Part shown: positions 1 to 64,000 of the stretch, piece by piece | Layout: the number at the start of each line of letters is the position of its first letter | Numbering within the stretch: the first letter of the stretch is position 1 | Source: Phallusia mammillata | Taxonomy: Eukaryota | Assembly: GCA_965637545.1 (NCBI GenBank) | Contig: OZ281494.1 | Location: 682,001-746,000, forward strand | Direction: 5' to 3' | Length of the DNA stretch: 64,000 nucleotides | Program-made: the position numbers and the translations under genes | The notes under the pieces: generated by a model | The model's input: only the letters and a program-made list of their open reading frames with translations | Databases searched by the model: none | What the model was told of the DNA's origin: nothing

Positions 1-3000
1 CCTGTCATGTACAATAAAATATTCGCATTTTTGAAATAAATACCTTTAATTGATATTTTGTTTCAAAACTTAAGTTTCCAATTGTAGTCGATCCATCTAA
101 ATACGGTGTTGTATGTCTTTCGTTCAGGACCAAAACATGGATTTCAACCTAAGTACAACACATTTCTCAAACTATAAAAAATTAACCTGCTTTGGATAAA
201 TGTTACCACTGCACTGAGATTATGTTTATTAATGAATTGATCAAGCCCAGTCCATCTGACCACCACAGTTGAAGCGTTGCATGCATCTCTCTTCACTGTA
301 GCTTTGACTAAAAGTGAAATAATAAGTTTCATTAAAATGCAGCGACGGTTTTGCACTGCATGTTAAACTTGGTTTTATTGCTGTGCAGCAAAGGGAATAT
401 ACAAAACCTATCTCTGTCAATTTTCCCACAGCATTTACTCGGTCATGAGATTTCTAACCTGTGACTTGGTTATATTTGTTATTTGTCAACAATCACTGAC
501 GAGACAAACGATTTATTTGGGTCACGAAATAAATCATAACACAGAGATATAGAAGTAATATAGCCATGACAGTAAGCCGCCATTGCAGATTTTTTCGGGC
601 TTGATGCGGGCCGGATTTCACATTCTGTGTTTGTAATTTTCATCGAAAATGTTACCTAGCTATTAGTAACTTAGTAAATTGAAGCTTTCAGTACACCTCA
701 ATCAATCTGTGTTGATTATGATTATCTGTAACTTGAATCTGTATTGAGCGCACGTTGGTTCAGGACGATTTCTGTAAAAGCACAGTTTATACTAGCTATT
801 AGCAGTTAGTTGCTGGAGTTAACCTACTTCCAAACGGTGCCACTACTCTGAAGTTAGGGTGAAAAAAATGTCTTAATGATCAATAGCCTTTTGATAGAGC
901 TGCGGTTGATAACTGACGCATGATCAAATGTCGTATGACAGCGGGTGATGAAATTTCGAGTGTGAATAAACCGTGCTAAAAAAACCGAAACCGTCCTGTT
1001 TAAGGCATTGTCTATTTTTACCCATCATGAATGCCTTCTCTATTGTTCTTTCTAGCCTTACTTATTTTAGGTTTTCATGGTATGAATCTGTCAATCAATC
1101 TATCCGACACCAGCAAAACTTTTCAAATAAAAAACTGGGTACCTCAGGGCTCCGTACTGGCCCCTACACTATTCAACGTATACATCAGAGACATGTCTAA
1201 AACCAAATGTCTTAAATTCGGCTATGCGGATGACTGGGCACTAAGTTTTAAGGAAATTGTCTAACAAGGATTCAAAACCAACTCACAGCTAATCTCACCA
1301 CTCTCCGGGAATACTTCACGACATGGTATCTACAAATGAATACCACTAAAACAGTAACAACTCTTTTCCATTTGGACAATCATCGCGCAAACCAACAACT
1401 CAATATTATAATTGATGGAAAGCAACTGCCCACGGACCCCAATCCGAAGTATCTTGGAATAACATTAGACAGAACTTTAAATTATAGAGAACATTTGCAG
1501 AAACTATCCAACAAGATAAAAACTAAAAACTCACTGATCAACAAACTAGCAGCCACTAGATGGGGAGCAAGTCAATCAGTCCTCAGAACATCTGCCTTAG
1601 CTCTGTGTTACAGCTCTGCAGAATACTGTGCTTCAACATTGGAGCGTAGTACTCACACTAAAAAATTGGACATCCAACTGAACAGAACAATGCAAGTAAT
1701 TTCAGGAACTCTAAAATCCACCCCTATCACATGGCTACCAACAATGAGTGCAATACCTCCCCCACACTTACGACGCAGAGCATCAGCCATGAAGATGATA
1801 CAGAATCTTCAAACACTTCCAGAGGAAATTACCCTCACCAAGATTATAAGACAAGCACCAAAAACACGTAGACTAAAATCCAGGCATCCAATCTACAACT
1901 TAGAGACTGACAACACTTTCGATATGACTGAAGAATGGAAACAATATTGGTTTAATAACATGCCCGCTGGAGGAGAGCTAGTAGACGACCCAACAACTCC
2001 ACTGCCAGGTTTCGACTTAGCACATAGATGTCACTGGGTAGCAGCGAACCGACAGCGATCAAAACATGCTCGCACTGCCCACATGCTTCAACACTGGGGC
2101 GAAAGAACGAATTCGGAATACCCACACTGTGGAGCGGATAAGCAAGATACAGACCATCTTGTCCTAAAATGCCCCACAACCAAGTTACAAGGTGGATATC
2201 GGACAGTACATGAATGCGATACAGCATTCAGCGACTGGTTTCAAAATATATCCGATCACATCTAAGTTTTTTGAGACGTGGAAATCATACGACAATATAT
2301 ATATCAATCTAGCGGGTTTCAACCGCCTTTTCACAACCAATTCGGCTTCGGACTTAAATTTTTGGGTTACGTGTCAAAGGTCTGGGCCTCTTACAGCTAT
2401 GTGGCCTCAAATGTAGGTAAACTGCAGGGAAAACAACTTTACAAACCGTGGCTTGTAATTGAATGCATACGATATTCAATTTGTAAATCATATTATTAAT
2501 TGAGCTAGATTCAAGCCAACCAATTTGCCACATTACTCACGTTTCACTTGACAAGCATAGTAAGCCACTTCCCCTCTGCAGTTCATGCTTGACTGCTCCC
2601 ATCCGATCCCATAATGCAACGCTCCCTGCTGGCAGGTTGTAACGTTGGAAACAGGAAAGTTTGCCGGAGATCCATCACTCCAATACCAACCATTCAACGA
2701 GGCGTTGTAACGAGTTCCAATAATGACATTTATATCTTTAAACACAAAATTTGCAACAGATTTTACTATTGTAAAGAAATATCGCTTATATTTTGTGTTT
2801 AACTATCAACAGAAACTAACTTGGTGTTAGGAATGATCCTTTGGTTTTTGTAAATTTTTTATATGACTTTTTCACACTTCGCAGTTTGTATGCATTTCGT
2901 CCACCAAAATAAATAAAAATTTTCTTTTGGCGTTTTCTGGTATTGTCAGCAAATAATGTATAGCGTGACGTCCACCCTACAAACCGAAATTCAATAAAAA

Positions 3001-4167
3001 AGTGGATTTTAGTAATATGTAAGGTATTCCATCCAGTATTTGTTTGTAAACTATGTTTATTTTGACTTTAACACAAAAACCTCAGTAGGTTAGGTTTCAA
3101 ATGTAACTGCAAATGAGTCTAAACGCTAAAGAATTTTAGGAATAAAACGTAATATATAAATTTACAACTAACTACTCAACACAAACCATTCCAATTCCCT
3201 TTTTTATCCAAGCCTTCACAAGTTTTTCCGACAGTTACTCCCCACTTGTAGTTGGGTTGATTTCTCCAACAATCACAAAAATAGATCGGTTGTCTTCTGT
3301 TTTGCTGATTGCTAAAAAAATATTGTCAATAGTAAACGTAGCAACCTCCAATAACTACGGTTTAGTTAATAATTCAGCCTTCATTTTGTTGTTGACTGTT
3401 AGTGGATAGTTAATGTCAGATGTTATTACCTTTTATACAAGTCAAAATACCACAGATGTCCCAGAGATTTTGTCGTTTTCCAAGTTCCATTTTCAACCGG
3501 ACTTTTCGAGTATTTGTATTGTTGATAATCAGGTTTGTAAAAAACATAAACCCGTTGCAAATCTGAAAAAGAATCTTAAAAATCACATGATATTTGATCA
3601 TAAAAATTCACACAATGAAAAATTCATATGTTTGCTGAATTTGAAACGAAATTATTTTATTTATCTCGTTTTCTTGCTTCATCTTAACCTGTCGTATATT
3701 TGTCTGTCATGAGTTGAGTGAGAGTTGTGTTGATCTGTGGGTCATTAGTCATTGCAAGATTTCCACCCAGCAAAGAACATTTTTTCTGTGCATTGTTTGC
3801 ATGCCTTTCATCGTCAGATAATATCAACACACTGTCCTTCACTGTTTGGAAAGTCTTTCTGCAACCTGTGATATTTATTGGTTTAATTTGACCTGAAAAT
3901 TTTAGTGGCGTGTAAATTTGTTTGTAAGCGATTCTGAATGAATAATGTCTGGCACTTTAGATACAATTGTTACTAAATCCAAGATGAAAGTCACAAAGGT
4001 CAAAAATCGAGGCCCGTTTTCACTTGACAATATCTGGATTTCAAATACAAGAATACAAGTAAAAACAAAAACTTTTCATTATTGGAAACATGGTTGTACT
4101 TACTGTTGATTTGTCCTTTAGAATAATAAACCAATAGCAATATCATAAAAATATTGCTTCCTGTCAT
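1..4167 (-). CDS. Paralog A: 5' part of a multi-exon CTLD-FN3 receptor (probably a receptor PTP); continues off the left edge
   Basis: GT-AG exons in compatible phase: signal peptide 4104-4167 (MTGSNIFMILLLVYYSKGQIN); CTLD exon 1 3689-3865; insert exons 3430-3562, 3187-3311, 2821-2976; CTLD exon 5 2541-2735 (IIGTRY..GWYWSDG..C..GWEQ..C..YACQV); FN3 exons 207-307 and 44-148. The next acceptor falls at position 1. No stops in the visible exons. The cytoplasmic part is not in the window. Confidence 0.85.
1090..2470 (+). mobile_element. 5'-truncated, frameshifted non-LTR retrotransposon (RT C-terminal half plus CCHC-like tail), antisense within an intron of paralog A
   Basis: ORF 1031-1264 has PQGSVLAPTLFN and YADD. 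After a frameshift near 1245-1260, ORF 1336-2265 has PKYLGITLD, RWGA..LRTSALALCYSSAEYC and a degenerate knuckle (YPHCG..DTDHLVLKCP). Ends are approximate. Confidence 0.9.
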
Positions 4168-5299
4168 ATTGCTGACTTTAAGCTAAAAATAAAACTAAAT
4201 CAGTTTGTACATTTCTGCTGGTTTTATTGTTTGTTTGTTTTGTGTGCAAAGTCTTCTTGCAAATACGAACTTCAATTCAATTCAGTAACATAAACGGTTC
4301 TAAGTCGTCCAAGTAGATAAATATAGCCAAAACTTATAAGTCGAACACTGCCCCGGAAAATACGACATAAACATAGGGAACCACTTTCAAATAAAGTAAC
4401 TGATACTGGTCCTATTGTTTCATCTTGCTTGATGGTTTCTTGTCTACTGCGTCCTGTCAAACTCAAACCGCGAACCTATGTGCTTCTGCAAACCGATCCT
4501 CTAACATATCTGTCTGCTCGATGCTGCAATTCTTATTGCATTGTCTTTCATATAAGCTTCTTCCTTATAGTGGCGGGACTGTTTACGTCGAACTCATTTA
4601 TAAGAATGCGGAAGTTTTTTAACTTCGTCTACATTTGTTGAGTAAATATGGGCTTCACACCAAAAGCAGCAGGTATCACAAATCATGTACTGAATTGTTT
4701 TGGATGCTGGGCGCTTAAACTTAGCACTGTTCACCCGTGTTGGTTTCGATTCATTTAAAACATTCACATGTAATCCCACATCTACTTAGTGTGCCCTCAT
4801 ACGTCTTTTGTAAACCGACCGTGCGATAAATTTCGCGCTGTCAAGGTTTTTACTGTGGTTTGATTGTAAGTGAGAAACGTGGTAACTAAAAGCTTAACAC
4901 TGCAAAAACACCATGTCTACTAACCTTTGTGTTTAAACATTACTTACTTAGTCTGACTTTCCATTAAGGCTGCAAATATATTTCCAGGTTCCGGTGCGAC
5001 TACAACAAAACGTAATAGTTAAACAATAGAAATACAGCTCTTTATCGCCACCATACGTTAAAAGCGTCGTCAAACAACACCAGAAAGTTAATCAGTTAGC
5101 AACGTACAACATTAACGCAGTTTGAGAAAACAAAAATAGCTAAAATAGCACAAATTGCTACTGCAGTTAGTAAACTTGACGCGTATATTTGAACATGAGT
5201 ATAAGAATATGTCAGAATCAACCACAGAATTTTCGCTAAAATAAACATGTAAAATTTCACTGCTTAATTACTTCAGTATGTTCAAAGTAACAGGCAATA

Positions 5300-5712
5300 A
5301 AAAATCTATGTCGCCAGTTTTGTTTAATGCCACAACTGGGCCTGAACCGCAGAGAAAACTCAAATAATACAATCCAGAGAAGGATGGAAGAAATGGCGTT
5401 AGATATAAACGATCGAGTTTTACAGGAGATTAAGTCTGCTACATTTGGCTTATTTTCGATTCTACTGGATGAATCTACTGATGTGGCATCGTGTTCCCAG
5501 TTAATGGTATTTGTTAAGTATGCCCATTCAAACGTATAAAAGAAGAGCTTCTTTTTTGTTCCTGTCTCGAAACAACTACGAAGGCTGTTGACGTATTTGA
5601 AAAGTTTCTTCTTTCTTTGATTCCGAAGATATTTTGTGGAAAAAGTTATGTGGGTGTTGCACAGACGGAGCCCAAGCTATGTTAGGAAGTAAATAAGGAT
5701 TTCAAGCTCATA
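5300..5712 (+). mobile_element. Decayed hAT (Buster/Charlie/ZBED5-like) transposase fragment
   Basis: ORF 5327-5539 has SNNTIQRR, FSILLDESTDVASCSQLMVFVKY. It continues through indels and stops to KEELLFC and CCTDGAQAMLG, the motifs around the first two catalytic Asp of hAT transposases. No TIRs seen. Confidence 0.85.
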
Positions 5713-6778
5713 GTTTCCATCCTGCAAATATTTGTAAGTGATATCCAAGACATGAAATGAAAAAGAGTTTGTATCATCGTTACGAAGTGAAAAACCTGAC
5801 AAACCTAAACCATAAACAGTAGAAAAAAGGTTTTGGTTACAATATACTATTGTGATCCAACAAACGTTACTGAGGTAAGTAGAACACCAACCGTTTCAAT
5901 TTCCTTTGTTGTCTAGGCCTTCACAATTGCTTCCAATGGTCACATTCCACTTTTCCATTCCCCTGTTTTTCCATGTCTCGCAGAAGTAAATTGCTTCCAT
6001 CGTGTTTTAAAGATTCCTGACAAATGTAAGTCGGTCTAATTAATAGTGACAAGTTTGTAATTAACTGTATTTCACCTTTTGTACAAGTCGAAATACCCAG
6101 ATGTCCGTAAGATTTTGTACTTTCCAGAAATCCACTTCAGCCGAATTGTTTGAGTGTTTGCATCGTTCATATGTGACGGGGTCATAAAAAATATAAAACC
6201 GTTGCAAATCTAACGGAAAGTTTCTTTATTTAAATAAGTTTTTTTTTCTATCTAGTTGATTTGCATTGATTAATTTTAAGCGTTTGTTTTGAAAATGTAA
6301 TGTTTTTACAAACCTGTAGTGTATTTGTCTGTTATGAGTTGAGTGAGAGTTGTGTTGATCTGTGGGTCATCAGTTATTGCAAGATTTCCACCCAGCAAAG
6401 AACATTTCTCCTGTGCAGTGTTTGCATCCACAAGATCGTCAAACAATATTAACACACTATCCTTCACTCCTTGAAAAGTTTTGTAAAACCTAGAAAAATT
6501 GTTTTATGTAATAAATTGTTCAACGCATTACCACGCTTGATTTTGGGCAATTGCAGTGCATGTGGCTGAGTAAATTGCAAAAATAGGCAGAATGAAATAG
6601 CCCAACGAACAGATATTAACAGTTTGGTAAGAAAAAGTCGACTTACCTTGGATAGAAACCAAGTAATCAGATATTAACACTTTAAAAAGTAAAACAGACA
6701 CTTACATTTAGTTTGTGCGGTTATAACTTGAACCATCAGGGAAATAACCACAATCGTGCTGATGTAAGGCCAACTCAT
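5710..6778 (-). pseudogene. psiA': pseudogenised 5' half of a CTLD-receptor paralog
   Basis: Signal exon 6706-6778 (MSWPYISTIVVISLMVQVITAQTK). CTLD exon 1 (~6314-6489) has a 1-nt deficit and has lost its first Cys. Insert exon 2 (~6076-6206) has two 1-nt deletions. Insert exon 3 (~5894-6020) has TAA and TGG>TGA stops. Exon 4 is cut after a few codons at the hAT junction (~5712). Confidence 0.85.
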
Positions 6779-8808
6779 CAAGTCTGGTTTGTCACAATTA
6801 ACAAATATACGGTGACTTTCTACCTGTTATTACTATTCGCTGCACATGTAGAAGACAAGCTGTGTTTCAAAGGCTACAATTATAACATAAACTTTGAGTA
6901 CAGAGATTGTGTGTGGGCTTTTCAACCGGTCCTGACATTTTGAAGTGCTGTAATCTGGCTATAGCCAAAACGACCAATATATTGTCACCAGCTGAACCGA
7001 TTTGACTTTCTTTTCTCGCGATGCTGCTTTTCTTACGGACCGAATGAACACAAGTGAACACAAGTGAACTAGACATGTTCTTAAACTATGCAACCAATGC
7101 AAGTTATTTAACAACAGGGTAGCTAAAATGTACTACACTCTGTTTAAAATCTTCCAGACAATGTGCTATGCAAAGCAATATACAACGTCTTCACGCGACA
7201 CTTGCATAGCTCCTCTTATACGTGACTCAACCTTGAATAAACGGGTGATGTGGTCCTTCATGTCACTGATGAGAAATTGCCGAAAACATTAGAACTGTAA
7301 AATATGTCGCTTTTTACGTTTCTTGGTCATTAGAGCGCTACGTCGCAAAGCATGACTCAACGACGCCTGCCTGTATTTCTCTTCCTCCATTTGTTTTTTA
7401 AATTTGTATAAACTGCAGCAACGGCTAACGTAACAACACACTGAGCATGCAAGAGGTGGAAAACGTAATCAATCCGATCTACTAGCAATTTCCGCGAGGT
7501 AAGCTTAGGTACTGAATCTGACGCACTGTGGTTCATCTCCGTTATTGTGAGTGCATGTAAACGCTATGGAGAAATTCCTAGTCAGAAATGCTTACTCGAT
7601 GATTATAGTCAACCTGGCAAAATCCCATTGCACATAGCATTTTTTTTCAACACTAAATTTTTAGGCTTTGCTTAGATCACATTCGTTGAAAGTAAATGTA
7701 ACTGTACTTTTCCTTCTACCCTTTCTAGTGTTGTGTATTATCCTGTGCCTTCCTTTTTGTAACTTTGAATTTTGCATTTAAATTTAACAACTAAACACGG
7801 TATACAAGATAATTAATGCCTCACCTGTTCGCTTTATACAATAAGTTAAGCATTGACTTATAGCCTGTTACTTACAACAAACTGGATGGCTGCACTGGCC
7901 AAAACGGCCTTCTCGTCACCATCTGCACTGATAAGATTTTATTGGTTGAAACATTGTGCACTGTCTGCAGCTTGAAACCACTTCTGTTTTCTAAATCAAG
8001 TAACTTTTTCAATAAAACATCGGTTGCTATTTCATCACTGAGGTTGCTACCTCGTATCACGTTAAGTTAAATAAATTGCAGTGCTTTTGGCACAAATAAT
8101 CGGAACATATGGCAAAATTATATTTTCAATTCACTTCATTTATTTCGTTCACGCTCAGTAAGTAATCAGTTATGTACATTCAAATAACAACGACGCAAAC
8201 AAAAATGGATCAGCTGGAGCCACTAGTGGCCATTGCAAGTAGCTGACCCTATCGGGAACGGACCAAGAAGACTAAACATTCTTGCAACAGTTGTCATCAT
8301 ATTCTTGCTAGCTCTGTCCAGACATGCTATCTGGTGGTTAATAAAGCCCATTAACGTACATGTCGTATGAAAAATTATTTAAATTTTAAAAGAAAAACGT
8401 TTATCTTTTTCAATGAATGAAGTCGATGTGCGTTTTAACTGTTGGAAAAATTTGTTTTTTTAAGCAGATTTTGCAATGATGGATGGTTCGTGCCGCGCAA
8501 AGCAGGAAAAGACGCGGCAATCGTTTGCAATGGTTTGTTTCTGTTTCGTCTTTCCCCAGATTATTCGAATCTTTCCGTAGAGTATATTGGACATCAGATA
8601 TATTTGAACAAGCGAGAAGTACAAAGGGGTATAATAAAGCAGAGTTTTGTTACATATTATTAAATTTCATATGGGCAGCAAATAAAATGTCGTTTAGTTA
8701 ACTGCGTTATTGTACATTCTCATTAAACATCTTTTTCGTTTCGAGTAACAGATTAACAAAATATTCACCTGGTTTCAACCCATTGACTTTAGAATCTAAA
8801 GTTTAGAC

Positions 8809-9154
8809 CAGTGGTTCCCAACCTTTCGTGGACCGTGGCCCCCTTAAAGTAACGTTTTGGCATCATGGCCCCCTTCAAGTTACCATGTAGGACCTGTGGC
8901 CCCCTTAAAATGCAGATAGCAATCTCGCGTTGGAATGCGGTATAAAATTTTGGCCCTAAACAGGTCTAATAGAGTAAATGAGCATGATAAACCTCACTAC
9001 AAACAAATAGTATGTAAAATAATCCATTAAATTCAGGATAAAGTTAAAGTGAAATTGACTTTTAGTGGGTGTTTCTCAATCTACGCCCGTGGCCCCCCAG
9101 AACACAGCTTGTGCCCCCCCCTGGGGGGCCATGGGCCCTGGTTGGGAACCACTG
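8809..9154. mobile_element. hAT-type MITE (346 bp)
   Basis: TIRs CAGTGGTTCCCAAC...GTTGGGAACCACTG; perfect 8-bp TSD GTTTAGAC at 8801-8808 and 9155-9162; GGCCCCC subterminal repeats; non-coding. Confidence 0.92.
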
Positions 9155-9967
9155 GTTTAGACCTATGTGTCTGGCATTTGGATTTTTCAAACTATGTTTT
9201 TTTGTAAACTTTGGCCTAAAGATATCGCTTATTCCACATACGAAAACTAATGTTTCTGATGTCAAGATTGATTACTGAAACAAAAGTTACATTTCATTAA
9301 CTACAATTTTTATTTTTTATGTGAAATTCACGCATTAGTTTTTGAACAACTTGGATATTTATTTGTAAAAATTCACGAAAAGAGCAAAGACATTAAATCG
9401 TCGCAATAACCTGTGATGGTAAAACATGTATTAGAAAATAACAAGGAATTAAAAAAAAATAGGAAACAAAAAATCATTCACAGCTACAAAGCCCGTATAG
9501 CGCAAAAAAGTTGCATTGTGAAATAACGTTACATTAGCTGTTACAAAAATACACATTTTTTTTCGTTTTTTACAACAAATATTACACAACTATATCACAG
9601 AATAACGATAAAGATTGGATAAATATGCGAAGTAATTTCACTAACAATTGGGTTTGGGCCGGAGTTCGGATTATTCATTTCTGGTTCAGGTTTTAGGTCT
9701 CTGCTTCGGGTTTGCTTGCAATTTTTTTTGTCACAATTTTTTTTATCAAGTTTTTACTAAGGAGGCCTGGAAACCCTGACCAATGATCTGTTCCTATAAA
9801 GAGCGTAAAAGAGGCCAACAAAAAACAATTTGAGGGTCTTGACAATTACTGTCGATAAAGAGCAAAAACGAAGTTGCAAATATGGTTGGACGGCAGTTGC
9901 TTGAGTATAATTAAACCCGTTAGAAACTGAAGATATTTTTAATCTTTAATTCGATTTGATGCTTAGC

Positions 9968-12900
9968 TCACTTGAAGTTTGAATAAGTGTCGAAATCAGA
10001 CAGATACTGCAAGACGACTGAGTAGCAGTATTTGTACAGTTCCTGTAACAAAATGTATTCAATATTATGGGAAAAGTTTTAATATTTCAATCCAGAACAT
10101 TAAATAAACACAGAATTTAATCTTGCTTGTTCAGAAGTCAGAAATATGAGACCAACTTTCAGTATTCCTATTTGCTTTATTACATAAAACATTACCTTGT
10201 TGTCGACCATATTCGGTCTCATATCTCTCAGGTCTTTCACAGTTCGGAATACATCCACCCGCTTTTGTGCCTTCAAACGTTCGAGAATGTTCACCAGAGC
10301 GATGAAGGTCCCAGTTCTTGTTGATCCGTTACTGCAAATAAATCAAGTTGATTGGATTCGGTATTTTGAAAGTTTATACCAGAAAAAAACGGCTCTAGAA
10401 AAAAAAAAACGTTTTTGGATAATGTCAAAGGTGTCTAAATTGATATTGTTTGCAAGACTTTTTAACTTGAGGCATAAAGCAGTTTGGGAATGATAAAGTC
10501 GTTTACTTAACCGAAATCAAATGTACATTTCAGGTAGTTTGGTTTTAGAATTGATGCTGATATGCAGAAATATTGTTTACCTGCATCCCACCAACACACA
10601 CTGGCAAATCTGTTTTGCATTTAGTCGTTGCATTTCCTCGATAATTTTAATGAAGTCCATTTCTTTCGGGGGTCGTTTCACGTCACTCCATCCCTTGACT
10701 TGCAGAAGCATCAATTGCTGGGGAGCCTAAAATACGGAGTACAAAGATTCAATCGGAATAATATTGTACAAGAGATTTGAGATTCTATTATATTATCTAA
10801 TCTAACAAAACATAGCAACAAGGCTGCTTACAAACGCCTTGGTTGCAGACCAGACGTTGGCAGTGATCAGATTGTGAAGTTTATTCTCATTCACATCACG
10901 AACCGATACCGAAATGTCTTCGTATTGTAAAGCTGCATTGATTGGAATCTGAAAACGATGTTGTTTTAGTCAATGTTTAGTCAAACATTTTTACGCTGCT
11001 TTTTAGGTTTACTTGAATGCTGTTGTCCAAATCAACGACAAGTGAAGCTCCTCTGTCCACGATCATCTTCCAAAAGTTTTCTTCTTCTCCTGGAGCAGGA
11101 TTTCTTGCTGCGACAAAGAATTCTGAAGACCCTTGTTCCTGTATGTTGTCAAAACAAAGAAAGAGCATTTTTGGAAACGAGTAAATGTATTTTAACTACT
11201 TTAAAAAACAACAACAAACATTTACACTGAGAATGTAAATTTTATTCTGACCTGGATATAGGAAGCATCCAGCTGTTCAATGCTTTGGCTTTTATTGTCC
11301 AAAACTTTCACCGCCGTGTTCTTGTCTGAAAAATAACATGACCTGTAATTCGTGAGTAAGTAAAATATTGTCATCCATTTGTTTACATGTTCTGAGCTGT
11401 GGGTGGTTTTCCTGCCATTCTTCCCCAAATCTCCACGATGACAACGTGTTGAATTCTTTGTTTTGCATTTGCTGGCTATACAAGTTAAACCATTGGCTAA
11501 TTAGTGAATTACCACAACAACTCCTATACGAGTTTGACAGTTTATATTACCAACATGTATGCATTAATTCACTTCGTTGCTATAAAATTGCTTACAAATC
11601 ACTTGAAGTCATAGACGGGAGTTGAGTTACATCTTTATCTGTTTCCTCCAAACATTCGCGCTCCATGAGCAGTTTGTAGACAAACATGTATTGTTTCTAT
11701 AAATACACAAAGTTGGTAAGTGATGGGTATTTAATATCCAGTGTGTTGGCTGAAGTTGATTTACTTATTGTAAGGGTTCATTTCTGAGACTTACCGAATT
11801 TTGAATCATGTCGATTCGGTTCTCTCTCATTTTCAGAACGGATCTTGGCACGTCAACTGATCCCTTGTCGTCAAATTCATGAAACAAACTGTCCATCGCT
11901 ATGTAAGTACCTGTGCGTCCCACTCCAGCACTGCATACATATGTGTAGTTGATTGATCAAAACAACATAGGGTTTGTCAAGCCTTTACCTGCAGTGCACA
12001 ATGATTGGAGCATTTGTGTTTTGCAAATCATCGACCATGTTACGTAGGTGGATCATGTTGGATGTAGTTACTGGAATCCCATGATCGGGCCAAGTTGTAA
12101 ACTGCAACTGTGTTATGGTTCGTTGTTCCTAGGGATAAAACTCGCGTGATCATGTGATTAAGTTTCCTTCATGAAATTTTGCATGACAAAACCCTAATGA
12201 TAATCAAGATACTTAGAAAAGTAGGTTTGTTTTCGTTAATGCTACAAAAACTCAAGAAAATATTGTGTAACTTTCTACCTGCTATTGTTGTTGTCCAATC
12301 TCATGCCAGTTTTATTTTGCATGAAAACTTTATACGATACCGTTTGAGTATAACAAATATCTGTTAGACATTCACTTTTTTAAACAAGTTTACACATACC
12401 TTGGTTGAAGACAAAACGAACTGTCGTTGAACGATGCCACCGATGGTTACTTCATGTTGTGTTCGAACTTCCAAATTCGACATCTTAAGTTCGGATTCAT
12501 TATCAGGCCAATACTGTTCACACTTTGACTGCATGTAAAACACGTTGAAGAAGGGATAACTGTTTCTGAGTTTGAATACATTCAAACCCGACATTTTTAA
12601 CACGAAAGCAATGCCGATAGTTACCTTTCCGTTTTCCACCAAGCCAGTAAGCATTACGATGATGTTGGAGTTTTCCTGCCAAACCATCAACCAGAAATCG
12701 TTGATTGTCTCCTTCTTCGGACCCTGAGTGGCGATGAACTTCCTCTCGTTATCGTAACCCGGTATATAAGCGGCGTTGATGTAATCGTTTCCACCGCTTC
12801 CTTGCAAAACCACTCGAGCATGATCGTCTATTGAACAAACACAAGTCAAATCGACAAAATAACCTTTTCCCCGCAATTTTGATGAATGGGAAAAATCAGC

Positions 12901-15900
12901 CAATTTCACAAACTCATTTATGAAACTAATTGCATTTCGTGTTTCGCTACTTACAAGGGAAAATATTCTTGTACCGGTTTCTCACAGCATTTTGCGGCAA
13001 CTGTGACACGTCATTCGTTCGCTGGTTAGTTTTGCTTTGTTCTTCAATCTCCTAGAAGAAGTAACAAAAATATGGAATAAATAGCACTAGTTTACTGTAG
13101 TTTATTTAACTTGACTTTACATGCAGATTTTTGCCATTGTTTTGACTCTAACCTCAAACTCGTTGGCAAACATAATTCCTGACTCAACATTTTTCTTGTA
13201 CACTTCAAACAAGTTGGTGACTTTACAGTTTCTAGATGCACCAGCAGAAGGAGATAGGTTTTCGTATGTCACTTTTCCTGTTTAAACCGTAAAGTGTGAA
13301 AGTAGTGTATATCGCTATGTATATGTGCTAATTTAATGTACAGAATTCAAAACCAAGCCAGGTAATGATTGCAAACTTTACCTGTGTGAGATGCAGCGGT
13401 AAAATTGTTTACTTGTGGATATTGATCTTTTCTCATTCTATAAAAGCAATTAAACATTACGTATTGGTTCTTTAATTGCTTTCCCTCTCTATTTGTATTT
13501 CAATTGTCTTATCAGATTTTTAGTAAATTGCCTAGAAGCCTGAATCACTGCTATTATCAATGCAATGGTTTGTCTTACATTAATATGACTCAACATGAAT
13601 TCACTTTTTAGCATTTACCCATGTTGATTGAAAGGGAGGAATAAACTGAGTGTTTGTCCCATAACTTTTCGCTTGAAATCCTTTTCAAAAAAACTTTCGT
13701 TTGAGTGTGAAATCACAATAGTACTTTTAATATCAGTTTATTCCTCTTTCTCAATCAACATGAATAAAACCTACAAAGTGAATTTGCGTCGAGTCAAATC
13801 AATATGAGACAAACCATAGCTTCGATTAAAGCTGCAACGTAAAATTTTAACACGCCAAATGAATCATACACAAACCTTTGTCTCCGACGTATAAACATAA
13901 TCACCAGCCCACCAATAACAAGTACCAGAAGCAACAGCCCGATCACCAGACCAGCAATCGTTCCATGAGTCATTGGATGCTTGGCCGTGTTATCTCGTAA
14001 ACAACTTGGTGAGGGTTTATCCGGATTTGTTACTGTTACATTGGATGTGATGTTTGTGTTTATGGAGCCAGTAACAATCACTGTGATCTATAATATCAAA
14101 AAAAGAGTGTTTGGGCGCACCAAATTATAAGAACTGTGCTTACCAGGATTTCATACGAAGTAGAGTGAATGATATCTAGGATTGCGATGGAATTATCATG
14201 ATACGGGACGGAGATGGTTTGATTCAAACCCTGGACATGAATCTCAACCTGCATGTTGATGTTAGCCAAGAAAAGTTTAACGTGGTTTTGTTTGACAACC
14301 AATAAGAACTTTTATCTATACCTGCGCTGTTAGATCGTTGTTGTTGATGAATTGATTAAGTCCATTCCAACCGACAAGCACAGTTGAAGCGTTGCATGGA
14401 AACGTCTTTGCAGTTGTGACTACTACAATGCAATTAGAAAAGTTGGTTTACAATATGGGCGGTTAATCAAGGCTTGTAGTCGTTTCTTGGAAACTATATT
14501 CACTAGAAAGTGATTAACATTAAGTTTGTTTTCCACAATTTCAGTGCAACTTTCAACCAACAAGTTTATTTTTACCTTCAGGGTAACAGCTTTGAGGGGG
14601 ATTACCCGGAGTTGTTACTGTCAGATTGGATGTGATGTTCGTGTTGATTGAACCAGTGACAATCACAGTGACCTGCGATACATACAATTATGGTTCATGT
14701 CTTGGTTGTTTTAATGTTATGTTATGAATTTTAGTAAAACAGAGAGTGTATACTGAAAACGCTCAAAAGAAAGAGGTTCATTACCTGAATTTCATACCAA
14801 GAAGAGTGAATGAGATTTTCTATTATTGTCGAATTGTCAGAATAAGGGACAGAGTTTGTTTGGTGTGAACCATGAACTTGAACCACAACCTGCATGTGTT
14901 TAGGATTCAAAAACAATTCAACAAAACACAAACTTTGTTTTAAACCTGCGCTGTTAAATCGTTGTTGTTGATGAATTGATCAAGTCCGGTCCAACTGACA
15001 AGCACAATTGAAGCGTTGCATGGAATTGTCTCTACAGTCGCGTTTACTAAGAAAGTCATAGATAAGTTATAAACACATAAAGTTTATCAAAATTATGAAC
15101 ACCTTGGCTTACCTGGAGGATAGCAAGTCGATGGGAGATTTTCATAAGTTGTTACTGGCATGGAACTAGAAACGTTAGTGTTTATGCAACCCATTAGCAT
15201 TGCAGTGAGCTGTGAATATCAAAGTTGTTTAAAGTTGTTATTTATGAAGGACTCCAGTACAAATAGATAAACTTAGATGAACAGTTTAGGCCTAGGGCAA
15301 TTTTTATTTTTGGTTGCATCATTCGATAATGAAAATGTTTAAGTGGTGGCTGCTCGAACCTATCAAGCAACATAAATTGAATTCAAATTTGGGTTAGAAG
15401 GGCATGTTTGTCGTTTATTGTATTTCAATCGATTTGATTTGTTTGGTGAATATTTTTAACCTACTTACAGTGAAGCTATACTGTGTTTCGAAGCTTAGGT
15501 TTCCAATGGTTGTGTTTTGATCTGCATACGGTGCTATGATTCTCTTGTGTGTTTCCAAAACGTAAATTTCAACCTGAATGCAATGTTTGTAAAAAGGCAT
15601 GACACCTGCATGCCAAAAAACTTAATGCGATGAAATATAACCTTTGCATTGAGATTATTATTATTGATGAATTGATTAAGTCCAGTCCAACTGACAAGCA
15701 CAGTTGATGCGTTGCATTTAGATTTCTTTACATAAACCTGGACTAAATGTGGATAAAAAGGTTAAATGTCCATGGCTGCAGAGGAACCAGAAAAAGCTGT
15801 AATAATTCGCCAAAAAACGCCAGAACAAGCACTGTATCATTGAAAAACAAATCATCAAAACGCTAAAGATATTAGGAACCCTAATCTGTAATTAGAACAA

Positions 15901-17895
15901 AATTGTATTATTTAGATATATGTAAGTGCACAAACGAATAAAAAAGATTGGAGAATCATTTTATGAAGCTCTGTCCATCGTTTACCTGAGCAAAATAATT
16001 TGTTTTAAAATTCTCACATGTTACTTGACAAGCGTAGTAAGCCGGTTCCCCACTGCAGTTCATGCTTGACTGATCCCATCCGATCCCATAATGCAACGCT
16101 CCCTGCTGGCAAGTTGTAACGTTGGAAACAGGAAAGTTTGCCGGAGATCCGTCGCTCCAAAACCAACCATTTGACGACGTGTTATAACGAGCTCCAATAA
16201 GAATCCTAATGTCTAGAACAACATTTCCGAATCTTATTTAAAAATATAAATAAAAGATCGGTAAATATTTTCTTTTTGTGTATGTTTTCAAACCAAACGC
16301 TCACTTGGTGCCAGAAACGATCCCTCGTATTTTGTAAAAGTTTGATACGGCTCATTGACACTGCGTAACTTGCTTGAATATGGTTGCTGCGTTTTCCTTC
16401 CATAGTTAAATATTTCTTTTTGAAGTTTTTCTATGTTAGTGTTGGAATACAAGGAATACTGGAAATTCCAGCCTGCAAACAGTACAGATTTCGTTGCAGG
16501 TCAACACTATGTAGGTTTTTGTTTGACTACAGTAATAAAGATTAAAGGAAAACGTATTAGTTTAAACGGGATGAATAGCAAGATAGTAATAAATAAAAAG
16601 TGTAAGTGGTGAGTTATACAAAAAAATCATTTTATTGGAAATCTACACGCTTTAAATAAAACAGTATAAACAGCATTTTGCCATTCATGACTAATTTTGT
16701 TTCGGTTGTTGTTGGAGAATTTAGAGACCTTAGTGTGTTTGTTGCATTGTGTAATGTTTTGCTCAATTTAGGCCTCAACGAAAACAATTATTACAACTTA
16801 AAAATTTTAGCACCGACATTGTGGAACGTTAATAAAGCTGAGTAAAACGTAAACCTTTGACCCCACAGTATCTTCCAATGGTCACATTCCACCTCTCAAT
16901 GCCTTCGAGCGAAACAAAAGAACAGAAGCAAATTTTTTGACTATGAGTTTCAGGATTGCTGCTGGATAATACTTGGTTTAACTCTTTGTATCAATTAGTT
17001 TGTAAGTTATTTAAAAGTGTCACCTTTTGTACAAGTCGAAATACCACAGATGTCCAAGCGACTTTGTACTAGTCCAACCCACTTCAGTCGGATTTTTTGA
17101 GTATTTGTATCGTCTAGGATCGGTGGTATTGTAAAAAATATAAACTGTTTCTAAATCTGAAAAAAACGTTACGATTACTTGCTTTTTCTCTAATCTGTGG
17201 CAAGAATGATGTAAAATTGGTTGATTTAAAGCTAACTTTATGCCTAACTATGGTTACAACATAGTCTGTCGTTTAACTATTAACTACTATAATTACAATA
17301 TCATTGTTTTTCTTTACGAAACCTGTTGTGTATTTGTCTGTCATGAGTTGATTGAGAGTTGTGTTGATCTGTGGGTCATCAGTCATTGCAAGATTTCCAC
17401 CCAGCAAAGAACATTTCTCCTGTGCAGTGTTTGTATCCACAAGATCGTCAGATAATATCAACACACTGTCCTTCACTGCTTTCAGTGTCTTGTTGCAACC
17501 TTAAAATAAAAGTGTTCACGTTTTCAGGAGATTGGTGTGTTTGCTATTGTTTGGCTTTCATGATCTTGTTGTAGCTTGAAATATATTTACTAGTGTTCAA
17601 TTCAAATCACTTGCACCTTATGTTTGGGAACTAATCGTTTGTTCTTTACTTTCGCTTAAAATGTCACATCTTGAGCTTTTAGTTTAAATTACACAAAACC
17701 TAAGCAAAAATTACAACATGCAGAAGAGCAACATCTTCCAATGATCGATCAGTAATCTTGCACCATCACCTTTTGTTTTACAAATTGTACCCACATTGTT
17801 GTACATTATTGTTGGACCTACTTACTATTGTATTGTCCCGTCGAACACTGAATCAAAACCAAAACCAAAATATTACTTAGGTTATTTCCCTTCAT
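9968..17895 (-). CDS. Paralog B: complete receptor-type protein tyrosine phosphatase (signal, split CTLD, 3xFN3-like, TM, D1, D2); 30 exons, about 1206 aa by hand count
   Basis: Exons: 17826-17895; 17323-17499; 17024-17156; 16855-16958; 16305-16472; 16018-16212. FN3: 15642-15742, 15469-15573, 15113-15209, 14946-15046, 14785-14889, 14576-14672, 14322-14422, 14144-14248. TM: 13876-14087. Juxtamembrane: 13382-13437, 13153-13277. D1: 12955-13051 (NRYKNIFP), 12625-12827 (DYINA, FIATQGP), 12400-12528 (KCEQYWP), 11989-12128 (WPDHG, VHCS), 11795-11930 (AGVGRTG), 11596-11696. D2: 11387-11475, 11252-11325, 11013-11138, 10832-10948, 10581-10726, 10196-10331, 9968-10042 (FDTYSNFK*). All phases join with no internal stop. 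Confidence 0.93.
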
Positions 17896-19010
17896 TGCAG
17901 CGTCTGTTTCGGTATCGACTAAAAACAATACACAAATGATGTTTATCCTGGTAAAAGAGGTAAACGTGCTGATAAACTCAATCATGTTAACGACACGACT
18001 TCGTATACATCCTGGCCTAACTTTACTATAGACTCACAAAACGTTTCTACATTTGCTTGCTCTGCATTTGTGACTAACGAAGACTTGTTGCTTTACCTCT
18101 GACTAATTGTCTCTACTTCAGTTTCTTGTACGTAATAAATATGATTTATTGCATCGAATGCATCACGATACCACTGACTGTAATTTGAACTAGTTACAAG
18201 GGTTAGCTCTGGAGCATTTGTACAGAGCTACGATTTCGTCATACGCGTCACATTTCCTCATGCATATATCACAGTACGAAGGTTTGCACAATCTTCAAAC
18301 TGAATCACGCAGTTTCTTGTAACATGACCCAGACTAGAAAACTTTGCAGTAGCCGCTGTAATTCGAATATTACCAATCAGTAGCGACTTACTTACCATAC
18401 CCTATGAAATTCCGTTCGAATGGAAATATACAAACCGTAAGCTTTGTCTGATAATTTACGTTTAATTATGTAAGATGTATATTTGTCGAGGGTGGAACCT
18501 GTGAAAATATTCAAGGCTAGTGAGTTTAACACGTAGCAGTAAACTTATCTTACTCCATTTTCTTTCCTGTTTTTATATACGTTTAGAAAGCTGAATAAAC
18601 GGCATGGCACCGAAAAAACGCACATGCGGTTTGTGGACTTGTGTCTTCCAAGCCTTCAAGTTTTGCAGAATGTAATAAATGGCCATATAAGTATTGAAGT
18701 TAAATAATTATTAAGTCACACACACTCTATGGCGCCCTCAGTGTTGTTGTATCTTGAACTTCAGTATTTAAACGTGGCAGTTTCGAGCGGGTTGTTGGTG
18801 TCTTGTGAAGGTCACGCGTGATTTTTCTGATGGTTTTCATGACGGTAAGCGAAAGTTGTGATTAAATTGTTTTCAGCCTTAATATATATTTTTTCAATGT
18901 GTCTTTTGAAAGTCAATCTAGTACGGTGTTGTTTCGTTGCATGTTTTTCTTTTGTACTAAATTGATAATCTTGCGTACTCTATTCCGACAAAGTACTGGT
19001 AGACCCCTTT

Positions 19011-22000
19011 TTATTTTGTTGGTGCAAGTAGCACGTCATTTGCTAAGCTGTACAAAATAAAATAAAAACGAAATTTTAACTCTATGCTATGTGGCAACTC
19101 TATGCGTGTGTCTCGCTTCTTAAGTAATTTACCATTTGTAGGCCTGTCAGAAACAAAATAAGCTCGATTTAAATTCAATTAACTTATATACCTTACTCTA
19201 AGTATCAGCCTAAGAATTCAAATTCTGACGTAGTTTGAGAATGCATTGAAACAAAATGACAGAAGATCACCTCTCAAAATTGATAAATGACAATAATACA
19301 TTGTTACATAAACTTATCTATCTTAAACTTTCAATTAAAAACATTGACCTGTGTGTTCGGCGCACAAACATGACCACCAGGCCAACATTGACAAGTACCA
19401 GAAGCAACAGTCCGATCACCATACCAGCAATCATTCCAACTTTAGTTGCGTAATCTGCTGTGTTATCTCCAGGAAAACAGCTTGGTGGGGGATCACCCGG
19501 AGTTGTGATATTTGTGTTGATTGAACCGGTGACAATCACTGTGACCTGCGATGTATCAAAAAATATGTGTCGGGTCTGGGTTACTTTGATCTTATGTTAC
19601 GTAGAGAGTTATTCTTTTTAATTTTCTGCCAAAACAGGGAGTGAATTTTGAAAGCGAACAAAATAAAAAGTGTTATTACCTGCATTTCATAGAAGGTAGA
19701 GTAATTGAGACCTTCGAGTACTGTAAAATTGTCTGAATACGGATATGAGATGGTTTGGTGCGAACCATGGACTTGAACCTCAACCTGAATGCAATTGGGT
19801 GCAATGAAGGATTCAAATAACAGTTCAACAAACCCGAAACTTTGTTTTCCACCTGCGATATTAGGTCGTTTCCGTTGATTAATAGATCAAGTCCGGTCCA
19901 TTTGACTAGCACGGTTGAAGGGTTGCATGGAAATGTCTCTGCACTCGTGTTTACTTCGAAAATCATTGGTAAGGTTTGAAATTCAAATTCCACATTTTTA
20001 CAAACCACGTTTGCTTACTTTGAGGATAGCAACTTGATGGGGGATTTTCATTAGTTGTTACTGTTTTTGTTGTTGAGACGTTGACGTTTATGCATCCTGT
20101 AAGCGTTGCAATGATCTGAATATCAAAGTTGTTTGAAGTTGTTGTTTTTAAAAGGTTCCAGTTTAAACAGTTAAGTTTAAAAGAATCAAACAGTTCTTGT
20201 ATGTTTTACTTTAGTTACATTATTTGGTAATTAATATAAGCTTAGTTGTTTGGTTGTCTATCGGCTTCAACTTTGCCATCGAACGAAATACATTGCATTC
20301 AAGTATGTTTTGACAGCGATATATTTCAGATAGATGCAAACTTTTCCAGTGATTAATTTGCACTACTTACAGTGATCTTATATTCTGTTCCAAAGCTTAG
20401 GTTTCCAATTGTTGTGTTTTGATCTGCATACGATGCTAAGATGGTCTTGTTTACTCCCAAAACAAAAATTTCAACCTAAATACAACATTTGTAAAAAGGC
20501 ATAACACCTGCATGTTTAAAAAAACTTGATGTGATGAATCAATACCTTTGCATTGAGATTGTTATCGTTGATGAATTGATTAAGTCCAGTCCAACTGACA
20601 ACCACAGTTGATGCGTTGCATTTGGATTTCTTTACACCAGCCTTAACTATAGGTTGGTTAAAAGATTATATGACTTACTGGAATAATACAACGCTGTAAT
20701 ATCTTGCAAGAAACTTCACAATGAAGTCATGCAATGTATCATTTAAAAATCATCAAATCGCAAAATATATTAGAAATGCTTTTCTTGTAATCTGAACACA
20801 ATCGTTTTGTTTTGATCTGTTAGTACAGAAACAAATCTAAACAATACAGAGATATTGTGTGAAGTCTCTCGTTTACCTGACCTAAACGAATGTGTTTCGT
20901 AATTACTCACATTTTACTTGGCAACCGTAGTAAGCCGGTTCCCCACTGCAGTTTATGCTTGACTGCTCCCATCCGATCCCATAATGCAACGCTCCCTGCT
21001 GGCAAGCTGTAACGTTGGAAACTGGTAAGTTTGCCGGAGAGCCGTCGCTCCAATACCAGCCGTTCACAGACGCATTGTAATGAGCTCCGATTAAGAGGTT
21101 AATGTCTGGAAAAATTTGCAAATCTTACTTAAAAATATAAACAACAAAATCGTTTTTTGTCTTTGTATGTTGTCAAACCAAACGCTCACTTGGTGCCAGA
21201 AACGATCCGTCATATTTTTTGAAGTTCTCATACGTCTGATGGACACTTTGCAACTTGCTTGAAGAAGGCGGTGTATATCTTCCGTAGGTAAATATTTCTT
21301 TTTTGCGCGTCAATGTGTTAAATTCGGAAAATAAGGAATACCGGAATTGCCATCCTGAAAGCAGTACAGATTTAGTTGCAATTCAACCCAATGCAAAAAG
21401 GTTTTTGTTTGACCACGGTAATGAAGATGCAAAGGAGAAGGTATTAGGAACACGGGATGAATGGCAAGATAATATCAAAAAAGTGTAAGTTAGGCATGCC
21501 GAAAAAAAATTATTGGAAAACTACACGATTTAAATAAAACAGTATAATCAGCATTTTGCTATTTATTAACAATTTTGTTTCGGTTGTTGGAGAATTAAGA
21601 GACCGTAGTGTGTTTGTTGCCTTGTGTAATGTTTTGAGTAAGTTGAGACATCAATAAGAACATTTAATACAACAGTTTGCTATCTTTGTGTAAAATGTTA
21701 GTACCATCGTTTTGTGGTGGAACGTTAATAGTTACTTAAACACAAACCATTACGGGCACAGGTTCTTCCAATGGTCACATTCCACCTCTCTGTGTCGCCT
21801 CTGATTTCATAATTGCAGAAGTAAATTTCTTGGCTATGAATTCCAGGATTGCTGCTGGACAATAGTATGTTTAACTGTTTGTATCAATTGGTTTGTATTT
21901 AAAACTGTCACCTTTTATACAAATCGAAATACCACAGATGTCCAAGAGATTTTGTACTTTTCCAACCCACTTCAGCGGCATTCTTTGAGTATTTGTATCG

Positions 22001-22746
22001 TATTGGATCGGCGGGATTGTAAAAAATATAAACTCTCTCTAAATCTAAACGATACTACGATTACGTGATTTTTCTCTATTCTAAAAATAATGTACAATGT
22101 GTTCATTTAAAGCTAAGCTTATACGGAACTATGGTTACAACATAGTCTGTTGTTGAAATATAATCTATTTACTGTTTCATTATTTTACATCCTAACCTGT
22201 TGTGTATTTGTCTGTCATGAGTTGAGTGAGAGTTGTGTTGATCTGTGGGTCATCAGTCATTGCAAGATTTCCACCCAGCAAAGAACATTTCTCCTGTGCA
22301 GAGTTTGCATCCACAAGATCGTCAGATAATATCAACACACTGTCCTTTACTGCTTTCAGTGTCTTGTTGCAACCTGAAAGTAAAATCGTATGCGTTTTCT
22401 GGAGATTGGTATGTTTCTCCTTCATTGCTTTCATGATTTGTTGTATTTAATCGGTAATTTAAATCCCTCGAGCCATTGCTTTTTTTAAATTATTCGTTTA
22501 TTCTATGCCTTAGCTTTAGGTGATACCTCTTGAGCTTCTAGATTAAAAATGCACAAAACCTTAAAAAAAATTAACATCCACACGTGCAACACCTTTCAGT
22601 CAGTAATGTTGCTCCATTACTATTTGTTTTATCAATTGTTCTTACATTATTATTGGTTTTTGTTGGACATACTTACTGTTGCTTTGTCCCGTCGAGTACT
22701 GAATCAAAACCAAAACCAAAATATTACTTAGATAATTTCCCTTCAT
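19011..22746 (-). CDS. Paralog B': CTLD-2xFN3-TM receptor with no phosphatase domains (short tail)
   Basis: Signal exon 22677-22746 (MKGNYLSNILVLVLIQYSTGQSN); CTLD/insert exons ~22198-22374, 21911-22043, 21748-21857, 21190-21354, 20910-21104; FN3 exons between 19680 and 20650; TM exon 19349-19545. All open and in phase. No PTP exon lies between the TM exon and the paralog-B upstream region. The terminal exon ending at 19011 (SLANDVLLAPTK*) is tentative. Confidence 0.8.
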
Positions 22747-24525
22747 TGCTGACCCTGTTTCTGTATCTACTAAAAACAATACACAAACGATGTTTAGTCA
22801 AGTGGTTGTTTTATAATAAACTCATATTACGGACACGACTTCGTATACATCCTGGAATAACGATACAATAGACTTACGTAACAGTTTCCACGTTTGCTTG
22901 CTCGGGATTTGTAATTAACGGAGACTTGTTGCTTTCCCTCCGACTAATTGTCTTTAATTCAGTTTCTTGAACATAATAGAAATGATTCACTGCATCGAAT
23001 GCATCACGCTACCACTGACTGTAGTTTGAACTCGTTACCGGGGTTAGCTCTGGAGCAGTTATACAGAGTAACGATTTCGTCATACGCGTCATATTTCATC
23101 ATGCATACATCACAGTACGCAGGCTTGCACAATCTTCAAACTGAATAATTAGGTTTGTTATAACATGACCTAGACGAGAATACTTTGCAGTAGCCTCTGT
23201 ATTTCGAATATTAGCAACAGTAGCAACTTATTTGCCATATCCTTTGGAATTTCTTTTGCATGAAAATATACAAACAGTAAGTTTTGTGCGTTGTCTGCCT
23301 CGTGGTACTGCAATTTTTTTCTGAGAGTTATTTCAGAAGCAAACTGGGCCTTTTCTCTTCTTTAGCTTCGTAACTATATTCTGCATGTTTGCCACTGTCT
23401 ATAATTTGATGAAAGTTTACCAGACAATGTGCTGTGTGAAAGAATATATATGCCGAAATTTAATTGATTTGGCTTCGGTTTCCTATGACTCAAACCGTCC
23501 ATTTCAACGTATATTTGCTTTGGATAAAATCCGATAACATGTAAGATGCGTTTAAAGTATTCATCCAGTCTCTTTGTCACTTCCGAGTGGTAAACGTAGG
23601 GTATAAAGTAGTTCCGGGTGACACAATACATGCGGTACTTGATGATAGAGTCATAATGGAAAAGTACGAAGTAATTACAAGCGAAATTGGGACGGAACCC
23701 GAAACTACAAGCCCAAAGCACAGCCTTACCATTAATTTGTTAAAATTTAAGCGCGAATGACGCCGAAACTTACAAATTCTAACGTGAAAATTAAGACACT
23801 TGAATTAGACTTCAACCTTATAAGTCCAACAGGAAACACCCGACTAACATTTATATCAGTTGAAAGAAGTATGTGAGTGTTTTTTTTTGGCAAAGACTGA
23901 TGCCAAGTATTTGCAGTGAACGTAACTGGTCACAAACAACCACCTTACGGCACCTACTGTCCTTGCAACTCATATACTGGTAGAAATGCTTTAACTCGCA
24001 AAGATTTGATTGTAGAACACTCGTTCGATGTGTTCACCTATGTTGTGGATCCATACATGCTCACAAAACATCAGCTACTAAACTTCATTTTTAAGTATAT
24101 TGCTTTTAGACAAAAGCGTTTCAAAATCTTGAAACGGGTAATTGAGCAGTAGTGTAGTTTACATAGCCCCGATGACAAATCTAATGATTCATAAATTAAC
24201 ATAATATTTGTGGACAATTTGCATAGGTTTGTAAAAAGTTTTTCGTTCTACCTTAATACAATGAAATAAACAAACCATCATCTACAGCAGTTCAATGCTA
24301 GAGGATTGACTAACAATGAAAACGCACTTTTTAGGCGACAACGACAGTTCGATACACACGAACGTAAACATGATAAAGAGGCCGCCACAAGTAGTTTGTT
24401 TCACGAACAAAAAACTTTTCAACTCATGACTCACTTTGCTCATTTTGTCGAACAAAAACTCAAATCGTCACATATATGTAATCGCTCGTAACATATTTCT
24501 AGTATAGTTAACTTCAATTTAAAGT

Positions 24526-27500
24526 TTATTTATAGTTTGAATAAGTGTCGAAATCAGACAGATATTGCATGACGACAGAGTAGCAGTATTTGTAGAGTTC
24601 CTGTAATAACAAAAACGGTAATAACGAGGATACTTATAAGTATACACCTTACTTGAATTACCTTGTTGTCGACCATATTAGGTCTCATATCTCTCAGGTC
24701 TTTCATAGTTCGGAATACATCCACCCGCTTTTGTGTCTTCAAACGTTCGAGAATGTTCACCAGAGCGATGAAGGTCCCAGTTCTCGTTGATCCGTTACTG
24801 CGGCATTACACGAAAGAATTTAGTAAGTTTAATTTAAGTGAATAAAACTCGAACGAATTTGATTAATGTAGTTTTCAATGTAGAGCTACAATAGTAAAAA
24901 TGACATTGTATGAAGCGTTTTATTAATTCAAGACATTTAATGAAGGTCGGTTGATTTTGAACCTAATATAATCAATTATTTTTCACCTGCATCCTACCAA
25001 CACACACTTGCAATTCTGTTTTTGCCGTTGCATTTCCTCAATAATTTTGATGAAATCCATTACTTTCGGAGGTCGTTCCACGTCACTCCATCCCTTTACT
25101 TGCAGAAGCTTCAATTGTTGGGCAGCCTGACAAGAAAATAAAGGTTGTATTCAACATGCGAGAACAAGAAGTATCGCAACTGCTTTGTTTTTATTATAGG
25201 TAAACTAAACTCACAAAGGCGGTGGTTGCAGACCAGACGTTGAGAGTTATCATATTGTGAACGTTGCCTTCATTCACATCACGAACCGATACCGAAATGT
25301 CTTCATATTGTAAAGCTGCATTGAGTGGAATCTAAAATGAGTAACATGTTTCAAAAGTATAAAACCATTTTCGGCAAAATTGTTGACAAACTTACATCAA
25401 TGCTGCTCTCCAAATCAACAACAACCAAAGCTTTCTTCTCGACAATCATCTTCCAGAAGTTTTCATGTTCTCCAGCTGCAGGATTTCTTGCCGCGATGAA
25501 ATCTGAAGACCCATGGTTCTGTATGTTAAACGAAAAACATAGTGTTTTTTGGAAATGTCGAAAACAGTTTTCCACATTGATCATTATAAGCGAATGTTAG
25601 TAATTTCACCTGAATGTATGAAGCATCCAACTCCTGAATGTTATGACTTTTGTTGTCCCAAAGTTTGACCGACGTGTTCTTATCTAAATTCATTTTTAAC
25701 AGGATAATTATAGATGTCCAACATTGTAAGACATTTATTTACATGTTCTCAGCTGTGGGTGATTTTCCTGCCATTTCTCGCCAAATCTCCAAGATGACAA
25801 TGTTTGGAATTCTTGCTCCAGCATTTCCTCTCTGTAATTTTACTTTGAATATAAGATGCCAGTTGTACATTGCAAGATCAACAACTAACAGTTATCGTGT
25901 TATTCGCATACATCACTATATTGTGAGTTGACACTATTTATCTGCTTATTAGCTGGTTTTACAATTAAGTCAACACTAGAAACGTCATAGGATTGCTCAC
26001 ATTTCACTCGAAGTCATTGATCGTAGTTCCGTAGCATCTTTATCTGTTTCCTTTAGACTCTCGCTCTCCATAAGCAGTTTGTAGACGTACATGTATTGTT
26101 TCTGTAACAATATTATCTTTTACAGTTTAAACCCTTTCTGCAAAAGTACATCCATGCAGCATTCTTTGCTTTACTTACAAAGCAACTTACATTTAAATAA
26201 TTTTGAATATCAAGGAAAATGTAACAAAAGCCGACATAGTTTGTCAAGCTCACCGAATTTTGAACCATGTCGATTCGATTCTTTCTCATTTTCAGAACAG
26301 TTCTTGGCACATCAACTGTTCTTTTGTCGTCAAGTTCATGAAACAATGTGTCCATTGCTATGTAAGTACCTGTGCGTCCCACTCCAGCACTGCATATAAG
26401 ACATATGTGTTATTGATTATTCAAAATAACATAGGGTTTGTCAAGTCTTTACCTGCAGTGCACGATGATTGGAGCATTTGTGTTTTGCAAATTATCGACC
26501 ATGTTACGTAAGTGGATCATGTTGGATGTAGTTACTGGAATCCCATGATCGGGCCAAGTTGTAAACTGCAACTGTGTTATGGTACGTTGTTCCTGGCAAA
26601 CGAAACAATTGTTCATTTTTCAAGGTTAAATGTATTTCTTTTTATATTTGCAATGTTGTATATGGGATCATATGAATTTGTGCATTTCCAATTAGCAGCC
26701 TGATGCGTTTGCATCTTGCTAACGAGTTAAACATTGTCTGCATTTGACCATGAATACCTGGCAGTAACATTGCTAATTATTTCTAATGTTCAAGAAAACA
26801 AAATCATCAACAACAACCTTATTATCAACCAACTGACTAGAACCTATTCGTTACAAACATTTTACTTACTGTTGTCGTGAATATGACGAACTGTCGTTGA
26901 ACGATTCCACCGATAGTTATTTCCAGTTGTGTTCGAACTGAAAGGCCAGCGGTCAAATTCCTTTGAGATTCTACCTCGGGCCAGTATTGTTCACATTTTG
27001 GCTGCAGAAAAACCGGTTTTGCAAAACCAACAAAAGTTAGTAAACCACTAGACTATTATGTTTACCGTAACATGGTTTACAATTGAAACTTGTGCAGTCA
27101 CGTAAGACAATAATTAAACTCAGTGGAATGGAGTTGAATATTTTTTAAATAAACAAAAGTGCAATCATGTTGACATGGTAAAGGTTAATTTTCTGTTGTA
27201 GGTCGCTCATTATCAGCAGTTAGAAAAATTACCTTTCCGTTTTCCACCAAGCCAGTAAGCATTACGATGATGTTGGAGTTTTCCTGCCAAACCATCAACC
27301 AGAAATCGTTGATTGTCTCCTTCTTCGGACCCTGAGTGGCGATGAACTTCTTCTGGTTATTGTAACCCGGTATATAAGCGGCGTTGATGTAATCGTTTCC
27401 ACCGCTTCCTTGCAAAACCACCCGAGCATGATCGTCTATTGAACAACCACAAGTTGTGCAGAAAGTCAATTGTACACGTATCAGTTGCATTGTAATAAAC

Positions 27501-30500
27501 GGCTAGTACAGGAAAGTAATGACCTCTTAATGCTGGCCGTTCGTACACTTTTAGATTTTCGTTTTGGCTGGTATTTCTTGAAAAACATGTTGTGACTTTA
27601 ACAATCAGATAGTCAATTGACTTGTCTCCAGCACAAATGAAACAAAAAAGAACAAACGTCTGATATAACCACCTTTGGGTTGCCTAATAATTTCTGATTT
27701 GAACAAGAAAACTATAAGAATGCAAAAAGCAGTGCACTGTTTATAGATATCATGAGTTATACCGCCAGATCTATTTAAATTTCATGCGTTTTCTGGAAGA
27801 AGTAGAAACAAAATGAAACACTGTCAAAACATATGTCCATTCCAATAAAATCTGTCTTTAACACAGGTATGTTTGAGCGCAAGTGTAATGCAAACAACAT
27901 CGATTTGATGTTTATCTTGTTTGTTTGGAAATCGGGTGTCTATTTAACGGAAAATATTTACCTTTTCACTATGTTTACACAATGTGTTTAAAGCATACGT
28001 TGTAATCCAGCCTTCAGCCATTTATTTGCTGGTCGATAACGAAACAGCCACGTTTAGATTTCTGTACTGGAATAATGCACAAGACATAATCCGCAAAACT
28101 TTATTATTGCCTTTGTGTGGAATAAAATTGTGACAAAATACTCTCGCATGTAATGTTGGGTACAGTTGCTTACAAACAACAGTGAAATTGAACAATTTTT
28201 TGTCATAAAAGTTGCTTAGACCCTAGTCGCTGTGAGACCAATTTACTGATTTGTTATTCGACTTTACCATATTGCCAACTTTAATACTTACACGGGAAAA
28301 TGTTCTTGTAGCGGTTTTTCACAGCGTTTTGCGGCAACTGTGACACGTCCCTTGTCCTCTGGTTGTTTTTGCATTGGTTTTGGATTTTCTAAATTAAAAA
28401 TAAGTATTGTGTAAATGATAACATCCCAAAATATCGTTTTTATTTACGGCATCTTAAATTTTACGAAAACAAAAACGAAATTAACCACTTATAAAAATAT
28501 CGGCGAAAGCGAAACCACCATGACATGTTATATTGCCTACACAGTATACTAACCATATAGGCATTGATTTGCATCAAAACAAACCTCAAATTCGTTGGCA
28601 AAAAGAAATCCCGACTCAACATTTTTCTTGAACAACTCAAACAAGTTCGAATTCGACCTGGCTTCATGCGCTACGTTTTGGTAGGCACCGTTTCCAACTT
28701 AAAACAATTTTTGTTTAATATTCGCAAAGAAACGACTCTATCGCTATGATTTAAACATTTGCACGATTGTAAGAAATAAAAACCCACAGTATCTGCACAT
28801 TTTTGTGCGTGAAAGTGTTTAGCAATTTACAAGTTAAAGCAGTTTTTATGTTTTTTTATTGTTGGTAGCACACAGGAAGAAATCGTCAAGTAAGAATGTA
28901 AGTAGCTACCTGGTGGTAATCGTGAAGAATTATGATAAGAAACTTCTGCTTGTAAAGGTAGATCCTTGCTTGGTCTGTAAACGCAATAGAACAGTTTCAC
29001 TTATAAAGAGTTTTTATTTCCAATGAAAATCCCATGTAAAAGTTTCACTATTTTAGAACACACATTGTTTTATCTTTATGTTGGTGCGTGAGGATCAGTG
29101 GATAACAATATATCATGCATCGACTGAAGCTATTACCCAAATGCGTGGTGAGCCAAATCAATTGTTGACAAACCTTTGTCTTCGACGAATAAACATGACC
29201 ACCAGCCCAACAATGACAAATAACAGAAGCAACAGCCCGATCACCACACCAGCAATCAATGCAACATTCGTTGCAGGATTGGCGGTGTTATTTCTAGAAA
29301 AACAGCTTGAAGTGGGATTACCGGGAGTTGTTACTGTCAGATTGGATGTGATGTTTGTGTTGATTGAACCAGCGACAATCACTGCAATCTAGAATACAAA
29401 GAGTAAATTGACAATTACTGTGACCTGCGGTACAAAACATGGTTGGTTTAGTATTTATGATTTGTTTTGTTAGCTTAATACTGAAAGAAAACTAGACTTA
29501 CCTGAAATTCATACAAAGTAGAATGAACGAGACTTCCTATTTCTGTAGATTTATTGAAATATGGAACAGAGGTTGTTTGATTCAGTCCATGGACATAAAG
29601 CTCAACCTGTATGTGGTTTCAGAGGTTCAAGTCAAATTATGACAGATTATAACAAAACTTTGTTTAATATTCAAATGCACAAGAATTAAACATCAACACA
29701 CATGTTCTCGCACCTGTGCTGTTAAATTGTTTCTGTTGATAAATTATTTAAGTCCAGTCCAACTGACAAGCACAATTGAAGCGTTGCATGGGAAAATCTG
29801 TGCCGTCGCGTTTACTACAATTTCGTTGCATTGAAAATGTTAATATTATTTGGAAATCTACATGAACGATCACAGTTCGCCAGGCCCATTAAAGGCGTCA
29901 TACCGAATCAGCCGGTCACCAAGTATTCACCACTATATTACAAGGCGAAGTCTAGAAAAATCTATAGATATATAGCCTGCGGTGGGAATTGAACGATTTA
30001 TGTTTTGCTCTGCATCGTTTACGTCTGGTATATGCATTTGGATTACAATGTATTAAAGCAATACCGCTCAAATTTCTTGCTCAGAAATACTAGAATAATC
30101 AGGACAAGGTTAGAACTGACAACTTTGTGAGCACTGACCAATCAGCCATCAAGTAAACACTTTACTCGCTGCTCAGAAAGAAATATTACCTGGATATTTA
30201 ACCGGTTTTATTTCCGTAAAGAAAAAGAGATTTACCTTTAGGATAGCAGCTTTGAGGGGGATTACCCGGAGTTGTTACTGTCAGATTGGATGTGATGTTT
30301 GTGTTGATTGAACCATTGACAAACACTGTGATCTTAGTAAAAAAAACAGTACAAAATAAACTTTATGTTTCACATTCTTTTTAATAGACAATAAGTTATT
30401 TTTCTGTTTAACCACTTCTAAAGTAGCTGACCTGGAATTCGTAGAAAGTGGAGTAAGTAAGATCTTCTATATACGTGGAATTGTCTGAATACGGAACAGA

Positions 30501-32758
30501 TATTGTCAGATTAAAATCCCTGACGCGAATCTCGACCTGCATGTTTGTGACATATTTTTCATTTGATAAGAAACAACGACAAAAATGTATGTTTTACTAC
30601 CTGAGCTGTTAGATTGTTAATGTTGATGAATTGGTCAAGTCCAGTCCAACTGACAAGCACAGTAGAAGCGTTGCATGGAAATATCTTTGCAGTCGCGTTT
30701 ACTATGAACAACGTTGTTAAAGGTGGAAGTAGTAAATAGTTCCTTATAAATAATTGGAATTGAATATTCAACATAACACGTTGGCTTGCACAGAATCGCT
30801 TACTAAAACATATTTCCTATGCATGTTACTAATTTTAAACGAAACTTGAATCCATAACAGTAATAGGAAAACCACAATCCAGGCTGGGTAGTGAGCGATT
30901 ACAGGTTTTGTTGTTTTATAATTACTTACGTTTTACTTGACAAGCGTAGTAAGCCGGTTCACCACTGCAGTTCATGCTTGACTGCTCCCATCCGATCCCA
31001 TAATGCAATGCTCCTTGCTGGCAAGTTGTAACGTTGGAAACGGGAAAGTTTGCCGGAGATCCGTCGCCCCAATACCAACCATTTAACGAAGTGTTGTAAC
31101 GAGCTCCGATCAGAACATTGATATCTTAAAAATGCTTGTGTTGGTGTACCCAAATCATCATGGTTGTTTTTGCGTTTTTTTTTAAAAATATAATCGCTTA
31201 CTTGGTGTCAGAAACGATCCTTTGGAAATGTTAAAACTTTCATATGACGCATTAACACTTCGCAATTTATACGAATTTATGCCACCGTTGTAGTTAAATA
31301 TTTCTTTTTGGCGTTTCCTCTTGGTAGTGTCGGAAAACAAAGAAAACTGTAAGGTCCATCCTGCAAATATCACATATTGTAACAAATGTGTCTGTTGTTG
31401 CTGACTAAATGAAACAGCTAAAACTATTAATTTGCAATCGGCTTCTTTGCGATATCTAAAGTAACTGATTTGTTTCAACTCACACCGTTCCATTTTCCTT
31501 CACTATCCGGCCCTTCACATGTTGTCCCAATATCTACTCTCCACTTGTAATCCGGTTCTGTCCAAGCATCGCAGAAATAAATGGATTCCATCGTATTTTT
31601 GACATTACTGTTGGACAAAAGTGGTTGTGTTAATTTTGACAAACAAATTTGAAACATTATTTGTCGTCAAATAATCTGATAAAGTTTTTAACCTTTCATA
31701 CAAATCGAAATACCACAGATGTCCAAGAGATTTTGTACTTTTCCAAGGATACACTTCATTCAAATTATACGAGTATTTGTATCGCCTATTTTCGTCTTCG
31801 TAAAAAATATAAACCCGCTGTAAATCTGAAACAAATGTTTATTCAATATATTAAAAATTACAATTAAAAATGTTTTTTTATTTATAAAAAGCCACCACAA
31901 ACCTGTTGTGTATTTGTCTGTCATGAGTTTAGTGAGAGTTGCGTTGATCTGTGGGTCATCAGTCATTGCAAGATTTCCACCCAGCAAAGAACACTTCTCC
32001 TGTGCAGTGTTTGCATCCACAAGATCGTCAGATAATATTAACACACTGTCTTTCACTGCCTCCACAGTGTTATTGCAAGCTAAAAAATCAATTCGCGGTT
32101 AGTTTACATTTTTCCTAAGTAATGATTATGTACTTTGTAATCCAGAGTGATTACGCTCTGAAGCAAAAACACAAACACTATTTATGATTTTTACTGTTAC
32201 TAAGAAGGACGAACGTGACTTTGAACAACAATACTATGGTCCATCCCAAACTGTAATTCGGAAGCAAAGATACTTCAGATGCTTTTGTATTTGTTTCATG
32301 ACACCAAAATGCGTAACGTTGGTTTCGTGAGCAAAACGTTTCTTTGTCGACCAAGTTAAATGTCCGATGTCTATTTTCATAATAACTTTCTTTAGTTTGT
32401 TTAGAGCTCAAACAGGGCTGGGTTACGCAACTACCGTACGATGATTTATAACAAGGATGATTTTAACAGATGTAACCAACTTCCATCGATGTAATCAGCT
32501 GAATTTAAAAAAATCGCAAAACTTTTGCTAGAAATGCCAATGCCAGAAACAATTCATTTTTGTTGGAGAACATTTGTTTAATTCCTGAAGTATGAAAGTA
32601 AAACACTATTTTTGTACAGTAAAAAATACTTCAAAAAACTTTTATTTCATGTATTTAACGCTAGTAGGCTACTTACTGTTTGCTTGTCCCGTCGAATACT
32701 GAATAAAAGTTAAAACCAAAAATGTCCTCAAGTCATTACTCTTTATAGCTGAGAGCAT
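24526..32758 (-). CDS. Paralog C: complete receptor-type PTP (split CTLD, 2xFN3-like, TM, D1, D2), 27 exons
   Basis: Signal exon 32677-32758 ([27 protein letters not shown]); CTLD exon 1 31903-32079; insert exons ~31692-31824, 31490-31610, 31203-31360; CTLD exon 5 ~30930-31124; two FN3 triplets; TM exon 29174-29388. D1 has KNRYKNIFP (~28290-28388), [38 protein letters not shown]2 ends FDTYSNYK* at 24526. Confidence 0.9.
29870..30030 (-). mobile_element. tRNA-derived SINE copy in an intron of paralog C
   Basis: The reverse complement gives a B-box remnant GTTCAATTCCCACCGCAGG and body GACCGGCTGATTCGGT..ACGCCTTTAATGGGCCT, matching the SINE at 61209-61470. Confidence 0.7.
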
Positions 32759-34298
32759 TTTATTCAATTCCCTGGTGAACAAGATGTTTGAAAAACAATT
32801 TTTGCGTAAATCAAAGCAAACTTCATTTATGACAGATGACAAGTATTTGTTTCTTTTAGAAGAATAGGTTATTCCTGAGATCGCCTGAAATCTTTTTCAC
32901 CTTCCAGCAGTCTTATTTAACTGACCCCATACACTGCACATATGCAAGTTTGCTACTCCTGATTAACAATGCCTTGTTGCTTTGCCTCTGAGTCATCGTC
33001 TACATAGCAGTTTCCTGTGCCTAGTTGAAATCATCTAGTTGCGTTGCACAAGGGCTACGTGGAAAGCATGACATAATGCTGCATTTATATTCAAACGTTT
33101 ATCCATCATTAACTTCGAAATGAATTTATTACTTGAATATGCTGTAAAACTGCATTGTTAAGCACAGTTTAGTGTATACTGGTGAAGACATCACAACCAA
33201 CAAGTTAACTTCGTATTTCCTACGTATTTCTGTGCAGCAACATCGCATAGTGTGCTTTATGACAAGCGTACTTTTATAGGCTGTAGGCAACTATTTCCGG
33301 CTTGGTAATATTTTCTGTATAATTGTTCTTCCATGTTTTTTCACCAACAGAAATAATGCAAACTAAACTTAATCTATTGATCCCACTATCCCACAATCTA
33401 CTTGTCTAAGTCGAGTTTCACTAAATTCTCTCCCATGCAAGATTTCGACAAACAACTCATTGCAATGACGATGTTGCTGCCACGCTTTTTGTCACGATCT
33501 AGCAACTGTGGCTTCCACTTTTCTCGCTTTCCAAACTTTAAGCTTACGGGTCTGGTAATTGCTTTAGTGAAATTTTGCAACAAAACCTGACTTTCATTAA
33601 CTGCTCTTAGTGTATCTGTTTTCAAAACACCATCTCCATCCCTACTGTCTGTTGACCGGATATATGGTCAATAGTTATAAAATGGATTCATTGATGACAA
33701 CATCGGTCGGACAAACCCGTTTGTTTGCTTACAGAATGAAAGTGATTTAAAACAAATCTTACCATCTGTGATTTCTGGCCCAAACTAAGACGATAATTAA
33801 AAGTAACAGGAAACTGAAAGTGGCAGTGGTCATTAGAATCTGGCGATCATCAAATAAAAGGACGATTTGAAAAAAAAATGCCGATGACGATTATGTAACG
33901 GTGTCATGTGAGATGTCAAATACAAAAGAAGGTGATATCAATATGATTTTATCTTTTTCATGTTCTATATCGTATTTTTGATGGTGATTGGCGTCAAGCA
34001 AGCATGCTTGCAATACGTCAACTTTAAGTGGAGTTCACTTAGCTAATCGTCTACATTAGATTCCACTTTCTTTTTTGTGTAACACTTTATAGTTTAAGCG
34101 TAAACGTACTGTTTTATTGCAGGAAATTTTATATTTTGGTTCTAAGCGTTTTCGGCTATCAGATTAACTGGGTTTTCGAGGAAACGTTCATTTCTATTTG
34201 AATAAGGTTGATGTCGGCATAGGAATTTTAAGCCATAAGCTCTAAAGTATCAAATTAATTTGTGCATTTTGAATATCTGATTTTGCTAAAAAAGAAAT

Positions 34299-34982
34299 AT
34301 GGGAGGATCAACAACTGCCACTAAGATGGACAAGATGTTAAAAGCTCTGGAGGAAATAAAGATTCGCCAGGACAAGTTTGAAACCAAAATGGAACAGGTT
34401 GAATCTAACCCCGCTACTACTTTTTCAAAAGGTGCTCCTGCGGAAGATCTGCAAAAGGAAGTGAAGGCAATGCGCTCTACCCTTTCTGCCCTCGAACAGG
34501 AGATGAAAAGCTTCAGAGAAGTGATCTCAGACTGCCAACAAAGTGTTGACGACCTGGAGCAATATGGAAGAAGGAATTGCCTAATCCTTCATGGAGCTAA
34601 AGACATACCCAAGGGGAGTTACTCTGACTTGGTAGAATATACTTTAAAGTTTTTTAATACAAAACTAAAACTTAAGTTCCAGGTAACTGCCATGGACATT
34701 GACATTGCTCATGTCCTGCCGGCAAAAAAGGGTACTCCATTGATAATTAAATTTGTCAGAAGATCAGTCAGAAACTCCATATTTTTTAGTAAACGACAAC
34801 TTGCTCGAACCGGGTTTACCATCACTGAGTCGCTGACGAAGAGACGGCTACAGTTGCTGAGAAAGGTCCAAGAAAAGGTTGGAATGAGATCAGCTTGGAC
34901 CAACAATGGTACAATTTTCATTTGTGTCAATGACAAAAAAAAGGTAATACGTAGCCTAGATGACTTACAATCCGTATCCTAA
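34299..34982 (+). CDS. LINE ORF1 protein (coiled coil plus RRM/CTD-type nucleic-acid-binding region), 227 aa
   Basis: Heptad-rich N-terminal half, then LEQYGRRNCLILHG, DIDIAHVL, PLIIKF, ITESLT and AWTNNGTIFI, which are typical CR1/L2-group ORF1 motifs. It lies directly upstream of ORF2. Confidence 0.88.
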   Translation: MGGSTTATKMDKMLKALEEIKIRQDKFETKMEQVESNPATTFSKGAPAEDLQKEVKAMRSTLSALEQEMKSFREVISDCQQSVDDLEQYGRRNCLILHGAKDIPKGSYSDLVEYTLKFFNTKLKLKFQVTAMDIDIAHVLPAKKGTPLIIKFVRRSVRNSIFFSKRQLARTGFTITESLTKRRLQLLRKVQEKVGMRSAWTNNGTIFICVNDKKKVIRSLDDLQSVS

Positions 34983-35099
34983 AATGTCATACTAATATAT
35001 CAATGTCATATCGAAATTAGCACATAGTGTGGTATTTTCCTTCCTTTTATGTAATAATGCACTGATACTGTTACAAAAATTGAGCTCTGGCTACTCTGT

Positions 35100-38000
35100 A
35101 TGCTTACAAAAAGAACGCCTAAAAAACCTCAAGGAAACGCTCAATGTAAAGAACAACCTATCCCCTGTAAAAAATCATTGGATACAAACACCCAACTGCC
35201 ATATTCCTCCCTAACACATATCGAACTGTCTAATCTATTTGCCACCCATGATACAGACACCATCAACTCTATTTTTAACTGCAATGAAAATTTGAACCCT
35301 GTTGATCAATGTGACAATGATTGCCTAAATGAAGAAAACTCTTCTGCCTGTCACTATGTTTTATCAAATAGTATCCCAGCAAATGCTCCTTCCAAAGGTA
35401 GTTTCTCAGCAATGTGTATTAATATTAGATCATTAGTAAATCCTAGAAACTTTTCAAAGCTTGAATGCTTGATCAACAACATGAATATTAAACCAACAGT
35501 CATCTGTGTAAATGAAACTTGGATTAAGAAAAATGCTCCTGGTGTTCATTGTAATCTCCCTGGCTATAATTTTATATCAAACAGTCGTACCATCAGCAAT
35601 GGGGGAGGAGTAGGTTTATATGTTAACAATAATGTATCATATTCTATATGTGATAATCTTACCATTATGAAAGAAAAAATATTTGAATCTATTTTTATCC
35701 AAATTGCTTTTCCACATACAAAAATCATATGTGGAACCATTTACAGGTCACCAGGACAGGACCACAAAAGCCAAACTGACTTTCTGGATACATTAACTAC
35801 GTCACTTTCAGTAATACACAATAAGAAATCTCCTACTTATATACTTGGAGACTTTAACTACAACTTACTAGACGCAAACAACAGTCATGTTGATAGTTTT
35901 ACCATGTCACTTTTTGATAAATCATTTATTCCTCTGATCAACAAACCTACACGAATTACAGACACATGTAGTACATGCATTGACCATGTATGGACAAACA
36001 ACCACAAACACAAAACCACCAACAGTATATTGCTAGATTCCGTGTCAGACCATTTGCCTGTCATAACGTGCACAGATATAAAAACAATAAAGAGTGCGGA
36101 GGCCGCTAGACAACGAAATTTTTGTAAGAAAAACATTGATAGATTTAAATTGCTACTTGAAGAAGTCGATCTTTCACAACTTATGACCCAAAATGACCCC
36201 AACATTGCTTATAGTTTATTAACTGGGATAATTGACAAACATTTTGCAAGTTGTTTTCCATTTAAATTAGCAAAACCACCACATGAAATCAACACATGGT
36301 TTGATCAGGATCTACACAGTTTACACCTTTTTAAGCAAAACTTATACAGAAAGTACATGAATAAAAAGACAGATTGTAGAAAGGAAAAATACAACAAAAT
36401 ACGTAACATTTACACACATATGCTGACTAAGAAAAAACAGGACCACTATCACACATTGTTTTCTACTATAAAACAAAACAGCAAACAGACATGGGCCACA
36501 ATCAATAAATTGCTTGGGCGGGTCAAAACAAAATCATCCAGTCCAATATTAATTGATGGATATGCTACTACTGAAGCCAAGGAAATAGCCAATCACTTCA
36601 ACCAATACTTTGGCACGGTTGCTAAAAATCTAGCCGCAAAATTAGATCCCCCAAACAAACCATATCATTCTTACATGACAAAAGTCTGCCCGGATTCCAT
36701 GTTCTTATACCCAACCTGTCCTGGTGAACTTGGTCAAATCATACAATCCATGAAACCTAAAATGAGTTGTGGCTTCGATGAAATTCCTGTAAAAGTTATA
36801 AAAAGTTTTGGTGAAAATGTAAAACTTGGACTAAGCCATGTTTTTAACTTGTCACTCCGGTCTGGTACATTTTTAAGTGGTTTTAAAGAGGCAAAAGTAA
36901 TTCCAATACATAAGAAAGGTGATAGGAAACTAGTATCAAACTATCGACCAATAAGCTTGCTCTCAAACCTATCCAAAGTACTAGAAAAACTAGTTTACAA
37001 TAGAGTATATTCTTTCTTAAGGTCAACAAACTTTTTCACTGACTGCCAATTCGGCTTCAGAAAACAACACTCAACTTGCCATGTTACAACCAAATTAATA
37101 GCGGATGTTACTGAGAGTTTAAACAATAAGCATCATACCATGGGCATATTCCTTGACTTATCAAAAGCTTTTGACACAATTGATCACAATATAATGATAA
37201 ATAAACTGTATTCTTGTGGGATTAGAGGTGTGGCACTGGATTGGTTTGAGAGCTACCTTAATGGTCGATCACAACGAGTTTTTTATAATGGTTCTATATC
37301 ATCTAATAAAATGGATATTCCACTAGGAGTCCCCCAAGGCTCTCTGTTAGGTCCCCTACTTTTTATTATATATGTCAATGACCTTCCGAGTTGCTTGCAG
37401 TATGGCTCTCCTCTAATGTTTGCTGATGATACGACTATCATAATAAGTGCAAAATCTAAAAATGAACTGGAAAAAAGGGCTAACTTAGAAATGGAAGCTA
37501 TATATAATTGGTTGGTTGCAAATAAACTCACCCTAAATATAAGCAAAACCAAAACAATGGTGTTTCATTCAAGTGGACATCATACTGTAAATGTGGCCAT
37601 CAAAGGTAAAAATCTTCAACAAGTACAATCTCTGTCATTTTTAGGTGTAATCCTCAATGAAAGGCTGTCTTGGAAGGAGCATATTAATAAACTTTATCAA
37701 ACATGCAAGCGTAACCTTGCAATTGTGATAAAAATCAAAAACTATTTGAATAGAGACACCTTGTTAAGTTTGTACCATTCACTGATTATGCCTCACATTC
37801 GTTATTGCATAACAAACTGGCATCATGGTCAATCTGTACTAATTTCCAAATTACAGGGTATCTGCAGTAAATTCATTAAAATCATTTTTGGTGTTAGGGG
37901 CTCTCACAATGTCGAAAATGTGATGAGAAATAATGGCTTGCTCACAATTAACCAGCTTTATATGCTTGAAATATTAACTTTTATGCACAAGCATAACAAT

Positions 38001-38231
38001 AACATACTTCCAGCTATTTTTGCTGATTTCTTTAAGACCAACGTTACAACTATTTCGACACGTTCCAATTCTAACTATTTGAAACCTTTTGTTAGTGGTA
38101 GTGTCCATCAGCAATCTATGCGATATATTGGCCCAAAAGCCTGGAATGACATTCCGTCAGATCTTCGAAATGCCAGTTCAACAAGACAATTTATTGCAAA
38201 CGTCACTTCGTTTTGTTCACACGAGTTTTAA
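35100..38231 (+). CDS. LINE ORF2: apurinic-like endonuclease plus reverse transcriptase, 1043 aa, uninterrupted
   Basis: APE motifs NIRS, VNETW, GGGVGLYV, GTIYRSP, GDFN, TCIDH, SDHLP. RT motifs NYRPISLL, QFGFR, FLDLSKAFDTIDH, GVPQGSLLGPLLF, FADDT, FLGV. C-terminal SMRYIGPKAWNDIP. Confidence 0.97.
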   Translation: MLTKRTPKKPQGNAQCKEQPIPCKKSLDTNTQLPYSSLTHIELSNLFATHDTDTINSIFNCNENLNPVDQCDNDCLNEENSSACHYVLSNSIPANAPSKGSFSAMCINIRSLVNPRNFSKLECLINNMNIKPTVICVNETWIKKNAPGVHCNLPGYNFISNSRTISNGGGVGLYVNNNVSYSICDNLTIMKEKIFESIFIQIAFPHTKIICGTIYRSPGQDHKSQTDFLDTLTTSLSVIHNKKSPTYILGDFNYNLLDANNSHVDSFTMSLFDKSFIPLINKPTRITDTCSTCIDHVWTNNHKHKTTNSILLDSVSDHLPVITCTDIKTIKSAEAARQRNFCKKNIDRFKLLLEEVDLSQLMTQNDPNIAYSLLTGIIDKHFASCFPFKLAKPPHEINTWFDQDLHSLHLFKQNLYRKYMNKKTDCRKEKYNKIRNIYTHMLTKKKQDHYHTLFSTIKQNSKQTWATINKLLGRVKTKSSSPILIDGYATTEAKEIANHFNQYFGTVAKNLAAKLDPPNKPYHSYMTKVCPDSMFLYPTCPGELGQIIQSMKPKMSCGFDEIPVKVIKSFGENVKLGLSHVFNLSLRSGTFLSGFKEAKVIPIHKKGDRKLVSNYRPISLLSNLSKVLEKLVYNRVYSFLRSTNFFTDCQFGFRKQHSTCHVTTKLIADVTESLNNKHHTMGIFLDLSKAFDTIDHNIMINKLYSCGIRGVALDWFESYLNGRSQRVFYNGSISSNKMDIPLGVPQGSLLGPLLFIIYVNDLPSCLQYGSPLMFADDTTIIISAKSKNELEKRANLEMEAIYNWLVANKLTLNISKTKTMVFHSSGHHTVNVAIKGKNLQQVQSLSFLGVILNERLSWKEHINKLYQTCKRNLAIVIKIKNYLNRDTLLSLYHSLIMPHIRYCITNWHHGQSVLISKLQGICSKFIKIIFGVRGSHNVENVMRNNGLLTINQLYMLEILTFMHKHNNNILPAIFADFFKTNVTTISTRSNSNYLKPFVSGSVHQQSMRYIGPKAWNDIPSDLRNASSTRQFIANVTSFCSHEF

Positions 38232-39009
38232 ATATCACACTACCCTAGACTCTCGCGCATCTTAACAATTTCAGGCGACTAAATCTAGAGAGTATTTTTA
38301 GCCTGTTTTCACATCACAGTAACTTAACTGTCTATTCATAAAAATACAGCGTCATGATTTTGCCAACGCCGATGCCTTGCTTGGTGCACGTTTTTTTTTT
38401 TCTTTCTTTGTTTGTTTACAAATCCACTAGCACCGGTTCTGGTAGCGCTGTCTTCATGCATGTTGTATGTGCACTAAAATGGATTGTATGCCAATATTAA
38501 CCACTCACACTCACAAGTTTGCAGTGTTTTTGTTTTCATTAAGATTTCACAAGCTTTTATCACATTAGTTTTAGACAAACACAGCAAATCGTAAAGTAAT
38601 AAGTTAGTCTTGTATATGTGCTGATTTATATTGCATAGGCTACAACCTGGAACTGGTAAATTGCTGCCGTGTTGTGTTTTTTATTGTTGCAGGGTAATTA
38701 CAAGTTTGAAGCGTCCTTTTGCCATGCGTCCCGAGTAAGCTGGGCTGACAACAACCGATTCAAATGCATTTCTTTCGGCATTTTTTCTTTTTTTTTCTTT
38801 TTGCTTTTTTGTGCTTATTTTCTGTTCTTTTTTGTTTATTTCTGTTTGTTCTTGATGTGTCTCATGAATAATGCTTTTATTACCATTTCAAATGGTTTAA
38901 ATTATTATTAATCCTCATTTTCTGTAAATGATTTAATTACTAACTCTGTTAAAGTAACAAACTGCAGTTAGTTTAAAGTATACTATTACTGTAAAGTGTT
39001 ATTCCCTAT

Positions 39010-39027
39010 GTGTGTGTGTGTGTGTGC
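39010..39027. repeat. (TG)n microsatellite
   Basis: About 9 TG units read directly; adjoins a GC-rich segment at 39028-39180. Confidence 0.9.
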
Positions 39028-39648
39028 TCTTCCTTCCGGCGCTTGAAACTATCCGGCAGGGTTTCTTTCGGTGGTTTCTTTTCCTGTCGAACCCCACCCT
39101 CCTTCCTAACACGGGTGGTTAGATTCTAGGGCCCCCTCGACTGGTCCCACCAACGTTCCCCCCCCCCAGTCGTGTTATACTCACAGTGCGCCTAACTCAC
39201 TTTCTGGTGAGCTCCTGCCACATAACGCCTTATAATACGGTGTAGCTGCAGCGCGTTTAATCATGATCCACCAATTGTGCCCTCCACTTTTTTGCGCCCC
39301 ATAACGTCTTAACGTTGCGCAGCTATTTCCGGCTTGGTGATTGTCTTTAGTGCAATTGTGTCGCTATGTTTTCTTTTCACCAAGCGAAATAAACTCAACT
39401 CAACTCAACTCAAACAAAGATGCTTTACTTTCTACAAAAACAGCTTTTTATACATTTGTTTTGCAAAATAATCAAATTTATTTTAAAACTTTTACGAGCT
39501 ACTACCCAGCGGAAAAGCTTTCGGTACAAACACTACAGACAAACTAAAAAACAATTTTAAAGCATTTATCATTTTAAGAAACTAAATTGACAATTTTATT
39601 GAAGAAACTAAGTGGATACAACTGATAACAAATTAAAAATTAAACTAG

Positions 39649-42600
39649 TTATGTTTTTGTTTCGTATGTAGGGTTTTCATTTGTTGCTCTGTAGTTTTCG
39701 TATTCATGTTGATCTGTAGTTTTGTCGTCAGAGTTTGCTGCAAAACAGATTGTAAATTCCATTGTCAACAGTTTGAGGCTTTTAACTCATACAATAAGTT
39801 ATTGGATGTGTAATGTGTTGGGTTCAAACTTTGTACGATAAACTTGAGTCTTTGCAGCAGAAATTTTTCTTACCTTCGTTACTCTGATGTGGAAACTGTT
39901 CCTGAGTCGCTTGTTTTTTTTAGATGCTTTACTATTTGAAGTTCTGTGGAAACAAATTTTGCTTATTATGGTGCTCTGTGGGAAAAACGAGTGTTTGGAA
40001 TTGAAATTAAGTTGGGACAGCAATCGGACCTAGAGTTTGTGGTTCTAATCTCTAACTGTTTCGAGTTTAAACAAAGTAAACAAATTGCTCAGCTGGTGGA
40101 ACAAAGGTAATTAAAACAGCTGCGATTGCAGGCACCTGCGTCTTCGGCGAATAAACATGACTATTAGCCCAACCATGACAAGGAGCAGAAGCAAGAGGCC
40201 GATCGCCAAACCAGCAATCATTCCAACACTCGTTGCAGGTAAACCGCACGAAGGGGGATTACCTAAAGTGGTTACTGTCAGATTGGATGTGATGTTTGTG
40301 TTGATTGAACCAGTGATAATTACTGTGACATGCAATACAAAGATGTTTTGTTGTTGTACGTGATAAACTATAATGGCATGTGTCAAAAACCGACGGATTA
40401 TAATTCTACAAAAAGTTACTTACAAAAATATGGTATGAAATAGAAAGCAAGAGATCTTGAATTATTGTCGTGTTATCTGAATACGGGACGGAGATTGTTT
40501 GATTCAAACTCATGACAACAATCTGAACCTGCAGCAAGGTATAAGTTTGTTTCAACAATTTATGTTTGTCGACTAGAAATCAAACCAAAAGCAACACACA
40601 ATATATTTTGTACCCGTGCTGTTAAATTGTTGTTGTTGATGAATTGGTCAAGTCCAGTCCAACGAACAAGCACAGTTGAAACGTCGCATGGAAATGTCTC
40701 CGCAGTCGTGTTCACTACAAAAATCGTTGTTAAGGTTTGGACACGGTAAATGTTTCCTAACTCTTGGAATTTAATATACCACACAACACGTAGCACGCTT
40801 GCTTACCTGGTGAATAACAACTTGATGGAGGCTTTCCAAAAGTTGTTACTGTTTTCGATGTTGAGACGTTAGTGTTCAAGCATCCGGTAAGCATTGTAGT
40901 GATCTGAAACGTTTAAGCTGTATCACTTAAATTATGCCTTCAATTGAAGCATTCAAAAATTAAGAATCAAGGTCTGGACTTTTAATTTTTATAGGCACTG
41001 ATACGATGCTCTAACTTGACAAATAATTTGTACTTCTACTATACATTGCTTACGGTAATGTAGTAATTAGTTGCTAAACTTAGGTTTTCGATGGTTGTCG
41101 ACAGAATAGCATATGGTGCAATGAATTTTCTGTTCATTTCCAAGACATAAATTTCAACCTAAACGAAACATTTGTTAAAATCAAGAAGTTAACGGACGTA
41201 TATAAACTGTATGTCACTTCTGCATAAAGTTTATTGTTGCGGATGAATTGATCAAGTCCAGTCCAACTGACCAACACAGTTGAAGGGTTGCATGGAGTTG
41301 TATCCATAGTCGCTTTAACTAGAAAAAAGTTTAAATTAAATATTCATGAAAAGCATATTGTCTAGCGACACGATATAAAAGTATGTGCAAACATATTTGC
41401 AAAAAGATCATTGGAACACAAATTAATGTCAAGAAGACATTTACTTGTTTTTGCTGACTGATTTACTTGAAATTACTCACATTTCACTTGACAAGCGTAG
41501 TAAGTCGATTCACCACTGCAGTTTATGCTTGACTGCTCCCATCCGATCCCATAATGCAACGCTCCCTGTTGACAAGTTGTAACGTTGGAAACGGGAAAGT
41601 TTGCCGGAGATCCGTCGCTCCAATACCAACCATGTAACGACGTGTGGTAACGAGCTCCAATCAAAACGTTAACGTCTGAAAAAGAAATGGCAAATACTAT
41701 TTATGCACAACGATAGGTTTTGCATGTCTGGTGCCTAAATGTTGTTGGGTACCCACTTTCCGCCAAGAACGATCCCTCATATATGGTGAAGTTTTGAAAA
41801 GTTTCGTTGACACTTCGTAACTTGCTTGAACGTTTTGGTTTTCCGCGTCTATAGTTAAATACTTTTTTTCGGCTTTTTCTGGTGTAAGTGTCGGAAAACA
41901 AGAAAAACTGTAATGTCCATTCTGTAAACAAACATAAATTAATCAAATAACAATAAATGAGCCTGAGATCTTTTTTATTGACATGGCAATAGGGTAGAAA
42001 TCAAGGTTTGAAACATGGCAGTTACGTTTTGTATTGAGTTTTCGTTCTTTGTGAATGGCTGTATAAACAAACCCACTTTTTACGTACCAGTTTGTTATTA
42101 TGAAAAATAAAACATTTTTTTTTTAAACAAAAAACGGTTACACACAAATTTTGGGTTATTTTTCATACACACATTTTTTTAAATACATAGATTTGACATC
42201 TGCCTTATATAACGGTTAACTAAATTACTAAGTTTATTCACACTAACGGTTCCAATCTCCATTGGGCGCGAGGCCACTGCAATTTCTTCCAATAGTGACA
42301 TTCCACCGCTCATTGACAGTGTTTCTCCCATAGTCGCAAAAATAAATTGGTTGACTTTGGTTTTTAGGATTGCTGTTGAAAAAAATAAAGTAAATATATG
42401 TATATATATTTACATATGTATGGTTACGATTTCCATGGTTGCTGTTAAATGTGTTTACTTGATTAGCAGACCGAAATACCACAGATGTCCGAGAGATTTT
42501 GTACTTTTCCAGAAATCCTCTTCAGCCGAATTGTTTGAGTATTTGTATCGTTCATGTTTGTCTTCGTAAAAGATATAAACCCGCTGCAAATCTGTTTTTT

Positions 42601-43049
42601 GAGTTTTTTTTTGCAATGCAGTTCAACATGAGCATTTTTCAACAAAAAGTAACTACGCATTTACAGCCTTTCACGGGTTTTGAGTGCCGTTGAAGCATAT
42701 CTGTCTGAATAAACATAAGTGCAAACCTGTCGTATATTTGTCTGTCATGAGTTGAGTGAGAGTTGTGTTGATCTGCGGGTCATCAGTCATTGCAAGATTT
42801 CCACCCAGCAAAGAACATTTCTCCTGTGCAGTGTTTGCATCAACAAGATCGTCAGATAATATCAAGTCACTGTCCTTCACTGCTTGATGAGTATTTGTAC
42901 AACCTGTCAAAAAGCCTTTTTTAGAAAAAAAAATTTTTTTTGGTTTTTATAATAAGTTATATTTGGTTTCGATGTAACTTACTGTTGTGTTGAGTGTGTG
43001 AGTAGTGAACAAGAAACAACAACACCACAATCTTGTGACCAGATATCAT
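39649..43049 (-). CDS. Paralog D: CTLD-2xFN3-TM receptor without PTP domains, with a Tyr-motif tail; carries a splice-acceptor lesion and a possible 1-nt frameshift (may be a pseudogene or a secreted variant)
   Basis: Signal exon 42983-43049 (MISGHKIVVLLFLVHYSHTQHN); CTLD/insert and FN3 exons are open in phase down to ~40423. TM exon 40136-40329 has AT instead of AG at its acceptor. Tail exons 39874-39943 and 39649-39737. Confidence 0.72.
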
Positions 43050-43530
43050 GACTAACATTGACAGACCGAAATATCAACAAATGACTTTTAGGTTTTAAAT
43101 TAAGCAATCTATTCTTCAATCGTAAAGCTTTTTGTTAGGCACTCTGTGATTATAATTTTTCAAATAAATACAAATTGAAAAAGCTTAAACGCTCCCTTGC
43201 TTCTGAACTTGAAACACTGAAAAGCATTGCTCAATTCGCACTGACAGAAGAAACGAAAGTCCTTGTGTTTCTTAAGAATCGTCCGACACTTTGGTGTTTA
43301 CCAACTCGTTAAAGCGCTTTTATGTTTTACTGCAAACATTGGCACCTTCACCTTAATGGAAGTCATAAAGCACTGTCAAGTCAAGTGATTTTTTTGCATG
43401 GGCACTATATCATAACAATTCCGTTTTTGTTGAACAGATACGTAAAACGCAAGGACACGGAAAAAATCTATAGATTATCGAGTCAAGTGTTGGTTAAATT
43501 TGGTTTTCTGGGTATGTCGTACCGTAGAAT

Positions 43531-43660
43531 CGCAACCGACCGCACGATCCTGGCAGGGTACGTCCTGTTGCATAAGACGGTAGTTGAACTCGCGAGTTTT
43601 GTTGGCCTAATGAAACCCGCCTTAACAGGAAACTTCAGCGCGGTTCCTCGGAACGTTTCC
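43531..43660. repeat. 130-bp direct repeat, left copy (partner 45752-45881)
   Basis: 4 mismatches in 130 nt by direct comparison; more GC-rich than its surroundings. Confidence 0.92.
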
Positions 43661-45754
43661 TTGTTACTGTTGCATTGGATGTGATGTTTGTGTTTATGGA
43701 ACCAGTGACAATCACTATGACCTGAAATCACAAACATACCTTTTGTTTATGTACATGTTAAGTTACGGTCTCCGGAAAAGTTTATTAACGTTATTTCGCT
43801 GCTAAAACAGTGCTTGTTCAATTAACAAAAACACAGGCGACAGGCTTTTACCTCAATGACATACGAAGTAGAGTGAGTGAGATCTTGTATTGTTGTGGAG
43901 TAATCAAAATACGGAGCAGAGACTGTTTCATTCAAACCGTCCACTTGAATTTTAACCTGCATGTATAGTGATATCAAATAACCGTTTAGTTATCGTTTAG
44001 TTCAAACTTGGTTTAAACCTGAGCTGTTAGATGGTTGTTGTTGATGAATTGATCAAGTCCAGTCCAACTGACAAGCACAGTTGAAGCGTTGCATGGAAAA
44101 GTCTCTACAGTCGTGTTTACTGCAATGTAAATAGGAAAGAAGCGTTGTGTCAGGATCTTAAAATTTGTGTTTGCTTAAATAGTTTTCTCACTTTTGCGTA
44201 ATTGTGGTTGCGAAACAGTGATATGTTTTTTAAACTATTTTTAATTTCCATAACTTCAGTGCTACACGAAACCAAATTACATTTCTTTTCTGCGATAATT
44301 TTTACCTTTTGGGTAACAGCTTTGGGGGGGATTGCCCGGAGTTGTTGCTGTCAAACTGGATGTGATGTTTGTGTTGATTGAACCAGTGACAATCACTGTG
44401 ACCTGGAATACACAAACAACGTAAATACATGAAAATGTAAAACAGAAGGTGTCCTGAAACTACTTCGAATAACTCAAATAAGAAAAAAATGTTTTCACCT
44501 GAATTTTATAGCATGTTGAATACTCTAGATCTTCTATCAAAGTCGGATTGTCAGAATATGGAACAGAGATTGTCTCACTTGAACCCTCGATTTGAATCAC
44601 AACCTGCATGTAGTTTCGTTTTGAATGGTGGTTTAACAAACACAAACTTGGTTTAAACCTGTGCTGTAACATCGTTGTTGTTAATCAATTGATCAAGTCC
44701 AGTCCAACTGACAAGCACAGTTGATGCGTTGCATGGAAATGTCTCTGCAGTCGCGTTTACTACAAAAATCGTTGTTGAGATTTAAATTCAAATTTCTGTA
44801 CGTGGCTTGTTCGCTTACATGTAGGATAGCAACTCGATGGGGGATTTTCATATGTAGTTACCAGTTTTGATGTTGATACATTAGCAGTCAGACAACCAGT
44901 AAACATTGTAGTGATCTGAAATTATGAAATGGATTTAATTTTACTATAGTTATCAGCCCATGTTCTTTATATAGAGTTCCTGTATAAAAATCTAAGTTTG
45001 ATTACGTTAAACCGTTATTGCACATTTGTTTTGACCACGTTCTTTGGAAAATGAAATAATTATTTGGTACCTGCCGCCAAACAGCGTACTGTATTTGAAT
45101 AAAAAACAGTAGCGATTTATAACATTAAGATGTGATAAAATTTATAACATACTTACAATCATGTTGTACTCTGTTTCAAAGCTCAGATTTCCAATGGTTG
45201 TGTTTTGATCTGCATACGGTGCTAAGATTCTCTTGTTTATTTGCAAAACATAAATTTCAACCTAAAAAAATATGAAAGAGTTCATACCAAAATATCCAAT
45301 AAACTTGTTGCGATGAAACATTACCTCTGCATCAAGTTTGTTGTTGTTAATAAATTGATCAAGTCCAGTCCAACTGACAACCACAGTTGAGGCGTTGCAC
45401 TTAAATTGCTCCACGAAAGCTGTGACTAAGAGCGAGACATAAGTTTAATTGCGAATGGCTGGAGAAAGTTTTAAAGTTAGCAACTTTTCCCTTCACATCA
45501 CATCACAAGTAATACACTGTATCACTAAATCGCAAAAGATTGTTTGACTTGTGCCTAAGGTGTAATTCGAAACAAATGTTTGGATCAGTGAGTACAAAAA
45601 CAAATCACATTAATATTACAACTCAGACTATGGTTCAGCTAATGTTAATAATTTTGGGTTGTAATTACTTACACTTTACTTGACAAGCGTAGTAAGCCAT
45701 TTCGCCACTGCAGTTCATGCTTGACTGCTCCCATTCTATCCCATAATGCAACGC
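43661..45754 (-). pseudogene. D': orphan ectodomain fragment (3' half of CTLD exon 5 plus FN3 repeats 1-3, last exon truncated)
   Basis: Exons and introns align closely with paralog E 52910-54170. It starts mid-exon (ALHYGIEWEQ) and ends mid-exon (NITSNATVT). No signal or TM exon. Flanked by 130-bp direct repeats. Confidence 0.85.
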
Positions 45755-45881
45755 AGCCGACCGCACGATCCTGGCAGGGTAGGTCCTGTTGCATAAGACA
45801 GTAGTTGAACTCGCGAGTTTTGTTGGCCCAATGAAACCCGCCTTAACAGGAAACTTCAGCGCGGTTCCTCGGAACGTTTCC
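45752..45881. repeat. 130-bp direct repeat, right copy (partner 43531-43660)
   Basis: Same sequence as the left copy; continues as unique GC-richer DNA to ~45990. Confidence 0.92.
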
Positions 45882-45999
45882 TGTGATCCTGTAAACAGGC
45901 CTGGGTGCACGAGGACATCCTTTAGCGCGATGAAAATGTTGCCATCGAGCATCTATTCCCCACGGTTTGTAGAATCGAAGGCGAGATCTAGTTCATTGT

Positions 46000-46500
46000 T
46001 ATAATACAAACGAGTAAAAAGAATAAAAGTGAAAGAACGCTAAGATAAAACTAAAACAGACATAAAAAACAGAAAAAGGTAGCTAAAATTAGGGTAATTT
46101 TTGGCATAGAAAATCAAGCTGTATTATATGTATTCTGGTATGAGAACTGAGTGGTCATATTGCCTCAATAAATGCAAGCAATACTTTTTGTTTTGAAAGA
46201 GGACGAACGTGGCCGAGACTTTATATCGTGTGGTAATTCTTGCCATACTTTTGGACCTCGATGGCAAATTAATCGTTTGATAGACGTGGTGTTAATGAAA
46301 GTAATTCTGGTTTTCAGCCCTTTGTGTGTTGTAATACTGTACTGACTCAATAGGTGTGAAAAGGGTGTTGTATGTGAAAGGCAGTCGTGTAATAGTTTGG
46401 CTACTTTAAGCTTGTAAAAGTCTTTAAAAATTAGAACACGCAAGTCACGATATAGTAGGGTAGCGCGACAGCGGCAAGTGCTGTGAGTAATTCGCCGCGA
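46000..46500 (-). mobile_element. 3' end fragment of a second CR1/L2-type LINE
   Basis: ORF 46165-46677 ends with YKLKVAKLLH..RLICHRGPKVWQELPHDIK..SSFKTK, the same C-terminal motif family as ORF2 at 35100-38231, followed by a T-rich tail. Confidence 0.7.
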
Positions 46501-47126
46501 CGGCGTATTGCAGATAGGAATACGCAAAGGAGTTGTAAATAATACAGAGAAACTTTTGTCCAAAGTAGTCACGCAACTTACGATTATCATGAGCTTGTGA
46601 CAAAAGGTTTGTCCGACCCTCAACATTTTACAGCAAGTTTTACTGCATGGAAATCGACTCAACAGAAAATGCTTCACTGTCGTTGTGTCGGCTGCTTGTT
46701 TTGTAGATTCTTTTTTACTACTTTACTTAACAACTGAATAACACCTGTTTAAATATCTCACATATTTAACTTGAATTTAGCAACTAACGACAAGCATAGA
46801 TTTTAGTGGGTTTATTATTGTGTAGGCCTATCTTTCAAATAACGCTAAAATTAATTGCTTATTGTATTCTATGTAACAGAATTTTTCCAGCACAATTTAT
46901 CTTTTTTTGGATGATAACGCAGAAATGATTTAAGAAAAAATTCTGGGAATTAAAGTTTCAACAAATCTTGCACATAAAATTATTTTCGGAAAACGGGGCA
47001 ACACACAAGCAGCTGATTGCAGATCAGCATGATTAAACAACAAATGCTTCAAAAATGACAGAAAATCTATTAACGAACAAAAGCAAACGCTCAGATTTCT
47101 TAATAATTCCGTTGTCTGTTTGCAGA

Positions 47127-50100
47127 TCATTGGAAGTTTGAATAAGTGTCGAAATCAGACAGATATTGCATGACGACCGAGTAGCAGTATTTGTACAGTT
47201 CCTGTCAAAATAAACTTTATTTGAAGAGATGTCTACTTATCTCGCCTTAGCCCAAAGAAAAACGTTACCTTGTTGTCGACCATATTCGGCCTCATATCTC
47301 TCAGGTCTTTCACAGTTCGGAATACATCCACCCGCTTTTGTGCCTTCAAACGTTCGAGAATGCTGACCAGAGCGATGAAGGTTCCAGTTCTTGTTGATCC
47401 GTTGCTGGAAACATATCAATATATATTTATCTTGTCAACATATTTATGATTTAGAAACTTTCATTAGCAGTCCACTTTTGACTAGATAACAAATAGTTGT
47501 AGCGAATCTCCTTGTCTTGTGTCAACTGAAAACATAATTTTACCTGCAGACAACCAGCACATATTGACAAATCTGTTTGGCCTTTAGCCGTTGCATTTCC
47601 TCGATAATTTTGATGAAATCCATTTCTTTCGGGGGTCGTTCCACGTCATTCCATCCCTTGACTTGCAGAAGCATCAATTGAGTATCAGCCTGAAAACAAT
47701 TAAAGCTAAGTTTCATTATGCATGTTATAAAACTGGTGTTTAAATGTTAAAAGTCGGTATGTTGATCCGAGCAGTTACGCAAATTTTGAAATAATGCTAT
47801 GTTGTGAAAGGTATTTTTGGGTTGTTTTTTGATAGATTATGTACTGATATGTTTTCACACATTAGACCACCACAAACTTTGTAGTTTAGAAGCAATGCTG
47901 TTCTAAAGTTTTTAACTTACAAAAGCGTTGGTTGTTGACCAAACGTCAACAGTTGTCAGATTGTGGACATTGCTTTCATTTACATCACATACAGAAACCG
48001 AAATATCTTCGTATTGTAAAGCTGCATTCACTGGAATCTAAAAACAATTTTATGTTTTAATACGTAAAGAAATTGTGATTTGAAAAAATGACAGTCTTAC
48101 ATTAATGCTATTTTCCAAATCAATGACAACCATAGCTTTTTTCTCCACAATCATCTTCCAGAAATTTTCTTTTTCTCCAGCAGCAGGATTTTTTGCAGCA
48201 ATGAAACATTCTGAAGATCCTTGTTCCTGTATTTAAAACTGGATTAAAGTAGACTAAAAGAATCAGCTAATAACAATGTTTTGTCACAAGTGCAAAGATC
48301 ATTTAAATTCTGCCGTGCATGTAAAGCATTAAAAATTGTTGACATTGTACCTGGACGGTTTGCTACTGATCTATGAGTGTAAAAGTATTGATACAATACA
48401 TACGCCACCAATTGAAATTGAAACCGTGATGTGATTTGAAACATTCTATTTTGTATTATCACCTGAATATACGAGGCATCCAGTTGCTGTATAATCTCAA
48501 GTTTTTTGTTCCAAATTTTTACTGCTGTGTTCTTATCTGAACACAATATTTCATGTGCTTTAAAGGTCAAACATTGTGACAAATTCACTTACATGTTCTT
48601 AACTGTGGGTGATTTTCCTGCCATTCCTCGCCAAATCGCCACACTGACAATGTTTTGAATTCTTGCTCTTGCATCTTCGTGCTGCAAAACAAAAGCCTAA
48701 TGCGCGCTCACATGTAAAAGCTGGTAGCAGTTTAAACAATAAACTCAACAAAGTGACAACTACCAATGTGGTACACCCACAAAATGCTTGCAAGGAATTA
48801 AAATTGTATACTAGTAATGAGCCATGTGTTGTGATTAAAGAACAACAAAATGAGTTACATTTCACTTGAGGTCATCGATTGTAGTTCTGTCACATCTTTA
48901 TCTGTTTCAATTAAGTTCTCACGCTCCGTGAGAAGTTTGTAGACGTACATGTATTGTTTCTGAAGAAAAACAAATTTAGAAAAAAAAATCTATGATTGAC
49001 GTTGCTGGTCTTAGTTGCATCATATGCCCCCCCTCTAGAGCAGTTAACATGTGGAATTTGTGCCCAATTCCTTCTTGTCGTTTTTTTATAGTTAAGTTAA
49101 CGTTGGCAGCACATTACCGAGTTTTGAATCATGTCTGTTCGGTTTTCTCTCATTCTTAACACAGTTTGTGGCACATCAACTGTTCCTTTGTCGTCAAGTT
49201 CTTGAAACAAAGTGTCCATCGCTATGTAAGTACCTGTGCGTCCCACTCCAGCACTGCATTTAAACGTTGGGTTTACTGATTGGTCAAAATAACACAGGGT
49301 TTGTCAAGTCTTTACCTGCAGTGCACAATGATTGGAGCATTTGTGTTTTGCAAATCATCGACCATGTTACGCAGGTGGATCATGTTGGATGTAGTTACTG
49401 GAATTCCATGATCGGGCCAAGTTGTAAACTGCAACTGTGTTATGAAACGTTGCTCCTGAGAACGAAAACAAGTAATTGCATCAATTATTACGTCATTTTT
49501 ACTGAAAAAGGAACGTGTCACCCACACGCCGTGCAATGTGTGAGTCAAGAAAACATTAGGTAACGAAATTTTAGGAAGACAAATACTAGTTTGTTGATCA
49601 TTTACGTTTTATGGTTACATTTTCGTTATTTACACAAACCCTGGTTGTGGATAATTCGAACTGTCGATATGTGATTCCTCCGAGACTTGTCTCATGTTGT
49701 GTTCGAACTTCCAGATTCGACGACAATTTGATTTTGGAGTCCATATCAGGCCAATATTTTTCACACTTTGTCTGCAGTTAAAATATATTTTGTTATTTCT
49801 AGACCAGTGGTTCTCAACCCGTTTCAGGCCATGGACCACCGACGCAGCAAAAACAATATCGTGGACCATTACATTTTTAAGCAAGATTGAAGTAGGCCTA
49901 TAAAATAATCATGTTTGCTTGAAACATAATAATTCAAAACCTATTTACAATAACATAAAAGTTATTGTCCACGATCACTGAGTCAAAACTTATTCACTAA
50001 ATAAATAATTAGGAAGCAAATGCTTTTGACTCAAATTCAGTAGACACTGAAAAGAAGTGAGATTAAATAACTGACAACAAACACGCTGACCGTTTTTCAA

Positions 50101-53100
50101 AATACAATATGCGAAAAACAGTTTTTCACCAAGTTTAGTAGACGTCCTGTGGACCACCCAAAAACTCTTCGTAGACCACTAGTGGTCTATGGACCACGAG
50201 CTAAGAACCACTGGTTTAGACAAACAAAATACTCGTTTTCCATTAACTCCGTGGCAGATTTGATTTTGTCAATCAATGAATATTTGCCACATAACAAACT
50301 CAACTCTTCCTTTTTCCACCAAGCCAGTAAGCATTACGATGATGTTGGAGTTTTCCTGCCAAACCATCAACCAGAAATCGTTGATTGTCTCCTTCTTCGG
50401 ACCCTGAGTGGCGATGAACTTCCTCGCGTTATCGTAACCCGGTATATAAGCGGCGTTGATGTAATCATTTTCACCGCTTCCTTGCAAAACTACTCGGGCA
50501 TGATCGTCTATTGAACAAACGCCATTAATACTGAGATTCATTACACCTGCAGAAGTGTTACAACAAACATCCACTGTAGCCAATAAGGTATCACATTAAA
50601 CTAATACAAGTAAAATAGCAAAACCAACTATCCTAATAAAAATAATAAAAACAAAACAAAAAATGAGGATGTGAATTGTGTTATGTCGCGGAAACAAATG
50701 TGCAACAGCTATGCCAGTAATAAATCAAGGGATTTACAACACAACAAAGTGACTTTTCCCGAGACTTTGATCAATAGGAAATCAGCCAATTTCATATACT
50801 AATTTGTTAAACTCATTTGTATTTTGTATTTCAATACTTACAAGGGAAAATATTCTTGTAGCGGTTTCTTACAGCATTTTGCGGCAATTGTGACACGTCC
50901 CTTGTTCTCTGGTTGTTTTTGCTTTGGTTTTCGACTTCCTGAAATGGTTAAATCCAGTGAAAGGAGTTTTCAAGGTTTGATTGTTTTCTTGTTGAATTGC
51001 TTGGACGTAAATGTTGATTATAGTTTTCTCTAACCTTAAATTCGTTGACAAATAGTAGTCCTGACTCAACATTTTTCTTGAACACTTCAAACAATTTGGT
51101 GACTCTGCAGTTTTTTGAGGGGACAACAGAAGGAGATAGATTTTCGTATATCACGGGTCCTGTTGAAACCATTATGTACATTTCAGCATGGCTCTATGGT
51201 ATTGTTTTCATCAATTTTGTGAAACTCTATTAGTTAATTAGCAACTTTCGATAGAGAAAGTTACCTGCGGGTGACATTTGCGATGAAAATTCCACGTGTG
51301 AAGGCGGATCTTTATTATTTCTGCAAAAGCAGAACAGCTTTGAGTTAAACTTTTTTAGTTGGTCATGTTTCTATTTAATTGTTCTAAATTTCAGTTCTGA
51401 ATAATTCGTGATCTAAATTTCAGTCGGTGGTAAAAATTTGGTTACCGGGCATCATGAGCAGAAGAATTTTGTCCAAAATGTTTTGATCAAAAATATCTAA
51501 AACATATTTATGTTTTGTGAGCCAAATTAGTTAATGACAAACCTGTTTCGACGTTTAATCATAACCACCAGCACAGCAATGACAAGTACCAGAAGCAACA
51601 GCCCGATCACCAGACCAGCAATCATTCCAACACTAGTCCCAGGATTTGTTCCAGGATAACAGTTTGGAGGGGGATTTCCCAGAGTTGTTACTGTCAGATT
51701 TGATGTGATGTTTGTGTTGATTGAACCAGTGACTATGGATGTAATCTGTGATACAAAAAAATAATTTCAGTTTAATTTTCAACAAAACGATTTTTAAGAT
51801 TTTTTTCTGTTTATTTTTGCTTGGTCAAATATGAAAGAGAACAAGTCCTTACCAATATTTCATACAAAGTAGAGTGAAGGAGATCTTCTATCATAGTTGA
51901 TTTATTGCAATAAGGAACAGAGATTGTTTGATTCAAACCCTGGCCTTCAATTTCAACCTGTATGTAATTTGGATGCAATGATGAATTTAGTTTTTTTTTC
52001 AGCAAAATTGTCACACTTTCAGGTTTGTTTATCAAACAATGAAGACTCAAAAAACAACAACAAAGAGTTTCCAATAGACCTGCGCTAACAGATCGTTGTT
52101 GATGAGGAATTGATCAAGTCCAGTCCACCTGACAAGCACATTTGAAGCGTTGCATGGAAATGTCTCTGCAGTCGAGTTTACTGGAATGAAAAATTTACTG
52201 TTTCTGTTTTACAAAACTTGCAGTAATTCAACAAATATTGCAGGCGTTTTAAATATCGTGTTTGTTAATCACTTGTCTGCATTTCATATGTCTGTTTAAT
52301 TTTACGAAAAATGTTACCTGCAGGATAGCAGCTTTGCGGGGGAATACCCGGAGTTGTTACTGTCACATTAGATGTGATGTTTGTGTTGATTGATCCAGTG
52401 ACAATTACTGTGACCTGAAAGACATCAAACACGTAACTAGTCTTGTAGGTTTCACCTTAAATGTGTTAAATCAACTCTCAATGGAAAAAAATTCACCTGA
52501 ATCTCGTACAACGTTGAGTGACTGAGATCTTCTATTAAGGCCGAATCGCTAAAGTACGGAACTGAAGTTGATTGGTTTAAACCCTCGATGTTTATCTGAA
52601 CCTGCATGTAGTTTGGTTACAAATATTTGTTTGAGAAACACACAAACTTGCTGTCAACCTCCGCCACGAGCTCGTTGTTGTTGATGAATTGATCAAGTCC
52701 AGTCCAACTGACAAGCACAGTTGAAGCGTTGCATGGAAATGTCTCTGCAGTCGTAATTACTGCAATACATAATAATAAGCCACTGATTATGGATTGCAAA
52801 GTTAGAGAAACACTTTGCCTGTTTCTTACAAATTGGGGTCGCTAAATACTTAAAAAATTGCATCAGTGTTTACCTTCAGGGTAACAACTTGAAGGGGGAT
52901 TACCCGGTGTTGTTACTGTTGCATTGGATGTGATGTTTGTGTTGATTGAACCAGTAACAATCACTATGACCTGAAATCACAAACATACCTTTTGTTTATG
53001 TACATGTTACGTTCCGGTTTCCGGAAAAGTTTATTAACGTTATTTTTCTGCTAAAACAGTGATTACTCAATTAACAAAAACACAGGCGACAGGCTTTTAC

Positions 53101-56100
53101 CTCAATGACATACGAAGTAGAGTGAGTGAGATCTTGTATTGTTGTGGAGTAGTCAAAATACGGAGCAGAGACTGTTTGATTTAAACCGTCCACTTGAATT
53201 TCAACCTGCATGTATACTGACATCAAATAACCGTTTAGCCACATACAAACTTGGTTTATACCAGAGCTGTTAGATTGTTGTTGTTGATGAATTGATCAAG
53301 TCCAGTCCAACTGACAAGCACAGTTGAAGCGTTGCATGGAAAAGTCTCGACAGTCGTGTTTACTGCAATGCAAATAGGAAAGAAACATTGTGTCTGGTTT
53401 TTAAAGTTTGTGTTTGCTAACATAGTTTGCTCGCTTCTTCGGAATTGTTGTTGCGAAACACTGGTATGAACTATGATTATTTTCCATACCTTCAGTGCAA
53501 CACTAAACCAAATTACGTTTGGTTTCTGCAAAAATTTTTACCTTTAGGGTAACAACTTTGGGGGGGATTGCCCGGAGTTGTTACTGTCAGATTGGATGTG
53601 ATGTTTGTGTTGATTGAACCAGTGATAATTACTGTGACCTGAAATACTCAAATTACGTAAATACATTCCGATAAAAAAGTAGTTGATTGTAAATAAAAGG
53701 TGTCCTGCAACTACTTCGATTAACTCAAATAGGAAAAAAGTGTTTTCACCTGAATTTCATAGAATGTTGAATACTCTAGACCTTCTATTAAAGTCGAATT
53801 GTCAGAATATGGAACAGAGATTGTGTCACTTAAACCCTCGACTTGAATCACAACCTGTTTTAGTTTCGTTTTAAATGGTGGTTTAACAAACACAAACTCG
53901 GTTTAAACCTGCGCTGTTAGATTGTTTTCGTTGATGAATTGATCAAGTCCAGTCCAGCTGACAAGTACAGTTGTAGCGTTGCACGGAAATGTCTCTGTAG
54001 TCGCGTTTACTACAAAAAGGTGTTGTTAAAGTTTAAAATTCAAATTTCACAGGTGACTTGTTTGCTTACATGGAGGATAGCAACTCGATGAGGGATTTCC
54101 ATACGTTGTTACTGATGTGGAAGTTGAGACGTTGGCGTTTATGCATCCAGTCAGCATTGTAGTAACCTGTTTTTATGTTTTCTAGTTAAGCTATTTTTGA
54201 TTAAAGTATTTTGAAACTGTTTTCGTGTCCGTTATTTTCTGGGTAAATTAGAAAACTAGGTTGTAGTCCAATAACTTAATTTATATTTAGGTATACTACA
54301 GGTTAGAACATTCTGTGCAAATATAATAGTACAATAGCACTTGTCGAAGCGTAATCATGTTTTGTACAAAAATTCTGGCTCTGATTTTTTTTTGTTATTG
54401 AGCTGGCCATTCATACTCAACAATTAAATTTCAATAAATTGTGTTAAAATACTTTCAAACACACTTTACCTCAAAATTATATTGTGTTACAAAACTTAGG
54501 TTTCCAATGGTTGTTGATAGATTTGCATACGGTGCCATAATTCTTCGGTTGAGCTCCAAAACATAAATCTCAACCTAAATACAACATTTACAAAATGTTC
54601 AAATCGGGGATATTAGAAAAACGATTGCGGTATTGCAACTCTACAGAACAGTGATTGTCGAAGGCCTCTGGATTGTGCCAACCTCTTCCTCATAGCTGAT
54701 GTACTATCTCCATTCTCGAAGATTTGTTTCAGTATTGAAGCGATATTTAAGAATAAATTAACATGCAGCTCTGAGTCCATTAAAACAGAGCATTTGTTTA
54801 TTCGCAGGAACTTGCTTTAGCCTCGCTTGACCCCTCCAAACACAGCTCCTATCATAGTTGTGGACAAAACTTACGTAATTTAAATTGGGTAAACAAAACG
54901 TCTTGACAGATCCGCTGGGTGGAGCTCTGTAGCGAATCTACATACCCGCGATTGTGCCTTTTTCTCGCATTATCTCTTTGATCGTGTTTGTCGCGCGTAA
55001 AGTGTTGTTCTTTTTTAATTTTGCCTATAAACACCGAACTCTCGCCATTACGGTATATAATCTGTTACCTCTGCGAGTAGATCATAGCTTTCGATAAACT
55101 GATCAAATCCAGTCCAATTGACCACCACAGTTGAAGCGTTGCATATATATTTATCCACAGAAGCTGTGACTTAAAAGTAAATCATCTGGTCAAATGTCTA
55201 TTTCGAAAGAAAATCAAATTAGATTTCAAAATTTCAAATTAGCTATAATATTACCAGGGAACATCGCAACATAATAGACGCTGAGTTTCAAATAAAGCAA
55301 ATCAACTTAAACAGATTGTTTGAAGTTTGCTCTCAATTTCGAATCAATTAAATACTTACATTTTACTTGGCAAGCGTAGTACGCCGGTTCACCACTGCAT
55401 TGCAGGCTTGACTGCTCCCATCCGATCCCATAATGCAACGCTCCCTGCTGGCAAGTTGTAACGTTGGAAACGGAAAAGTTTGCTGGAGATCCGTCGCTCC
55501 AAAACCAACCATTTGACGACGTGTTGTAACGAGCTCCGATTAGAACGTTAATGTCTGAAACCATTTATGCGATGAATTTTTATGACACGAGCGACAGATT
55601 TTTATGGTTGCAAGTTTTTGAAACCAAACGCTCACCTGGTGCCAGGAACGATCCATTATAAGTTGTATAGGTTTCATACGTTTCGTTAACACTCCTCAAC
55701 TTGTTTGCACGTGGTTTCCGTTCATAATTGAATATATCTTTTTGGCGCTTGTTAATGTTAACATCGGAAAACAAGGAATACTGAAATATCCATGCTACAA
55801 ACGAATAGATAGCCTTATACAAGGTTTTGTTTTGACTAAAATAGGAATATATATGAAAAAAAAACGTGTAGGTTAGTGTGATGTAGATAGCAAACTCCTG
55901 AAAAATAAATGTTTAAAAACCGGTTGTTTCATGGAATTTTCGACTGCCGAACTTTTATTCGATGCTTGACACCATGACCACTTCACAACGCTGTTTGTTC
56001 TCCTGCTTTTGTTATTTTTTTGGTAACCACACAAGTGCTTATTAGCCCTCTGTTCACTTATATTCATGTAATAGTTCTAACGCTTTGTTACGGTCCTTAG

Positions 56101-57269
56101 GTACAAGATTCATTTTTGCGGTTGCCCAGTTACATTCCGCTATGTGGACATAATAGTCTTTTTTATTGTGCGTTGGTAAAGGTACTTGAAAACGTAACGT
56201 TGGTGGTGTGATATACTAGCAAGTGTTTAGCGCCGAGCATTTATTCTATATCGCTATCCTATGGTACAATCGGATTTACTCCACGTTGAATTCTCAAACC
56301 TATTTCTGCTGGTGTGGATATTGCTCAGTTCAGAATCAATAAAATCAATAAAGCGTGGAAAACGACTTGTTATTTCCATGTGTTAATGACCTCGCGTGCC
56401 AACCTTTTTTCAATATAACAATGGTTCGAGCCAGCTGATATCAATAATAAAAAGAAAGCAGAGCGTTTTGTGTATGTAAAGCTAAATTTTAAAAGTCGAA
56501 AGCCTTATTACTTACAGTGTATCTCACAATCTTCTCCAACAGTTACAATCCACCTCTCATCATTAGGACCACTTCCAAAATTGCAGAAGTAAATTTGTTG
56601 CATGGTGTTTGTAGTATTGCTATTTAACAAATTGCATGTTTTTATGATCAGGTGTGTTAATGTCAAAATCTATTACCTCTTATACAAGTCGAAATACCAC
56701 AGATGTCCGAGTATTTCAGAACTATTCCAACCTTCTTCAATCGAATTAAATGAGTATTTGTAATACGTGTTGTAAAAAATATAAATTCTCTGCAAATCTG
56801 AAACGATGTTTGTTTACTAATTTTTATCACGAGTATCAAAATGAAATGTGCAGCCATGAGTAAGGTCGTTGATGCAATAATGATTTAATTTTTAAAACCT
56901 TTTTTGTTTAATAAGTTTCTTTTCAGATTTGGAGAATACCAGTTGGGGTACTTTCATCTGCCCAAACCTGTCGTGTATTTGTCAGTCATGAGTTGATTAA
57001 GAGTTGTGTTGATCTGTGGGTCATCAGTCATTGCAAGATTTCCACCCAGCAAAGAACATTTCTTCTGTGCATTGTTTGCATCCACAAGATCGTCAGATAA
57101 CATCAACACACTGTCCTCCACTGCTTGCATGGTTTTGTTACAATCTGACAAAGAAATGAATGAATGTCATAGCGTTGCTGTGATTGTTTACAGTATTCTA
57201 CTTCTTACTTGCAGCTGATGACCATTGCGCAAGCAGCATCACGAAAAACGCCACAGTCCTGTTTATCAT
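47127..57269 (-). CDS. Paralog E: complete receptor-type PTP with five FN3-like repeats, about 36 exons
   Basis: Signal exon 57209-57269 ([20 protein letters not shown]); CTLD exon 1 56968-57144; insert exons ~56677-56797, 56516-56619, 55637-55792; CTLD exon 5 ~55359-55553; five FN3 triplets ~51545-55170; [30 protein letters not shown]1 has [38 protein letters not shown]2 has VVCSNGSTR and ends FDTYSNFQ* at 47127. Confidence 0.9.
49805..50213. mobile_element. hAT-type MITE (409 bp) in a D1 intron of paralog E
   Basis: Ends CAGTGGTTCTCAAC...GCTAAGAACCACTG; flanks TTCTAGAC / GTTTAGAC (6/8 match); GGACCAC subterminal repeats and palindrome TAGACCACTAGTGGTCTA. Confidence 0.85.
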
Positions 57270-59769
57270 GTTAAAAAGTTCTGTGCTTCCAATGGTTTTT
57301 TATTCATGCAACAAACGACTAATGAAATAAATGACACCACGAATTAAACTGAAAATTACTACTAACTTTAAAACAGCCCAATTACATTAAACTGTTTCGC
57401 GTCAAAATAAAACGTCAGATATAAGAAATATCTGGTGCAAATTAACCGGCTAGTTTCAATTGTCTACTACCATAGTGACGCTCATTGTATGCGAAATCCT
57501 TCTGACAAAATAAAAATCCAAATGAACAGATGAAACTCGATTTTAAAGCTGTCCACGTACCGTTGCACCCACAGAAACGAAAGTGATTTGGCATTTTCCG
57601 ATGTTCGCATTGACGTTGTCTGTTTACCGACTTGTTTAATCGCGTGTGACCTACCGCAAACATTATGATGGCGAGTGATAAATCTTTACTGAAGCTAAAA
57701 ATAACGGGTTCGTTTCACTTTACGACCTAAAAGCTCGTATTGTGTTTTGGCCAACGTTTGTTTCGTTATTCATTAGCATCAGATAAACAATCGTAAAAGC
57801 AAGTCTGCACACGACAGATTTTTCTTTCCTTTTACAAAATACTTTCCTTTGTTGGAAGTCTACGAACATCACGTATTAAGTAGCATGAATTAGATACAGA
57901 AACAATGTAAAATGTAAAACGATTCAACGTGAAACAGTCATTATTTTATCTTTTACAAAATACGAATCAAGCATTTAAACGTGAACAAGAACAACCAAAA
58001 ATGCTCGAATATTCCAATACATTTTTCTTCATAACTTTACAAACTCTTGCTTAAAATATTTGCTATTTAATAGAAACTATGCTTGTTACTCCTGGTATGA
58101 GTGCAGTTTGCTATGCGAATTAAAATTCGACATTGCTAAAGCTTGCATAATTGATTTTCTATGATGTGAATTTAAATATGATGCTAATGAGAAAAAATCT
58201 TTCGCCTTATAGCTATTTTACACATGTTTTGACTTTGAACACCGCAGAGAAACGCAGGTGGTTTTCTGATTCGGCCATTGACGTTGCTTGTTTATTGACT
58301 GCTCCAACTTAGTTTGTTGGCTTTGTACAAACAATTTGTTGCTGAGTAATAATTTTTTACAGCAGCCGTTACTGATTTTTGTTGAACTAGTGCTGCATGG
58401 CTTTCAGCCTTTTATACTCAATGTGCTCAATGTAGTTAATGTGGCATATTTCAATGCGGCATATTATTGTCACCAGCATGCAGAGGTTGCTTATCATTTA
58501 TTGCTTTAGTGCTTTTGTAACTTAACACTCCTGCTTATGATGCATACGTGGATACTCGAAACTTGATTACTCGTTTAAAGTGTGGTCCTGAGCGCTTTTT
58601 TCGTTTTAGGTTTTGCACCGTTGCGAGGCAGCGATCAATTGTAAAATGCAAAACCAAATGTTTTTGTTTGACTCGAATCACAGATCACATGAAAAACAAT
58701 AACTTCCCAAGCCACTCTAGACTGGTTCTTTGCTGCTAGCCTAACTGAACCAATCTCCATGATAAAATTGACAACAGCAGTTGGTTGTATTGTAACTAAA
58801 TGTGTCATATATGTTTGCTAAAATGATAAAACTGTTTTCTGTTGTTTTTTGCACCACCAATCTTTTAACACTTGAATGACCTAAAAGTCTTGTATGATAA
58901 GCTTCACAACATAAAATACAGCTTTAGAAGGGCAAATGTTGGAAGTGCTTTCAAAGGTAATAAAAAAAAAAAAAAAAAAAAAAAATAAAGGTAATATGGG
59001 AATTATGTTTCTGGTTCGAATACTGAAAAACTGTTTTGAAGTGCTTAAAAGAAACGTAAAATGAACTAAATAAAACATACAAGACGTAAAAAGGCAAAAC
59101 GCAATGGTCAAATTTGACAAAATTACTTTATGGTTTCGTATGTATGGTAAAAGAGATTCTTCACACTTCATACGTTGCAAATATTAATTATTTGTTTCTA
59201 TCCGCACCAGTGGTCTATGTGGCTATAGTTTGAATGTCAGTTGTGCATAGCCTTTGTTTGTGTTCATATCGTGGTCGTATATTCAAAAACCACATTTCCC
59301 TTTTCATTCTTACTGTTCTTTGCACCAACTTTACTGCTTTTTTTGAATCGACGTCGACTAACTAGGCCATCAAAGCGTGCGAGTTTGCGCAAAGGCTGAC
59401 GTCAACCTTATGCAATCAATACATCGTTGGCACAAAGGTTGGTCAGAGCGCGAATGTGTAACAATGCGCAAACACAACTTCTAAAATCCGTAACTTAATG
59501 TACGTGTGTACTGGAATGTTTATTTTTAAAATTATGACGTCAAGCTCTACACACCATTCGGGGTAATTAGTTGTTTTTAACACATTTGTCGTTCATTTGG
59601 TGTAATGTTAAGCATAATACTAGTTGTTTTCAGAAACTTATATTTTTGCTGACATTTCTCTCACCAGAACGGTAGGACTGCGAGTAATGAATAATATCTT
59701 GCGAGCACACAGACAAAAATGCGGATAACTATTATATCCAATTGTTGGTGGGGAAGTTGGACGCAATAA

Positions 59770-60200
59770 ACGGCAGAAAACTGGGTTTAGGCCTTTGTCA
59801 TCTATGTGATTTTGGACCTTCGCATTTGAGTTCATACATCAACTTTCAAAGACCAACCTCTTCAACCTATTGAGTTCCTGTTTCAAAATTTGGGCATCTT
59901 CCCAATTAATGCAGTGATCAAATTCCAAAACTTGTTCGCAAAATGCAGACTTTTTAGCTTCGATATTCCTGACAGCCACTTCGTGTTCTTTGAGGCGTGA
60001 ATTTAGATTCCGCTTGGTTTGGTCAACCATATCGCAAACACGGCAAGGCACCTGGCAAATAACTCCTGTACGATGTTGTGGTATCTTTTTGTTTTGGTAG
60101 TATTTGCCCAATTTTTTCAAGAGGTTTCATTTCCACGTTTACTCCAGCATCGTTCAATATAAAACCTCGATAAAGACTTAACGCGGGTTTATGGATATAC
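59770..60200 (-). mobile_element. Degenerate Penelope-like element (GIY-YIG endonuclease region)
   Basis: LNDAGVNVEMKPL..QILPKQKD, then after a frameshift GVICQVPCRVCDMVDQTKRNLNSRLKEH..KSAFCEQ..HCINWEDAQIL..KRLVFES. The YIG residues are deleted and stops are present. Confidence 0.85.
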
Positions 60201-60954
60201 TTGTTACACGCCTCTAAGTTTTACAGCTGGCTGTGTGCAGTTAATCAACGCCACCACGAGACAAGGCCACTCATACCAACCAACATTTACGTCATAAGGC
60301 ACTTTGAGTTAGCTGAATCGAAACAAATGCGAGCATTTAGGGTTGTCGCTAACCAATAAAGACCGCATTCGGTCGCGGGGCAGACATTTTTACTCAACAA
60401 CAAACAAACGCTTTGAGTAAATTCTTAGAAAGAAACGTATTAAGTGGTTGGTGACAATCTGCCAAACTCCCATTCAACAAAACCTTTTTCCAACACAATA
60501 CTTTTGTTTTCATGCAAATGCGTTTTTTTTCTCAGCCGCTCGGAAGACTAAATCTGAAATTATAAGCGGCATCTAAATTGGGGCCCAAATATAAAACTAC
60601 AAGCCTGATTCCGAATTTGTTCAAATTAAACCTGCCTACCTTCGATTAACTACCTAAAGTTGGAAATTTAGAAGTGAAAAAAGTCCGAAATAGCTATTGT
60701 GCGAACTTTTGTCGAAAACGGGATGACCGCGTTTTTTGTTGTGATTTCTTTGTAAATCGCTGCTTTCATTTTCCAGAACCCATCTCAACTTTGCCTAACC
60801 TGAAACGCAGTTTTGTCCTGAATCGATCCCAGCATAGAGTTACACAAAGCGAAGTTACTTGTGGGCTAGCACAAAGTACAAACAAACGAACAACTTTAGT
60901 TTTGCAGATTTCTAATTTATTTTGTTTAACAATTTGTTTGTTTAACAACCAACG

Positions 60955-61040
60955 CCAGGCCCATTGAAGGCGCCACACCGAATCAGCCGGTCAGGCATTC
61001 ACAACCACATGGAAAGGCGTAGGCTAAAACAATCTAGGTG
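60955..61040 (-). mobile_element. Partial SINE body, inverted relative to the copy at 61209
   Basis: GCCAGGCCCATTGAAGGCG..CCGAATCAGCCGGTC is the reverse complement of the SINE body at ~61330-61375. Confidence 0.7.
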
Positions 61041-61208
61041 GGATCGCTGGTCTGCATAGACACTTCAGGGCTGCTCCCAGTAATGAGTTTATGTTCATCT
61101 TAACTGATACTGGTCAATCTGGTGATCCCCTACTACGAAGCTGAAATGTGCAGCGTACGAGGCACGCAACGGTGCTTGTGATTCGACTTTCGGCGGACTC
61201 CCCACTGA

Positions 61209-61470
61209 GCCTGCGTAGCTGAGTTGGTAGAGCGCAAACCCCGGAAAGACTCCAGTCGTGGGTTCGCATCCCACCGCAGGTTGTATGTTTCTAGCCTACA
61301 GTATGCCTTGTCATGTGGTGGCGAATGCTTGCCGACCGGCTGATTCGGTTTAACGCCTTTAATAGGCCTCGCGTACTGTGATTTATACATGAGTTTGCCG
61401 TGATCGCTGGTCTGCATAGACGCTTCAGGGCGGATCCCACTAACGAATTTTTGTTCATCTAAACTGAAAC
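61209..61470 (+). mobile_element. tRNA-derived SINE (tRNA-like head 61209-61281)
   Basis: A-box TAGCTGAGTTGG, B-box GGTTCGCATCC, 7-bp acceptor stem GCCTGCG/CGCAGGT and T-stem GTGGG/CCCAC, but no paired anticodon arm. Followed by a body also found at 29870 and 60955. Confidence 0.8.
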
Positions 61471-61537
61471 AGATTTATTAATGAAAATGCAGCAGTTTTG
61501 ACAGTTTCAACTACAGCTTGGCACGGTTTTTACCAAC

Positions 61538-61720
61538 CTGTTGTGTATTTGTCTGTCATGAGTTGAGTTCGAGTTGTGTTATTCTGTGGGTCATCAGTCA
61601 TTGCAAGATTTCCACCAACCAACCAACATCTCTCCTGTGCAGTGCAGTCTGGTGAATCCACAAGATCATCAGATAATATCAACAAACTGACCTTCACTGC
61701 TTTCATTGTGTTGTGGCCAT
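61538..61720 (-). pseudogene. F: isolated CTLD exon 1 homologue
   Basis: 183-nt phase 1-1 exon ([43 protein letters not shown]) with AG/GT sites. First Cys lost, 6-nt insertion. No downstream family exons before paralog E. Confidence 0.75.
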
Positions 61721-63893
61721 CTGGTAAATAAAACAAGCAGGTGAAGTGAAAAGTGCTAGCCCAAATTACCTAATAACTTGCATGTTTGGCTCTGACATAT
61801 AAGTGACCAAAATAATCCCTGGTTAATGTGAGAATGGTATTTAAGTCGTTCTTTAGCATAATCCATATAAGTGTACGGAAATGGAAGAAGCATTGTGCAT
61901 CTGCGTAAGCATGTTTGTTTCTGTTAGTTTGCGACAAATATAAATTTCTGCTTGGCTCAAAGAATGTAACACGCAAACAGATCTCAATAATACATGACAA
62001 ATTACAACCATAAACAATTTAAAAGCGAGCGATTTTAGTAAAGTTTTATTACACTTCCGGAAACTGCTGTAGTTACAATCAATCAGCAACACATCTGCAA
62101 GTAAAAATGCTGACAATTTTTGACATTAGAACTGCGAAAAAAAGAATTTAGTCAAATTAAACATATCGATTTCTACGGATCTTTGATACTTAGCGGAAGA
62201 AGAAGGGTTTTTGAGACTTAGTGGCGTGAAGAAATGTCGTGTGTTCTGTTGTTTGGACTGCTACGTTAACTTTGTTCGGTCTTTAAGTGTAGACGTTTTT
62301 AAGGTTGGCGAAAACCACACTACATATATGCAGGCGGAAAATACTTGACGTCACTATTTCCCGCAATGAATTTTTGCTTGAACAATTGATCCAAAGGCTA
62401 AATTAGTCAAAGTAGGCATGTGTACAGGGCATAAAGGGATGTAGAAACCGCAAAAAAATCGTTTTGTACATGTTTGTTTGCTTTCTATGTTTTGTTTGCT
62501 TTTGTACATGTTTTGTTTGTTGCGACCTACACTCATTGTCCTTCCGGCAGTCATTTGTATGACTTAAAACAAACGGCGAAAGGGGAAGGAATGGAAAGAA
62601 ATATAAGGATTGGAGAAACCACAACCGACATTCAGTGCCTGGTTTTATGAACCTGGCGCGTCAGAGAAGCTATTATCGGATGGTTTGTGTTGTGGGAGTC
62701 TGTCACGTAACAGCACGCGTCACAATTCTCAACTTAGGCACAACCCAGGAACACATCTTTGTGTACAACATATCTTGCATTAATACAATTACAGAGTTTA
62801 CACCGAAATTTAACACATCAACCACTACCAATGTATGATGATTGGAGCATCCGCATTGGTCTGTTTTACAACCACGTTTTCAATTTGACACAGCGTAATG
62901 TGGGGGTTTATTCACAAAACATGGAAAAACAAATAAACATAACAAACAAGAACGTATTAAACTTAGTAAGTTGATGTTAATTGTGGCTTACTCTCAGTTT
63001 TTCCTTTGAATAATAAACTAACAACAGGGTAACAAATGCCAAGCAAGCTTTTGTCATTTTTCTGTGTCTTGTCTGCAGAGGCGGCTCGTGCTATAGGGTG
63101 CTGCGGAGCTGCATGCATTTGCAGTGCTAGCACTAAAAAGAAACAAATAGTTTCTTAGTTGTCATTCGGAAATCAAGAAAGAAGCTATCAATTATTTTGC
63201 CCAAACTATAACTTTATGTTACATTTTGGTTGTAAAAAGGAAGGTTTAATCATATGGGTTAAATTTAAATGAGAGTGTTGTAAATTTCAAAGCTTGGAGT
63301 AGTATTGCACTTTGAAAAAAGGAATTATAAGCAAACTGAAAGACAATAGTCTGTACACAAAAAATTAAAGAAAAGGTGTTTAAATAACCAAGTTCTGACA
63401 CAAATGTAATGTGGTTGTTAAATTTGTCAGTTATGATACCAATAAAAAGCTTTATGGCTAGTTTTTTGTGTGACAATAATCTGTGAAGTGTCATGAGATA
63501 TAATATGTTGAAACAATGACTGTGACTAAAATTATTTAAATGAAACATGACCATATTAATGACTGAATAGCAAATGTGTTAGTTAGTGGTCATTGTTATA
63601 ACCAGTTATTCTTAAATGTTGTCCAACTGAAATACTTTTCGACTCATTTATTACTCATTACTTTTTTGTTCGAGACATTGTTGTTGTGTTTTAACGTATT
63701 TACATCCGCTTTGTTTCGAGTCTGTGTCAGGTGTGTTTTTATGCCACATTGTTACCGCGTGTTATTGAGTTTGACCCGTTGCCAAGCAAGTAAACGAAAT
63801 TCCCCAATGATACTGTCTGTTGTTTACACTTGTATACATTATTGCGTAACGAAAATTACGTCACAATGGAGTTACTAATTAGGATTTGTATTA

Positions 63894-63960
63894 CCGTATT
63901 TACTCGATTATAAGCCGCTCTCGTTTATAAGCCGCCCTCGGTCGTAAGCTTCACGCTAGA
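63894..63960 (+). mobile_element. Left end of a probable Tc1/mariner (Tc2/pogo-like) MITE
   Basis: TA followed by CCGTATTTACTCGATTATAAGCCGC with a repeated TATAAGCCGC motif. The right end lies outside the window. Confidence 0.55.
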
Positions 63961-64000
63961 ATTTTTGATACTGCTGTTTCTTAATACATATTTCTGTTGT

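What the first reader, a model, noticed from the sequence alone, without database searches (positions are those of the whole stretch)
1..61720. Tandem array of lectin-domain receptor tyrosine phosphatases with phosphatase-less sister receptors: candidate paired-receptor recognition locus
Seen: at least nine same-strand copies of one gene family. Three are full CTLD-FN3-TM-D1-D2 phosphatases (B, C, E), two have ectodomain and TM but no PTP exons (B', D), one runs off the window (A), and three are relics. In both cases a PTP-less copy lies directly downstream of a full phosphatase (C then B'; E then D). Known: vertebrate RPTP ectodomains use Ig, FN3, MAM, carbonic-anhydrase or cadherin-like modules; I know of no characterised RPTP class with an N-terminal CTLD. 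Clustered paired receptors with variable ectodomains, differing tails and rapid birth-and-death are typical of immune and self-recognition loci. Inference: this is a lineage-specific recognition system in which a variable lectin-like head controls a phosphatase, with decoy or adaptor-type partners.
Basis: partly seen in the sequence, partly recalled or inferred. Interest (0 to 1): 0.9.

Follow-up and report, generated by a model that had tools for sequence, protein, structure and literature searches.

The report
Tandem lectin-domain tyrosine-phosphatase receptor genes
This 62-kb stretch, most likely from a sea squirt, holds nine tandem copies of a receptor gene that couples a lectin-like, fibronectin-stalked outer part to a tyrosine phosphatase; one phosphatase-less copy is really transcribed, but the family type is already present, unstudied, in other sea-squirt genome annotations.

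Summary
Nine same-strand (minus) units are present. B (30 exons, 1206 aa) and E (36 exons, 1403 aa) are intact signal peptide–CTLD-like head–FN3 stalk–TM–D1–D2 phosphatases. C has the same build but carries an in-frame TAA in its second FN3. B' and D end after the TM exon, A runs off the window, and three units are relics.

RNA contigs show that B' is transcribed and spliced with GT-AG introns. D has a 7-nt deletion at its TM exon and no RNA support.

- The lectin-like exons are the most conserved parts (91–92% amino-acid identity), not the variable ones.
- dN/dS is 0.18–0.37 in every segment.
- The B' tail comes from DNA with no counterpart in the other copies.
- Receptor phosphatases with C-type lectin domains are annotated, as "uncharacterized", in Styela, Ciona, Phallusia and Clavelina.

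The window's D1–D2 falls inside an ascidian-only phosphatase clade, but its ectodomain has no detectable relative among the ascidian proteins fetched.

Best reading: a birth-and-death array of a lineage-specific receptor phosphatase family, with one expressed truncated paralogue that probably acts as a phosphatase-dead competitor. I found no paper describing such receptors. Other first-stage notes of this scan (untested) report similar clusters elsewhere in this genome.

The parts
9971..17895 (-). Gene B: intact receptor phosphatase, 30 exons, 1206 aa. Order: signal peptide, CTLD-N exon, three middle exons, CTLD-C exon, 3 FN3 repeats, TM, three juxtamembrane exons, D1, D2. TGA follows 9971.
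   Evidence: All introns are GT-AG and there is no stop. The D1 motifs KNRY, WPD and VHC|SAGVGRTG are present. Pfam PF00102 E=1e-31 on 12367-12981.
18404..23040 (-). Gene B': transcribed phosphatase-less paralogue. ATG at 22746. Exons: 22769-22677, 22373-22197, 22044-21912, 21851-21748, 21354-21190, 21105-20911, 20646-20546, 20475-20371, 20115-20019, 19953-19853, 19784-19680, 19545-19349 (TM), and 19143 onward (tail, stop near 19010). The 5' UTR reaches beyond 23040.
   Evidence: RNA contigs of runs X1, X2 and X4 carry CT..AC joints at these borders. The ORF is 560 aa and open. Introns 20370-20116 and 19852-19785 are inferred and have no clean joint in the contigs. The TM segment has Asn where the other copies have Ile or Met.
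24529..32758 (-). Gene C: same build with 2 FN3 repeats, 27 exons, 1119 codons. It has an in-frame TAA at codon 423 (exon 29814-29714) and uses an ATG four codons upstream of the one in B and B'.
34299..38231 (+). Non-LTR retrotransposon (ORF1 34299-34982, ORF2 35100-38231) between D and C. It is not part of the family but sits where D's 3' part would lie.
   Evidence: Pfam RVT_1 3e-35 and Exo_endo_phos 3e-10.
39652..43049 (-). Gene D: signal peptide, head, 2 FN3 and TM (43049-40135), no PTP exons. A 7-nt deletion at the start of the TM exon means the canonical donor gives a stop. A possible tail exon at 39762-39652 carries YENY and NPTY.
   Evidence: No RNA run holds more than 5% of its words.
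43677..45952 (-). Orphan cassette: a piece like the CTLD-C exon plus three FN3 repeats, with no signal peptide, no CTLD-N and no TM exon. 43661-44926 is 87% identical to E's 52910-54177.
47130..57269 (-). Gene E: intact receptor phosphatase with 5 FN3 repeats, 36 exons, 1403 aa. TGA follows 47130.
41..4158 (-). Gene A: signal peptide, open head and first FN3 exons. It runs off the window start.
5923..6778 (-). Relic r6: signal-peptide exon, CTLD-N exon, first middle exon and part of the second. Nothing follows downstream.
61538..61720 (-). Relic r61: a single degenerate CTLD-N exon.

Best explanation
This is a birth-and-death tandem array of a lineage-specific (ascidian-type) receptor protein tyrosine phosphatase family.

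Each full gene (B, E, and C apart from its stop) encodes a type I membrane protein with these parts:
- a signal peptide;
- a head built from two very conserved half-CTLD exons separated by 126-141 more variable residues;
- a stalk of 2-5 FN3 repeats, each a 303-nt module of three exons;
- one TM helix;
- a juxtamembrane YxN motif;
- a D1 with all catalytic motifs;
- a diverged D2.

Shown: the exon structures, intact frames and motifs; transcription and splicing of B'; and the clade membership.

Inferred:
- Unequal crossing-over between the repeated units made the differences in FN3 number, the truncated copies and the relics.
- Gene conversion or strong constraint keeps the CTLD and D1 exons alike.
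- Ligand binding by the head and stalk positions or regulates D1, as in other receptor phosphatases.
- B' is an expressed partial duplicate that ends in a new 45-aa tail taken from unrelated DNA. It most likely acts as a phosphatase-dead competitor (a decoy or dominant negative) for the same ligand or for dimer partners.
- D, the C allele in this assembly and three fragments are decaying copies.
For: - Gene models are fully GT-AG: B 1206 aa and E 1403 aa without stops, C with one TAA.
- PF00102 hits. D1 carries KNRY, WPD and VHC|SAGVGRTG. D2 has WSD or WND and a Cys-X5-Arg motif.
- FN3 profile hits on every repeat: E 5, B 3, orphan 3, C 2, B' 2, D 2.
- CTLD evidence. The joined CTLD-N and CTLD-C exons score 33-38 bits as one domain against a profile of 65 CTLDs. 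The CTLD-C exon gives 98 of 100 named Atlas hits as Lectin_C. PDB hits are KLRG1, Dectin-1 and CLEC4A4, weak but at the right positions.
- B' RNA: spliced contigs in three runs from two studies.
- B' branch has 21 synonymous against 33 non-synonymous changes, B has 18 against 20, both below my rough neutral expectation of about 1:3, which I did not compute.
- dS is uneven: 0.22-0.40 in the CTLD exons against 0.66-1.56 in the middle exons. D1 exons are up to 97.8% identical in DNA.
- Homology between B' and B stops at the TM exon donor.
- D: 7-nt deletion and at most 5% RNA words.
- The ascidian-only D1-D2 clade has SH-aLRT 100.
Against: - No ligand, tissue or activity data exist.
- B's own 5' exons had no RNA contig in the runs laid. 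The co-expression needed for competition is therefore not shown, and those runs were chosen for holding B'.
- The two FN3-internal introns of B' lack a clean joint, and one contig keeps the 68-nt intron, which breaks the frame.
- An X4 contig leaves the reference at 19090 for 45 letters not found in the window, so the true 3' end of some B'-like transcripts is unknown.
- The slightly higher N/S ratio on the B' branch would also fit relaxed constraint.
Confidence: 0.6

Rival explanations
1. Paired-receptor recognition locus. Full phosphatases act as built-in inhibitory receptors. The phosphatase-less sisters act as activating or adaptor-coupled partners for the same, possibly polymorphic, ligands, as in NK-cell receptor pairs.
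For: - B' shares a closely similar ectodomain with B and is expressed.
- Its TM has a B'-specific polar Asn.
- D has a possible tail exon with YENY and NPTY.
- The full genes carry a juxtamembrane YxN.
- Untested first-stage notes report other clusters in this genome with phosphatase and dual-tyrosine tails.
- A DNA-like run shows 40- to 120-fold excess depth over the conserved exons, which suggests a very large family.
Against: - The CTLD exons are nearly invariant, and mean dN/dS is 0.19-0.37 in all head segments.
- The B' tail is translated from AT-rich DNA without homologues and has no ITAM or hemITAM.
- Asn is not a charged adaptor-binding residue.
- D lacks RNA support and is frame-damaged.
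- No expression site or ligand is known.
Confidence: 0.2
2. B' and D are functionless by-products of unequal crossing-over. On this view B' is a transcribed pseudogene that still has its promoter.
For: - The duplication breakpoint lies exactly at the TM exon donor.
- The tail is read from non-homologous DNA.
- Intron-retaining contigs exist: the 60-nt intron in X1 has stops, and the 68-nt intron in X4 shifts the frame.
- D is decaying.
- Relics are common in the array.
Against: - The B' ORF is open over 560 codons.
- Its non-synonymous to synonymous ratio of about 1.6 is well below my rough neutral expectation of about 3.
- Canonical splice sites are kept at all eleven joints that could be shifted to GT..AG.
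Confidence: 0.15
3. Variable-exon locus. The B' (and D) ectodomain-plus-TM cassettes are alternative 5' modules spliced onto the downstream gene's phosphatase exons, as in clustered protocadherins or UGT1A.
For: The TM exons of B' and B end in the same phase, so such a joint would be in frame.
Against: - The only joint seen from the B' TM exon goes to 19143, 205 nt downstream.
- Contigs run on over 18404-19078, like a 3' UTR, with AATAAA at 19015.
- Each full gene has its own ectodomain.
Confidence: 0.04
4. Assembly artefact: the truncated copies are mis-joins of a collapsed or expanded repeat.
For: One DNA-like contig joins 21964 to 17081, a B'/B hybrid path.
Against: - Contigs of run X7, at a single-copy depth of about 135-155, tile the unique parts of the B' unit and its flanks.
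- RNA contigs match B'-specific sequence.
- The copies differ by 5-30% in DNA.
Confidence: 0.01

Closest known systems
Predicted ascidian receptor phosphatases with C-type lectin domains (Styela clava LOC120336018, LOC120336141, LOC120336013, LOC120335592; Ciona intestinalis LOC100183702; Phallusia mammillata A0A6F9DQN0; Clavelina lepadiformis 'Lar-like' P0226)
   Same: Type I receptors with Lectin_C domains outside and tandem PTP domains inside. Their D1-D2 share an ascidian-only clade with the window's genes. Several Styela genes lie on one 31.3-Mb scaffold.
   Different: - They carry 2-3 ordinary contiguous CTLDs, often with Ig or EGF domains.
- The window's head (half-CTLD exons around a 126-141-aa stretch) and its FN3 stalk find no relative among them.
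- D1 identity is only about 43-48%.
- All are named 'uncharacterized' or after automatic best hits.
Vertebrate R4 (PTPRA/PTPRE) and R2A (LAR/PTPRS) receptor phosphatases
   Same: A D1-D2 tandem with an active-type D1. These are the best solved-structure matches: PTPRS 2.5e-37, PTPRE, LAR, PTPRA. A tyrosine in a YxN context recalls the Grb2-binding Tyr789 of PTPRA (from my own knowledge).
   Different: The ectodomains are unrelated. The window's genes are not orthologues: the vertebrate PTPRA/E rows group with the Styela and Clavelina sushi-domain proteins, and with the amphioxus rows next to them.
Paired NK-cell receptors with C-type lectin-like domains (Ly49, NKG2/CD94, NKR-P1) and Botryllus fester/FcoR pairs
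   Same: Clustered, duplicating receptor genes whose sisters differ in the tail. Inhibition runs through tyrosine phosphatases. Ascidian paired receptors with ITIM or hemITAM tails are described in PMC12065747.
   Different: - NK receptors are type II proteins that recruit SHP phosphatases through ITIMs, and their activating partners use a charged TM residue.
- Here the phosphatase is fused to the receptor, the partner has Asn in the TM and no known motif, and the binding-domain exons are conserved rather than diversified.
Truncated products of receptor phosphatase genes (for example phosphacan and the short form of PTPRZ)
   Same: An ectodomain made without the catalytic domains that can compete for ligand (from my own knowledge).
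   Different: Those arise by alternative splicing of one gene. B' is a separate duplicated gene with its own promoter region and its own terminal exon.

Membership tests
Classical receptor-type protein tyrosine phosphatase (tandem D1-D2) | PTP catalytic domain (Pfam PF00102), present twice | tested here: met
   PF00102 E=1e-31 and 7e-11 on exon pieces. Spliced alignment to PTPRE-type proteins covers D1 and D2 in B, C and E.
Classical receptor-type protein tyrosine phosphatase (tandem D1-D2) | D1 catalytic motifs: KNRY, WPD loop, VHCSAGxGRTG, Q loop | tested here: met
   [21 protein letters not shown]|SAGVGRTG (split by an intron) and MIQNSKQY are present in B, C and E.
Classical receptor-type protein tyrosine phosphatase (tandem D1-D2) | Signal peptide and a single TM helix between ectodomain and PTP domains | tested here: met
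   Hydrophobic N-terminal exons start with ATG. There is a hydrophobic stretch of about 23 residues followed by RRR. The Pfam TM-segment hits are weak.
Classical receptor-type protein tyrosine phosphatase (tandem D1-D2) | Phosphatase activity | not testable with these tools
   Needs an enzyme assay.
C-type lectin-like domain (CTLD) | Sequence match to a CTLD profile | tested here: met
   - Single exons give no Pfam hit.
- The joined CTLD-N and CTLD-C exons score 33-38 bits, E about 1e-11, as one domain against a profile built here from 65 CTLDs.
- Atlas: 98 of 100 named hits are Lectin_C.
- PDB profile hits are weak: 0.028 and 1.2.
C-type lectin-like domain (CTLD) | Four canonical cysteines and the WIGL / WxWxDG motifs | tested here: met
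   One Cys lies in the alpha-1 region of the N exon. LIGA, W(Y/F)WSDGS and three Cys lie in the C exon. All are invariant in six copies, except that C has WYWGDGS.
C-type lectin-like domain (CTLD) | Calcium and sugar-binding motifs (EPN or QPD, and WND) on a long loop | tested here: not met
   Only about 11 residues lie between WSDGS and the next Cys. There is no EPN or QPD, and WEQ stands in place of WND. Sugar binding is therefore not implied.
C-type lectin-like domain (CTLD) | One contiguous domain | tested here: not met
   126-141 residues encoded by three exons lie between the halves and are kept in the B' mRNA. Two readings remain open: a nested insert, or two degenerate tandem CTLDs. 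A fold prediction of the spliced head could not be run.
Fibronectin type III repeat | Match to an FN3 profile | tested here: met
   A profile built from 723 FN3 domains of fetched phosphatases hits every repeat. Whole-stalk E values run from 1e-15 to 7e-6.
Ascidian-specific receptor phosphatase radiation | D1-D2 groups with ascidian proteins to the exclusion of other animals | tested here: met
   A 30-row clade has SH-aLRT 100. The FastTree D1 tree gives a 13-row clade with support 97. The window's branch is long (1.45).
Ascidian-specific receptor phosphatase radiation | Homologous ectodomain | tested here: not met
   Profiles of the head, the middle stretch and the stalk find no ascidian relative. 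Only generic CTLD matches appear.
Paired activating/inhibitory immune receptors | Sister genes with like ectodomains and different tails, side by side | tested here: met
   B' and B are neighbours. Their CTLD exons have dN of 0.02-0.10, and the tails are unrelated.
Paired activating/inhibitory immune receptors | Both partners expressed | tested here: inconclusive
   B' is expressed. No contig lay on B's 5' exons in those runs. D holds at most 5% of words in any RNA run.
Paired activating/inhibitory immune receptors | Activating partner with a charged TM residue or a tyrosine activation motif | tested here: not met
   B' has Asn, not Lys, Arg or Asp. Its tail has no ITAM or hemITAM. D's YENY/NPTY exon is unconfirmed.
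Paired activating/inhibitory immune receptors | Diversifying selection or high polymorphism on the binding surface | tested here: not met
   Mean dN/dS is 0.19-0.37 in all head segments. The highest pairwise value is 0.66, in the second middle exon between B and B'. Population data were not available.
Variable-exon cluster (protocadherin / UGT1A type) | Upstream variable exons spliced to shared downstream constant exons | tested here: not met
   The B' TM exon joins an exon 205 nt downstream. Only 6 kb could be laid, so joints to B's PTP exons were not looked for directly.

The most novel reading that the evidence does not exclude
The conserved head and FN3 stalk form a mobile ectodomain module present in about a hundred or more copies in this genome. 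It is coupled to alternative outputs: a fused tyrosine phosphatase, tyrosine-motif tails, or almost no tail. These receptors would act as a paired inhibitory/activating recognition system of a tunicate, in which the inhibitory arm carries its phosphatase directly instead of recruiting one through an ITIM.
Probability: 0.15. Interest if true: 0.85.

Novelty: new variant of a known kind. Interest (0 to 1): 0.55.

Why it matters
Receptor tyrosine phosphatases are classified by their ectodomains, and none of the described classes has a lectin-like head.

This work shows that such receptors form an unstudied, ascidian-wide radiation. In this genome one branch has become a fast-turning tandem array with FN3 copy-number change, exon homogenisation and at least one expressed phosphatase-less paralogue.

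Such an array gives a natural series for two questions. One is how ectodomain length and a catalytically empty competitor tune a receptor phosphatase. The other is whether tunicates use fused phosphatases where vertebrate immune receptors use ITIMs.

If the truncated copies prove to be mere by-products, the locus is an ordinary example of birth-and-death evolution.

Tried and rejected
- **Regex for a contiguous catalytic motif.** It found nothing because an intron splits VHC|SAG. Spliced alignment resolved this.
- **Pfam on single ectodomain exons.** This gave no Lectin_C or fn3 hit. I replaced it with profiles built in scripts.
- **One exhaustive protein search with a D1 piece.** It found no protein of this species. 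The best identity was about 47-57%, so no database id exists for the spliced proteins.
- **The 30 loose letters shown after 19090 in the X4 contig.** They match nothing in the window.
- **Splicing of B' onto B's PTP exons.** Considered, but the seen joint goes to 19143.
- **A two-tandem-CTLD reading of the head.** The first middle exons add only 2-6 bits and the cysteine pattern favours a split CTLD, but this reading is not excluded.
- **The middle stretch.** No relative was found among the fetched proteins or in the Atlas.
- **Eight literature searches.** They found no paper on lectin-domain receptor phosphatases. My memory of sea-urchin 'PTPRLec' genes could not be confirmed in the library.
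- **TM-to-juxtamembrane joining.** A first model was out of phase. A conserved 56/65-nt exon solved it.

Full report
**Setting.** The window has 35-38% G+C and no gaps. All family members lie on the minus strand. Self-BLAST shows only direct repeats. There are eight copies of a 180-bp block at 84-95% identity, six of a second conserved block, many FN3-like blocks, and three phosphatase regions. A motif scan found three WPD loops (49419, 26556, 12092) and five W-x-W-S-D-G-S sites. A sixth copy, in C, reads WYWGDGS.

**Gene models.** No protein of this species is in the searched libraries. The best D1 identity was 47-57%. I therefore wrote a protein-to-DNA aligner with GT-AG introns. I anchored the ectodomain on RNA evidence for B' and the cytoplasmic part on PTPRE-like proteins.

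A first TM-to-juxtamembrane join was out of phase. Aligning the three introns revealed a conserved 56-nt exon (65 nt in C) that restores the frame. The final models, with every intron GT-AG, are:

| Gene | Exons | Length | Stops |
|---|---|---|---|
| B | 30 | 1206 aa | none |
| E | 36 | 1403 aa | none |
| C | 27 | 1119 codons | one TAA at codon 423 |

The exon order is:
- signal peptide;
- CTLD-N exon (177 nt);
- three middle exons (121-133, 104-125 and 156-168 nt);
- CTLD-C exon (195 nt);
- FN3 repeats of 101+105+97 nt, the last third of the final repeat being fused to the TM exon;
- three juxtamembrane exons;
- six D1 exons and six D2 exons.

In C the stop replaces the Gln of the G-L-D-Q-F-I motif in the second FN3. 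C also starts at an ATG four codons upstream of the one used by B and B'.

**Domains.**
- *PTP.* PF00102 scores E=1e-31. D1 has RNRY, WPD, VHC|SAGVGRTG and the Q loop. D2 keeps Cys-X5-Arg but has WSD or WND and lacks KNRY and the Q-loop glutamines. dN/dS is 0.25-0.26 for D1 and 0.18-0.24 for D2, so D2 is also constrained.
- *FN3.* A profile built from 723 FN3 domains hits every repeat: E 5, B 3, orphan 3, C 2, B' 2, D 2.
- *Lectin-like head.* The two flanking exons are 91-92% conserved among the copies. Joined, they score 33-38 bits as one domain against a profile of 65 CTLDs. Reverse searches hit the Pfam Lectin_C regions of the Styela proteins across the exon junction. The C exon gives 98 of 100 named Atlas hits as Lectin_C. 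PDB profile hits are KLRG1, Dectin-1, the mannose receptor and CLEC4A4, at the right positions but weak.
- *No sugar-binding motifs.* The loop that carries EPN or QPD is short, and WND reads WEQ. The domain is lectin-like in sequence but has none of the residues that define sugar binding.

**The stretch between the CTLD halves.** It is 126-141 residues long and is kept in the B' mRNA. It is open in six copies. It has no recognisable relative. The four canonical cysteines lie in the two flanking exons, which favours one CTLD with a nested insert. A reading as two degenerate tandem CTLDs gains only a few bits but is not excluded.

**Phosphatase-less copies.**

*B'.* RNA contigs from runs X1, X2 (one study) and X4 (another study) carry joints that become GT..AG on the minus strand at eleven borders. 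One 1206-nt contig links the 5' exon through the CTLD-C exon.
- With the two inferred FN3 introns, the ORF is 560 aa and open.
- It ends in a 45-aa tail after the TM exon, and AATAAA lies at 19015.
- Homology to B stops at the TM exon donor, so the tail is new sequence.
- The TM has Asn where the other copies have Ile or Met.
- Changes assigned by outgroups give 21 synonymous and 33 non-synonymous on the B' branch, against 18 and 20 on B. Both are below my rough neutral expectation of about 1:3, which I did not compute, so B' has been constrained.
- Caveats: one contig keeps the 60-nt intron, which has stops. One keeps the 68-nt intron, which shifts the frame. One X4 contig leaves the reference at 19090.

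*D.* Its head and stalk are open. However, a 7-nt deletion at the start of the TM exon gives a stop with the canonical donor. Its TM exon donor is GTGCCT. Its putative YENY/NPTY exon is unique in the window. No RNA run holds more than 5% of its words, against 14-21% for the B' stretch. tblastn finds no PTP remnant behind B' or D. A LINE lies behind D.

**Evolution of the array.** dS is 0.22 and 0.40 in the CTLD exons, 0.27-0.36 in D1, and 0.66-1.56 in the middle exons. Some D1 exons are 97-98% identical in DNA while neighbouring introns are about 70% identical. This fits gene conversion or strong constraint on those exons. No segment shows a mean dN/dS above 0.37. The variable parts are the middle stretch and the FN3 number, not the lectin-like exons.

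**Relatives.** The D1 trees place B, C and E in a clade that otherwise holds only ascidian proteins (support 97; SH-aLRT 100 for 30 rows). This clade is separate from the PTPRA/E orthologues. Many members carry Lectin_C domains with Ig, FN3 or EGF:
- Styela clava, about fifteen proteins, several on one scaffold;
- Ciona intestinalis LOC100183702;
- Phallusia mammillata A0A6F9DQN0;
- a Clavelina lepadiformis protein.

All are named 'uncharacterized' or after automatic best hits. Eight literature searches found no description. A review of Botryllus allorecognition describes unrelated paired Ig receptors with ITIM or hemITAM tails, and mentions only CD45-like phosphatases.

**Family size.** In the DNA-like run X7, unique parts of the stretch have a depth of about 135-155. 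The CTLD-N, CTLD-C and first FN3 exons reach 6,000-17,000. This points to very many near-identical exon copies in the genome. First-stage notes report similar clusters 311 kb and 15.6 Mb away with other tails. I could not test those notes.

**Verdict.** The locus is a real, lineage-specific receptor phosphatase array undergoing birth and death. One truncated paralogue is expressed and constrained. The paired-receptor reading is possible but lacks its defining features so far.

Noticed in passing
window 34299-38231 (+): Apparently intact non-LTR retrotransposon: a 227-aa ORF1 and a 1043-aa ORF2 with endonuclease and reverse-transcriptase domains. It lies between D and C.
   Followed up: partly
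window 61209-61282 (+): Rfam tRNA match (38.8 bits) in the G+C-richer 60-62 kb stretch. ARAGORN does not call it, so it may be a tRNA-derived repeat or a pseudogene.
   Followed up: no
window 17250-17450, 20450-21050, 22050-22450: In the DNA-like run X7 the summed contig depth over the conserved family exons is 6,000-17,000, against about 140 in the flanking unique DNA. This suggests on the order of a hundred near-identical exon copies genome-wide.
   Followed up: partly
window 21964 joined to 17081: One X7 contig (depth 89) links the first middle exon of B' to that of B, with 7 other letters between. It is either a B'/B hybrid haplotype from unequal crossing-over or an assembly-graph path through shared words.
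   Followed up: no
window 19090: An X4 RNA contig matches the B' TM exon and 53 nt of the tail exon, then continues for 45 letters that occur nowhere in the window. There is no GT at the break. It may be another allele or a close paralogue elsewhere.
   Followed up: partly
window 21852-21911 and 19785-19852: Two very short introns (60 and 68 nt) are retained in some RNA contigs. The first contains stops and the second shifts the frame.
   Followed up: partly
window 29714-29814: Gene C carries a TAA in place of a conserved Gln codon in its second FN3, while its 14 cytoplasmic exons are intact. It may be a recent null allele.
   Followed up: partly
window 1336-2265 (+): A 309-aa ATG-initiated ORF on the opposite strand, inside an intron of gene A, with no convincing Pfam match.
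   Followed up: partly
window 12625-12827, 27233-27435, 50305-50507: One D1 exon is 97-98% identical in DNA among B, C and E, while the introns around it are about 70% identical. This looks like exon-scale gene conversion.
   Followed up: partly
window 13382-13437, 28910-28974, 51265-51320: A small conserved juxtamembrane exon (56 nt, 65 nt in C) that homology to other phosphatases does not reveal. Without it the frame between the TM and phosphatase exons is lost.
   Followed up: yes

What the first reader, a model, noticed from the sequence alone, without database searches (positions are those of the whole stretch)
16018..17499. The C-type lectin domain is split by a removable three-exon cassette
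Seen: exon 1 (phase 1-1, 177 nt) encodes the N-half (..[14 protein letters not shown]..[17 protein letters not shown]). Exon 5 (phase 1-1, 195 nt) encodes the C-half ([27 protein letters not shown]). Joined directly they read in frame as a normally spaced CTLD. In every complete copy three exons (about 130-140 aa, phases 1-2, 2-1, 1-1) intervene between the second helix and the WIG-equivalent strand. Inference: an extra subdomain has been grafted into the CTLD fold, and exons 2+3, exon 4 or all three can be skipped in frame, giving several ectodomain isoforms per gene.
Basis: partly seen in the sequence, partly recalled or inferred. Interest (0 to 1): 0.85.

Follow-up and report, generated by a model that had tools for sequence, protein, structure and literature searches.

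The report
Lectin-like domain split by extra exons
In a cluster of sea-squirt-type receptor phosphatase genes, the outermost lectin-like domain is interrupted by about 135 extra, fast-evolving amino acids of unknown fold, encoded by three exons that are always present; nothing shows they are ever spliced out.

Summary
On the minus strand, 17499-16018 holds five GT-AG exons of 177/133/107/168/195 nt with phases 1-1, 1-2, 2-1, 1-1, 1-1. They splice to an open 259-aa module that follows a signal-peptide exon of a receptor tyrosine phosphatase.

Six complete paralogues in the window share this layout with no stop codons. So does a contig from another tunicate. Three Clavelina proteins carry the same insert, with exons 3 and 4 fused.

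Exons 1 and 5 are the two halves of a C-type lectin-like domain. Their profiles hit almost only solved CTLDs, in complementary positions that abut. Pfam Lectin_C reaches threshold on a homologue only when both halves are present. The confidently modelled C-half matches CTLD second halves in 3D.

The 126-141-aa insert is under purifying selection (dN/dS about 0.28) but changes about four times faster than the halves. It matches no known family convincingly, and tests for a degenerate second CTLD were negative. Two AlphaFold runs failed, so its fold is unknown.

In-frame skipping is arithmetically true in every copy. No evidence supports it, and the exon-4-alone option does not exist in Clavelina.

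Verdict: a new variant of a known domain, of moderate interest. The scan had noted the variable Cys-Trp-Cys loop of this cassette on this same window.

The parts
17826..17895 (-). Signal-peptide exon of gene g3 (23 codons plus 1 nt, phase 0 to 1, donor gtaagtag)
   Evidence: ATG, a hydrophobic stretch and a phase-1 donor. Equivalent exons sit upstream of all six copies. Clavelina genes have the same first exon.
17323..17499 (-). Exon 1, 177 nt, phase 1-1: N-half of the C-type lectin-like domain (beta1, alpha1 with the C1 cysteine, alpha2)
   Evidence: Splice sites. The profile of this exon hits only solved CTLDs, at chain residues about 2-63. 79-95% aa identity among complete paralogues.
17024..17156 (-). 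Exon 2, 133 nt, phase 1-2: first part of the insert
   Evidence: Open and alignable in six copies, L007 and Clavelina. No CTLD hit in the PDB.
16855..16961 (-). Exon 3, 107 nt, phase 2-1: invariant F-C, W and second C around a variable loop; a variable-length tail in some copies
   Evidence: Length 104-125 nt among copies, always 3n+2. No CTLD hit.
16305..16472 (-). Exon 4, 168 nt, phase 1-1: last part of the insert; fused to exon 3 in Clavelina
   Evidence: No CTLD hit.
16018..16212 (-). Exon 5, 195 nt, phase 1-1: C-half of the lectin-like domain (WIGL-type strand, WxWSDG, cysteines C2, C3, C4)
   Evidence: 37 of 38 PDB profile hits are CTLDs, at chain residues about 57-125. Homologue C-halves align to Lectin_C HMM 41-106 of 107. 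The confident part of the model matches CTLD second halves.
10103..15761 (-). Rest of gene g3: repeated ectodomain units, a TM helix (within 13797-14087) and two tyrosine-phosphatase domains (D1 12981-11768, D2 11195-10103)
   Evidence: Open pieces. Pfam Y_phosphatase on five pieces, E from 1e-31 to 2e-3. The FN3-like look of the repeats was not confirmed by Pfam.
2541..3865 (-). Paralogue g1 module (exons 177/133/125/156/195)
20911..22373 (-). Paralogue g4 module (177/133/107/165/195)
30930..32079 (-). Paralogue g5 module (177/133/122/159/195)
41481..42903 (-). Paralogue g6 module (177/133/125/165/195)
55360..57144 (-). Paralogue g7 module (177/121/104/159/195)

Best explanation
The region encodes the N-terminal ectodomain module of one member of a tandem array of tunicate receptor-type tyrosine phosphatases. 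The module is a calcium-site-less, NK-receptor-like C-type lectin-like domain. Its N-half (beta1-alpha1-alpha2) and C-half (beta2 to beta5) lie on two phase 1-1 exons. Between them, at the alpha2/beta2 junction, the family carries 126-141 extra residues that have two invariant cysteines and an invariant tryptophan. This insert is a constitutive, selected part of the protein and dates back at least to the common ancestor of these tunicate lineages. Inferred, not shown: it folds as a nested, disulfide-bridged, probably beta-rich subdomain on the conserved lectin scaffold. Also inferred: because it carries most of the differences between paralogues, it sets each receptor's ligand specificity. In-frame skippability is a by-product of the phase-1 junctions rather than evidence of isoforms.
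For: Exons and phases. Six open paralogues with whole-codon indels. The same five-exon, same-phase module sits in an independent tunicate contig, L007. The insert is present in three annotated Clavelina proteins, with the two flanking junctions conserved (177-nt phase 1-1 N exon, phase 1-1 C exon). Split CTLD: the N-half profile gives 14/14 CTLD hits at chain residues 2-63, and the C-half profile gives 37/38 CTLD hits at residues 57-125. The two abut on 1egg_A and 7jub_A by extrapolation. Lectin_C scores 22.8 bits (cutoff 22.6) in two stretches on P0032:31-290 and is lost if either half is removed. The C-half model (pLDDT 80-91) aligns to CTLD second halves, Z 4.5-2.6, in nearly all of the top 50 rows. 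UniRef names P0021 a C-type lectin domain-containing protein. The insert is selected: dN 0.325, dS 1.16, ratio 0.28, against dN 0.078 for exons 1+5. The insert is not lectin-like: hhalign scores equal shuffled controls, and there are no CTLD hits in the PDB at E up to 10. The alpha1 cysteine occurs only in exon 1 and the beta5 cysteine only in exon 5. Phosphatase context.
Against: No usable 3D model covers the N-half or the insert (mean pLDDT 47 and 39), so 'nested folded subdomain' is inference. Each half-profile E-value is only about 1e-3 on its own. Pfam gave no hit for the window's own single exons, and the window's spliced module or exon 1+5 fusion could not be submitted. The language-model look-up puts the insert nearest to lectin clusters (score 0.90, 103/256 features), which leaves a distant lectin origin open. 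There are no transcript data, so constitutive inclusion rests on gene models and selection signatures.
Confidence: 0.7

Rival explanations
1. One reading: exons 2+3, exon 4, or all three form a regulated removable cassette. Each gene then makes several ectodomain isoforms, including a plain CTLD.
For: All the skips are in frame in all six copies. The exon 1-to-5 join restores normal CTLD spacing. Exon 1 donors are non-consensus GTTnnn in every copy. Exons 1 and 5 have low synonymous divergence, which could reflect splicing-enhancer constraint.
Against: No transcript evidence is available. All three annotated Clavelina homologues include the insert. Exons 3 and 4 are one exon in Clavelina, so the exon-4 skip is not general. 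The cassette exons and their flanking introns are the least conserved parts, the opposite of what is usual for regulated cassette exons (my background knowledge). Skipping only part of a disulfide-bridged insert would probably misfold it (inference).
Confidence: 0.17
2. The module is an old tandem duplication of a two-exon CTLD unit, so the 'insert' is a degenerate C-half followed by a degenerate N-half. The result is either two ordinary tandem lectin domains, or an outer domain (exons 1+5) enclosing an inner circularly permuted one (exons 2-4).
For: The module is about twice a CTLD in length (259 aa). Both junctions flanking the insert are phase 1 and lie just before a hydrophobic strand. Exon 4 (156-168 nt, 1-1) resembles exon 1 (177 nt, 1-1) in size, and exons 2+3 (225-258 nt, net 1-1) resemble exon 5 (195 nt, 1-1). 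C-x10-W-x7-C in exon 3 compares with C-x10-W-x6-C in exon 5 (by eye). MAFFT repeatedly stacks exon 2 on the C-half. The nearest Atlas clusters to the insert are all lectins.
Against: hhalign of the insert against the C-half, the N-half, and both orders of the two halves scores 9.5-10.9. Column-shuffled controls run for the C-half and N-half comparisons gave 10.7 +/- 2.1 and 9.4 +/- 1.9. Profiles of the whole insert and of each insert exon find no CTLD in the PDB at E up to 10, while exon 1 and 5 profiles find almost nothing else (against 35, 36). Pfam reports no Lectin_C inside the insert. The low-confidence models predict mostly strands there, without the CTLD's pair of helices; one model shows a single short helix. 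The Atlas score lies in the range that shuffled sequences reach 4-10% of the time and was not validated for parts of proteins.
Confidence: 0.1
3. Exons 2-4 are not expressed coding sequence (decayed or pseudo-exons), and the real mRNA joins exon 1 to exon 5.
For: They are far more divergent than exons 1 and 5. In the youngest pair, exons 3 and 4 are less alike than the flanking introns.
Against: Frames are open in six of six complete copies with whole-codon indels only. dN/dS is about 0.28. Splice sites are conserved. Homologous exons with the same phases occur in L007 and Clavelina at 27-32% module identity. The exons are included in annotated proteins.
Confidence: 0.03

Closest known systems
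Group V / NK-receptor-type C-type lectin-like domains (CD94, NKR-P1, CLEC9A, NKp65, NKp80; Pfam Lectin_C PF00059)
   Same: The N-half aligns to beta1-alpha1-alpha2 and the C-half to the WIGL strand through beta5 of these solved domains. The C1, C2, C3 and C4 cysteines sit in the expected places. As in NK-type CTLDs, there is no EPN/QPD or WND calcium-sugar motif (read from the sequence).
   Different: The domain is interrupted between alpha2 and beta2 by 126-141 residues encoded by two or three extra exons. The classical CTLD intron positions quoted in PMC514892 (upstream of C1, downstream of WIGL, between C2 and C3) do not include this junction.
Receptor tyrosine phosphatases with a lectin-like ectodomain (for example the predicted Fugu CTLD-containing PTP-GMC1 listed in PMC514892)
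   Same: A CTLD is combined with a receptor-type phosphatase. Here there are two Y_phosphatase domains, a TM helix and repeated ectodomain units.
   Different: Here the CTLD is N-terminal and split, and the genes form a tandem array of at least six paralogues. Homology to the fish gene was not tested.
Pfam DUF7023 (PF22894)
   Same: The three Clavelina inserts hit it consistently (E from 1.7e-5 to 2.1e-4, HMM 25-112 of 185).
   Different: All scores (21.5-25 bits) are below the curated cutoff of 27. Two of the three sequences are 83% identical, so the hits are not independent. No window or L007 insert exon hits it. Nothing is published on the family.
Nested (inserted) domains in general
   Same: One polypeptide segment is inserted in a surface loop of a parent domain whose two halves stay recognisable. 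The insert's junctions are symmetric in phase, as expected for exon insertion into a phase-1 intron (my background knowledge).
   Different: I found no report of such an insertion in a CTLD. The insert's fold and its independence as a domain are unproven.

Membership tests
C-type lectin-like domain (Pfam Lectin_C, PF00059) | Match to the Lectin_C profile at the curated threshold | tested here: inconclusive
   The homologue module P0032:31-290 scores 22.8 bits against a cutoff of 22.6, in two stretches. P0021's module scores 16.4 bits. The window's single exons give no hit. The window's spliced module could not be submitted.
C-type lectin-like domain (Pfam Lectin_C, PF00059) | N-terminal beta1-alpha1-alpha2 segment with the alpha1 cysteine and the GG-x-L-A motif | tested here: met
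   The exon-1 profile gives 14/14 CTLD hits in the PDB at chain residues 2-63, best E 0.0015. The predicted secondary structure there is strand(s) followed by two helices, at low confidence.
C-type lectin-like domain (Pfam Lectin_C, PF00059) | C-terminal WIGL-type strand, WxWxDG loop, and C2-C3 and C4 cysteines | tested here: met
   The exon-5 profile gives 37/38 CTLD hits at chain residues 57-125, best E 0.0014. It aligns to Lectin_C HMM 41-106. The confident model part matches CTLD second halves at Z 4.5-2.6.
C-type lectin-like domain (Pfam Lectin_C, PF00059) | The two halves belong to one domain (contiguous in the profile, jointly needed for detection) | tested here: met
   The halves abut on 1egg_A and 7jub_A by extrapolating the aligned ranges. 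The Lectin_C hit is lost when either half is removed. That the halves pack together in 3D is not shown.
Calcium-dependent carbohydrate-recognition domain (true C-type lectin) | EPN or QPD motif and WND motif that bind calcium and sugar | tested here: not met
   Neither motif is present at the expected places in any of the six copies (alignment). This is a lectin-like domain, not a demonstrated lectin.
Receptor-type protein tyrosine phosphatase | Signal peptide, TM helix, and an intracellular Y_phosphatase domain with the C-x5-R signature (my knowledge of the family) | tested here: met
   Signal-peptide exons. TM stretch. Pfam Y_phosphatase on five open pieces covering two domains, E from 1e-31 to 2e-3. 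The C-x5-R type signature (CSAGVGRTG) is visible in D1.
Pfam DUF7023 (PF22894) | Profile match at the curated threshold | tested here: not met
   Clavelina inserts score 21.5-25 bits against a cutoff of 27. There is no hit for window or L007 insert exons.
Alternatively spliced cassette exons | Transcripts with and without the exons | not testable with these tools
   No transcript data were available. Only the frame arithmetic was verified.

The most novel reading that the evidence does not exclude
The module is a frozen intermediate of circular permutation by duplication. An ancestral two-exon CTLD duplicated in tandem. The outer halves (exon 1 plus exon 5) now pair to form the conserved, disulfide-locked lectin-like domain. 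The inner halves (exons 2-3 plus exon 4) form a nested, circularly permuted, fast-evolving lectin-derived domain that diversifies ligand recognition among the phosphatase paralogues.
Probability: 0.1. Interest if true: 0.8.

Novelty: new variant of a known kind. Interest (0 to 1): 0.5.

Why it matters
C-type lectin-like domains are among the commonest animal recognition modules. I found no report of one carrying a whole extra polypeptide of domain size between helix alpha2 and the core beta2 strand. Here such a form is conserved across tunicate lineages and amplified in a tandem array of receptor phosphatases. Nearly all the paralogue differences fall in the insert. If the insert is the ligand-facing part, these genes would be a family of diversified surface receptors wired directly to phosphatase signalling in an invertebrate chordate. 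That would bear on self/non-self recognition and innate recognition in tunicates. It would also give a natural test of how much insertion the CTLD scaffold tolerates. None of this is shown yet; the finding is a well-supported gene-structure and homology result with an unresolved fold.

Tried and rejected
1. My first reading frame for exon 2, which gave a WVGL-like motif, was wrong. Phase 1 out of exon 1 forces another frame.

2. P0001 looked like a natural N-half joined directly to a C-half. It is a prokaryote-style ORF call on a metagenome contig, that is, intron read-through.

3. Testing the insert as a degenerate CTLD copy or internal repeat gave only negatives. These were hhalign against the N-half, the C-half, N+C and C+N (shuffled controls were run for the separate C-half and N-half comparisons), exon 2 against exon 4 with its own shuffles, and PDB profile searches with the whole insert and each exon.

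4. Structure prediction failed twice: mean pLDDT 47 (A7) and 39 (A8). The family is too thinly sampled, and spliced window proteins cannot be given as single rows. Alignments with exon fragments (A1, A4, A5, A6, A9, A10, A11) were misaligned by MAFFT and discarded.

5. Word-based homologue searches with the Clavelina modules found only Clavelina proteins. The long multi-stretch hits are bacterial repeat proteins, where checked (P0013).

6. DUF7023 is sub-threshold and seen in Clavelina only, with no literature.

7. Atlas look-ups gave weak lectin neighbours and nothing else.

8. L001, L004, L006 and L009 were searched for insert-less or extra modules. Only partial exons turned up and no insert-less form.

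Full report
**What is there.** The window is AT-rich (about 36% GC), and the feature reads on the minus strand with GT-AG introns.
- exon 1: 17499-17323 (177 nt, phase 1-1)
- exon 2: 17156-17024 (133 nt, 1-2)
- exon 3: 16961-16855 (107 nt, 2-1)
- exon 4: 16472-16305 (168 nt, 1-1)
- exon 5: 16212-16018 (195 nt, 1-1)

The spliced product is an open 259-aa module. Joining exon 1 to 5, exon 1 to 4, or exon 3 to 5 also stays in frame.

**Gene context.** A signal-peptide exon lies at 17895-17826. Downstream come repeated ectodomain units, a TM helix and two tyrosine-phosphatase domains (Pfam Y_phosphatase on five pieces). The module is therefore the N-terminal head of a receptor-type tyrosine phosphatase. 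Earlier notes on this window had described these genes that way.

**More than chance.**
- A segment-HMM map of the window shows six complete N-E2-E3-E4-C modules on the minus strand. It also shows a truncated N-E2-E3 copy (6482-5917), an orphan C-half fragment (45769-45674) and a lone N-half (61712-61539). No copy has N followed directly by C.
- Splice sites of exons 1, 2, 4 and 5 project cleanly onto all six copies.
- Exon 3 had to be placed by frame and splice logic. It is 104, 107, 122 or 125 nt, always 3n+2.
- All six copies splice to open 251-264-aa products with whole-codon indels only.

**Outside the window.**
- An exhaustive profile-free search with exon 5 found two full-length relatives, P0021 (592 aa) and P0029 (1090 aa, two phosphatase domains), from the ascidian Clavelina lepadiformis. 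It also found short ORF fragments from metagenome contigs.
- The window's module aligns end to end with the Clavelina modules, insert included (27-32% identity, E down to 6e-31).
- Exact protein-to-genome matching shows this Clavelina layout: a 177-nt phase 1-1 N-half exon, a 112-118-nt phase 1-2 exon, a 254-266-nt phase 2-1 exon (the window's exons 3+4 fused), and a 210-213-nt phase 1-1 C-half exon.
- A 35-kb metagenome contig from another tunicate (L007) has the five-exon form, 180/136/86/174/195 nt, with the same phases as the window.
- The two junctions flanking the insert are therefore old. The exon 3/4 intron differs between lineages.

**Are exons 1 and 5 one lectin-like domain?**
- Single exons give no Pfam hit, so I built profiles.
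- The exon-5 profile (19 sequences) hits 38 PDB sequences at E up to 10. Of these, 37 are C-type lectin-like domains (CD94, CLEC9A, NKR-P1, NKG2D, mincle, dectin-1 and others), always at chain residues about 57-125, starting at the WIGL strand. The best E is 0.0014.
- The exon-1 profile (12 sequences) hits 14 sequences, all CTLDs, at chain residues 2-63 (beta1-alpha1-alpha2). The best E is 0.0015.
- On the mannose-receptor CRD4 entries 1egg_A and 7jub_A, extrapolating the aligned ranges makes the end of the N-half and the start of the C-half fall on adjacent residues.
- Pfam Lectin_C reaches its curated threshold on the Clavelina module P0032:31-290 (22.8 against 22.6 bits, two stretches, C-half on HMM 41-106 of 107).
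- That hit disappears when the N-half, the C-half or both flanks are removed. The second stretch is therefore the N-half, and the two halves are needed jointly.
- In the first AlphaFold model only the C-half is confident (pLDDT 80-91). An all-against-all structural search with low-confidence parts trimmed matches it almost exclusively to second halves of solved CTLDs, including the tunicate lectin TC14 (Z 4.5-2.6 over 54-73 residues).
- No EPN/QPD or WND motif is present, so this is a lectin-like domain of the NK-receptor kind, not a demonstrated sugar binder.

**What is the insert?**
- It is real coding sequence under constraint. Nei-Gojobori estimates over all 15 pairs give dN 0.325, dS 1.16 and a ratio of 0.28 for exons 2-4. 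Exons 1+5 give dN 0.078, dS 0.30 and a ratio of 0.26.
- Positions invariant across the three lineages include two cysteines, a tryptophan between them and several aromatics.
- It has no convincing relative. The whole-insert profile finds nothing in the PDB at E up to 10.
- The three per-exon profiles find only noise: crystallin, antibody YYC motifs and a flagellar protein.
- The Atlas structure look-up gives TM 0.27-0.36.
- Pfam gives only DUF7023, below threshold (21.5-25 against 27 bits), in Clavelina only and not in window or L007 exons. Nothing is published on it.
- Both low-confidence models predict mostly strands in the insert; one shows a single short helix.

**The duplication idea.** Several observations suggested the insert might be a degenerate C-half plus N-half left by a tandem CTLD duplication:
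- The module is twice a CTLD in length.
- Both flanking junctions are phase 1, just before a hydrophobic strand.
- Exon 4 resembles exon 1 in size and phase, and exons 2+3 resemble exon 5.
- Exon 3's C-x10-W-x7-C mirrors exon 5's C-x10-W-x6-C.
- MAFFT kept stacking exon 2 on the C-half.
- A language-model look-up put the insert nearest to lectin clusters (score 0.90 but only 103/256 shared features). With lectins excluded nothing else came close.

Every statistical test was negative:
- hhalign of the insert against the C-half and the N-half scores 10.9 and 10.2. Column-shuffled controls give 10.7 +/- 2.1 and 9.4 +/- 1.9.
- hhalign against N+C and C+N gives scores just as low, about 10.7; no shuffles were run for those two.
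- Exon 2 against exon 4 scores 7.2, against 8.9 +/- 1.9 for shuffles.

I keep the idea as a 10% rival. The cysteine pattern fits exon 1 pairing with exon 5 rather than with exons 2-3: the alpha1 cysteine occurs only in exon 1 and the beta5 cysteine only in exon 5. So does the rate pattern of conserved, variable, variable, variable, conserved.

**Isoforms.** The frame arithmetic is correct in all six copies, in L007 and in Clavelina. That follows from phase-1 junctions, which are common in extracellular modules (my background knowledge). Nothing here shows skipping:
- No transcripts could be consulted.
- The annotated Clavelina proteins include the insert.
- An exon-4 skip is impossible in Clavelina.
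- The cassette exons and their introns are the least conserved parts.

Exon 1's uniformly non-consensus GTTnnn donors and the low dS of exons 1 and 5 are compatible with splicing-enhancer constraint. They are equally compatible with gene conversion.

**Limits.**
- The window's own spliced module and the exon 1+5 fusion could not be scored against Lectin_C or folded, because spliced sequences have no reference.
- Both structure predictions failed for lack of family depth.
- dS values above 1 are saturated.
- The half-profile E-values are individually weak. The case rests on their specificity, their complementarity and the joint Pfam behaviour.

**Verdict.** The split lectin-like domain is supported. 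The grafted-subdomain reading is plausible but structurally unproven. The isoform claim is untested. This is a new variant of a known domain in a tunicate receptor-phosphatase family, of moderate interest.

Noticed in passing
window, all six modules (exons 1 and 5 against exons 2-4 and the introns): Synonymous divergence in exons 1+5 (mean dS 0.30) is about a quarter of that in exons 2-4 (1.16) and well below intron distances (about 0.9). High similarity stops within about 15 nt of the exon edges. This suggests gene conversion confined to these exons, or strong synonymous constraint.
   Followed up: partly
window 16305-16961 against 21190-21854 (g3 and g4): In the youngest pair, exons 3 and 4 are less alike (72.0% and 74.5% nt identity) than their flanking introns (78-81%), while exon 1 is 97.7% identical. 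The g3 exon 4 peptide is closer to g7's (65%) than to g4's (58%). This hints at exon exchange among paralogues or accelerated change; the difference from the introns is only about 2 sigma.
   Followed up: partly
window 12621-12846, 27229-27454, 50307-50520: A stretch of about 226 nt is 97-98% identical among three paralogues while the surrounding sequence is about 76% identical. It coincides with the exon for Y_phosphatase HMM 12-83. This is another locally homogenised exon.
   Followed up: no
window 6482-5917; 45769-45674; 61712-61539: These are broken copies. One is a truncated N-E2-E3 module whose exon 2 changes frame near its end. One is an orphan half of a C-half exon. One is a lone N-half with an extra cysteine and no detectable exons 2-5 downstream.
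   Followed up: partly
window, exon 1 donors at 17322, 3688, 22196, 31902, 42726, 56967: All six exon 1 donor sites are non-consensus GTTnnn (gtttcg, gttaag, gttagg, gtttgt, gtttgc, gtttgg). Exon 4 and 5 donors are mostly GTGAG/GTAAG.
   Followed up: no
window 12060-12107, 26524-26571, 49387-49434 (+ strand): The same short plus-strand peptide-like stretch recurs three times, within the stretches between the lectin modules. It is probably a repeated element.
   Followed up: no
L001:6678-6782: A related tunicate contig has an exon-2-like stretch interrupted by three consecutive stop codons, next to an intact N-half exon. It is possibly a decaying copy.
   Followed up: no
window 16889-16933 and equivalents (exon 3 core): The I-Y-F-C, roughly ten variable residues, then W pattern draws antibody V-domain YYC-CDR3-W segments as its top PDB hits, but only at E about 1. 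This is not significant and there is no matching upstream cysteine.
   Followed up: partly
window 60001-62000: GC content rises to 0.42 against about 0.36 elsewhere.
   Followed up: no

What the first reader, a model, noticed from the sequence alone, without database searches (positions are those of the whole stretch)
16855..16958. Hypervariable loop on a fixed Cys-Trp-Cys scaffold in the inserted cassette
Seen, exon 3 across copies: A IYFCDCWRNQPNYKWGVTVGKTC; B ICFCSFVSLEGIERWNVTIGRYC; B' IYFCNYEIRGDTERWNVTIGRTC; [23 protein letters not shown]; D IYFCDYGRNTVNERWNVTIGRNC; [24 protein letters not shown]. The IxFC and WxVx(I/V)GxxC frame is constant while the loop between is almost unalignable. 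Exons 2 and 4 show the same patchwork (invariant LGHLWYF and KLxSV, variable neighbours). CTLD exons 1 and 5 are far more conserved. Inference: a disulfide-pinned, diversified ligand-binding surface.
Basis: partly seen in the sequence, partly recalled or inferred. Interest (0 to 1): 0.75.

Follow-up and report, generated by a model that had tools for sequence, protein, structure and literature searches.

The report
Variable hairpin tip in lectin-receptor insert
A small exon repeated in over 100 receptor genes of this invertebrate genome encodes a strictly conserved Cys-Trp-Cys frame around a very variable 9-12-residue tip, but the tip changes at about the neutral rate, so it looks like a loosely constrained surface loop, not a proven selected binding site.

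Summary
Window 16855-16958 (minus strand) is a 104-nt exon with AG/GT borders, and all six quoted peptides are found as written. A seventh copy, a pseudogene at 5892-6016, was missed.

Genome-wide, an exon-3 profile finds 120 places. All 50 unique intact copies I could fetch keep the first Cys, the Trp and the Val. The second Cys is kept in 47 of 48. The frame also occurs in 86-nt exons of another species, with the same splice phases.

- **Frame:** strong purifying selection (omega 0.19).
- **Loop:** omega 0.74 (95% CI 0.53-1.06) on a 50-copy tree, and 0.79 in 19 independent sister pairs.
- **Single sites:** no loop site shows significant positive selection.
- **Other patches:** equally variable stretches occur in exons 2 and 4.
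- **CTLD exons:** part of their greater conservation is lower synonymous divergence, not only protein-level constraint.

An exon-3-only AlphaFold model gives a beta-hairpin whose tip is the variable stretch. The most likely reading is a loosely constrained hairpin tip on a conserved insert domain in a rapidly duplicating lectin-like receptor tyrosine phosphatase family. The disulfide and any ligand binding remain untested. Other notes of this scan describe the same gene family elsewhere in this genome.

The parts
16855..16958 (-). Exon 3 of copy B (104 nt, phase 2 to 1), the finding itself. It encodes NPETHSQK-ICFC-SFVSLEGIER-WNVTIGRYC-GVK.
   Evidence: AG acceptor at 16959-16960 and GT donor at 16853-16854. 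HMM match. Homologous exon in 120 genome places.
16922..16933 (-). Conserved base of the hairpin, first strand: I-C-F-C (family consensus I-Y-F-C). The Cys is invariant in 50 of 50 copies.
   Evidence: Per-site test: the Cys has beta 0.00, p 6e-5.
16892..16921 (-). Variable loop, i.e. the hairpin tip (10 codons, SFVSLEGIER in copy B). There are 42 distinct versions among 50 copies.
   Evidence: Entropy 2.1-2.8 bits. Omega 0.74, CI 0.53-1.06. The turn sits at residues 18-19 of the exon-3 model.
16865..16891 (-). Conserved base, second strand and second Cys: W-N-V-T-I-G-R-Y-C (W and V invariant; Cys in 47 of 48).
   Evidence: Frame omega 0.19. The two x positions (N24 and R29 of the exon) are the only nominal positives in exon 3.
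17024..17156 (-). Exon 2 of copy B (cassette, phase 1 to 2), carrying the invariant YKYS and LGHLWYF.
   Evidence: 129 genome matches.
16305..16472 (-). Exon 4 of copy B (cassette, phase 1 to 1), carrying the invariant KLRSV and GSFL.
17323..17499 (-). Exon 1 of copy B: N-terminal half of the lectin-like domain (phase 1 to 1).
   Evidence: The only PDB profile hit is a CTLD, CLEC4a4, E 1.2, in the correct register.
16018..16212 (-). Exon 5 of copy B: C-terminal half of the lectin-like domain ([14 protein letters not shown], three conserved Cys).
   Evidence: PDB profile hits KLRG1 (E 0.028), Dectin-1 (0.29) and mannose receptor CRD.
3187..3311 (-). Exon 3 of copy A (long form, 125 nt).
5892..6016 (-). 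Exon 3 of pseudogene copy A' (two in-frame stops).
21748..21851 (-). Exon 3 of copy B' (short form).
31486..31607 (-). Exon 3 of copy C (long form, 9-residue loop).
42248..42372 (-). Exon 3 of copy D (long form).
56516..56619 (-). Exon 3 of copy E (short form).

Best explanation
Exon 3 belongs to a three-exon insert of about 130-140 residues. The insert splits the lectin-like (CTLD) head of a very large, tandemly duplicated family of receptor-type tyrosine phosphatase genes (head, repeats, transmembrane helix, two phosphatase domains). The exon most likely folds as a beta-hairpin. The base of the hairpin (I-Y-F-C on one strand, W-x-V-x-I-G-x-x-C on the other) packs into the insert domain, is probably stapled by the two cysteines, and is held by strong purifying selection. 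The distal 9-12 residues form an exposed tip with almost no sequence constraint. As the genes duplicate and diverge, the tip drifts at close to the neutral rate, gains and loses whole codons, and is occasionally replaced by exchange between paralogs. This produces many different tips on one frame.

What is shown: exon structure, conservation of the frame, the rates, and the lack of a positive-selection signal. What is inferred: the hairpin (from a model of the exon alone), the disulfide, surface exposure, and any role in binding.
For: All six intact window copies have canonical splice sites and consistent phases. The exon has 120 genome copies, always next to exon 2. The frame is invariant or nearly so in 50 unique copies.

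Codon likelihood on a 50-copy cassette tree gives frame omega 0.19 and loop omega 0.74, CI 0.53-1.06. Nineteen independent sister pairs give loop dN/dS 0.79 (64.4 nonsynonymous against 17.6 synonymous differences, where neutrality predicts about 4.5:1) and frame 0.23. Per-site tests find 54 of 142 cassette sites negative, 6 nominally positive at p<0.1, none in the loop and none that would survive correction. The empirical-Bayes grid finds no loop site with P(beta>alpha)>0.9, and core loop sites have both rates raised. Other patches are equally variable and near neutral, for example exon 4 columns 175-186 with omega 0.98.

Loop exchange between paralogs shows in 3 of 50 copies. AlphaFold2 on exon 3 alone (44-sequence alignment) gives mean pLDDT 82.5, strands 9-17 and 20-27, with the turn at 18-19. 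A second species has 86-nt exon-3 homologues with the same phases and frame but a 6-residue loop. Copy B continues into PF00102 phosphatase exons.
Against: Omega near 1 can also come from purifying and positive selection acting on the same sites, or from episodic selection, which my tests do not detect. Some sister pairs are strongly skewed to replacements in the loop (9.5N/0.5S and 7N/1S). Two x positions inside the frame are nominally positive (FEL p 0.03 and 0.06; posterior 0.91-0.92). Recombination among paralogs and loop indels can bias tree-based estimates either way. The hairpin comes from a 34-residue fragment modelled out of context. Only about half of the genome's copies could be fetched. 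'Intact' was judged on exons 1-5 only, so some copies may belong to dead genes.
Confidence: 0.62

Rival explanations
1. One reading: the tip is a ligand-contact surface kept diverse by diversifying selection, as in immune or allorecognition receptor families.
For: There are 42 distinct tips among 50 copies on an invariant frame. The variable residues cluster at a predicted hairpin tip. The family is huge and tandemly arrayed. A few sister pairs have many replacements and almost no silent changes in the loop. Sites 135 and 140 are nominally positive. The tip is longer here (9-12 residues) than in the other species (6).
Against: Region omega is 0.74-0.79, with the upper confidence limit about 1.06. 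No loop site is significant. Both synonymous and nonsynonymous rates are raised in the loop core. Other patches of the cassette behave the same way. No expression, polymorphism or binding data exist.
Confidence: 0.2
2. The variability mainly reflects decay. Many copies are parts of dead or dying genes, so the loop is simply unconstrained sequence in pseudogenes.
For: 22 of 83 gene models are defective within exons 1-5. A' in the window is a pseudogene. Other notes of this scan report many broken copies further downstream (unchecked).
Against: Within the same copies the frame, LGHLWYF and KLRSV are under strong purifying selection (54 negative sites, frame omega 0.19). Splice sites and phases are kept in 61 models. 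The frame is conserved across species. General decay would raise omega everywhere.
Confidence: 0.1
3. Tip diversity is generated mainly by templated exchange (gene conversion) between paralogs and pseudogene fragments, not by point substitution.
For: L056 carries a B'-type loop on L065-type flanks, and L065 and L024 share a loop across clades. Synonymous and nonsynonymous rates are raised together in the loop core. Partial exon 2/3 fragments lie beside intact genes.
Against: Only 3 of 50 copies show discordance between loop and flanks. No pair has a near-identical loop on distant flanks.
Confidence: 0.08

Closest known systems
C-type lectin-like domain (CTLD, Pfam PF00059) receptors in tandem clusters, e.g. 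the NK-cell KLR/Ly49 and Dectin-1 cluster
   Same: Exons 1 and 5 carry CTLD hallmarks. Their best solved relatives are KLRG1, Dectin-1 and CLEC4a4, matched in the correct register. The genes sit in tandem arrays of paralogs with variable surface loops.
   Different: Here the domain is split between helix alpha2 and strand beta2 by a 130-140-residue three-exon insert that has no Pfam or PDB relative. The EPN/QPD and WND sugar/calcium motifs are absent (sequence). The receptor is type I and has two phosphatase domains.
Immunoglobulin V-domain CDR3 (Y-x-C, loop, F/W-G-x-G)
   Same: There is a superficial motif likeness. The exon-3 profile's best PDB hits are mouse lambda light chains at FR3/CDR3, 'EAIYFCALW'.
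   Different: E-values are 0.3-1.4 over 13-16 residues, which is chance level. There is no FGxG and no upstream partner Cys at Ig spacing. The whole Cys-Trp-Cys unit spans only about 26 residues.
Diversified invertebrate recognition families (snail FREPs, amphioxus VCBPs, sea-urchin 185/333, Botryllus fester/FuHC); named from my own knowledge, not tested here
   Same: Lineage-specific, highly expanded or variable families of surface or secreted recognition molecules.
   Different: Those families rest on evidence of positive selection, somatic or allelic diversification, or function. Here dN/dS is at or below 1 and there are no functional or polymorphism data.
Receptor-type tyrosine phosphatases with two catalytic domains (PTPRA/PTPRC-like layout)
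   Same: A transmembrane helix is followed by two PF00102 domains in copy B.
   Different: The outer part is a CTLD with an insert plus repeats that Pfam does not recognise. I found no paper describing this layout.

Membership tests
C-type lectin-like domain (PF00059) | Significant profile match to the family | tested here: inconclusive
The single exon halves give no Pfam hit at E<=1. Profile searches against PDB put CTLDs on top for both halves, in the correct register, but weakly: KLRG1 0.028, Dectin-1 0.29, CLEC4a4 1.2.
C-type lectin-like domain (PF00059) | Four core cysteines (C1-C4, C2-C3), a WIGL-like strand and the W-x-W-x-DG motif | tested here: met
   Cys at alignment columns 29, 245, 263 and 272 is kept in 100, 100, 92 and 100% of 50 copies. 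LIGARY and GW[YF]WSDGS are present.
C-type lectin-like domain (PF00059) | Calcium/sugar-binding motifs (EPN or QPD, and WND) of true C-type lectins | tested here: not met
   The sequence has W-E/D-Q in place of WND and no EPN or QPD. It is therefore lectin-like, not shown to be a lectin.
Selection-diversified recognition site (as in MHC, KIR/Ly49 contact residues) | dN/dS significantly above 1 at the variable sites | tested here: not met
   Loop omega is 0.74 (CI 0.53-1.06) and 0.79 in sister pairs. No loop site is positive.
Selection-diversified recognition site | Variable residues exposed and clustered on a folded scaffold | tested here: inconclusive
   The exon-3-only AlphaFold model places them at a hairpin tip, pLDDT 82.5. 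The full-domain model was not made.
Disulfide-stapled loop | The two cysteines bonded to each other | not testable with these tools
   Both Cys are conserved in nearly all copies, in four exon-3 variants from other-species contigs, and in copies lacking the exon-1 N-terminal Cys. No coordinates or chemistry are available.
Immunoglobulin V-like CDR3 | Y-x-C, loop, [FW]-G-x-G, with a partner Cys and Trp at Ig spacing | tested here: not met
   Only a 13-16-residue likeness, E 0.3-1.4. No FGxG and no Ig spacing.
Receptor-type protein tyrosine phosphatase | PF00102 catalytic domain(s) after a transmembrane helix in the same gene | tested here: met
   Copy B has PF00102 hits at 12367-12981 (1e-31), 11768-11956 and 10103-10342. 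The transmembrane exon lies at 13797-14087.

The most novel reading that the evidence does not exclude
The insert is an undescribed recognition module. It would be a conserved beta-rich domain grafted into a lectin-like fold, presenting a hairpin whose tip differs in nearly every one of more than 100 receptor-phosphatase genes, so that the array works as a germline-encoded repertoire for non-self or allorecognition. Selection would then be episodic, or would act through tip exchange, and would be invisible to average dN/dS.
Probability: 0.15. Interest if true: 0.75.

Novelty: new variant of a known kind. Interest (0 to 1): 0.36.

Why it matters
If the tips were selected binding determinants, this would be a new kind of germline receptor repertoire in a close invertebrate relative of vertebrates, and it could be tested directly by swapping tips. 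As the evidence stands, the value is more modest. The work documents a conserved, undescribed insert domain in a lectin-like fold. It gives exact exon models for it. It also shows that the contrast between a 'hypervariable' cassette and the conserved lectin exons has two sources: near-neutral drift of surface patches, and unusually low synonymous divergence of the lectin exons.

Tried and rejected
- **Pfam on each exon piece:** no family hit for exons 1-5.
- **Exon-2 profile against 1.84 billion proteins:** only four real hits, all short ORF fragments from metagenome contigs. The rest were bacterial repeat proteins sharing 'VYIFYNDG' by chance. No full-length annotated protein was found, so none was available for folding.
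- **Metagenome scan with the window's exon-2 profile:** nothing. An alignment of the foreign fragments found 15 loci.
- **Ancestral-state counting (SLAC-type):** I used likelihoods that sum over ancestors instead.
- **Ig-like reading of 'IYFC...W':** rejected as chance level.
- **Pervasive loop swapping:** rejected as the main source of diversity, since only 3 of 50 copies are discordant.
- **Literature:** two searches found no description of this family.
- **Joined spliced protein:** not sent to any search or folding tool. Exons were joined only inside local scripts, from coordinates, for codon alignments and trees.

Full report
**What is at the coordinates**

The window has 36% G+C and carries a minus-strand tandem array of eukaryotic genes. 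The interval 16855-16958 is one exon of 104 nt. It has an AG acceptor and a GT donor and runs from phase 2 to phase 1. It encodes NPETHSQK-ICFC-SFVSLEGIER-WNVTIGRYC-GVK.

The exon is the middle one of a three-exon cassette:
- exon 2, 17024-17156
- exon 3, 16855-16958
- exon 4, 16305-16472

The cassette lies between two exons that together look like one C-type lectin-like domain: exon 1 at 17323-17499 and exon 5 at 16018-16212. Downstream, copy B continues into repeat exons, a transmembrane exon and two PF00102 phosphatase domains.

The lectin-like reading rests on weak but concordant evidence. Single halves get no Pfam hit. The exon-5 profile's best solved relatives are KLRG1 (E 0.028), Dectin-1 and mannose-receptor CRDs. 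The exon-1 profile's only hit is CLEC4a4. All of these match in the right register. The four core cysteines and the W-x-W-x-DG motif are conserved. The sugar/calcium motifs are absent.

**Check of the observation**

All six quoted peptides occur exactly as written. I built exon models for the six intact window copies, and all have canonical splice sites and matching phases. Exon 3 comes in a short form (B, B', E) and a long form (A, A', C, D) that adds about seven residues after the second Cys.

**Scale of the family**

A profile of exon 2 finds 129 places in the window's own 240-Mb genome, and a profile of exon 3 finds 120. Most lie in a cluster at about 0.59-1.82 Mb on the same contig. These loci and the window gave 83 gene models. 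Of them, 61 were intact over exons 1-5, which collapse to 50 unique coding sequences, and 22 were defective.

In the 50 unique copies the first Cys, the Trp and the Val are invariant, and the second Cys is present in 47 of 48. LGHLWYF and KLRSV are near-invariant. There are 42 distinct loops, with a length of 10 residues in 36 of 50 copies. The loop's entropy (2.1-2.8 bits) is matched by patches in exons 2 and 4.

**Selection tests**

Exons were joined only inside local scripts, from coordinates, to make a codon alignment and maximum-likelihood trees. The joined protein was not sent to any search or folding tool.

Global omega is 0.46 for the cassette and 0.42 for the lectin exons. Results by partition:

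| Partition | Omega |
|---|---|
| Exon-3 frame | 0.19 (p 2e-13 against 1) |
| Exon-3 loop | 0.74 (95% CI 0.53-1.06) |
| Loop, only the 36 copies with a 10-residue loop | 0.70 |
| Exon-3 lead-in | 0.78 |
| Exon-3 tail | 0.78 |
| Other variable patches of the cassette | 0.41-0.98 |

- **Per-site tests:** 54 of 142 cassette sites are negative and 6 are nominally positive at p<0.1. None of the 6 is in the loop, and none would survive correction.
- **Empirical-Bayes grid:** four sites exceed 0.9 posterior for beta>alpha. Two of them are the x positions of W-x-V and G-x-x-C. No loop site does, and the loop core has both rates raised.
- **Sister pairs:** nineteen phylogenetically independent pairs give loop dN/dS 0.79, frame 0.23, exon 1 0.42 and exon 5 0.29.

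The stretch is still not a linker, because its frame is strongly constrained.

**Why the lectin exons look so much more conserved**

Mean pairwise synonymous difference is 0.16 in exon 1 and 0.28 in exon 5, against 0.41-0.54 in the cassette. On the cassette tree the synonymous rate is 0.42 and 0.73, against 0.82-1.10. Divergence of the lectin exons plateaus at about 0.10-0.13 whatever the cassette distance, while the adjoining introns are unalignable. Part of the contrast is thus homogenisation or synonymous constraint of exons 1 and 5. This remains unexplained.

**Structure**

No annotated full-length protein was available. The exon-2 profile against 1.84 billion proteins found only four short ORF fragments. 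AlphaFold2 on exon 3 alone, with 44 paralogs, gives a beta-hairpin with strands at residues 9-17 and 20-27, a turn at 18-19, and mean pLDDT 82.5. In that model the 'loop' is the distal half of the hairpin. This is a fragment modelled out of context, and no coordinates were available to check the Cys-Cys distance.

**Relatives elsewhere**

The four fragments and 15 further metagenome contigs carry exon 1, exon 2, an exon-3 homologue and exon 5 in the same order. Their exon 3 is 86 nt with the same phases. It encodes x-x-F-C, six residues, W-x-V, four or five residues, then C. The frame therefore predates this genome's expansion, and the tip is longer here. Other notes of this scan call the genome a sea squirt and describe the same family elsewhere in it. 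I did not verify the taxon.

**Other checks**

- The exon-3 profile's likeness to mouse lambda light-chain FR3/CDR3 is at chance level.
- Loop exchange between paralogs is visible in 3 of 50 copies.
- Two literature searches found no description of the family.

**Verdict**

The most likely reading is a loosely constrained hairpin tip in a rapidly duplicating receptor family.

Noticed in passing
G000:C1 about 765.8-836.6 kb (outside the window; coordinates): Exon-2 matches pair up as exact mirror images: start plus end coordinates all sum to about 1,602,458-1,602,460. This means an inverted duplication (palindrome) centred near 801,229 with arms of at least 35 kb. Nearby blocks are present three to five times (for example at 1289957, 1300429, 1495281, 1685376 and 1694485). 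Whether this is real structure or an assembly artefact was not tested.
   Followed up: no
window exons 1 and 5 of all copies, e.g. 17323-17499 and 16018-16212: Synonymous divergence of the lectin exons is two to three times lower than in the cassette and plateaus at about 0.1-0.13, while the introns right beside them are unalignable. This points to exon-limited homogenisation or constraint on silent sites.
   Followed up: partly
window 5892-6489 (-): Pseudogene copy A'. Exons 1-3 only, with frameshifts in exon 2 and two stops in exon 3. Exons 4 and 5 are missing.
   Followed up: yes
window 45668-45763 (-): Orphan fragment of a lectin exon 5 (32 residues, 75% identical to copy B) with no exons 1-4 nearby.
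   Followed up: no
window 61536-61715 (-): An eighth exon 1 (copy F, 75% identical to B) close to the window's end. No exon 2-5 match for it was found in the window.
   Followed up: no
window 1252-2262 (+): A 337-residue open frame that looks like a non-LTR retrotransposon reverse transcriptase, lying just past the 3' end of copy A's lectin-domain exons.
   Followed up: no
L038 (G000:C4:22.88 Mb) and L039 (G000:C1:0.677 Mb): Over exons 1-5, copies on two different contigs differ by three silent changes in exon 1 and one replacement in exon 3. This is either a very recent copy between contigs or an assembly duplication.
   Followed up: no
L013, L014, L015, L044, L045 (first gene model in each): Partial exon 2/exon 3 fragments (profile positions 16-43 and 9-25, one TGA) sit just upstream of intact genes. 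They are possible relics or conversion donors.
   Followed up: no
window 16880-16888 and equivalents (W-N-V-T): The position after the invariant Trp is Asn in 54% of copies and the position two further on is Thr in 76%, giving an N-x-T glycosylation sequon in many copies at the base of the hairpin.
   Followed up: no

What the first reader, a model, noticed from the sequence alone, without database searches (positions are those of the whole stretch)
39649..39943. Paralog D replaces both PTP domains with a short YEN + NPxY tail that is one adenine out of frame
Seen: two exons follow the TM exon. The last one, read in phase 1, gives NSDDKTTDQHEYENYRATNENPTYETKT*. The preceding exon is 70 nt with an A8 run (39914-39921 on the minus strand). 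The corresponding exon in B, C and E is phase 2-1, which would need 71 nt (A9). As assembled, the tail reads a Tyr-free alternative frame (..QTLTTKLQINM..KHN*). Known: pY-x-N binds Grb2-type SH2 domains; NPxY binds PTB domains and drives endocytosis. Inference: D is or was an adaptor-recruiting or endocytic counterpart, and A8/A9 is either a homopolymer assembly error or a slippage switch.
Basis: partly seen in the sequence, partly recalled or inferred. Interest (0 to 1): 0.72.

Follow-up and report, generated by a model that had tools for sequence, protein, structure and literature searches.

The report
Phosphatase-less receptor copy, tail frameshifted
One copy in a row of lectin-like receptor tyrosine phosphatase genes has lost its phosphatase and kept a short tail of tyrosine docking motifs, but as assembled that tail is one base out of frame at a run of eight adenines, and no reads were available to tell a real mutation from an assembly slip.

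Summary
After the transmembrane (TM) exon of paralog D come a 70-nt exon (39943-39874, A8 at 39921-39914) and a last exon (39737-39649). The equivalent exon is 56, 56 and 65 nt in the three full phosphatases, all 2 mod 3. D's is 1 mod 3, so the Y-E-N / N-P-T-Y frame is missed by one base.

New here:
- D has 12 intact GT-AG exons (534 codons) from ATG to TM.
- It is an old duplicate (dS about 0.6). Its constraint matches that of the full phosphatases (dN/dS about 0.3).
- No phosphatase remnant lies downstream.
- A YxN tyrosine sits in the same exon and phase in all four genes, so the tyrosine frame is probably ancestral.
- Nucleotide homology of the tail exons to the paralogs is not significant.

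Not resolved: whether A8 is a real allele (my preference), an assembly error, or bypassed by a weaker 41-nt exon. A regulated "switch" has no support, since no frameshift-stimulating structure was found. Passive polymerase slippage at A8 is documented in human genes.

Earlier scan notes, which I could not check, describe the same tail type at other loci of this genome: one intact copy and two with frame defects.

The parts
42983..43049 (-). D exon 1: ATG (43049) and signal-peptide-like hydrophobic start
   Evidence: sequence; model; donor GTAAGT
42727..42903 (-). D exon 2: first part of the lectin-like domain
   Evidence: 84-90% aa identity to paralogs
42459..42591 (-). D exon 3
42248..42372 (-). 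D exon 4 (insert in the lectin-like domain)
41757..41921 (-). D exon 5 (insert; holds an in-frame A7 run)
41481..41675 (-). D exon 6: last part of the lectin-like domain (WYWSDGS...YYACQ)
41218..41318 (-). D exon 7 (stalk repeat)
41054..41158 (-). D exon 8 (stalk repeat)
40807..40903 (-). D exon 9 (stalk repeat)
40614..40756 (-). D exon 10 (stalk repeat)
40420..40528 (-). D exon 11 (stalk repeat)
40136..40322 (-). D exon 12: membrane-proximal stalk, uncharged TM helix, RRRRR stop-transfer; ends in phase 2
39874..39943 (-). D exon 13, 70 nt; paralogs have 56/56/65 nt (2 mod 3), this is 1 mod 3
39914..39921 (-). A8 run (followed by CAA); the only homopolymer of 8 or more in D's coding exons
39649..39737 (-). 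D last exon up to TAA of the tyrosine frame; Y-E-N-Y at 39702-39691, N-P-T-Y at 39675-39664
39645..39647 (-). TAG stop of the frame as assembled (in the last exon)
39595..39600 (-). AATAAA, 49 nt past the TAA
39933..39973 (-). Hypothetical alternative 41-nt exon (GAG acceptor, ATA|GTAAAG donor) that would reach the tyrosine frame with the DNA as assembled

Best explanation
D is a long-kept, selected, phosphatase-less member of a lectin-like receptor / tandem-PTP family. It keeps the family's signal peptide, split lectin-like head, stalk repeats and TM helix.

After the TM exon it keeps only the two small juxtamembrane exons. The second of these ends in a stop and a poly(A) signal instead of running on into the phosphatase. 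The ancestral reading of that last exon is the tyrosine frame (Y-E-N-Y, N-P-T-Y).

In the sequenced haplotype the frame is broken by a one-base deficit in the 70-nt exon. The simplest cause is a genuine A9-to-A8 replication slip. It would be a young allele, and may be polymorphic.

Because the new stop is in the last exon, the mRNA should be stable. It would give a membrane-anchored receptor with a basic, tyrosine-free tail of about 54 residues, that is, a non-signalling or decoy form. Passive RNA polymerase II slippage at A8 could restore the tyrosine tail in a minority of transcripts.

Shown: the anatomy, the phases, the intact body and the constraint on it. Inferred: where the base is missing, that it is real, and every statement about signalling.
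For: - Intact body: 12 GT-AG exons, 534 codons, no stop.
- D against each paralog: dS 0.58-0.69 and dN/dS 0.29-0.38 over 466-491 codons.
- Changes unique to D: 23 non-synonymous against 17 synonymous. The three full phosphatases show 24:11, 24:16 and 25:13, and the other phosphatase-less copy 18:15, so D shows no relaxed constraint.
- No PTP remnant between 32.1 and 40.1 kb. The neighbours' exons are true PF00102.
- Exon phases of the paralogs, with YxN in the same exon and phase in all four genes.
- The start of D's 70-nt exon (AAATAGTAAAG) matches 10 of 11 bases at the start of the 51-kb paralog's exon (AAATAATAAAG) in the TM-set frame.
- The 3' part of that exon, read in the tyrosine-side frame (EQFPHQSN), resembles DQYPQVNN of the 14-kb paralog (70 of 3000 shuffles).
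- D's N-Y-R-A-T-N lines up in frame with N-C-R-V-T-K of the 51-kb paralog (10 of 300 shuffles).
- A8 is the only run of 8 or more in D's coding exons.
- Strong sites flank both tail exons, and AATAAA follows.
- Slippage at A8 gives about 11% in-frame APOB transcripts, and A8TA2 about 39% for factor VIII, as cited in PMC12946587.
- Leads not checked here: earlier notes s1-364016 (an intact HEYENY-x8-YETIT tail 355 kb away) and s1-382224 (two tail copies with frame defects).
Against: - No DNA or RNA reads could be seen, so neither A8 nor the exon junctions are verified.
- Nucleotide similarity of the tail exons to the paralogs is not significant overall, and the exon-2 peptide comparison summed over the three paralogs is not significant either. 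The ancestral frame therefore rests mainly on position, phase and the YxN motif.
- Both frames of the last exon are open.
- The base could be missing anywhere in about 25 nt.
- A weaker in-frame splice path exists.
- Protein and metagenome searches found no relative carrying this tail.
Confidence: 0.5

Rival explanations
1. Assembly error. The true sequence is A9, the exon is 71 nt, and D is an intact tail-type receptor ending in Y-E-N-Y and N-P-T-Y. When phosphorylated it would dock SH2 (Grb2-type) and PTB adaptors.
For: - The only homopolymer of 8 or more in the coding sequence sits exactly where one base is needed.
- All the other 12 exons are intact and under constraint.
- The tyrosine frame is open through both exons, with its motifs kept.
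- An intact copy of the same tail is reported elsewhere in this genome (s1-364016, not checked).
Against: - There is no sign of an error-prone assembly in the window. A 3.1-kb LINE ORF is intact, an A7 run in D exon 5 is in frame, and there are no Ns.
- Runs of 8 are short for consensus errors in modern assemblies. This rests on general knowledge, since the sequencing technology is unknown.
- Two other tail copies are reported with frame defects (s1-382224), which fits real decay as well.
Confidence: 0.2
2. There is no defect at all. The real second cytoplasmic exon is 39973-39933 (41 nt, phase 2 to 1). It ends before the A run, so the run is intronic and the tyrosine tail is made from the DNA as assembled.
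For: The path is open and in frame. Its acceptor follows the best polypyrimidine tract of the intron, and its donor is ATA|GTAAAG.
Against: - It needs the second AG of CAGAG (a GAG acceptor). The first AG gives an immediate stop.
Confidence: 0.08
3. The tail does not matter. D works as a ligand sink or partner through its ectodomain and TM helix, the tyrosine frame is only a relic, and the tyrosine-free tail has been the product for a long time. That tail is either the as-assembled one or a 7-residue read-through tail after the TM exon.
For: - The ectodomain is under constraint while the tail is broken.
- The neighbouring phosphatase-less copy at 19 kb has an unrelated short tail with no tyrosine motif in frame, and its ectodomain is equally constrained.
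- Frame defects are reported in two further tail copies.
Against: - TACGAAAAC (Y-E-N) is identical to the 14-kb paralog despite dS of about 0.6.
- YxN plus NPxY in one open frame is rare by composition.
- An intact copy of the same tail is reported elsewhere.
Confidence: 0.12
4. Recoding switch. A8 is the functional state, and regulated transcriptional slippage or -1 ribosomal frameshifting on A_AAA_AAC yields two tails from one gene, a tyrosine-free one and a docking one.
For: - In the assembled frame the run reads AAA AAA AAC, which contains the canonical slippery heptamer. A -1 shift lands in the tyrosine frame.
- Polymerase II slippage at A8 and A9 is documented in human genes.
- Both products would escape nonsense-mediated decay.
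Against: - No stimulatory structure lies downstream (z between +0.2 and -1.3).
- Any A8 run contains a slippery heptamer in every frame.
- There are no RNA data, and no conservation of the run could be tested.
- Programmed frameshifting in cellular receptor genes is very rare (general knowledge).
Confidence: 0.05

Closest known systems
Paired receptor families (KIR, Ly49, Siglec-5/14, PILR, SIRP)
   Same: Tandem gene copies share one ectodomain but carry different cytoplasmic parts. Gene birth and death is frequent, and truncated or frameshifted members are common.
   Different: The inhibitory arm here is a built-in tandem phosphatase, not an ITIM. D has no charged TM residue and no ITAM. No opposite signalling has been shown.
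Classical tandem-domain receptor PTPs (PTPRA/E, LAR/PTPRS group)
   Same: D's neighbours have D1 and D2 exons that hit PF00102 and solved RPTP structures. RPTP-alpha also carries a Grb2-binding Y-x-N tyrosine (general knowledge).
   Different: D itself has no phosphatase domain. In this family the YxN is juxtamembrane, not C-terminal. The ectodomain is lectin-like.
YENPTY / NPxY tails (APP, LDL-receptor family) and YxN adaptors such as LAT (YENL)
   Same: In the tyrosine frame D has Y-E-N and E-N-P-T-Y, the same residues as the APP motif. Docking of pY-x-N to SH2 domains and of NPxY to PTB domains is established for those proteins (general knowledge).
   Different: This is motif resemblance only. 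In D the two parts are 8 residues apart, the tail has no homology to those proteins, and as assembled it is not translated.
Frame restoration at A8-A9 runs in human APOB, F8 and DMD frameshift alleles
   Same: A one-base frameshift sits at an A8 or A9 run (D: A8CA2; F8: A8TA2). There, polymerase II adds an A in roughly 10-40% of transcripts (PMC12946587).
   Different: Those are disease alleles with measured RNA. Nothing has been measured for D, and the organism is an invertebrate.

Membership tests
Classical receptor-type protein tyrosine phosphatase | At least one PTP catalytic domain (PF00102, HCx5R) | tested here: not met
   No PTP-like sequence between D's TM exon and the next gene (tblastx; motif scans). 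The neighbours do have it.
Classical receptor-type protein tyrosine phosphatase | Type I layout: signal peptide, ectodomain, one TM helix | tested here: met
   Hydrophobic N-terminus, 12 open exons, and an uncharged helix of about 25 residues followed by RRRRR. This is by reading the sequence; no predictor was run.
Paired activating/inhibitory receptors | Ectodomain shared with differently tailed neighbours | tested here: met
   41-90% aa identity exon by exon to four neighbours.
Paired activating/inhibitory receptors | Activating member has a charged TM residue or its own ITAM (YxxL/I-x6-8-YxxL/I) | tested here: not met
   The TM helix has no charged residue. The tail tyrosines read YENY and YETK, which do not fit YxxL/I.
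Paired activating/inhibitory receptors | Opposite signalling on a shared ligand | not testable with these tools
   Needs cell experiments.
pY-x-N (Grb2-type SH2) and NPxY (PTB/endocytic) docking tail | Motifs present in the translated frame | tested here: not met
   As assembled the tail has no tyrosine. The motifs are present only with one base carried over.
pY-x-N (Grb2-type SH2) and NPxY (PTB/endocytic) docking tail | Phosphorylation and adaptor binding | not testable with these tools
   Needs biochemistry.
Programmed -1 ribosomal frameshift site | Slippery heptamer X_XXY_YYZ in the zero frame | tested here: met
   A_AAA_AAC in the assembled frame. This is trivially true of any A8 run.
Programmed -1 ribosomal frameshift site | Stimulatory structure a few bases downstream | tested here: not met
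   Folds of 40-120 nt of the spliced sequence are no more stable than shuffles.
Transcriptional slippage site | Run of 8 or more A; transcripts of mixed run length | tested here: inconclusive
   Run length is met.
Decayed pseudogene | Disabling changes and relaxed constraint across the gene body | tested here: not met
   No stop or frameshift in 534 codons. dN/dS is 0.29-0.38, and D-specific N:S is like the full paralogs.

The most novel reading that the evidence does not exclude
The A8 run is kept on purpose. One gene would make two receptors, a tyrosine-free decoy and, through polymerase or ribosome slippage, a docking-competent form, with the ratio set by slippage efficiency. The frame defects reported in other tail copies of this genome might then be the same conserved recoding site rather than decay.
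Probability: 0.06. Interest if true: 0.75.

Novelty: new member of a known kind. Interest (0 to 1): 0.4.

Why it matters
If the tyrosine tail is real, this gene is one of the docking-tail partners of a large, apparently undescribed sea-squirt family that puts one lectin-like ectodomain on either a built-in phosphatase or a phosphotyrosine docking tail. That would be a possible invertebrate counterpart of paired receptors.

Knowing whether the frameshift is an artefact, an allele or a leak decides whether D should be counted as a signalling receptor, a decoy or a dying gene. By itself, a one-base slip at a homopolymer in one copy of a birth-and-death family is ordinary.

Tried and rejected
A8 against A9 and the splice junctions remain untested.
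- Exact look-ups of three window ORFs were not on record: the ORF through the A run, the TM ORF and the LINE ORF.
- phmmer of the TM exon against 1.8 billion representatives gave one unrelated fungal membrane protein.
- The search for homologous proteins with the TM ORF and with the lectin exon found nothing. The length filter excludes full-length proteins, so this says little.
- A metagenome pattern scan across the A run and a related-loci scan with an alignment of five TM exons found nothing.
- Pfam on single lectin-like and stalk exons and on the 28-residue tail gave no hit.
- Local nucleotide alignment of the tail exons to the paralogs was not significant.
- Peptide comparison of exon 2 in both frames was inconclusive.
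- I tested whether any canonical splice path reaches the tyrosine frame. Only weaker ones do.
- Skipping the 70-nt exon gives S-K-L-stop.
- Programmed -1 frameshifting was rejected for lack of a downstream structure.
- An ITAM reading was rejected on motif grounds.
- Two literature searches for the family found no description.
- The joined spliced model of D was never sent to a search tool. Exons were searched singly by reference, and joining was done only inside local scripts for translation, counting and folding.

Full report
**Setting**

The window is AT-rich animal DNA (GC about 0.36, no N). It holds a tandem array of related genes on the minus strand. Self-comparison and motif scans give this map, in plus-strand coordinates:

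| Coordinates | Feature |
|---|---|
| 1-6500 | 5' part of a further family gene |
| 19347-23287 | phosphatase-less copy (B') |
| 24534-32087 | full phosphatase (C) |
| 35100-38231 (+) | intact LINE ORF (RVT_1 and endonuclease) |
| 39600-43049 | paralog D |
| 43531-45990 | orphan ectodomain cassette |
| 47135-57156 | full phosphatase (E) |

Exons of the full copies hit PF00102 and solved tandem-domain receptor PTPs. Earlier scan notes call the organism a sea squirt. I did not test that.

**The observation**

- The TM exon ends at 40136 in phase 2.
- A 70-nt exon runs 39943-39874 and has good sites (acceptor ...TTTCCACAG, donor AAG|GTAAGA).
- It contains A8 at 39921-39914.
- The last exon starts at 39737 behind TTTTGCAG.
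- With one base carried over, that exon reads ...HEYENYRATNENPTYETKT-stop (TAA 39651-39649).
- As assembled it reads a tyrosine-free Q/T/K-rich peptide that stops at TAG 39647-39645.
- AATAAA follows at 39600-39595.

In the three full phosphatases the equivalent exon is 56, 56 and 65 nt, always phase 2 in and phase 1 out. The next exon opens with G-x-V-[IT]-Y-E-N-L in two of them and with A-Y-Q-N-V in the third. D's 70 nt is 1 mod 3, where the family has 2 mod 3.

**Is the tyrosine frame meaningful?**

For:
- Y[EQ]N[YLVI] occurs only seven times in all six frames of the window. Four of these sit in the second exon after a TM exon, in the same phase.
- Shuffles of the last exon that keep its composition yield an open stretch with both YxN and NPxY in 0.03% of trials. 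The motifs were chosen after the fact, so this overstates the case.
- Three short in-frame resemblances point the same way:
  - The 5' end of D's 70-nt exon matches the 51-kb paralog's exon start in 10 of 11 bases, in the TM-set frame.
  - Its 3' end, read in the tyrosine-side frame, resembles the 14-kb paralog (70 of 3000 shuffles).
  - N-Y-R-A-T-N lines up with N-C-R-V-T-K of the 51-kb paralog (10 of 300 shuffles).

Against:
- No nucleotide alignment of the tail exons to the paralogs is significant overall.
- The exon-2 peptide score summed over the paralogs is not significant.
- Both frames of the last exon are open.

I conclude that the tyrosine frame is probably ancestral. The offset arises somewhere between about 39925 and 39900, a stretch that includes the A run, which is the only homopolymer of 8 or more in D's coding exons.

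**Is D alive?**

I built the gene exon by exon. It has 12 GT-AG exons from the ATG at 43049 to the TM exon, 534 codons, with no stop or frameshift.
- Against each paralog, dS is 0.58-0.69 and dN/dS is 0.29-0.38 over 466-491 codons. D is therefore an old duplicate, not a fresh copy.
- Over 289 codon columns shared by five genes, changes unique to D are 23 non-synonymous to 17 synonymous.
- The three full phosphatases show 24:11, 24:16 and 25:13, and the other phosphatase-less copy shows 18:15.

D's outer part has been under the same constraint as that of the enzymes. A pseudogene of that age would be riddled with stops.

tblastx finds no phosphatase remnant between D's tail and the next gene.

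**What breaks the frame?**

Four readings remain.

1. A real A9-to-A8 slip in the sequenced haplotype.
   - Homopolymers are natural hot spots.
   - The rest of the window shows no sign of a sloppy assembly: the 3.1-kb LINE ORF is intact and an in-frame A7 sits in exon 5.
   - Earlier notes report frame defects in two more tail copies (unchecked).
2. An assembly error.
   - The base is missing exactly where errors occur, and everything else in the gene is intact.
3. A different exon.
   - An exhaustive search of canonical splice paths found that exon 39973-39933 (41 nt) reaches the tyrosine frame as assembled.
   - It needs a GAG acceptor right after a CAG that leads to a stop, and a weak donor 59 nt ahead of a strong one.
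4. The tail is dispensable, and the tyrosine frame is a relic.

I rank these 0.5, 0.2, 0.08 and 0.12, with 0.05 for a regulated recoding switch.

On the switch:
- In the assembled frame the run reads AAA AAA AAC, which contains the classical slippery heptamer, and a -1 shift would land in the tyrosine frame.
- That is true of any A8 run, however.
- The spliced sequence downstream folds no better than shuffles.

Passive slippage is another matter. Per PMC12946587, A8 in APOB gives about 11% frame-restored transcripts and A8TA2 in factor VIII gives about 39%. D's tract is A8CA2. Even a true A8 allele may therefore leak some tyrosine-tailed product.

**Consequences as assembled**

The stop lies in the last exon, so the mRNA should escape nonsense-mediated decay. 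It would encode the full ectodomain and TM helix with a basic tail of about 54 residues and no tyrosine. That protein could bind ligand but could not dock SH2 or PTB proteins.

With the frame restored, the tail carries three tyrosines in acidic context. Y-E-N fits the Grb2-type pY-x-N rule and E-N-P-T-Y matches the APP/LDL-receptor type PTB and endocytosis motif. Both rest on general knowledge of those motifs, and nothing was tested here.

It is not an ITAM (YENY, YETK), and the TM helix has no charged residue.

**Limits**

- All protein, metagenome and exact-sequence look-ups were blank.
- The joined spliced model was not sent to any search tool. Exons were searched singly by reference.
- Two literature searches found no description of the family.

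**Verdict**

This is a real, constrained, phosphatase-less receptor gene whose docking tail is one base out of frame in this sequence. The cause is unresolved, and a switch is not supported.

Noticed in passing
window 32200-32260 (-): In the signal-peptide exon of the 29-kb full phosphatase, the hydrophobic stretch ([16 protein letters not shown]) is one base out of frame with the only nearby ATG, and the frame from that ATG hits a stop after 14 codons. This could be another frame defect, or the start lies elsewhere.
   Followed up: partly
window 35100-38231 (+): An intact 1043-codon LINE ORF (endonuclease plus reverse transcriptase, Pfam) lies between D's 3' end and the next gene. It looks young and does not itself truncate D, since D's poly(A) signal is about 1.4 kb away.
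   Followed up: partly
window 18990-19360 (-): The other phosphatase-less copy (TM exon 19347-19563) has a tail unrelated to D's. After one splice an open frame runs about 45 codons to a stop, with tyrosine-containing text only beyond the stop. Its ectodomain shows the same N:S pattern as the full genes.
   Followed up: partly
window 39973-39977 (-): A tandem CAGAG acceptor sits behind the best polypyrimidine tract of the intron. Use of the first AG would give R-A-P-stop three codons after the TM exon, more than 50 nt before the last junction.
   Followed up: partly
window 43531-45990 (-): The orphan cassette between the 51-kb gene and D holds look-alikes of D exons 6-11 and the first 28 codons of the TM exon, but not the helix. 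It lies upstream of D's ATG.
   Followed up: no
window 47263-47421 and 10188-10346 (-): The second PTP domain has the signature (C/S)SNGSTRTG instead of CSAGVGRTG. In the 51-kb copy the in-frame residue before SNGSTR reads S where the 14-kb copy reads C, and the exon boundary was not resolved.
   Followed up: no
literature (PMC514892): A 2004 survey of Fugu C-type lectin-like domain proteins lists a protein tyrosine phosphatase (PTP-GMC1) among them, so a lectin-like domain on a receptor PTP is not without precedent in chordates.
   Followed up: no
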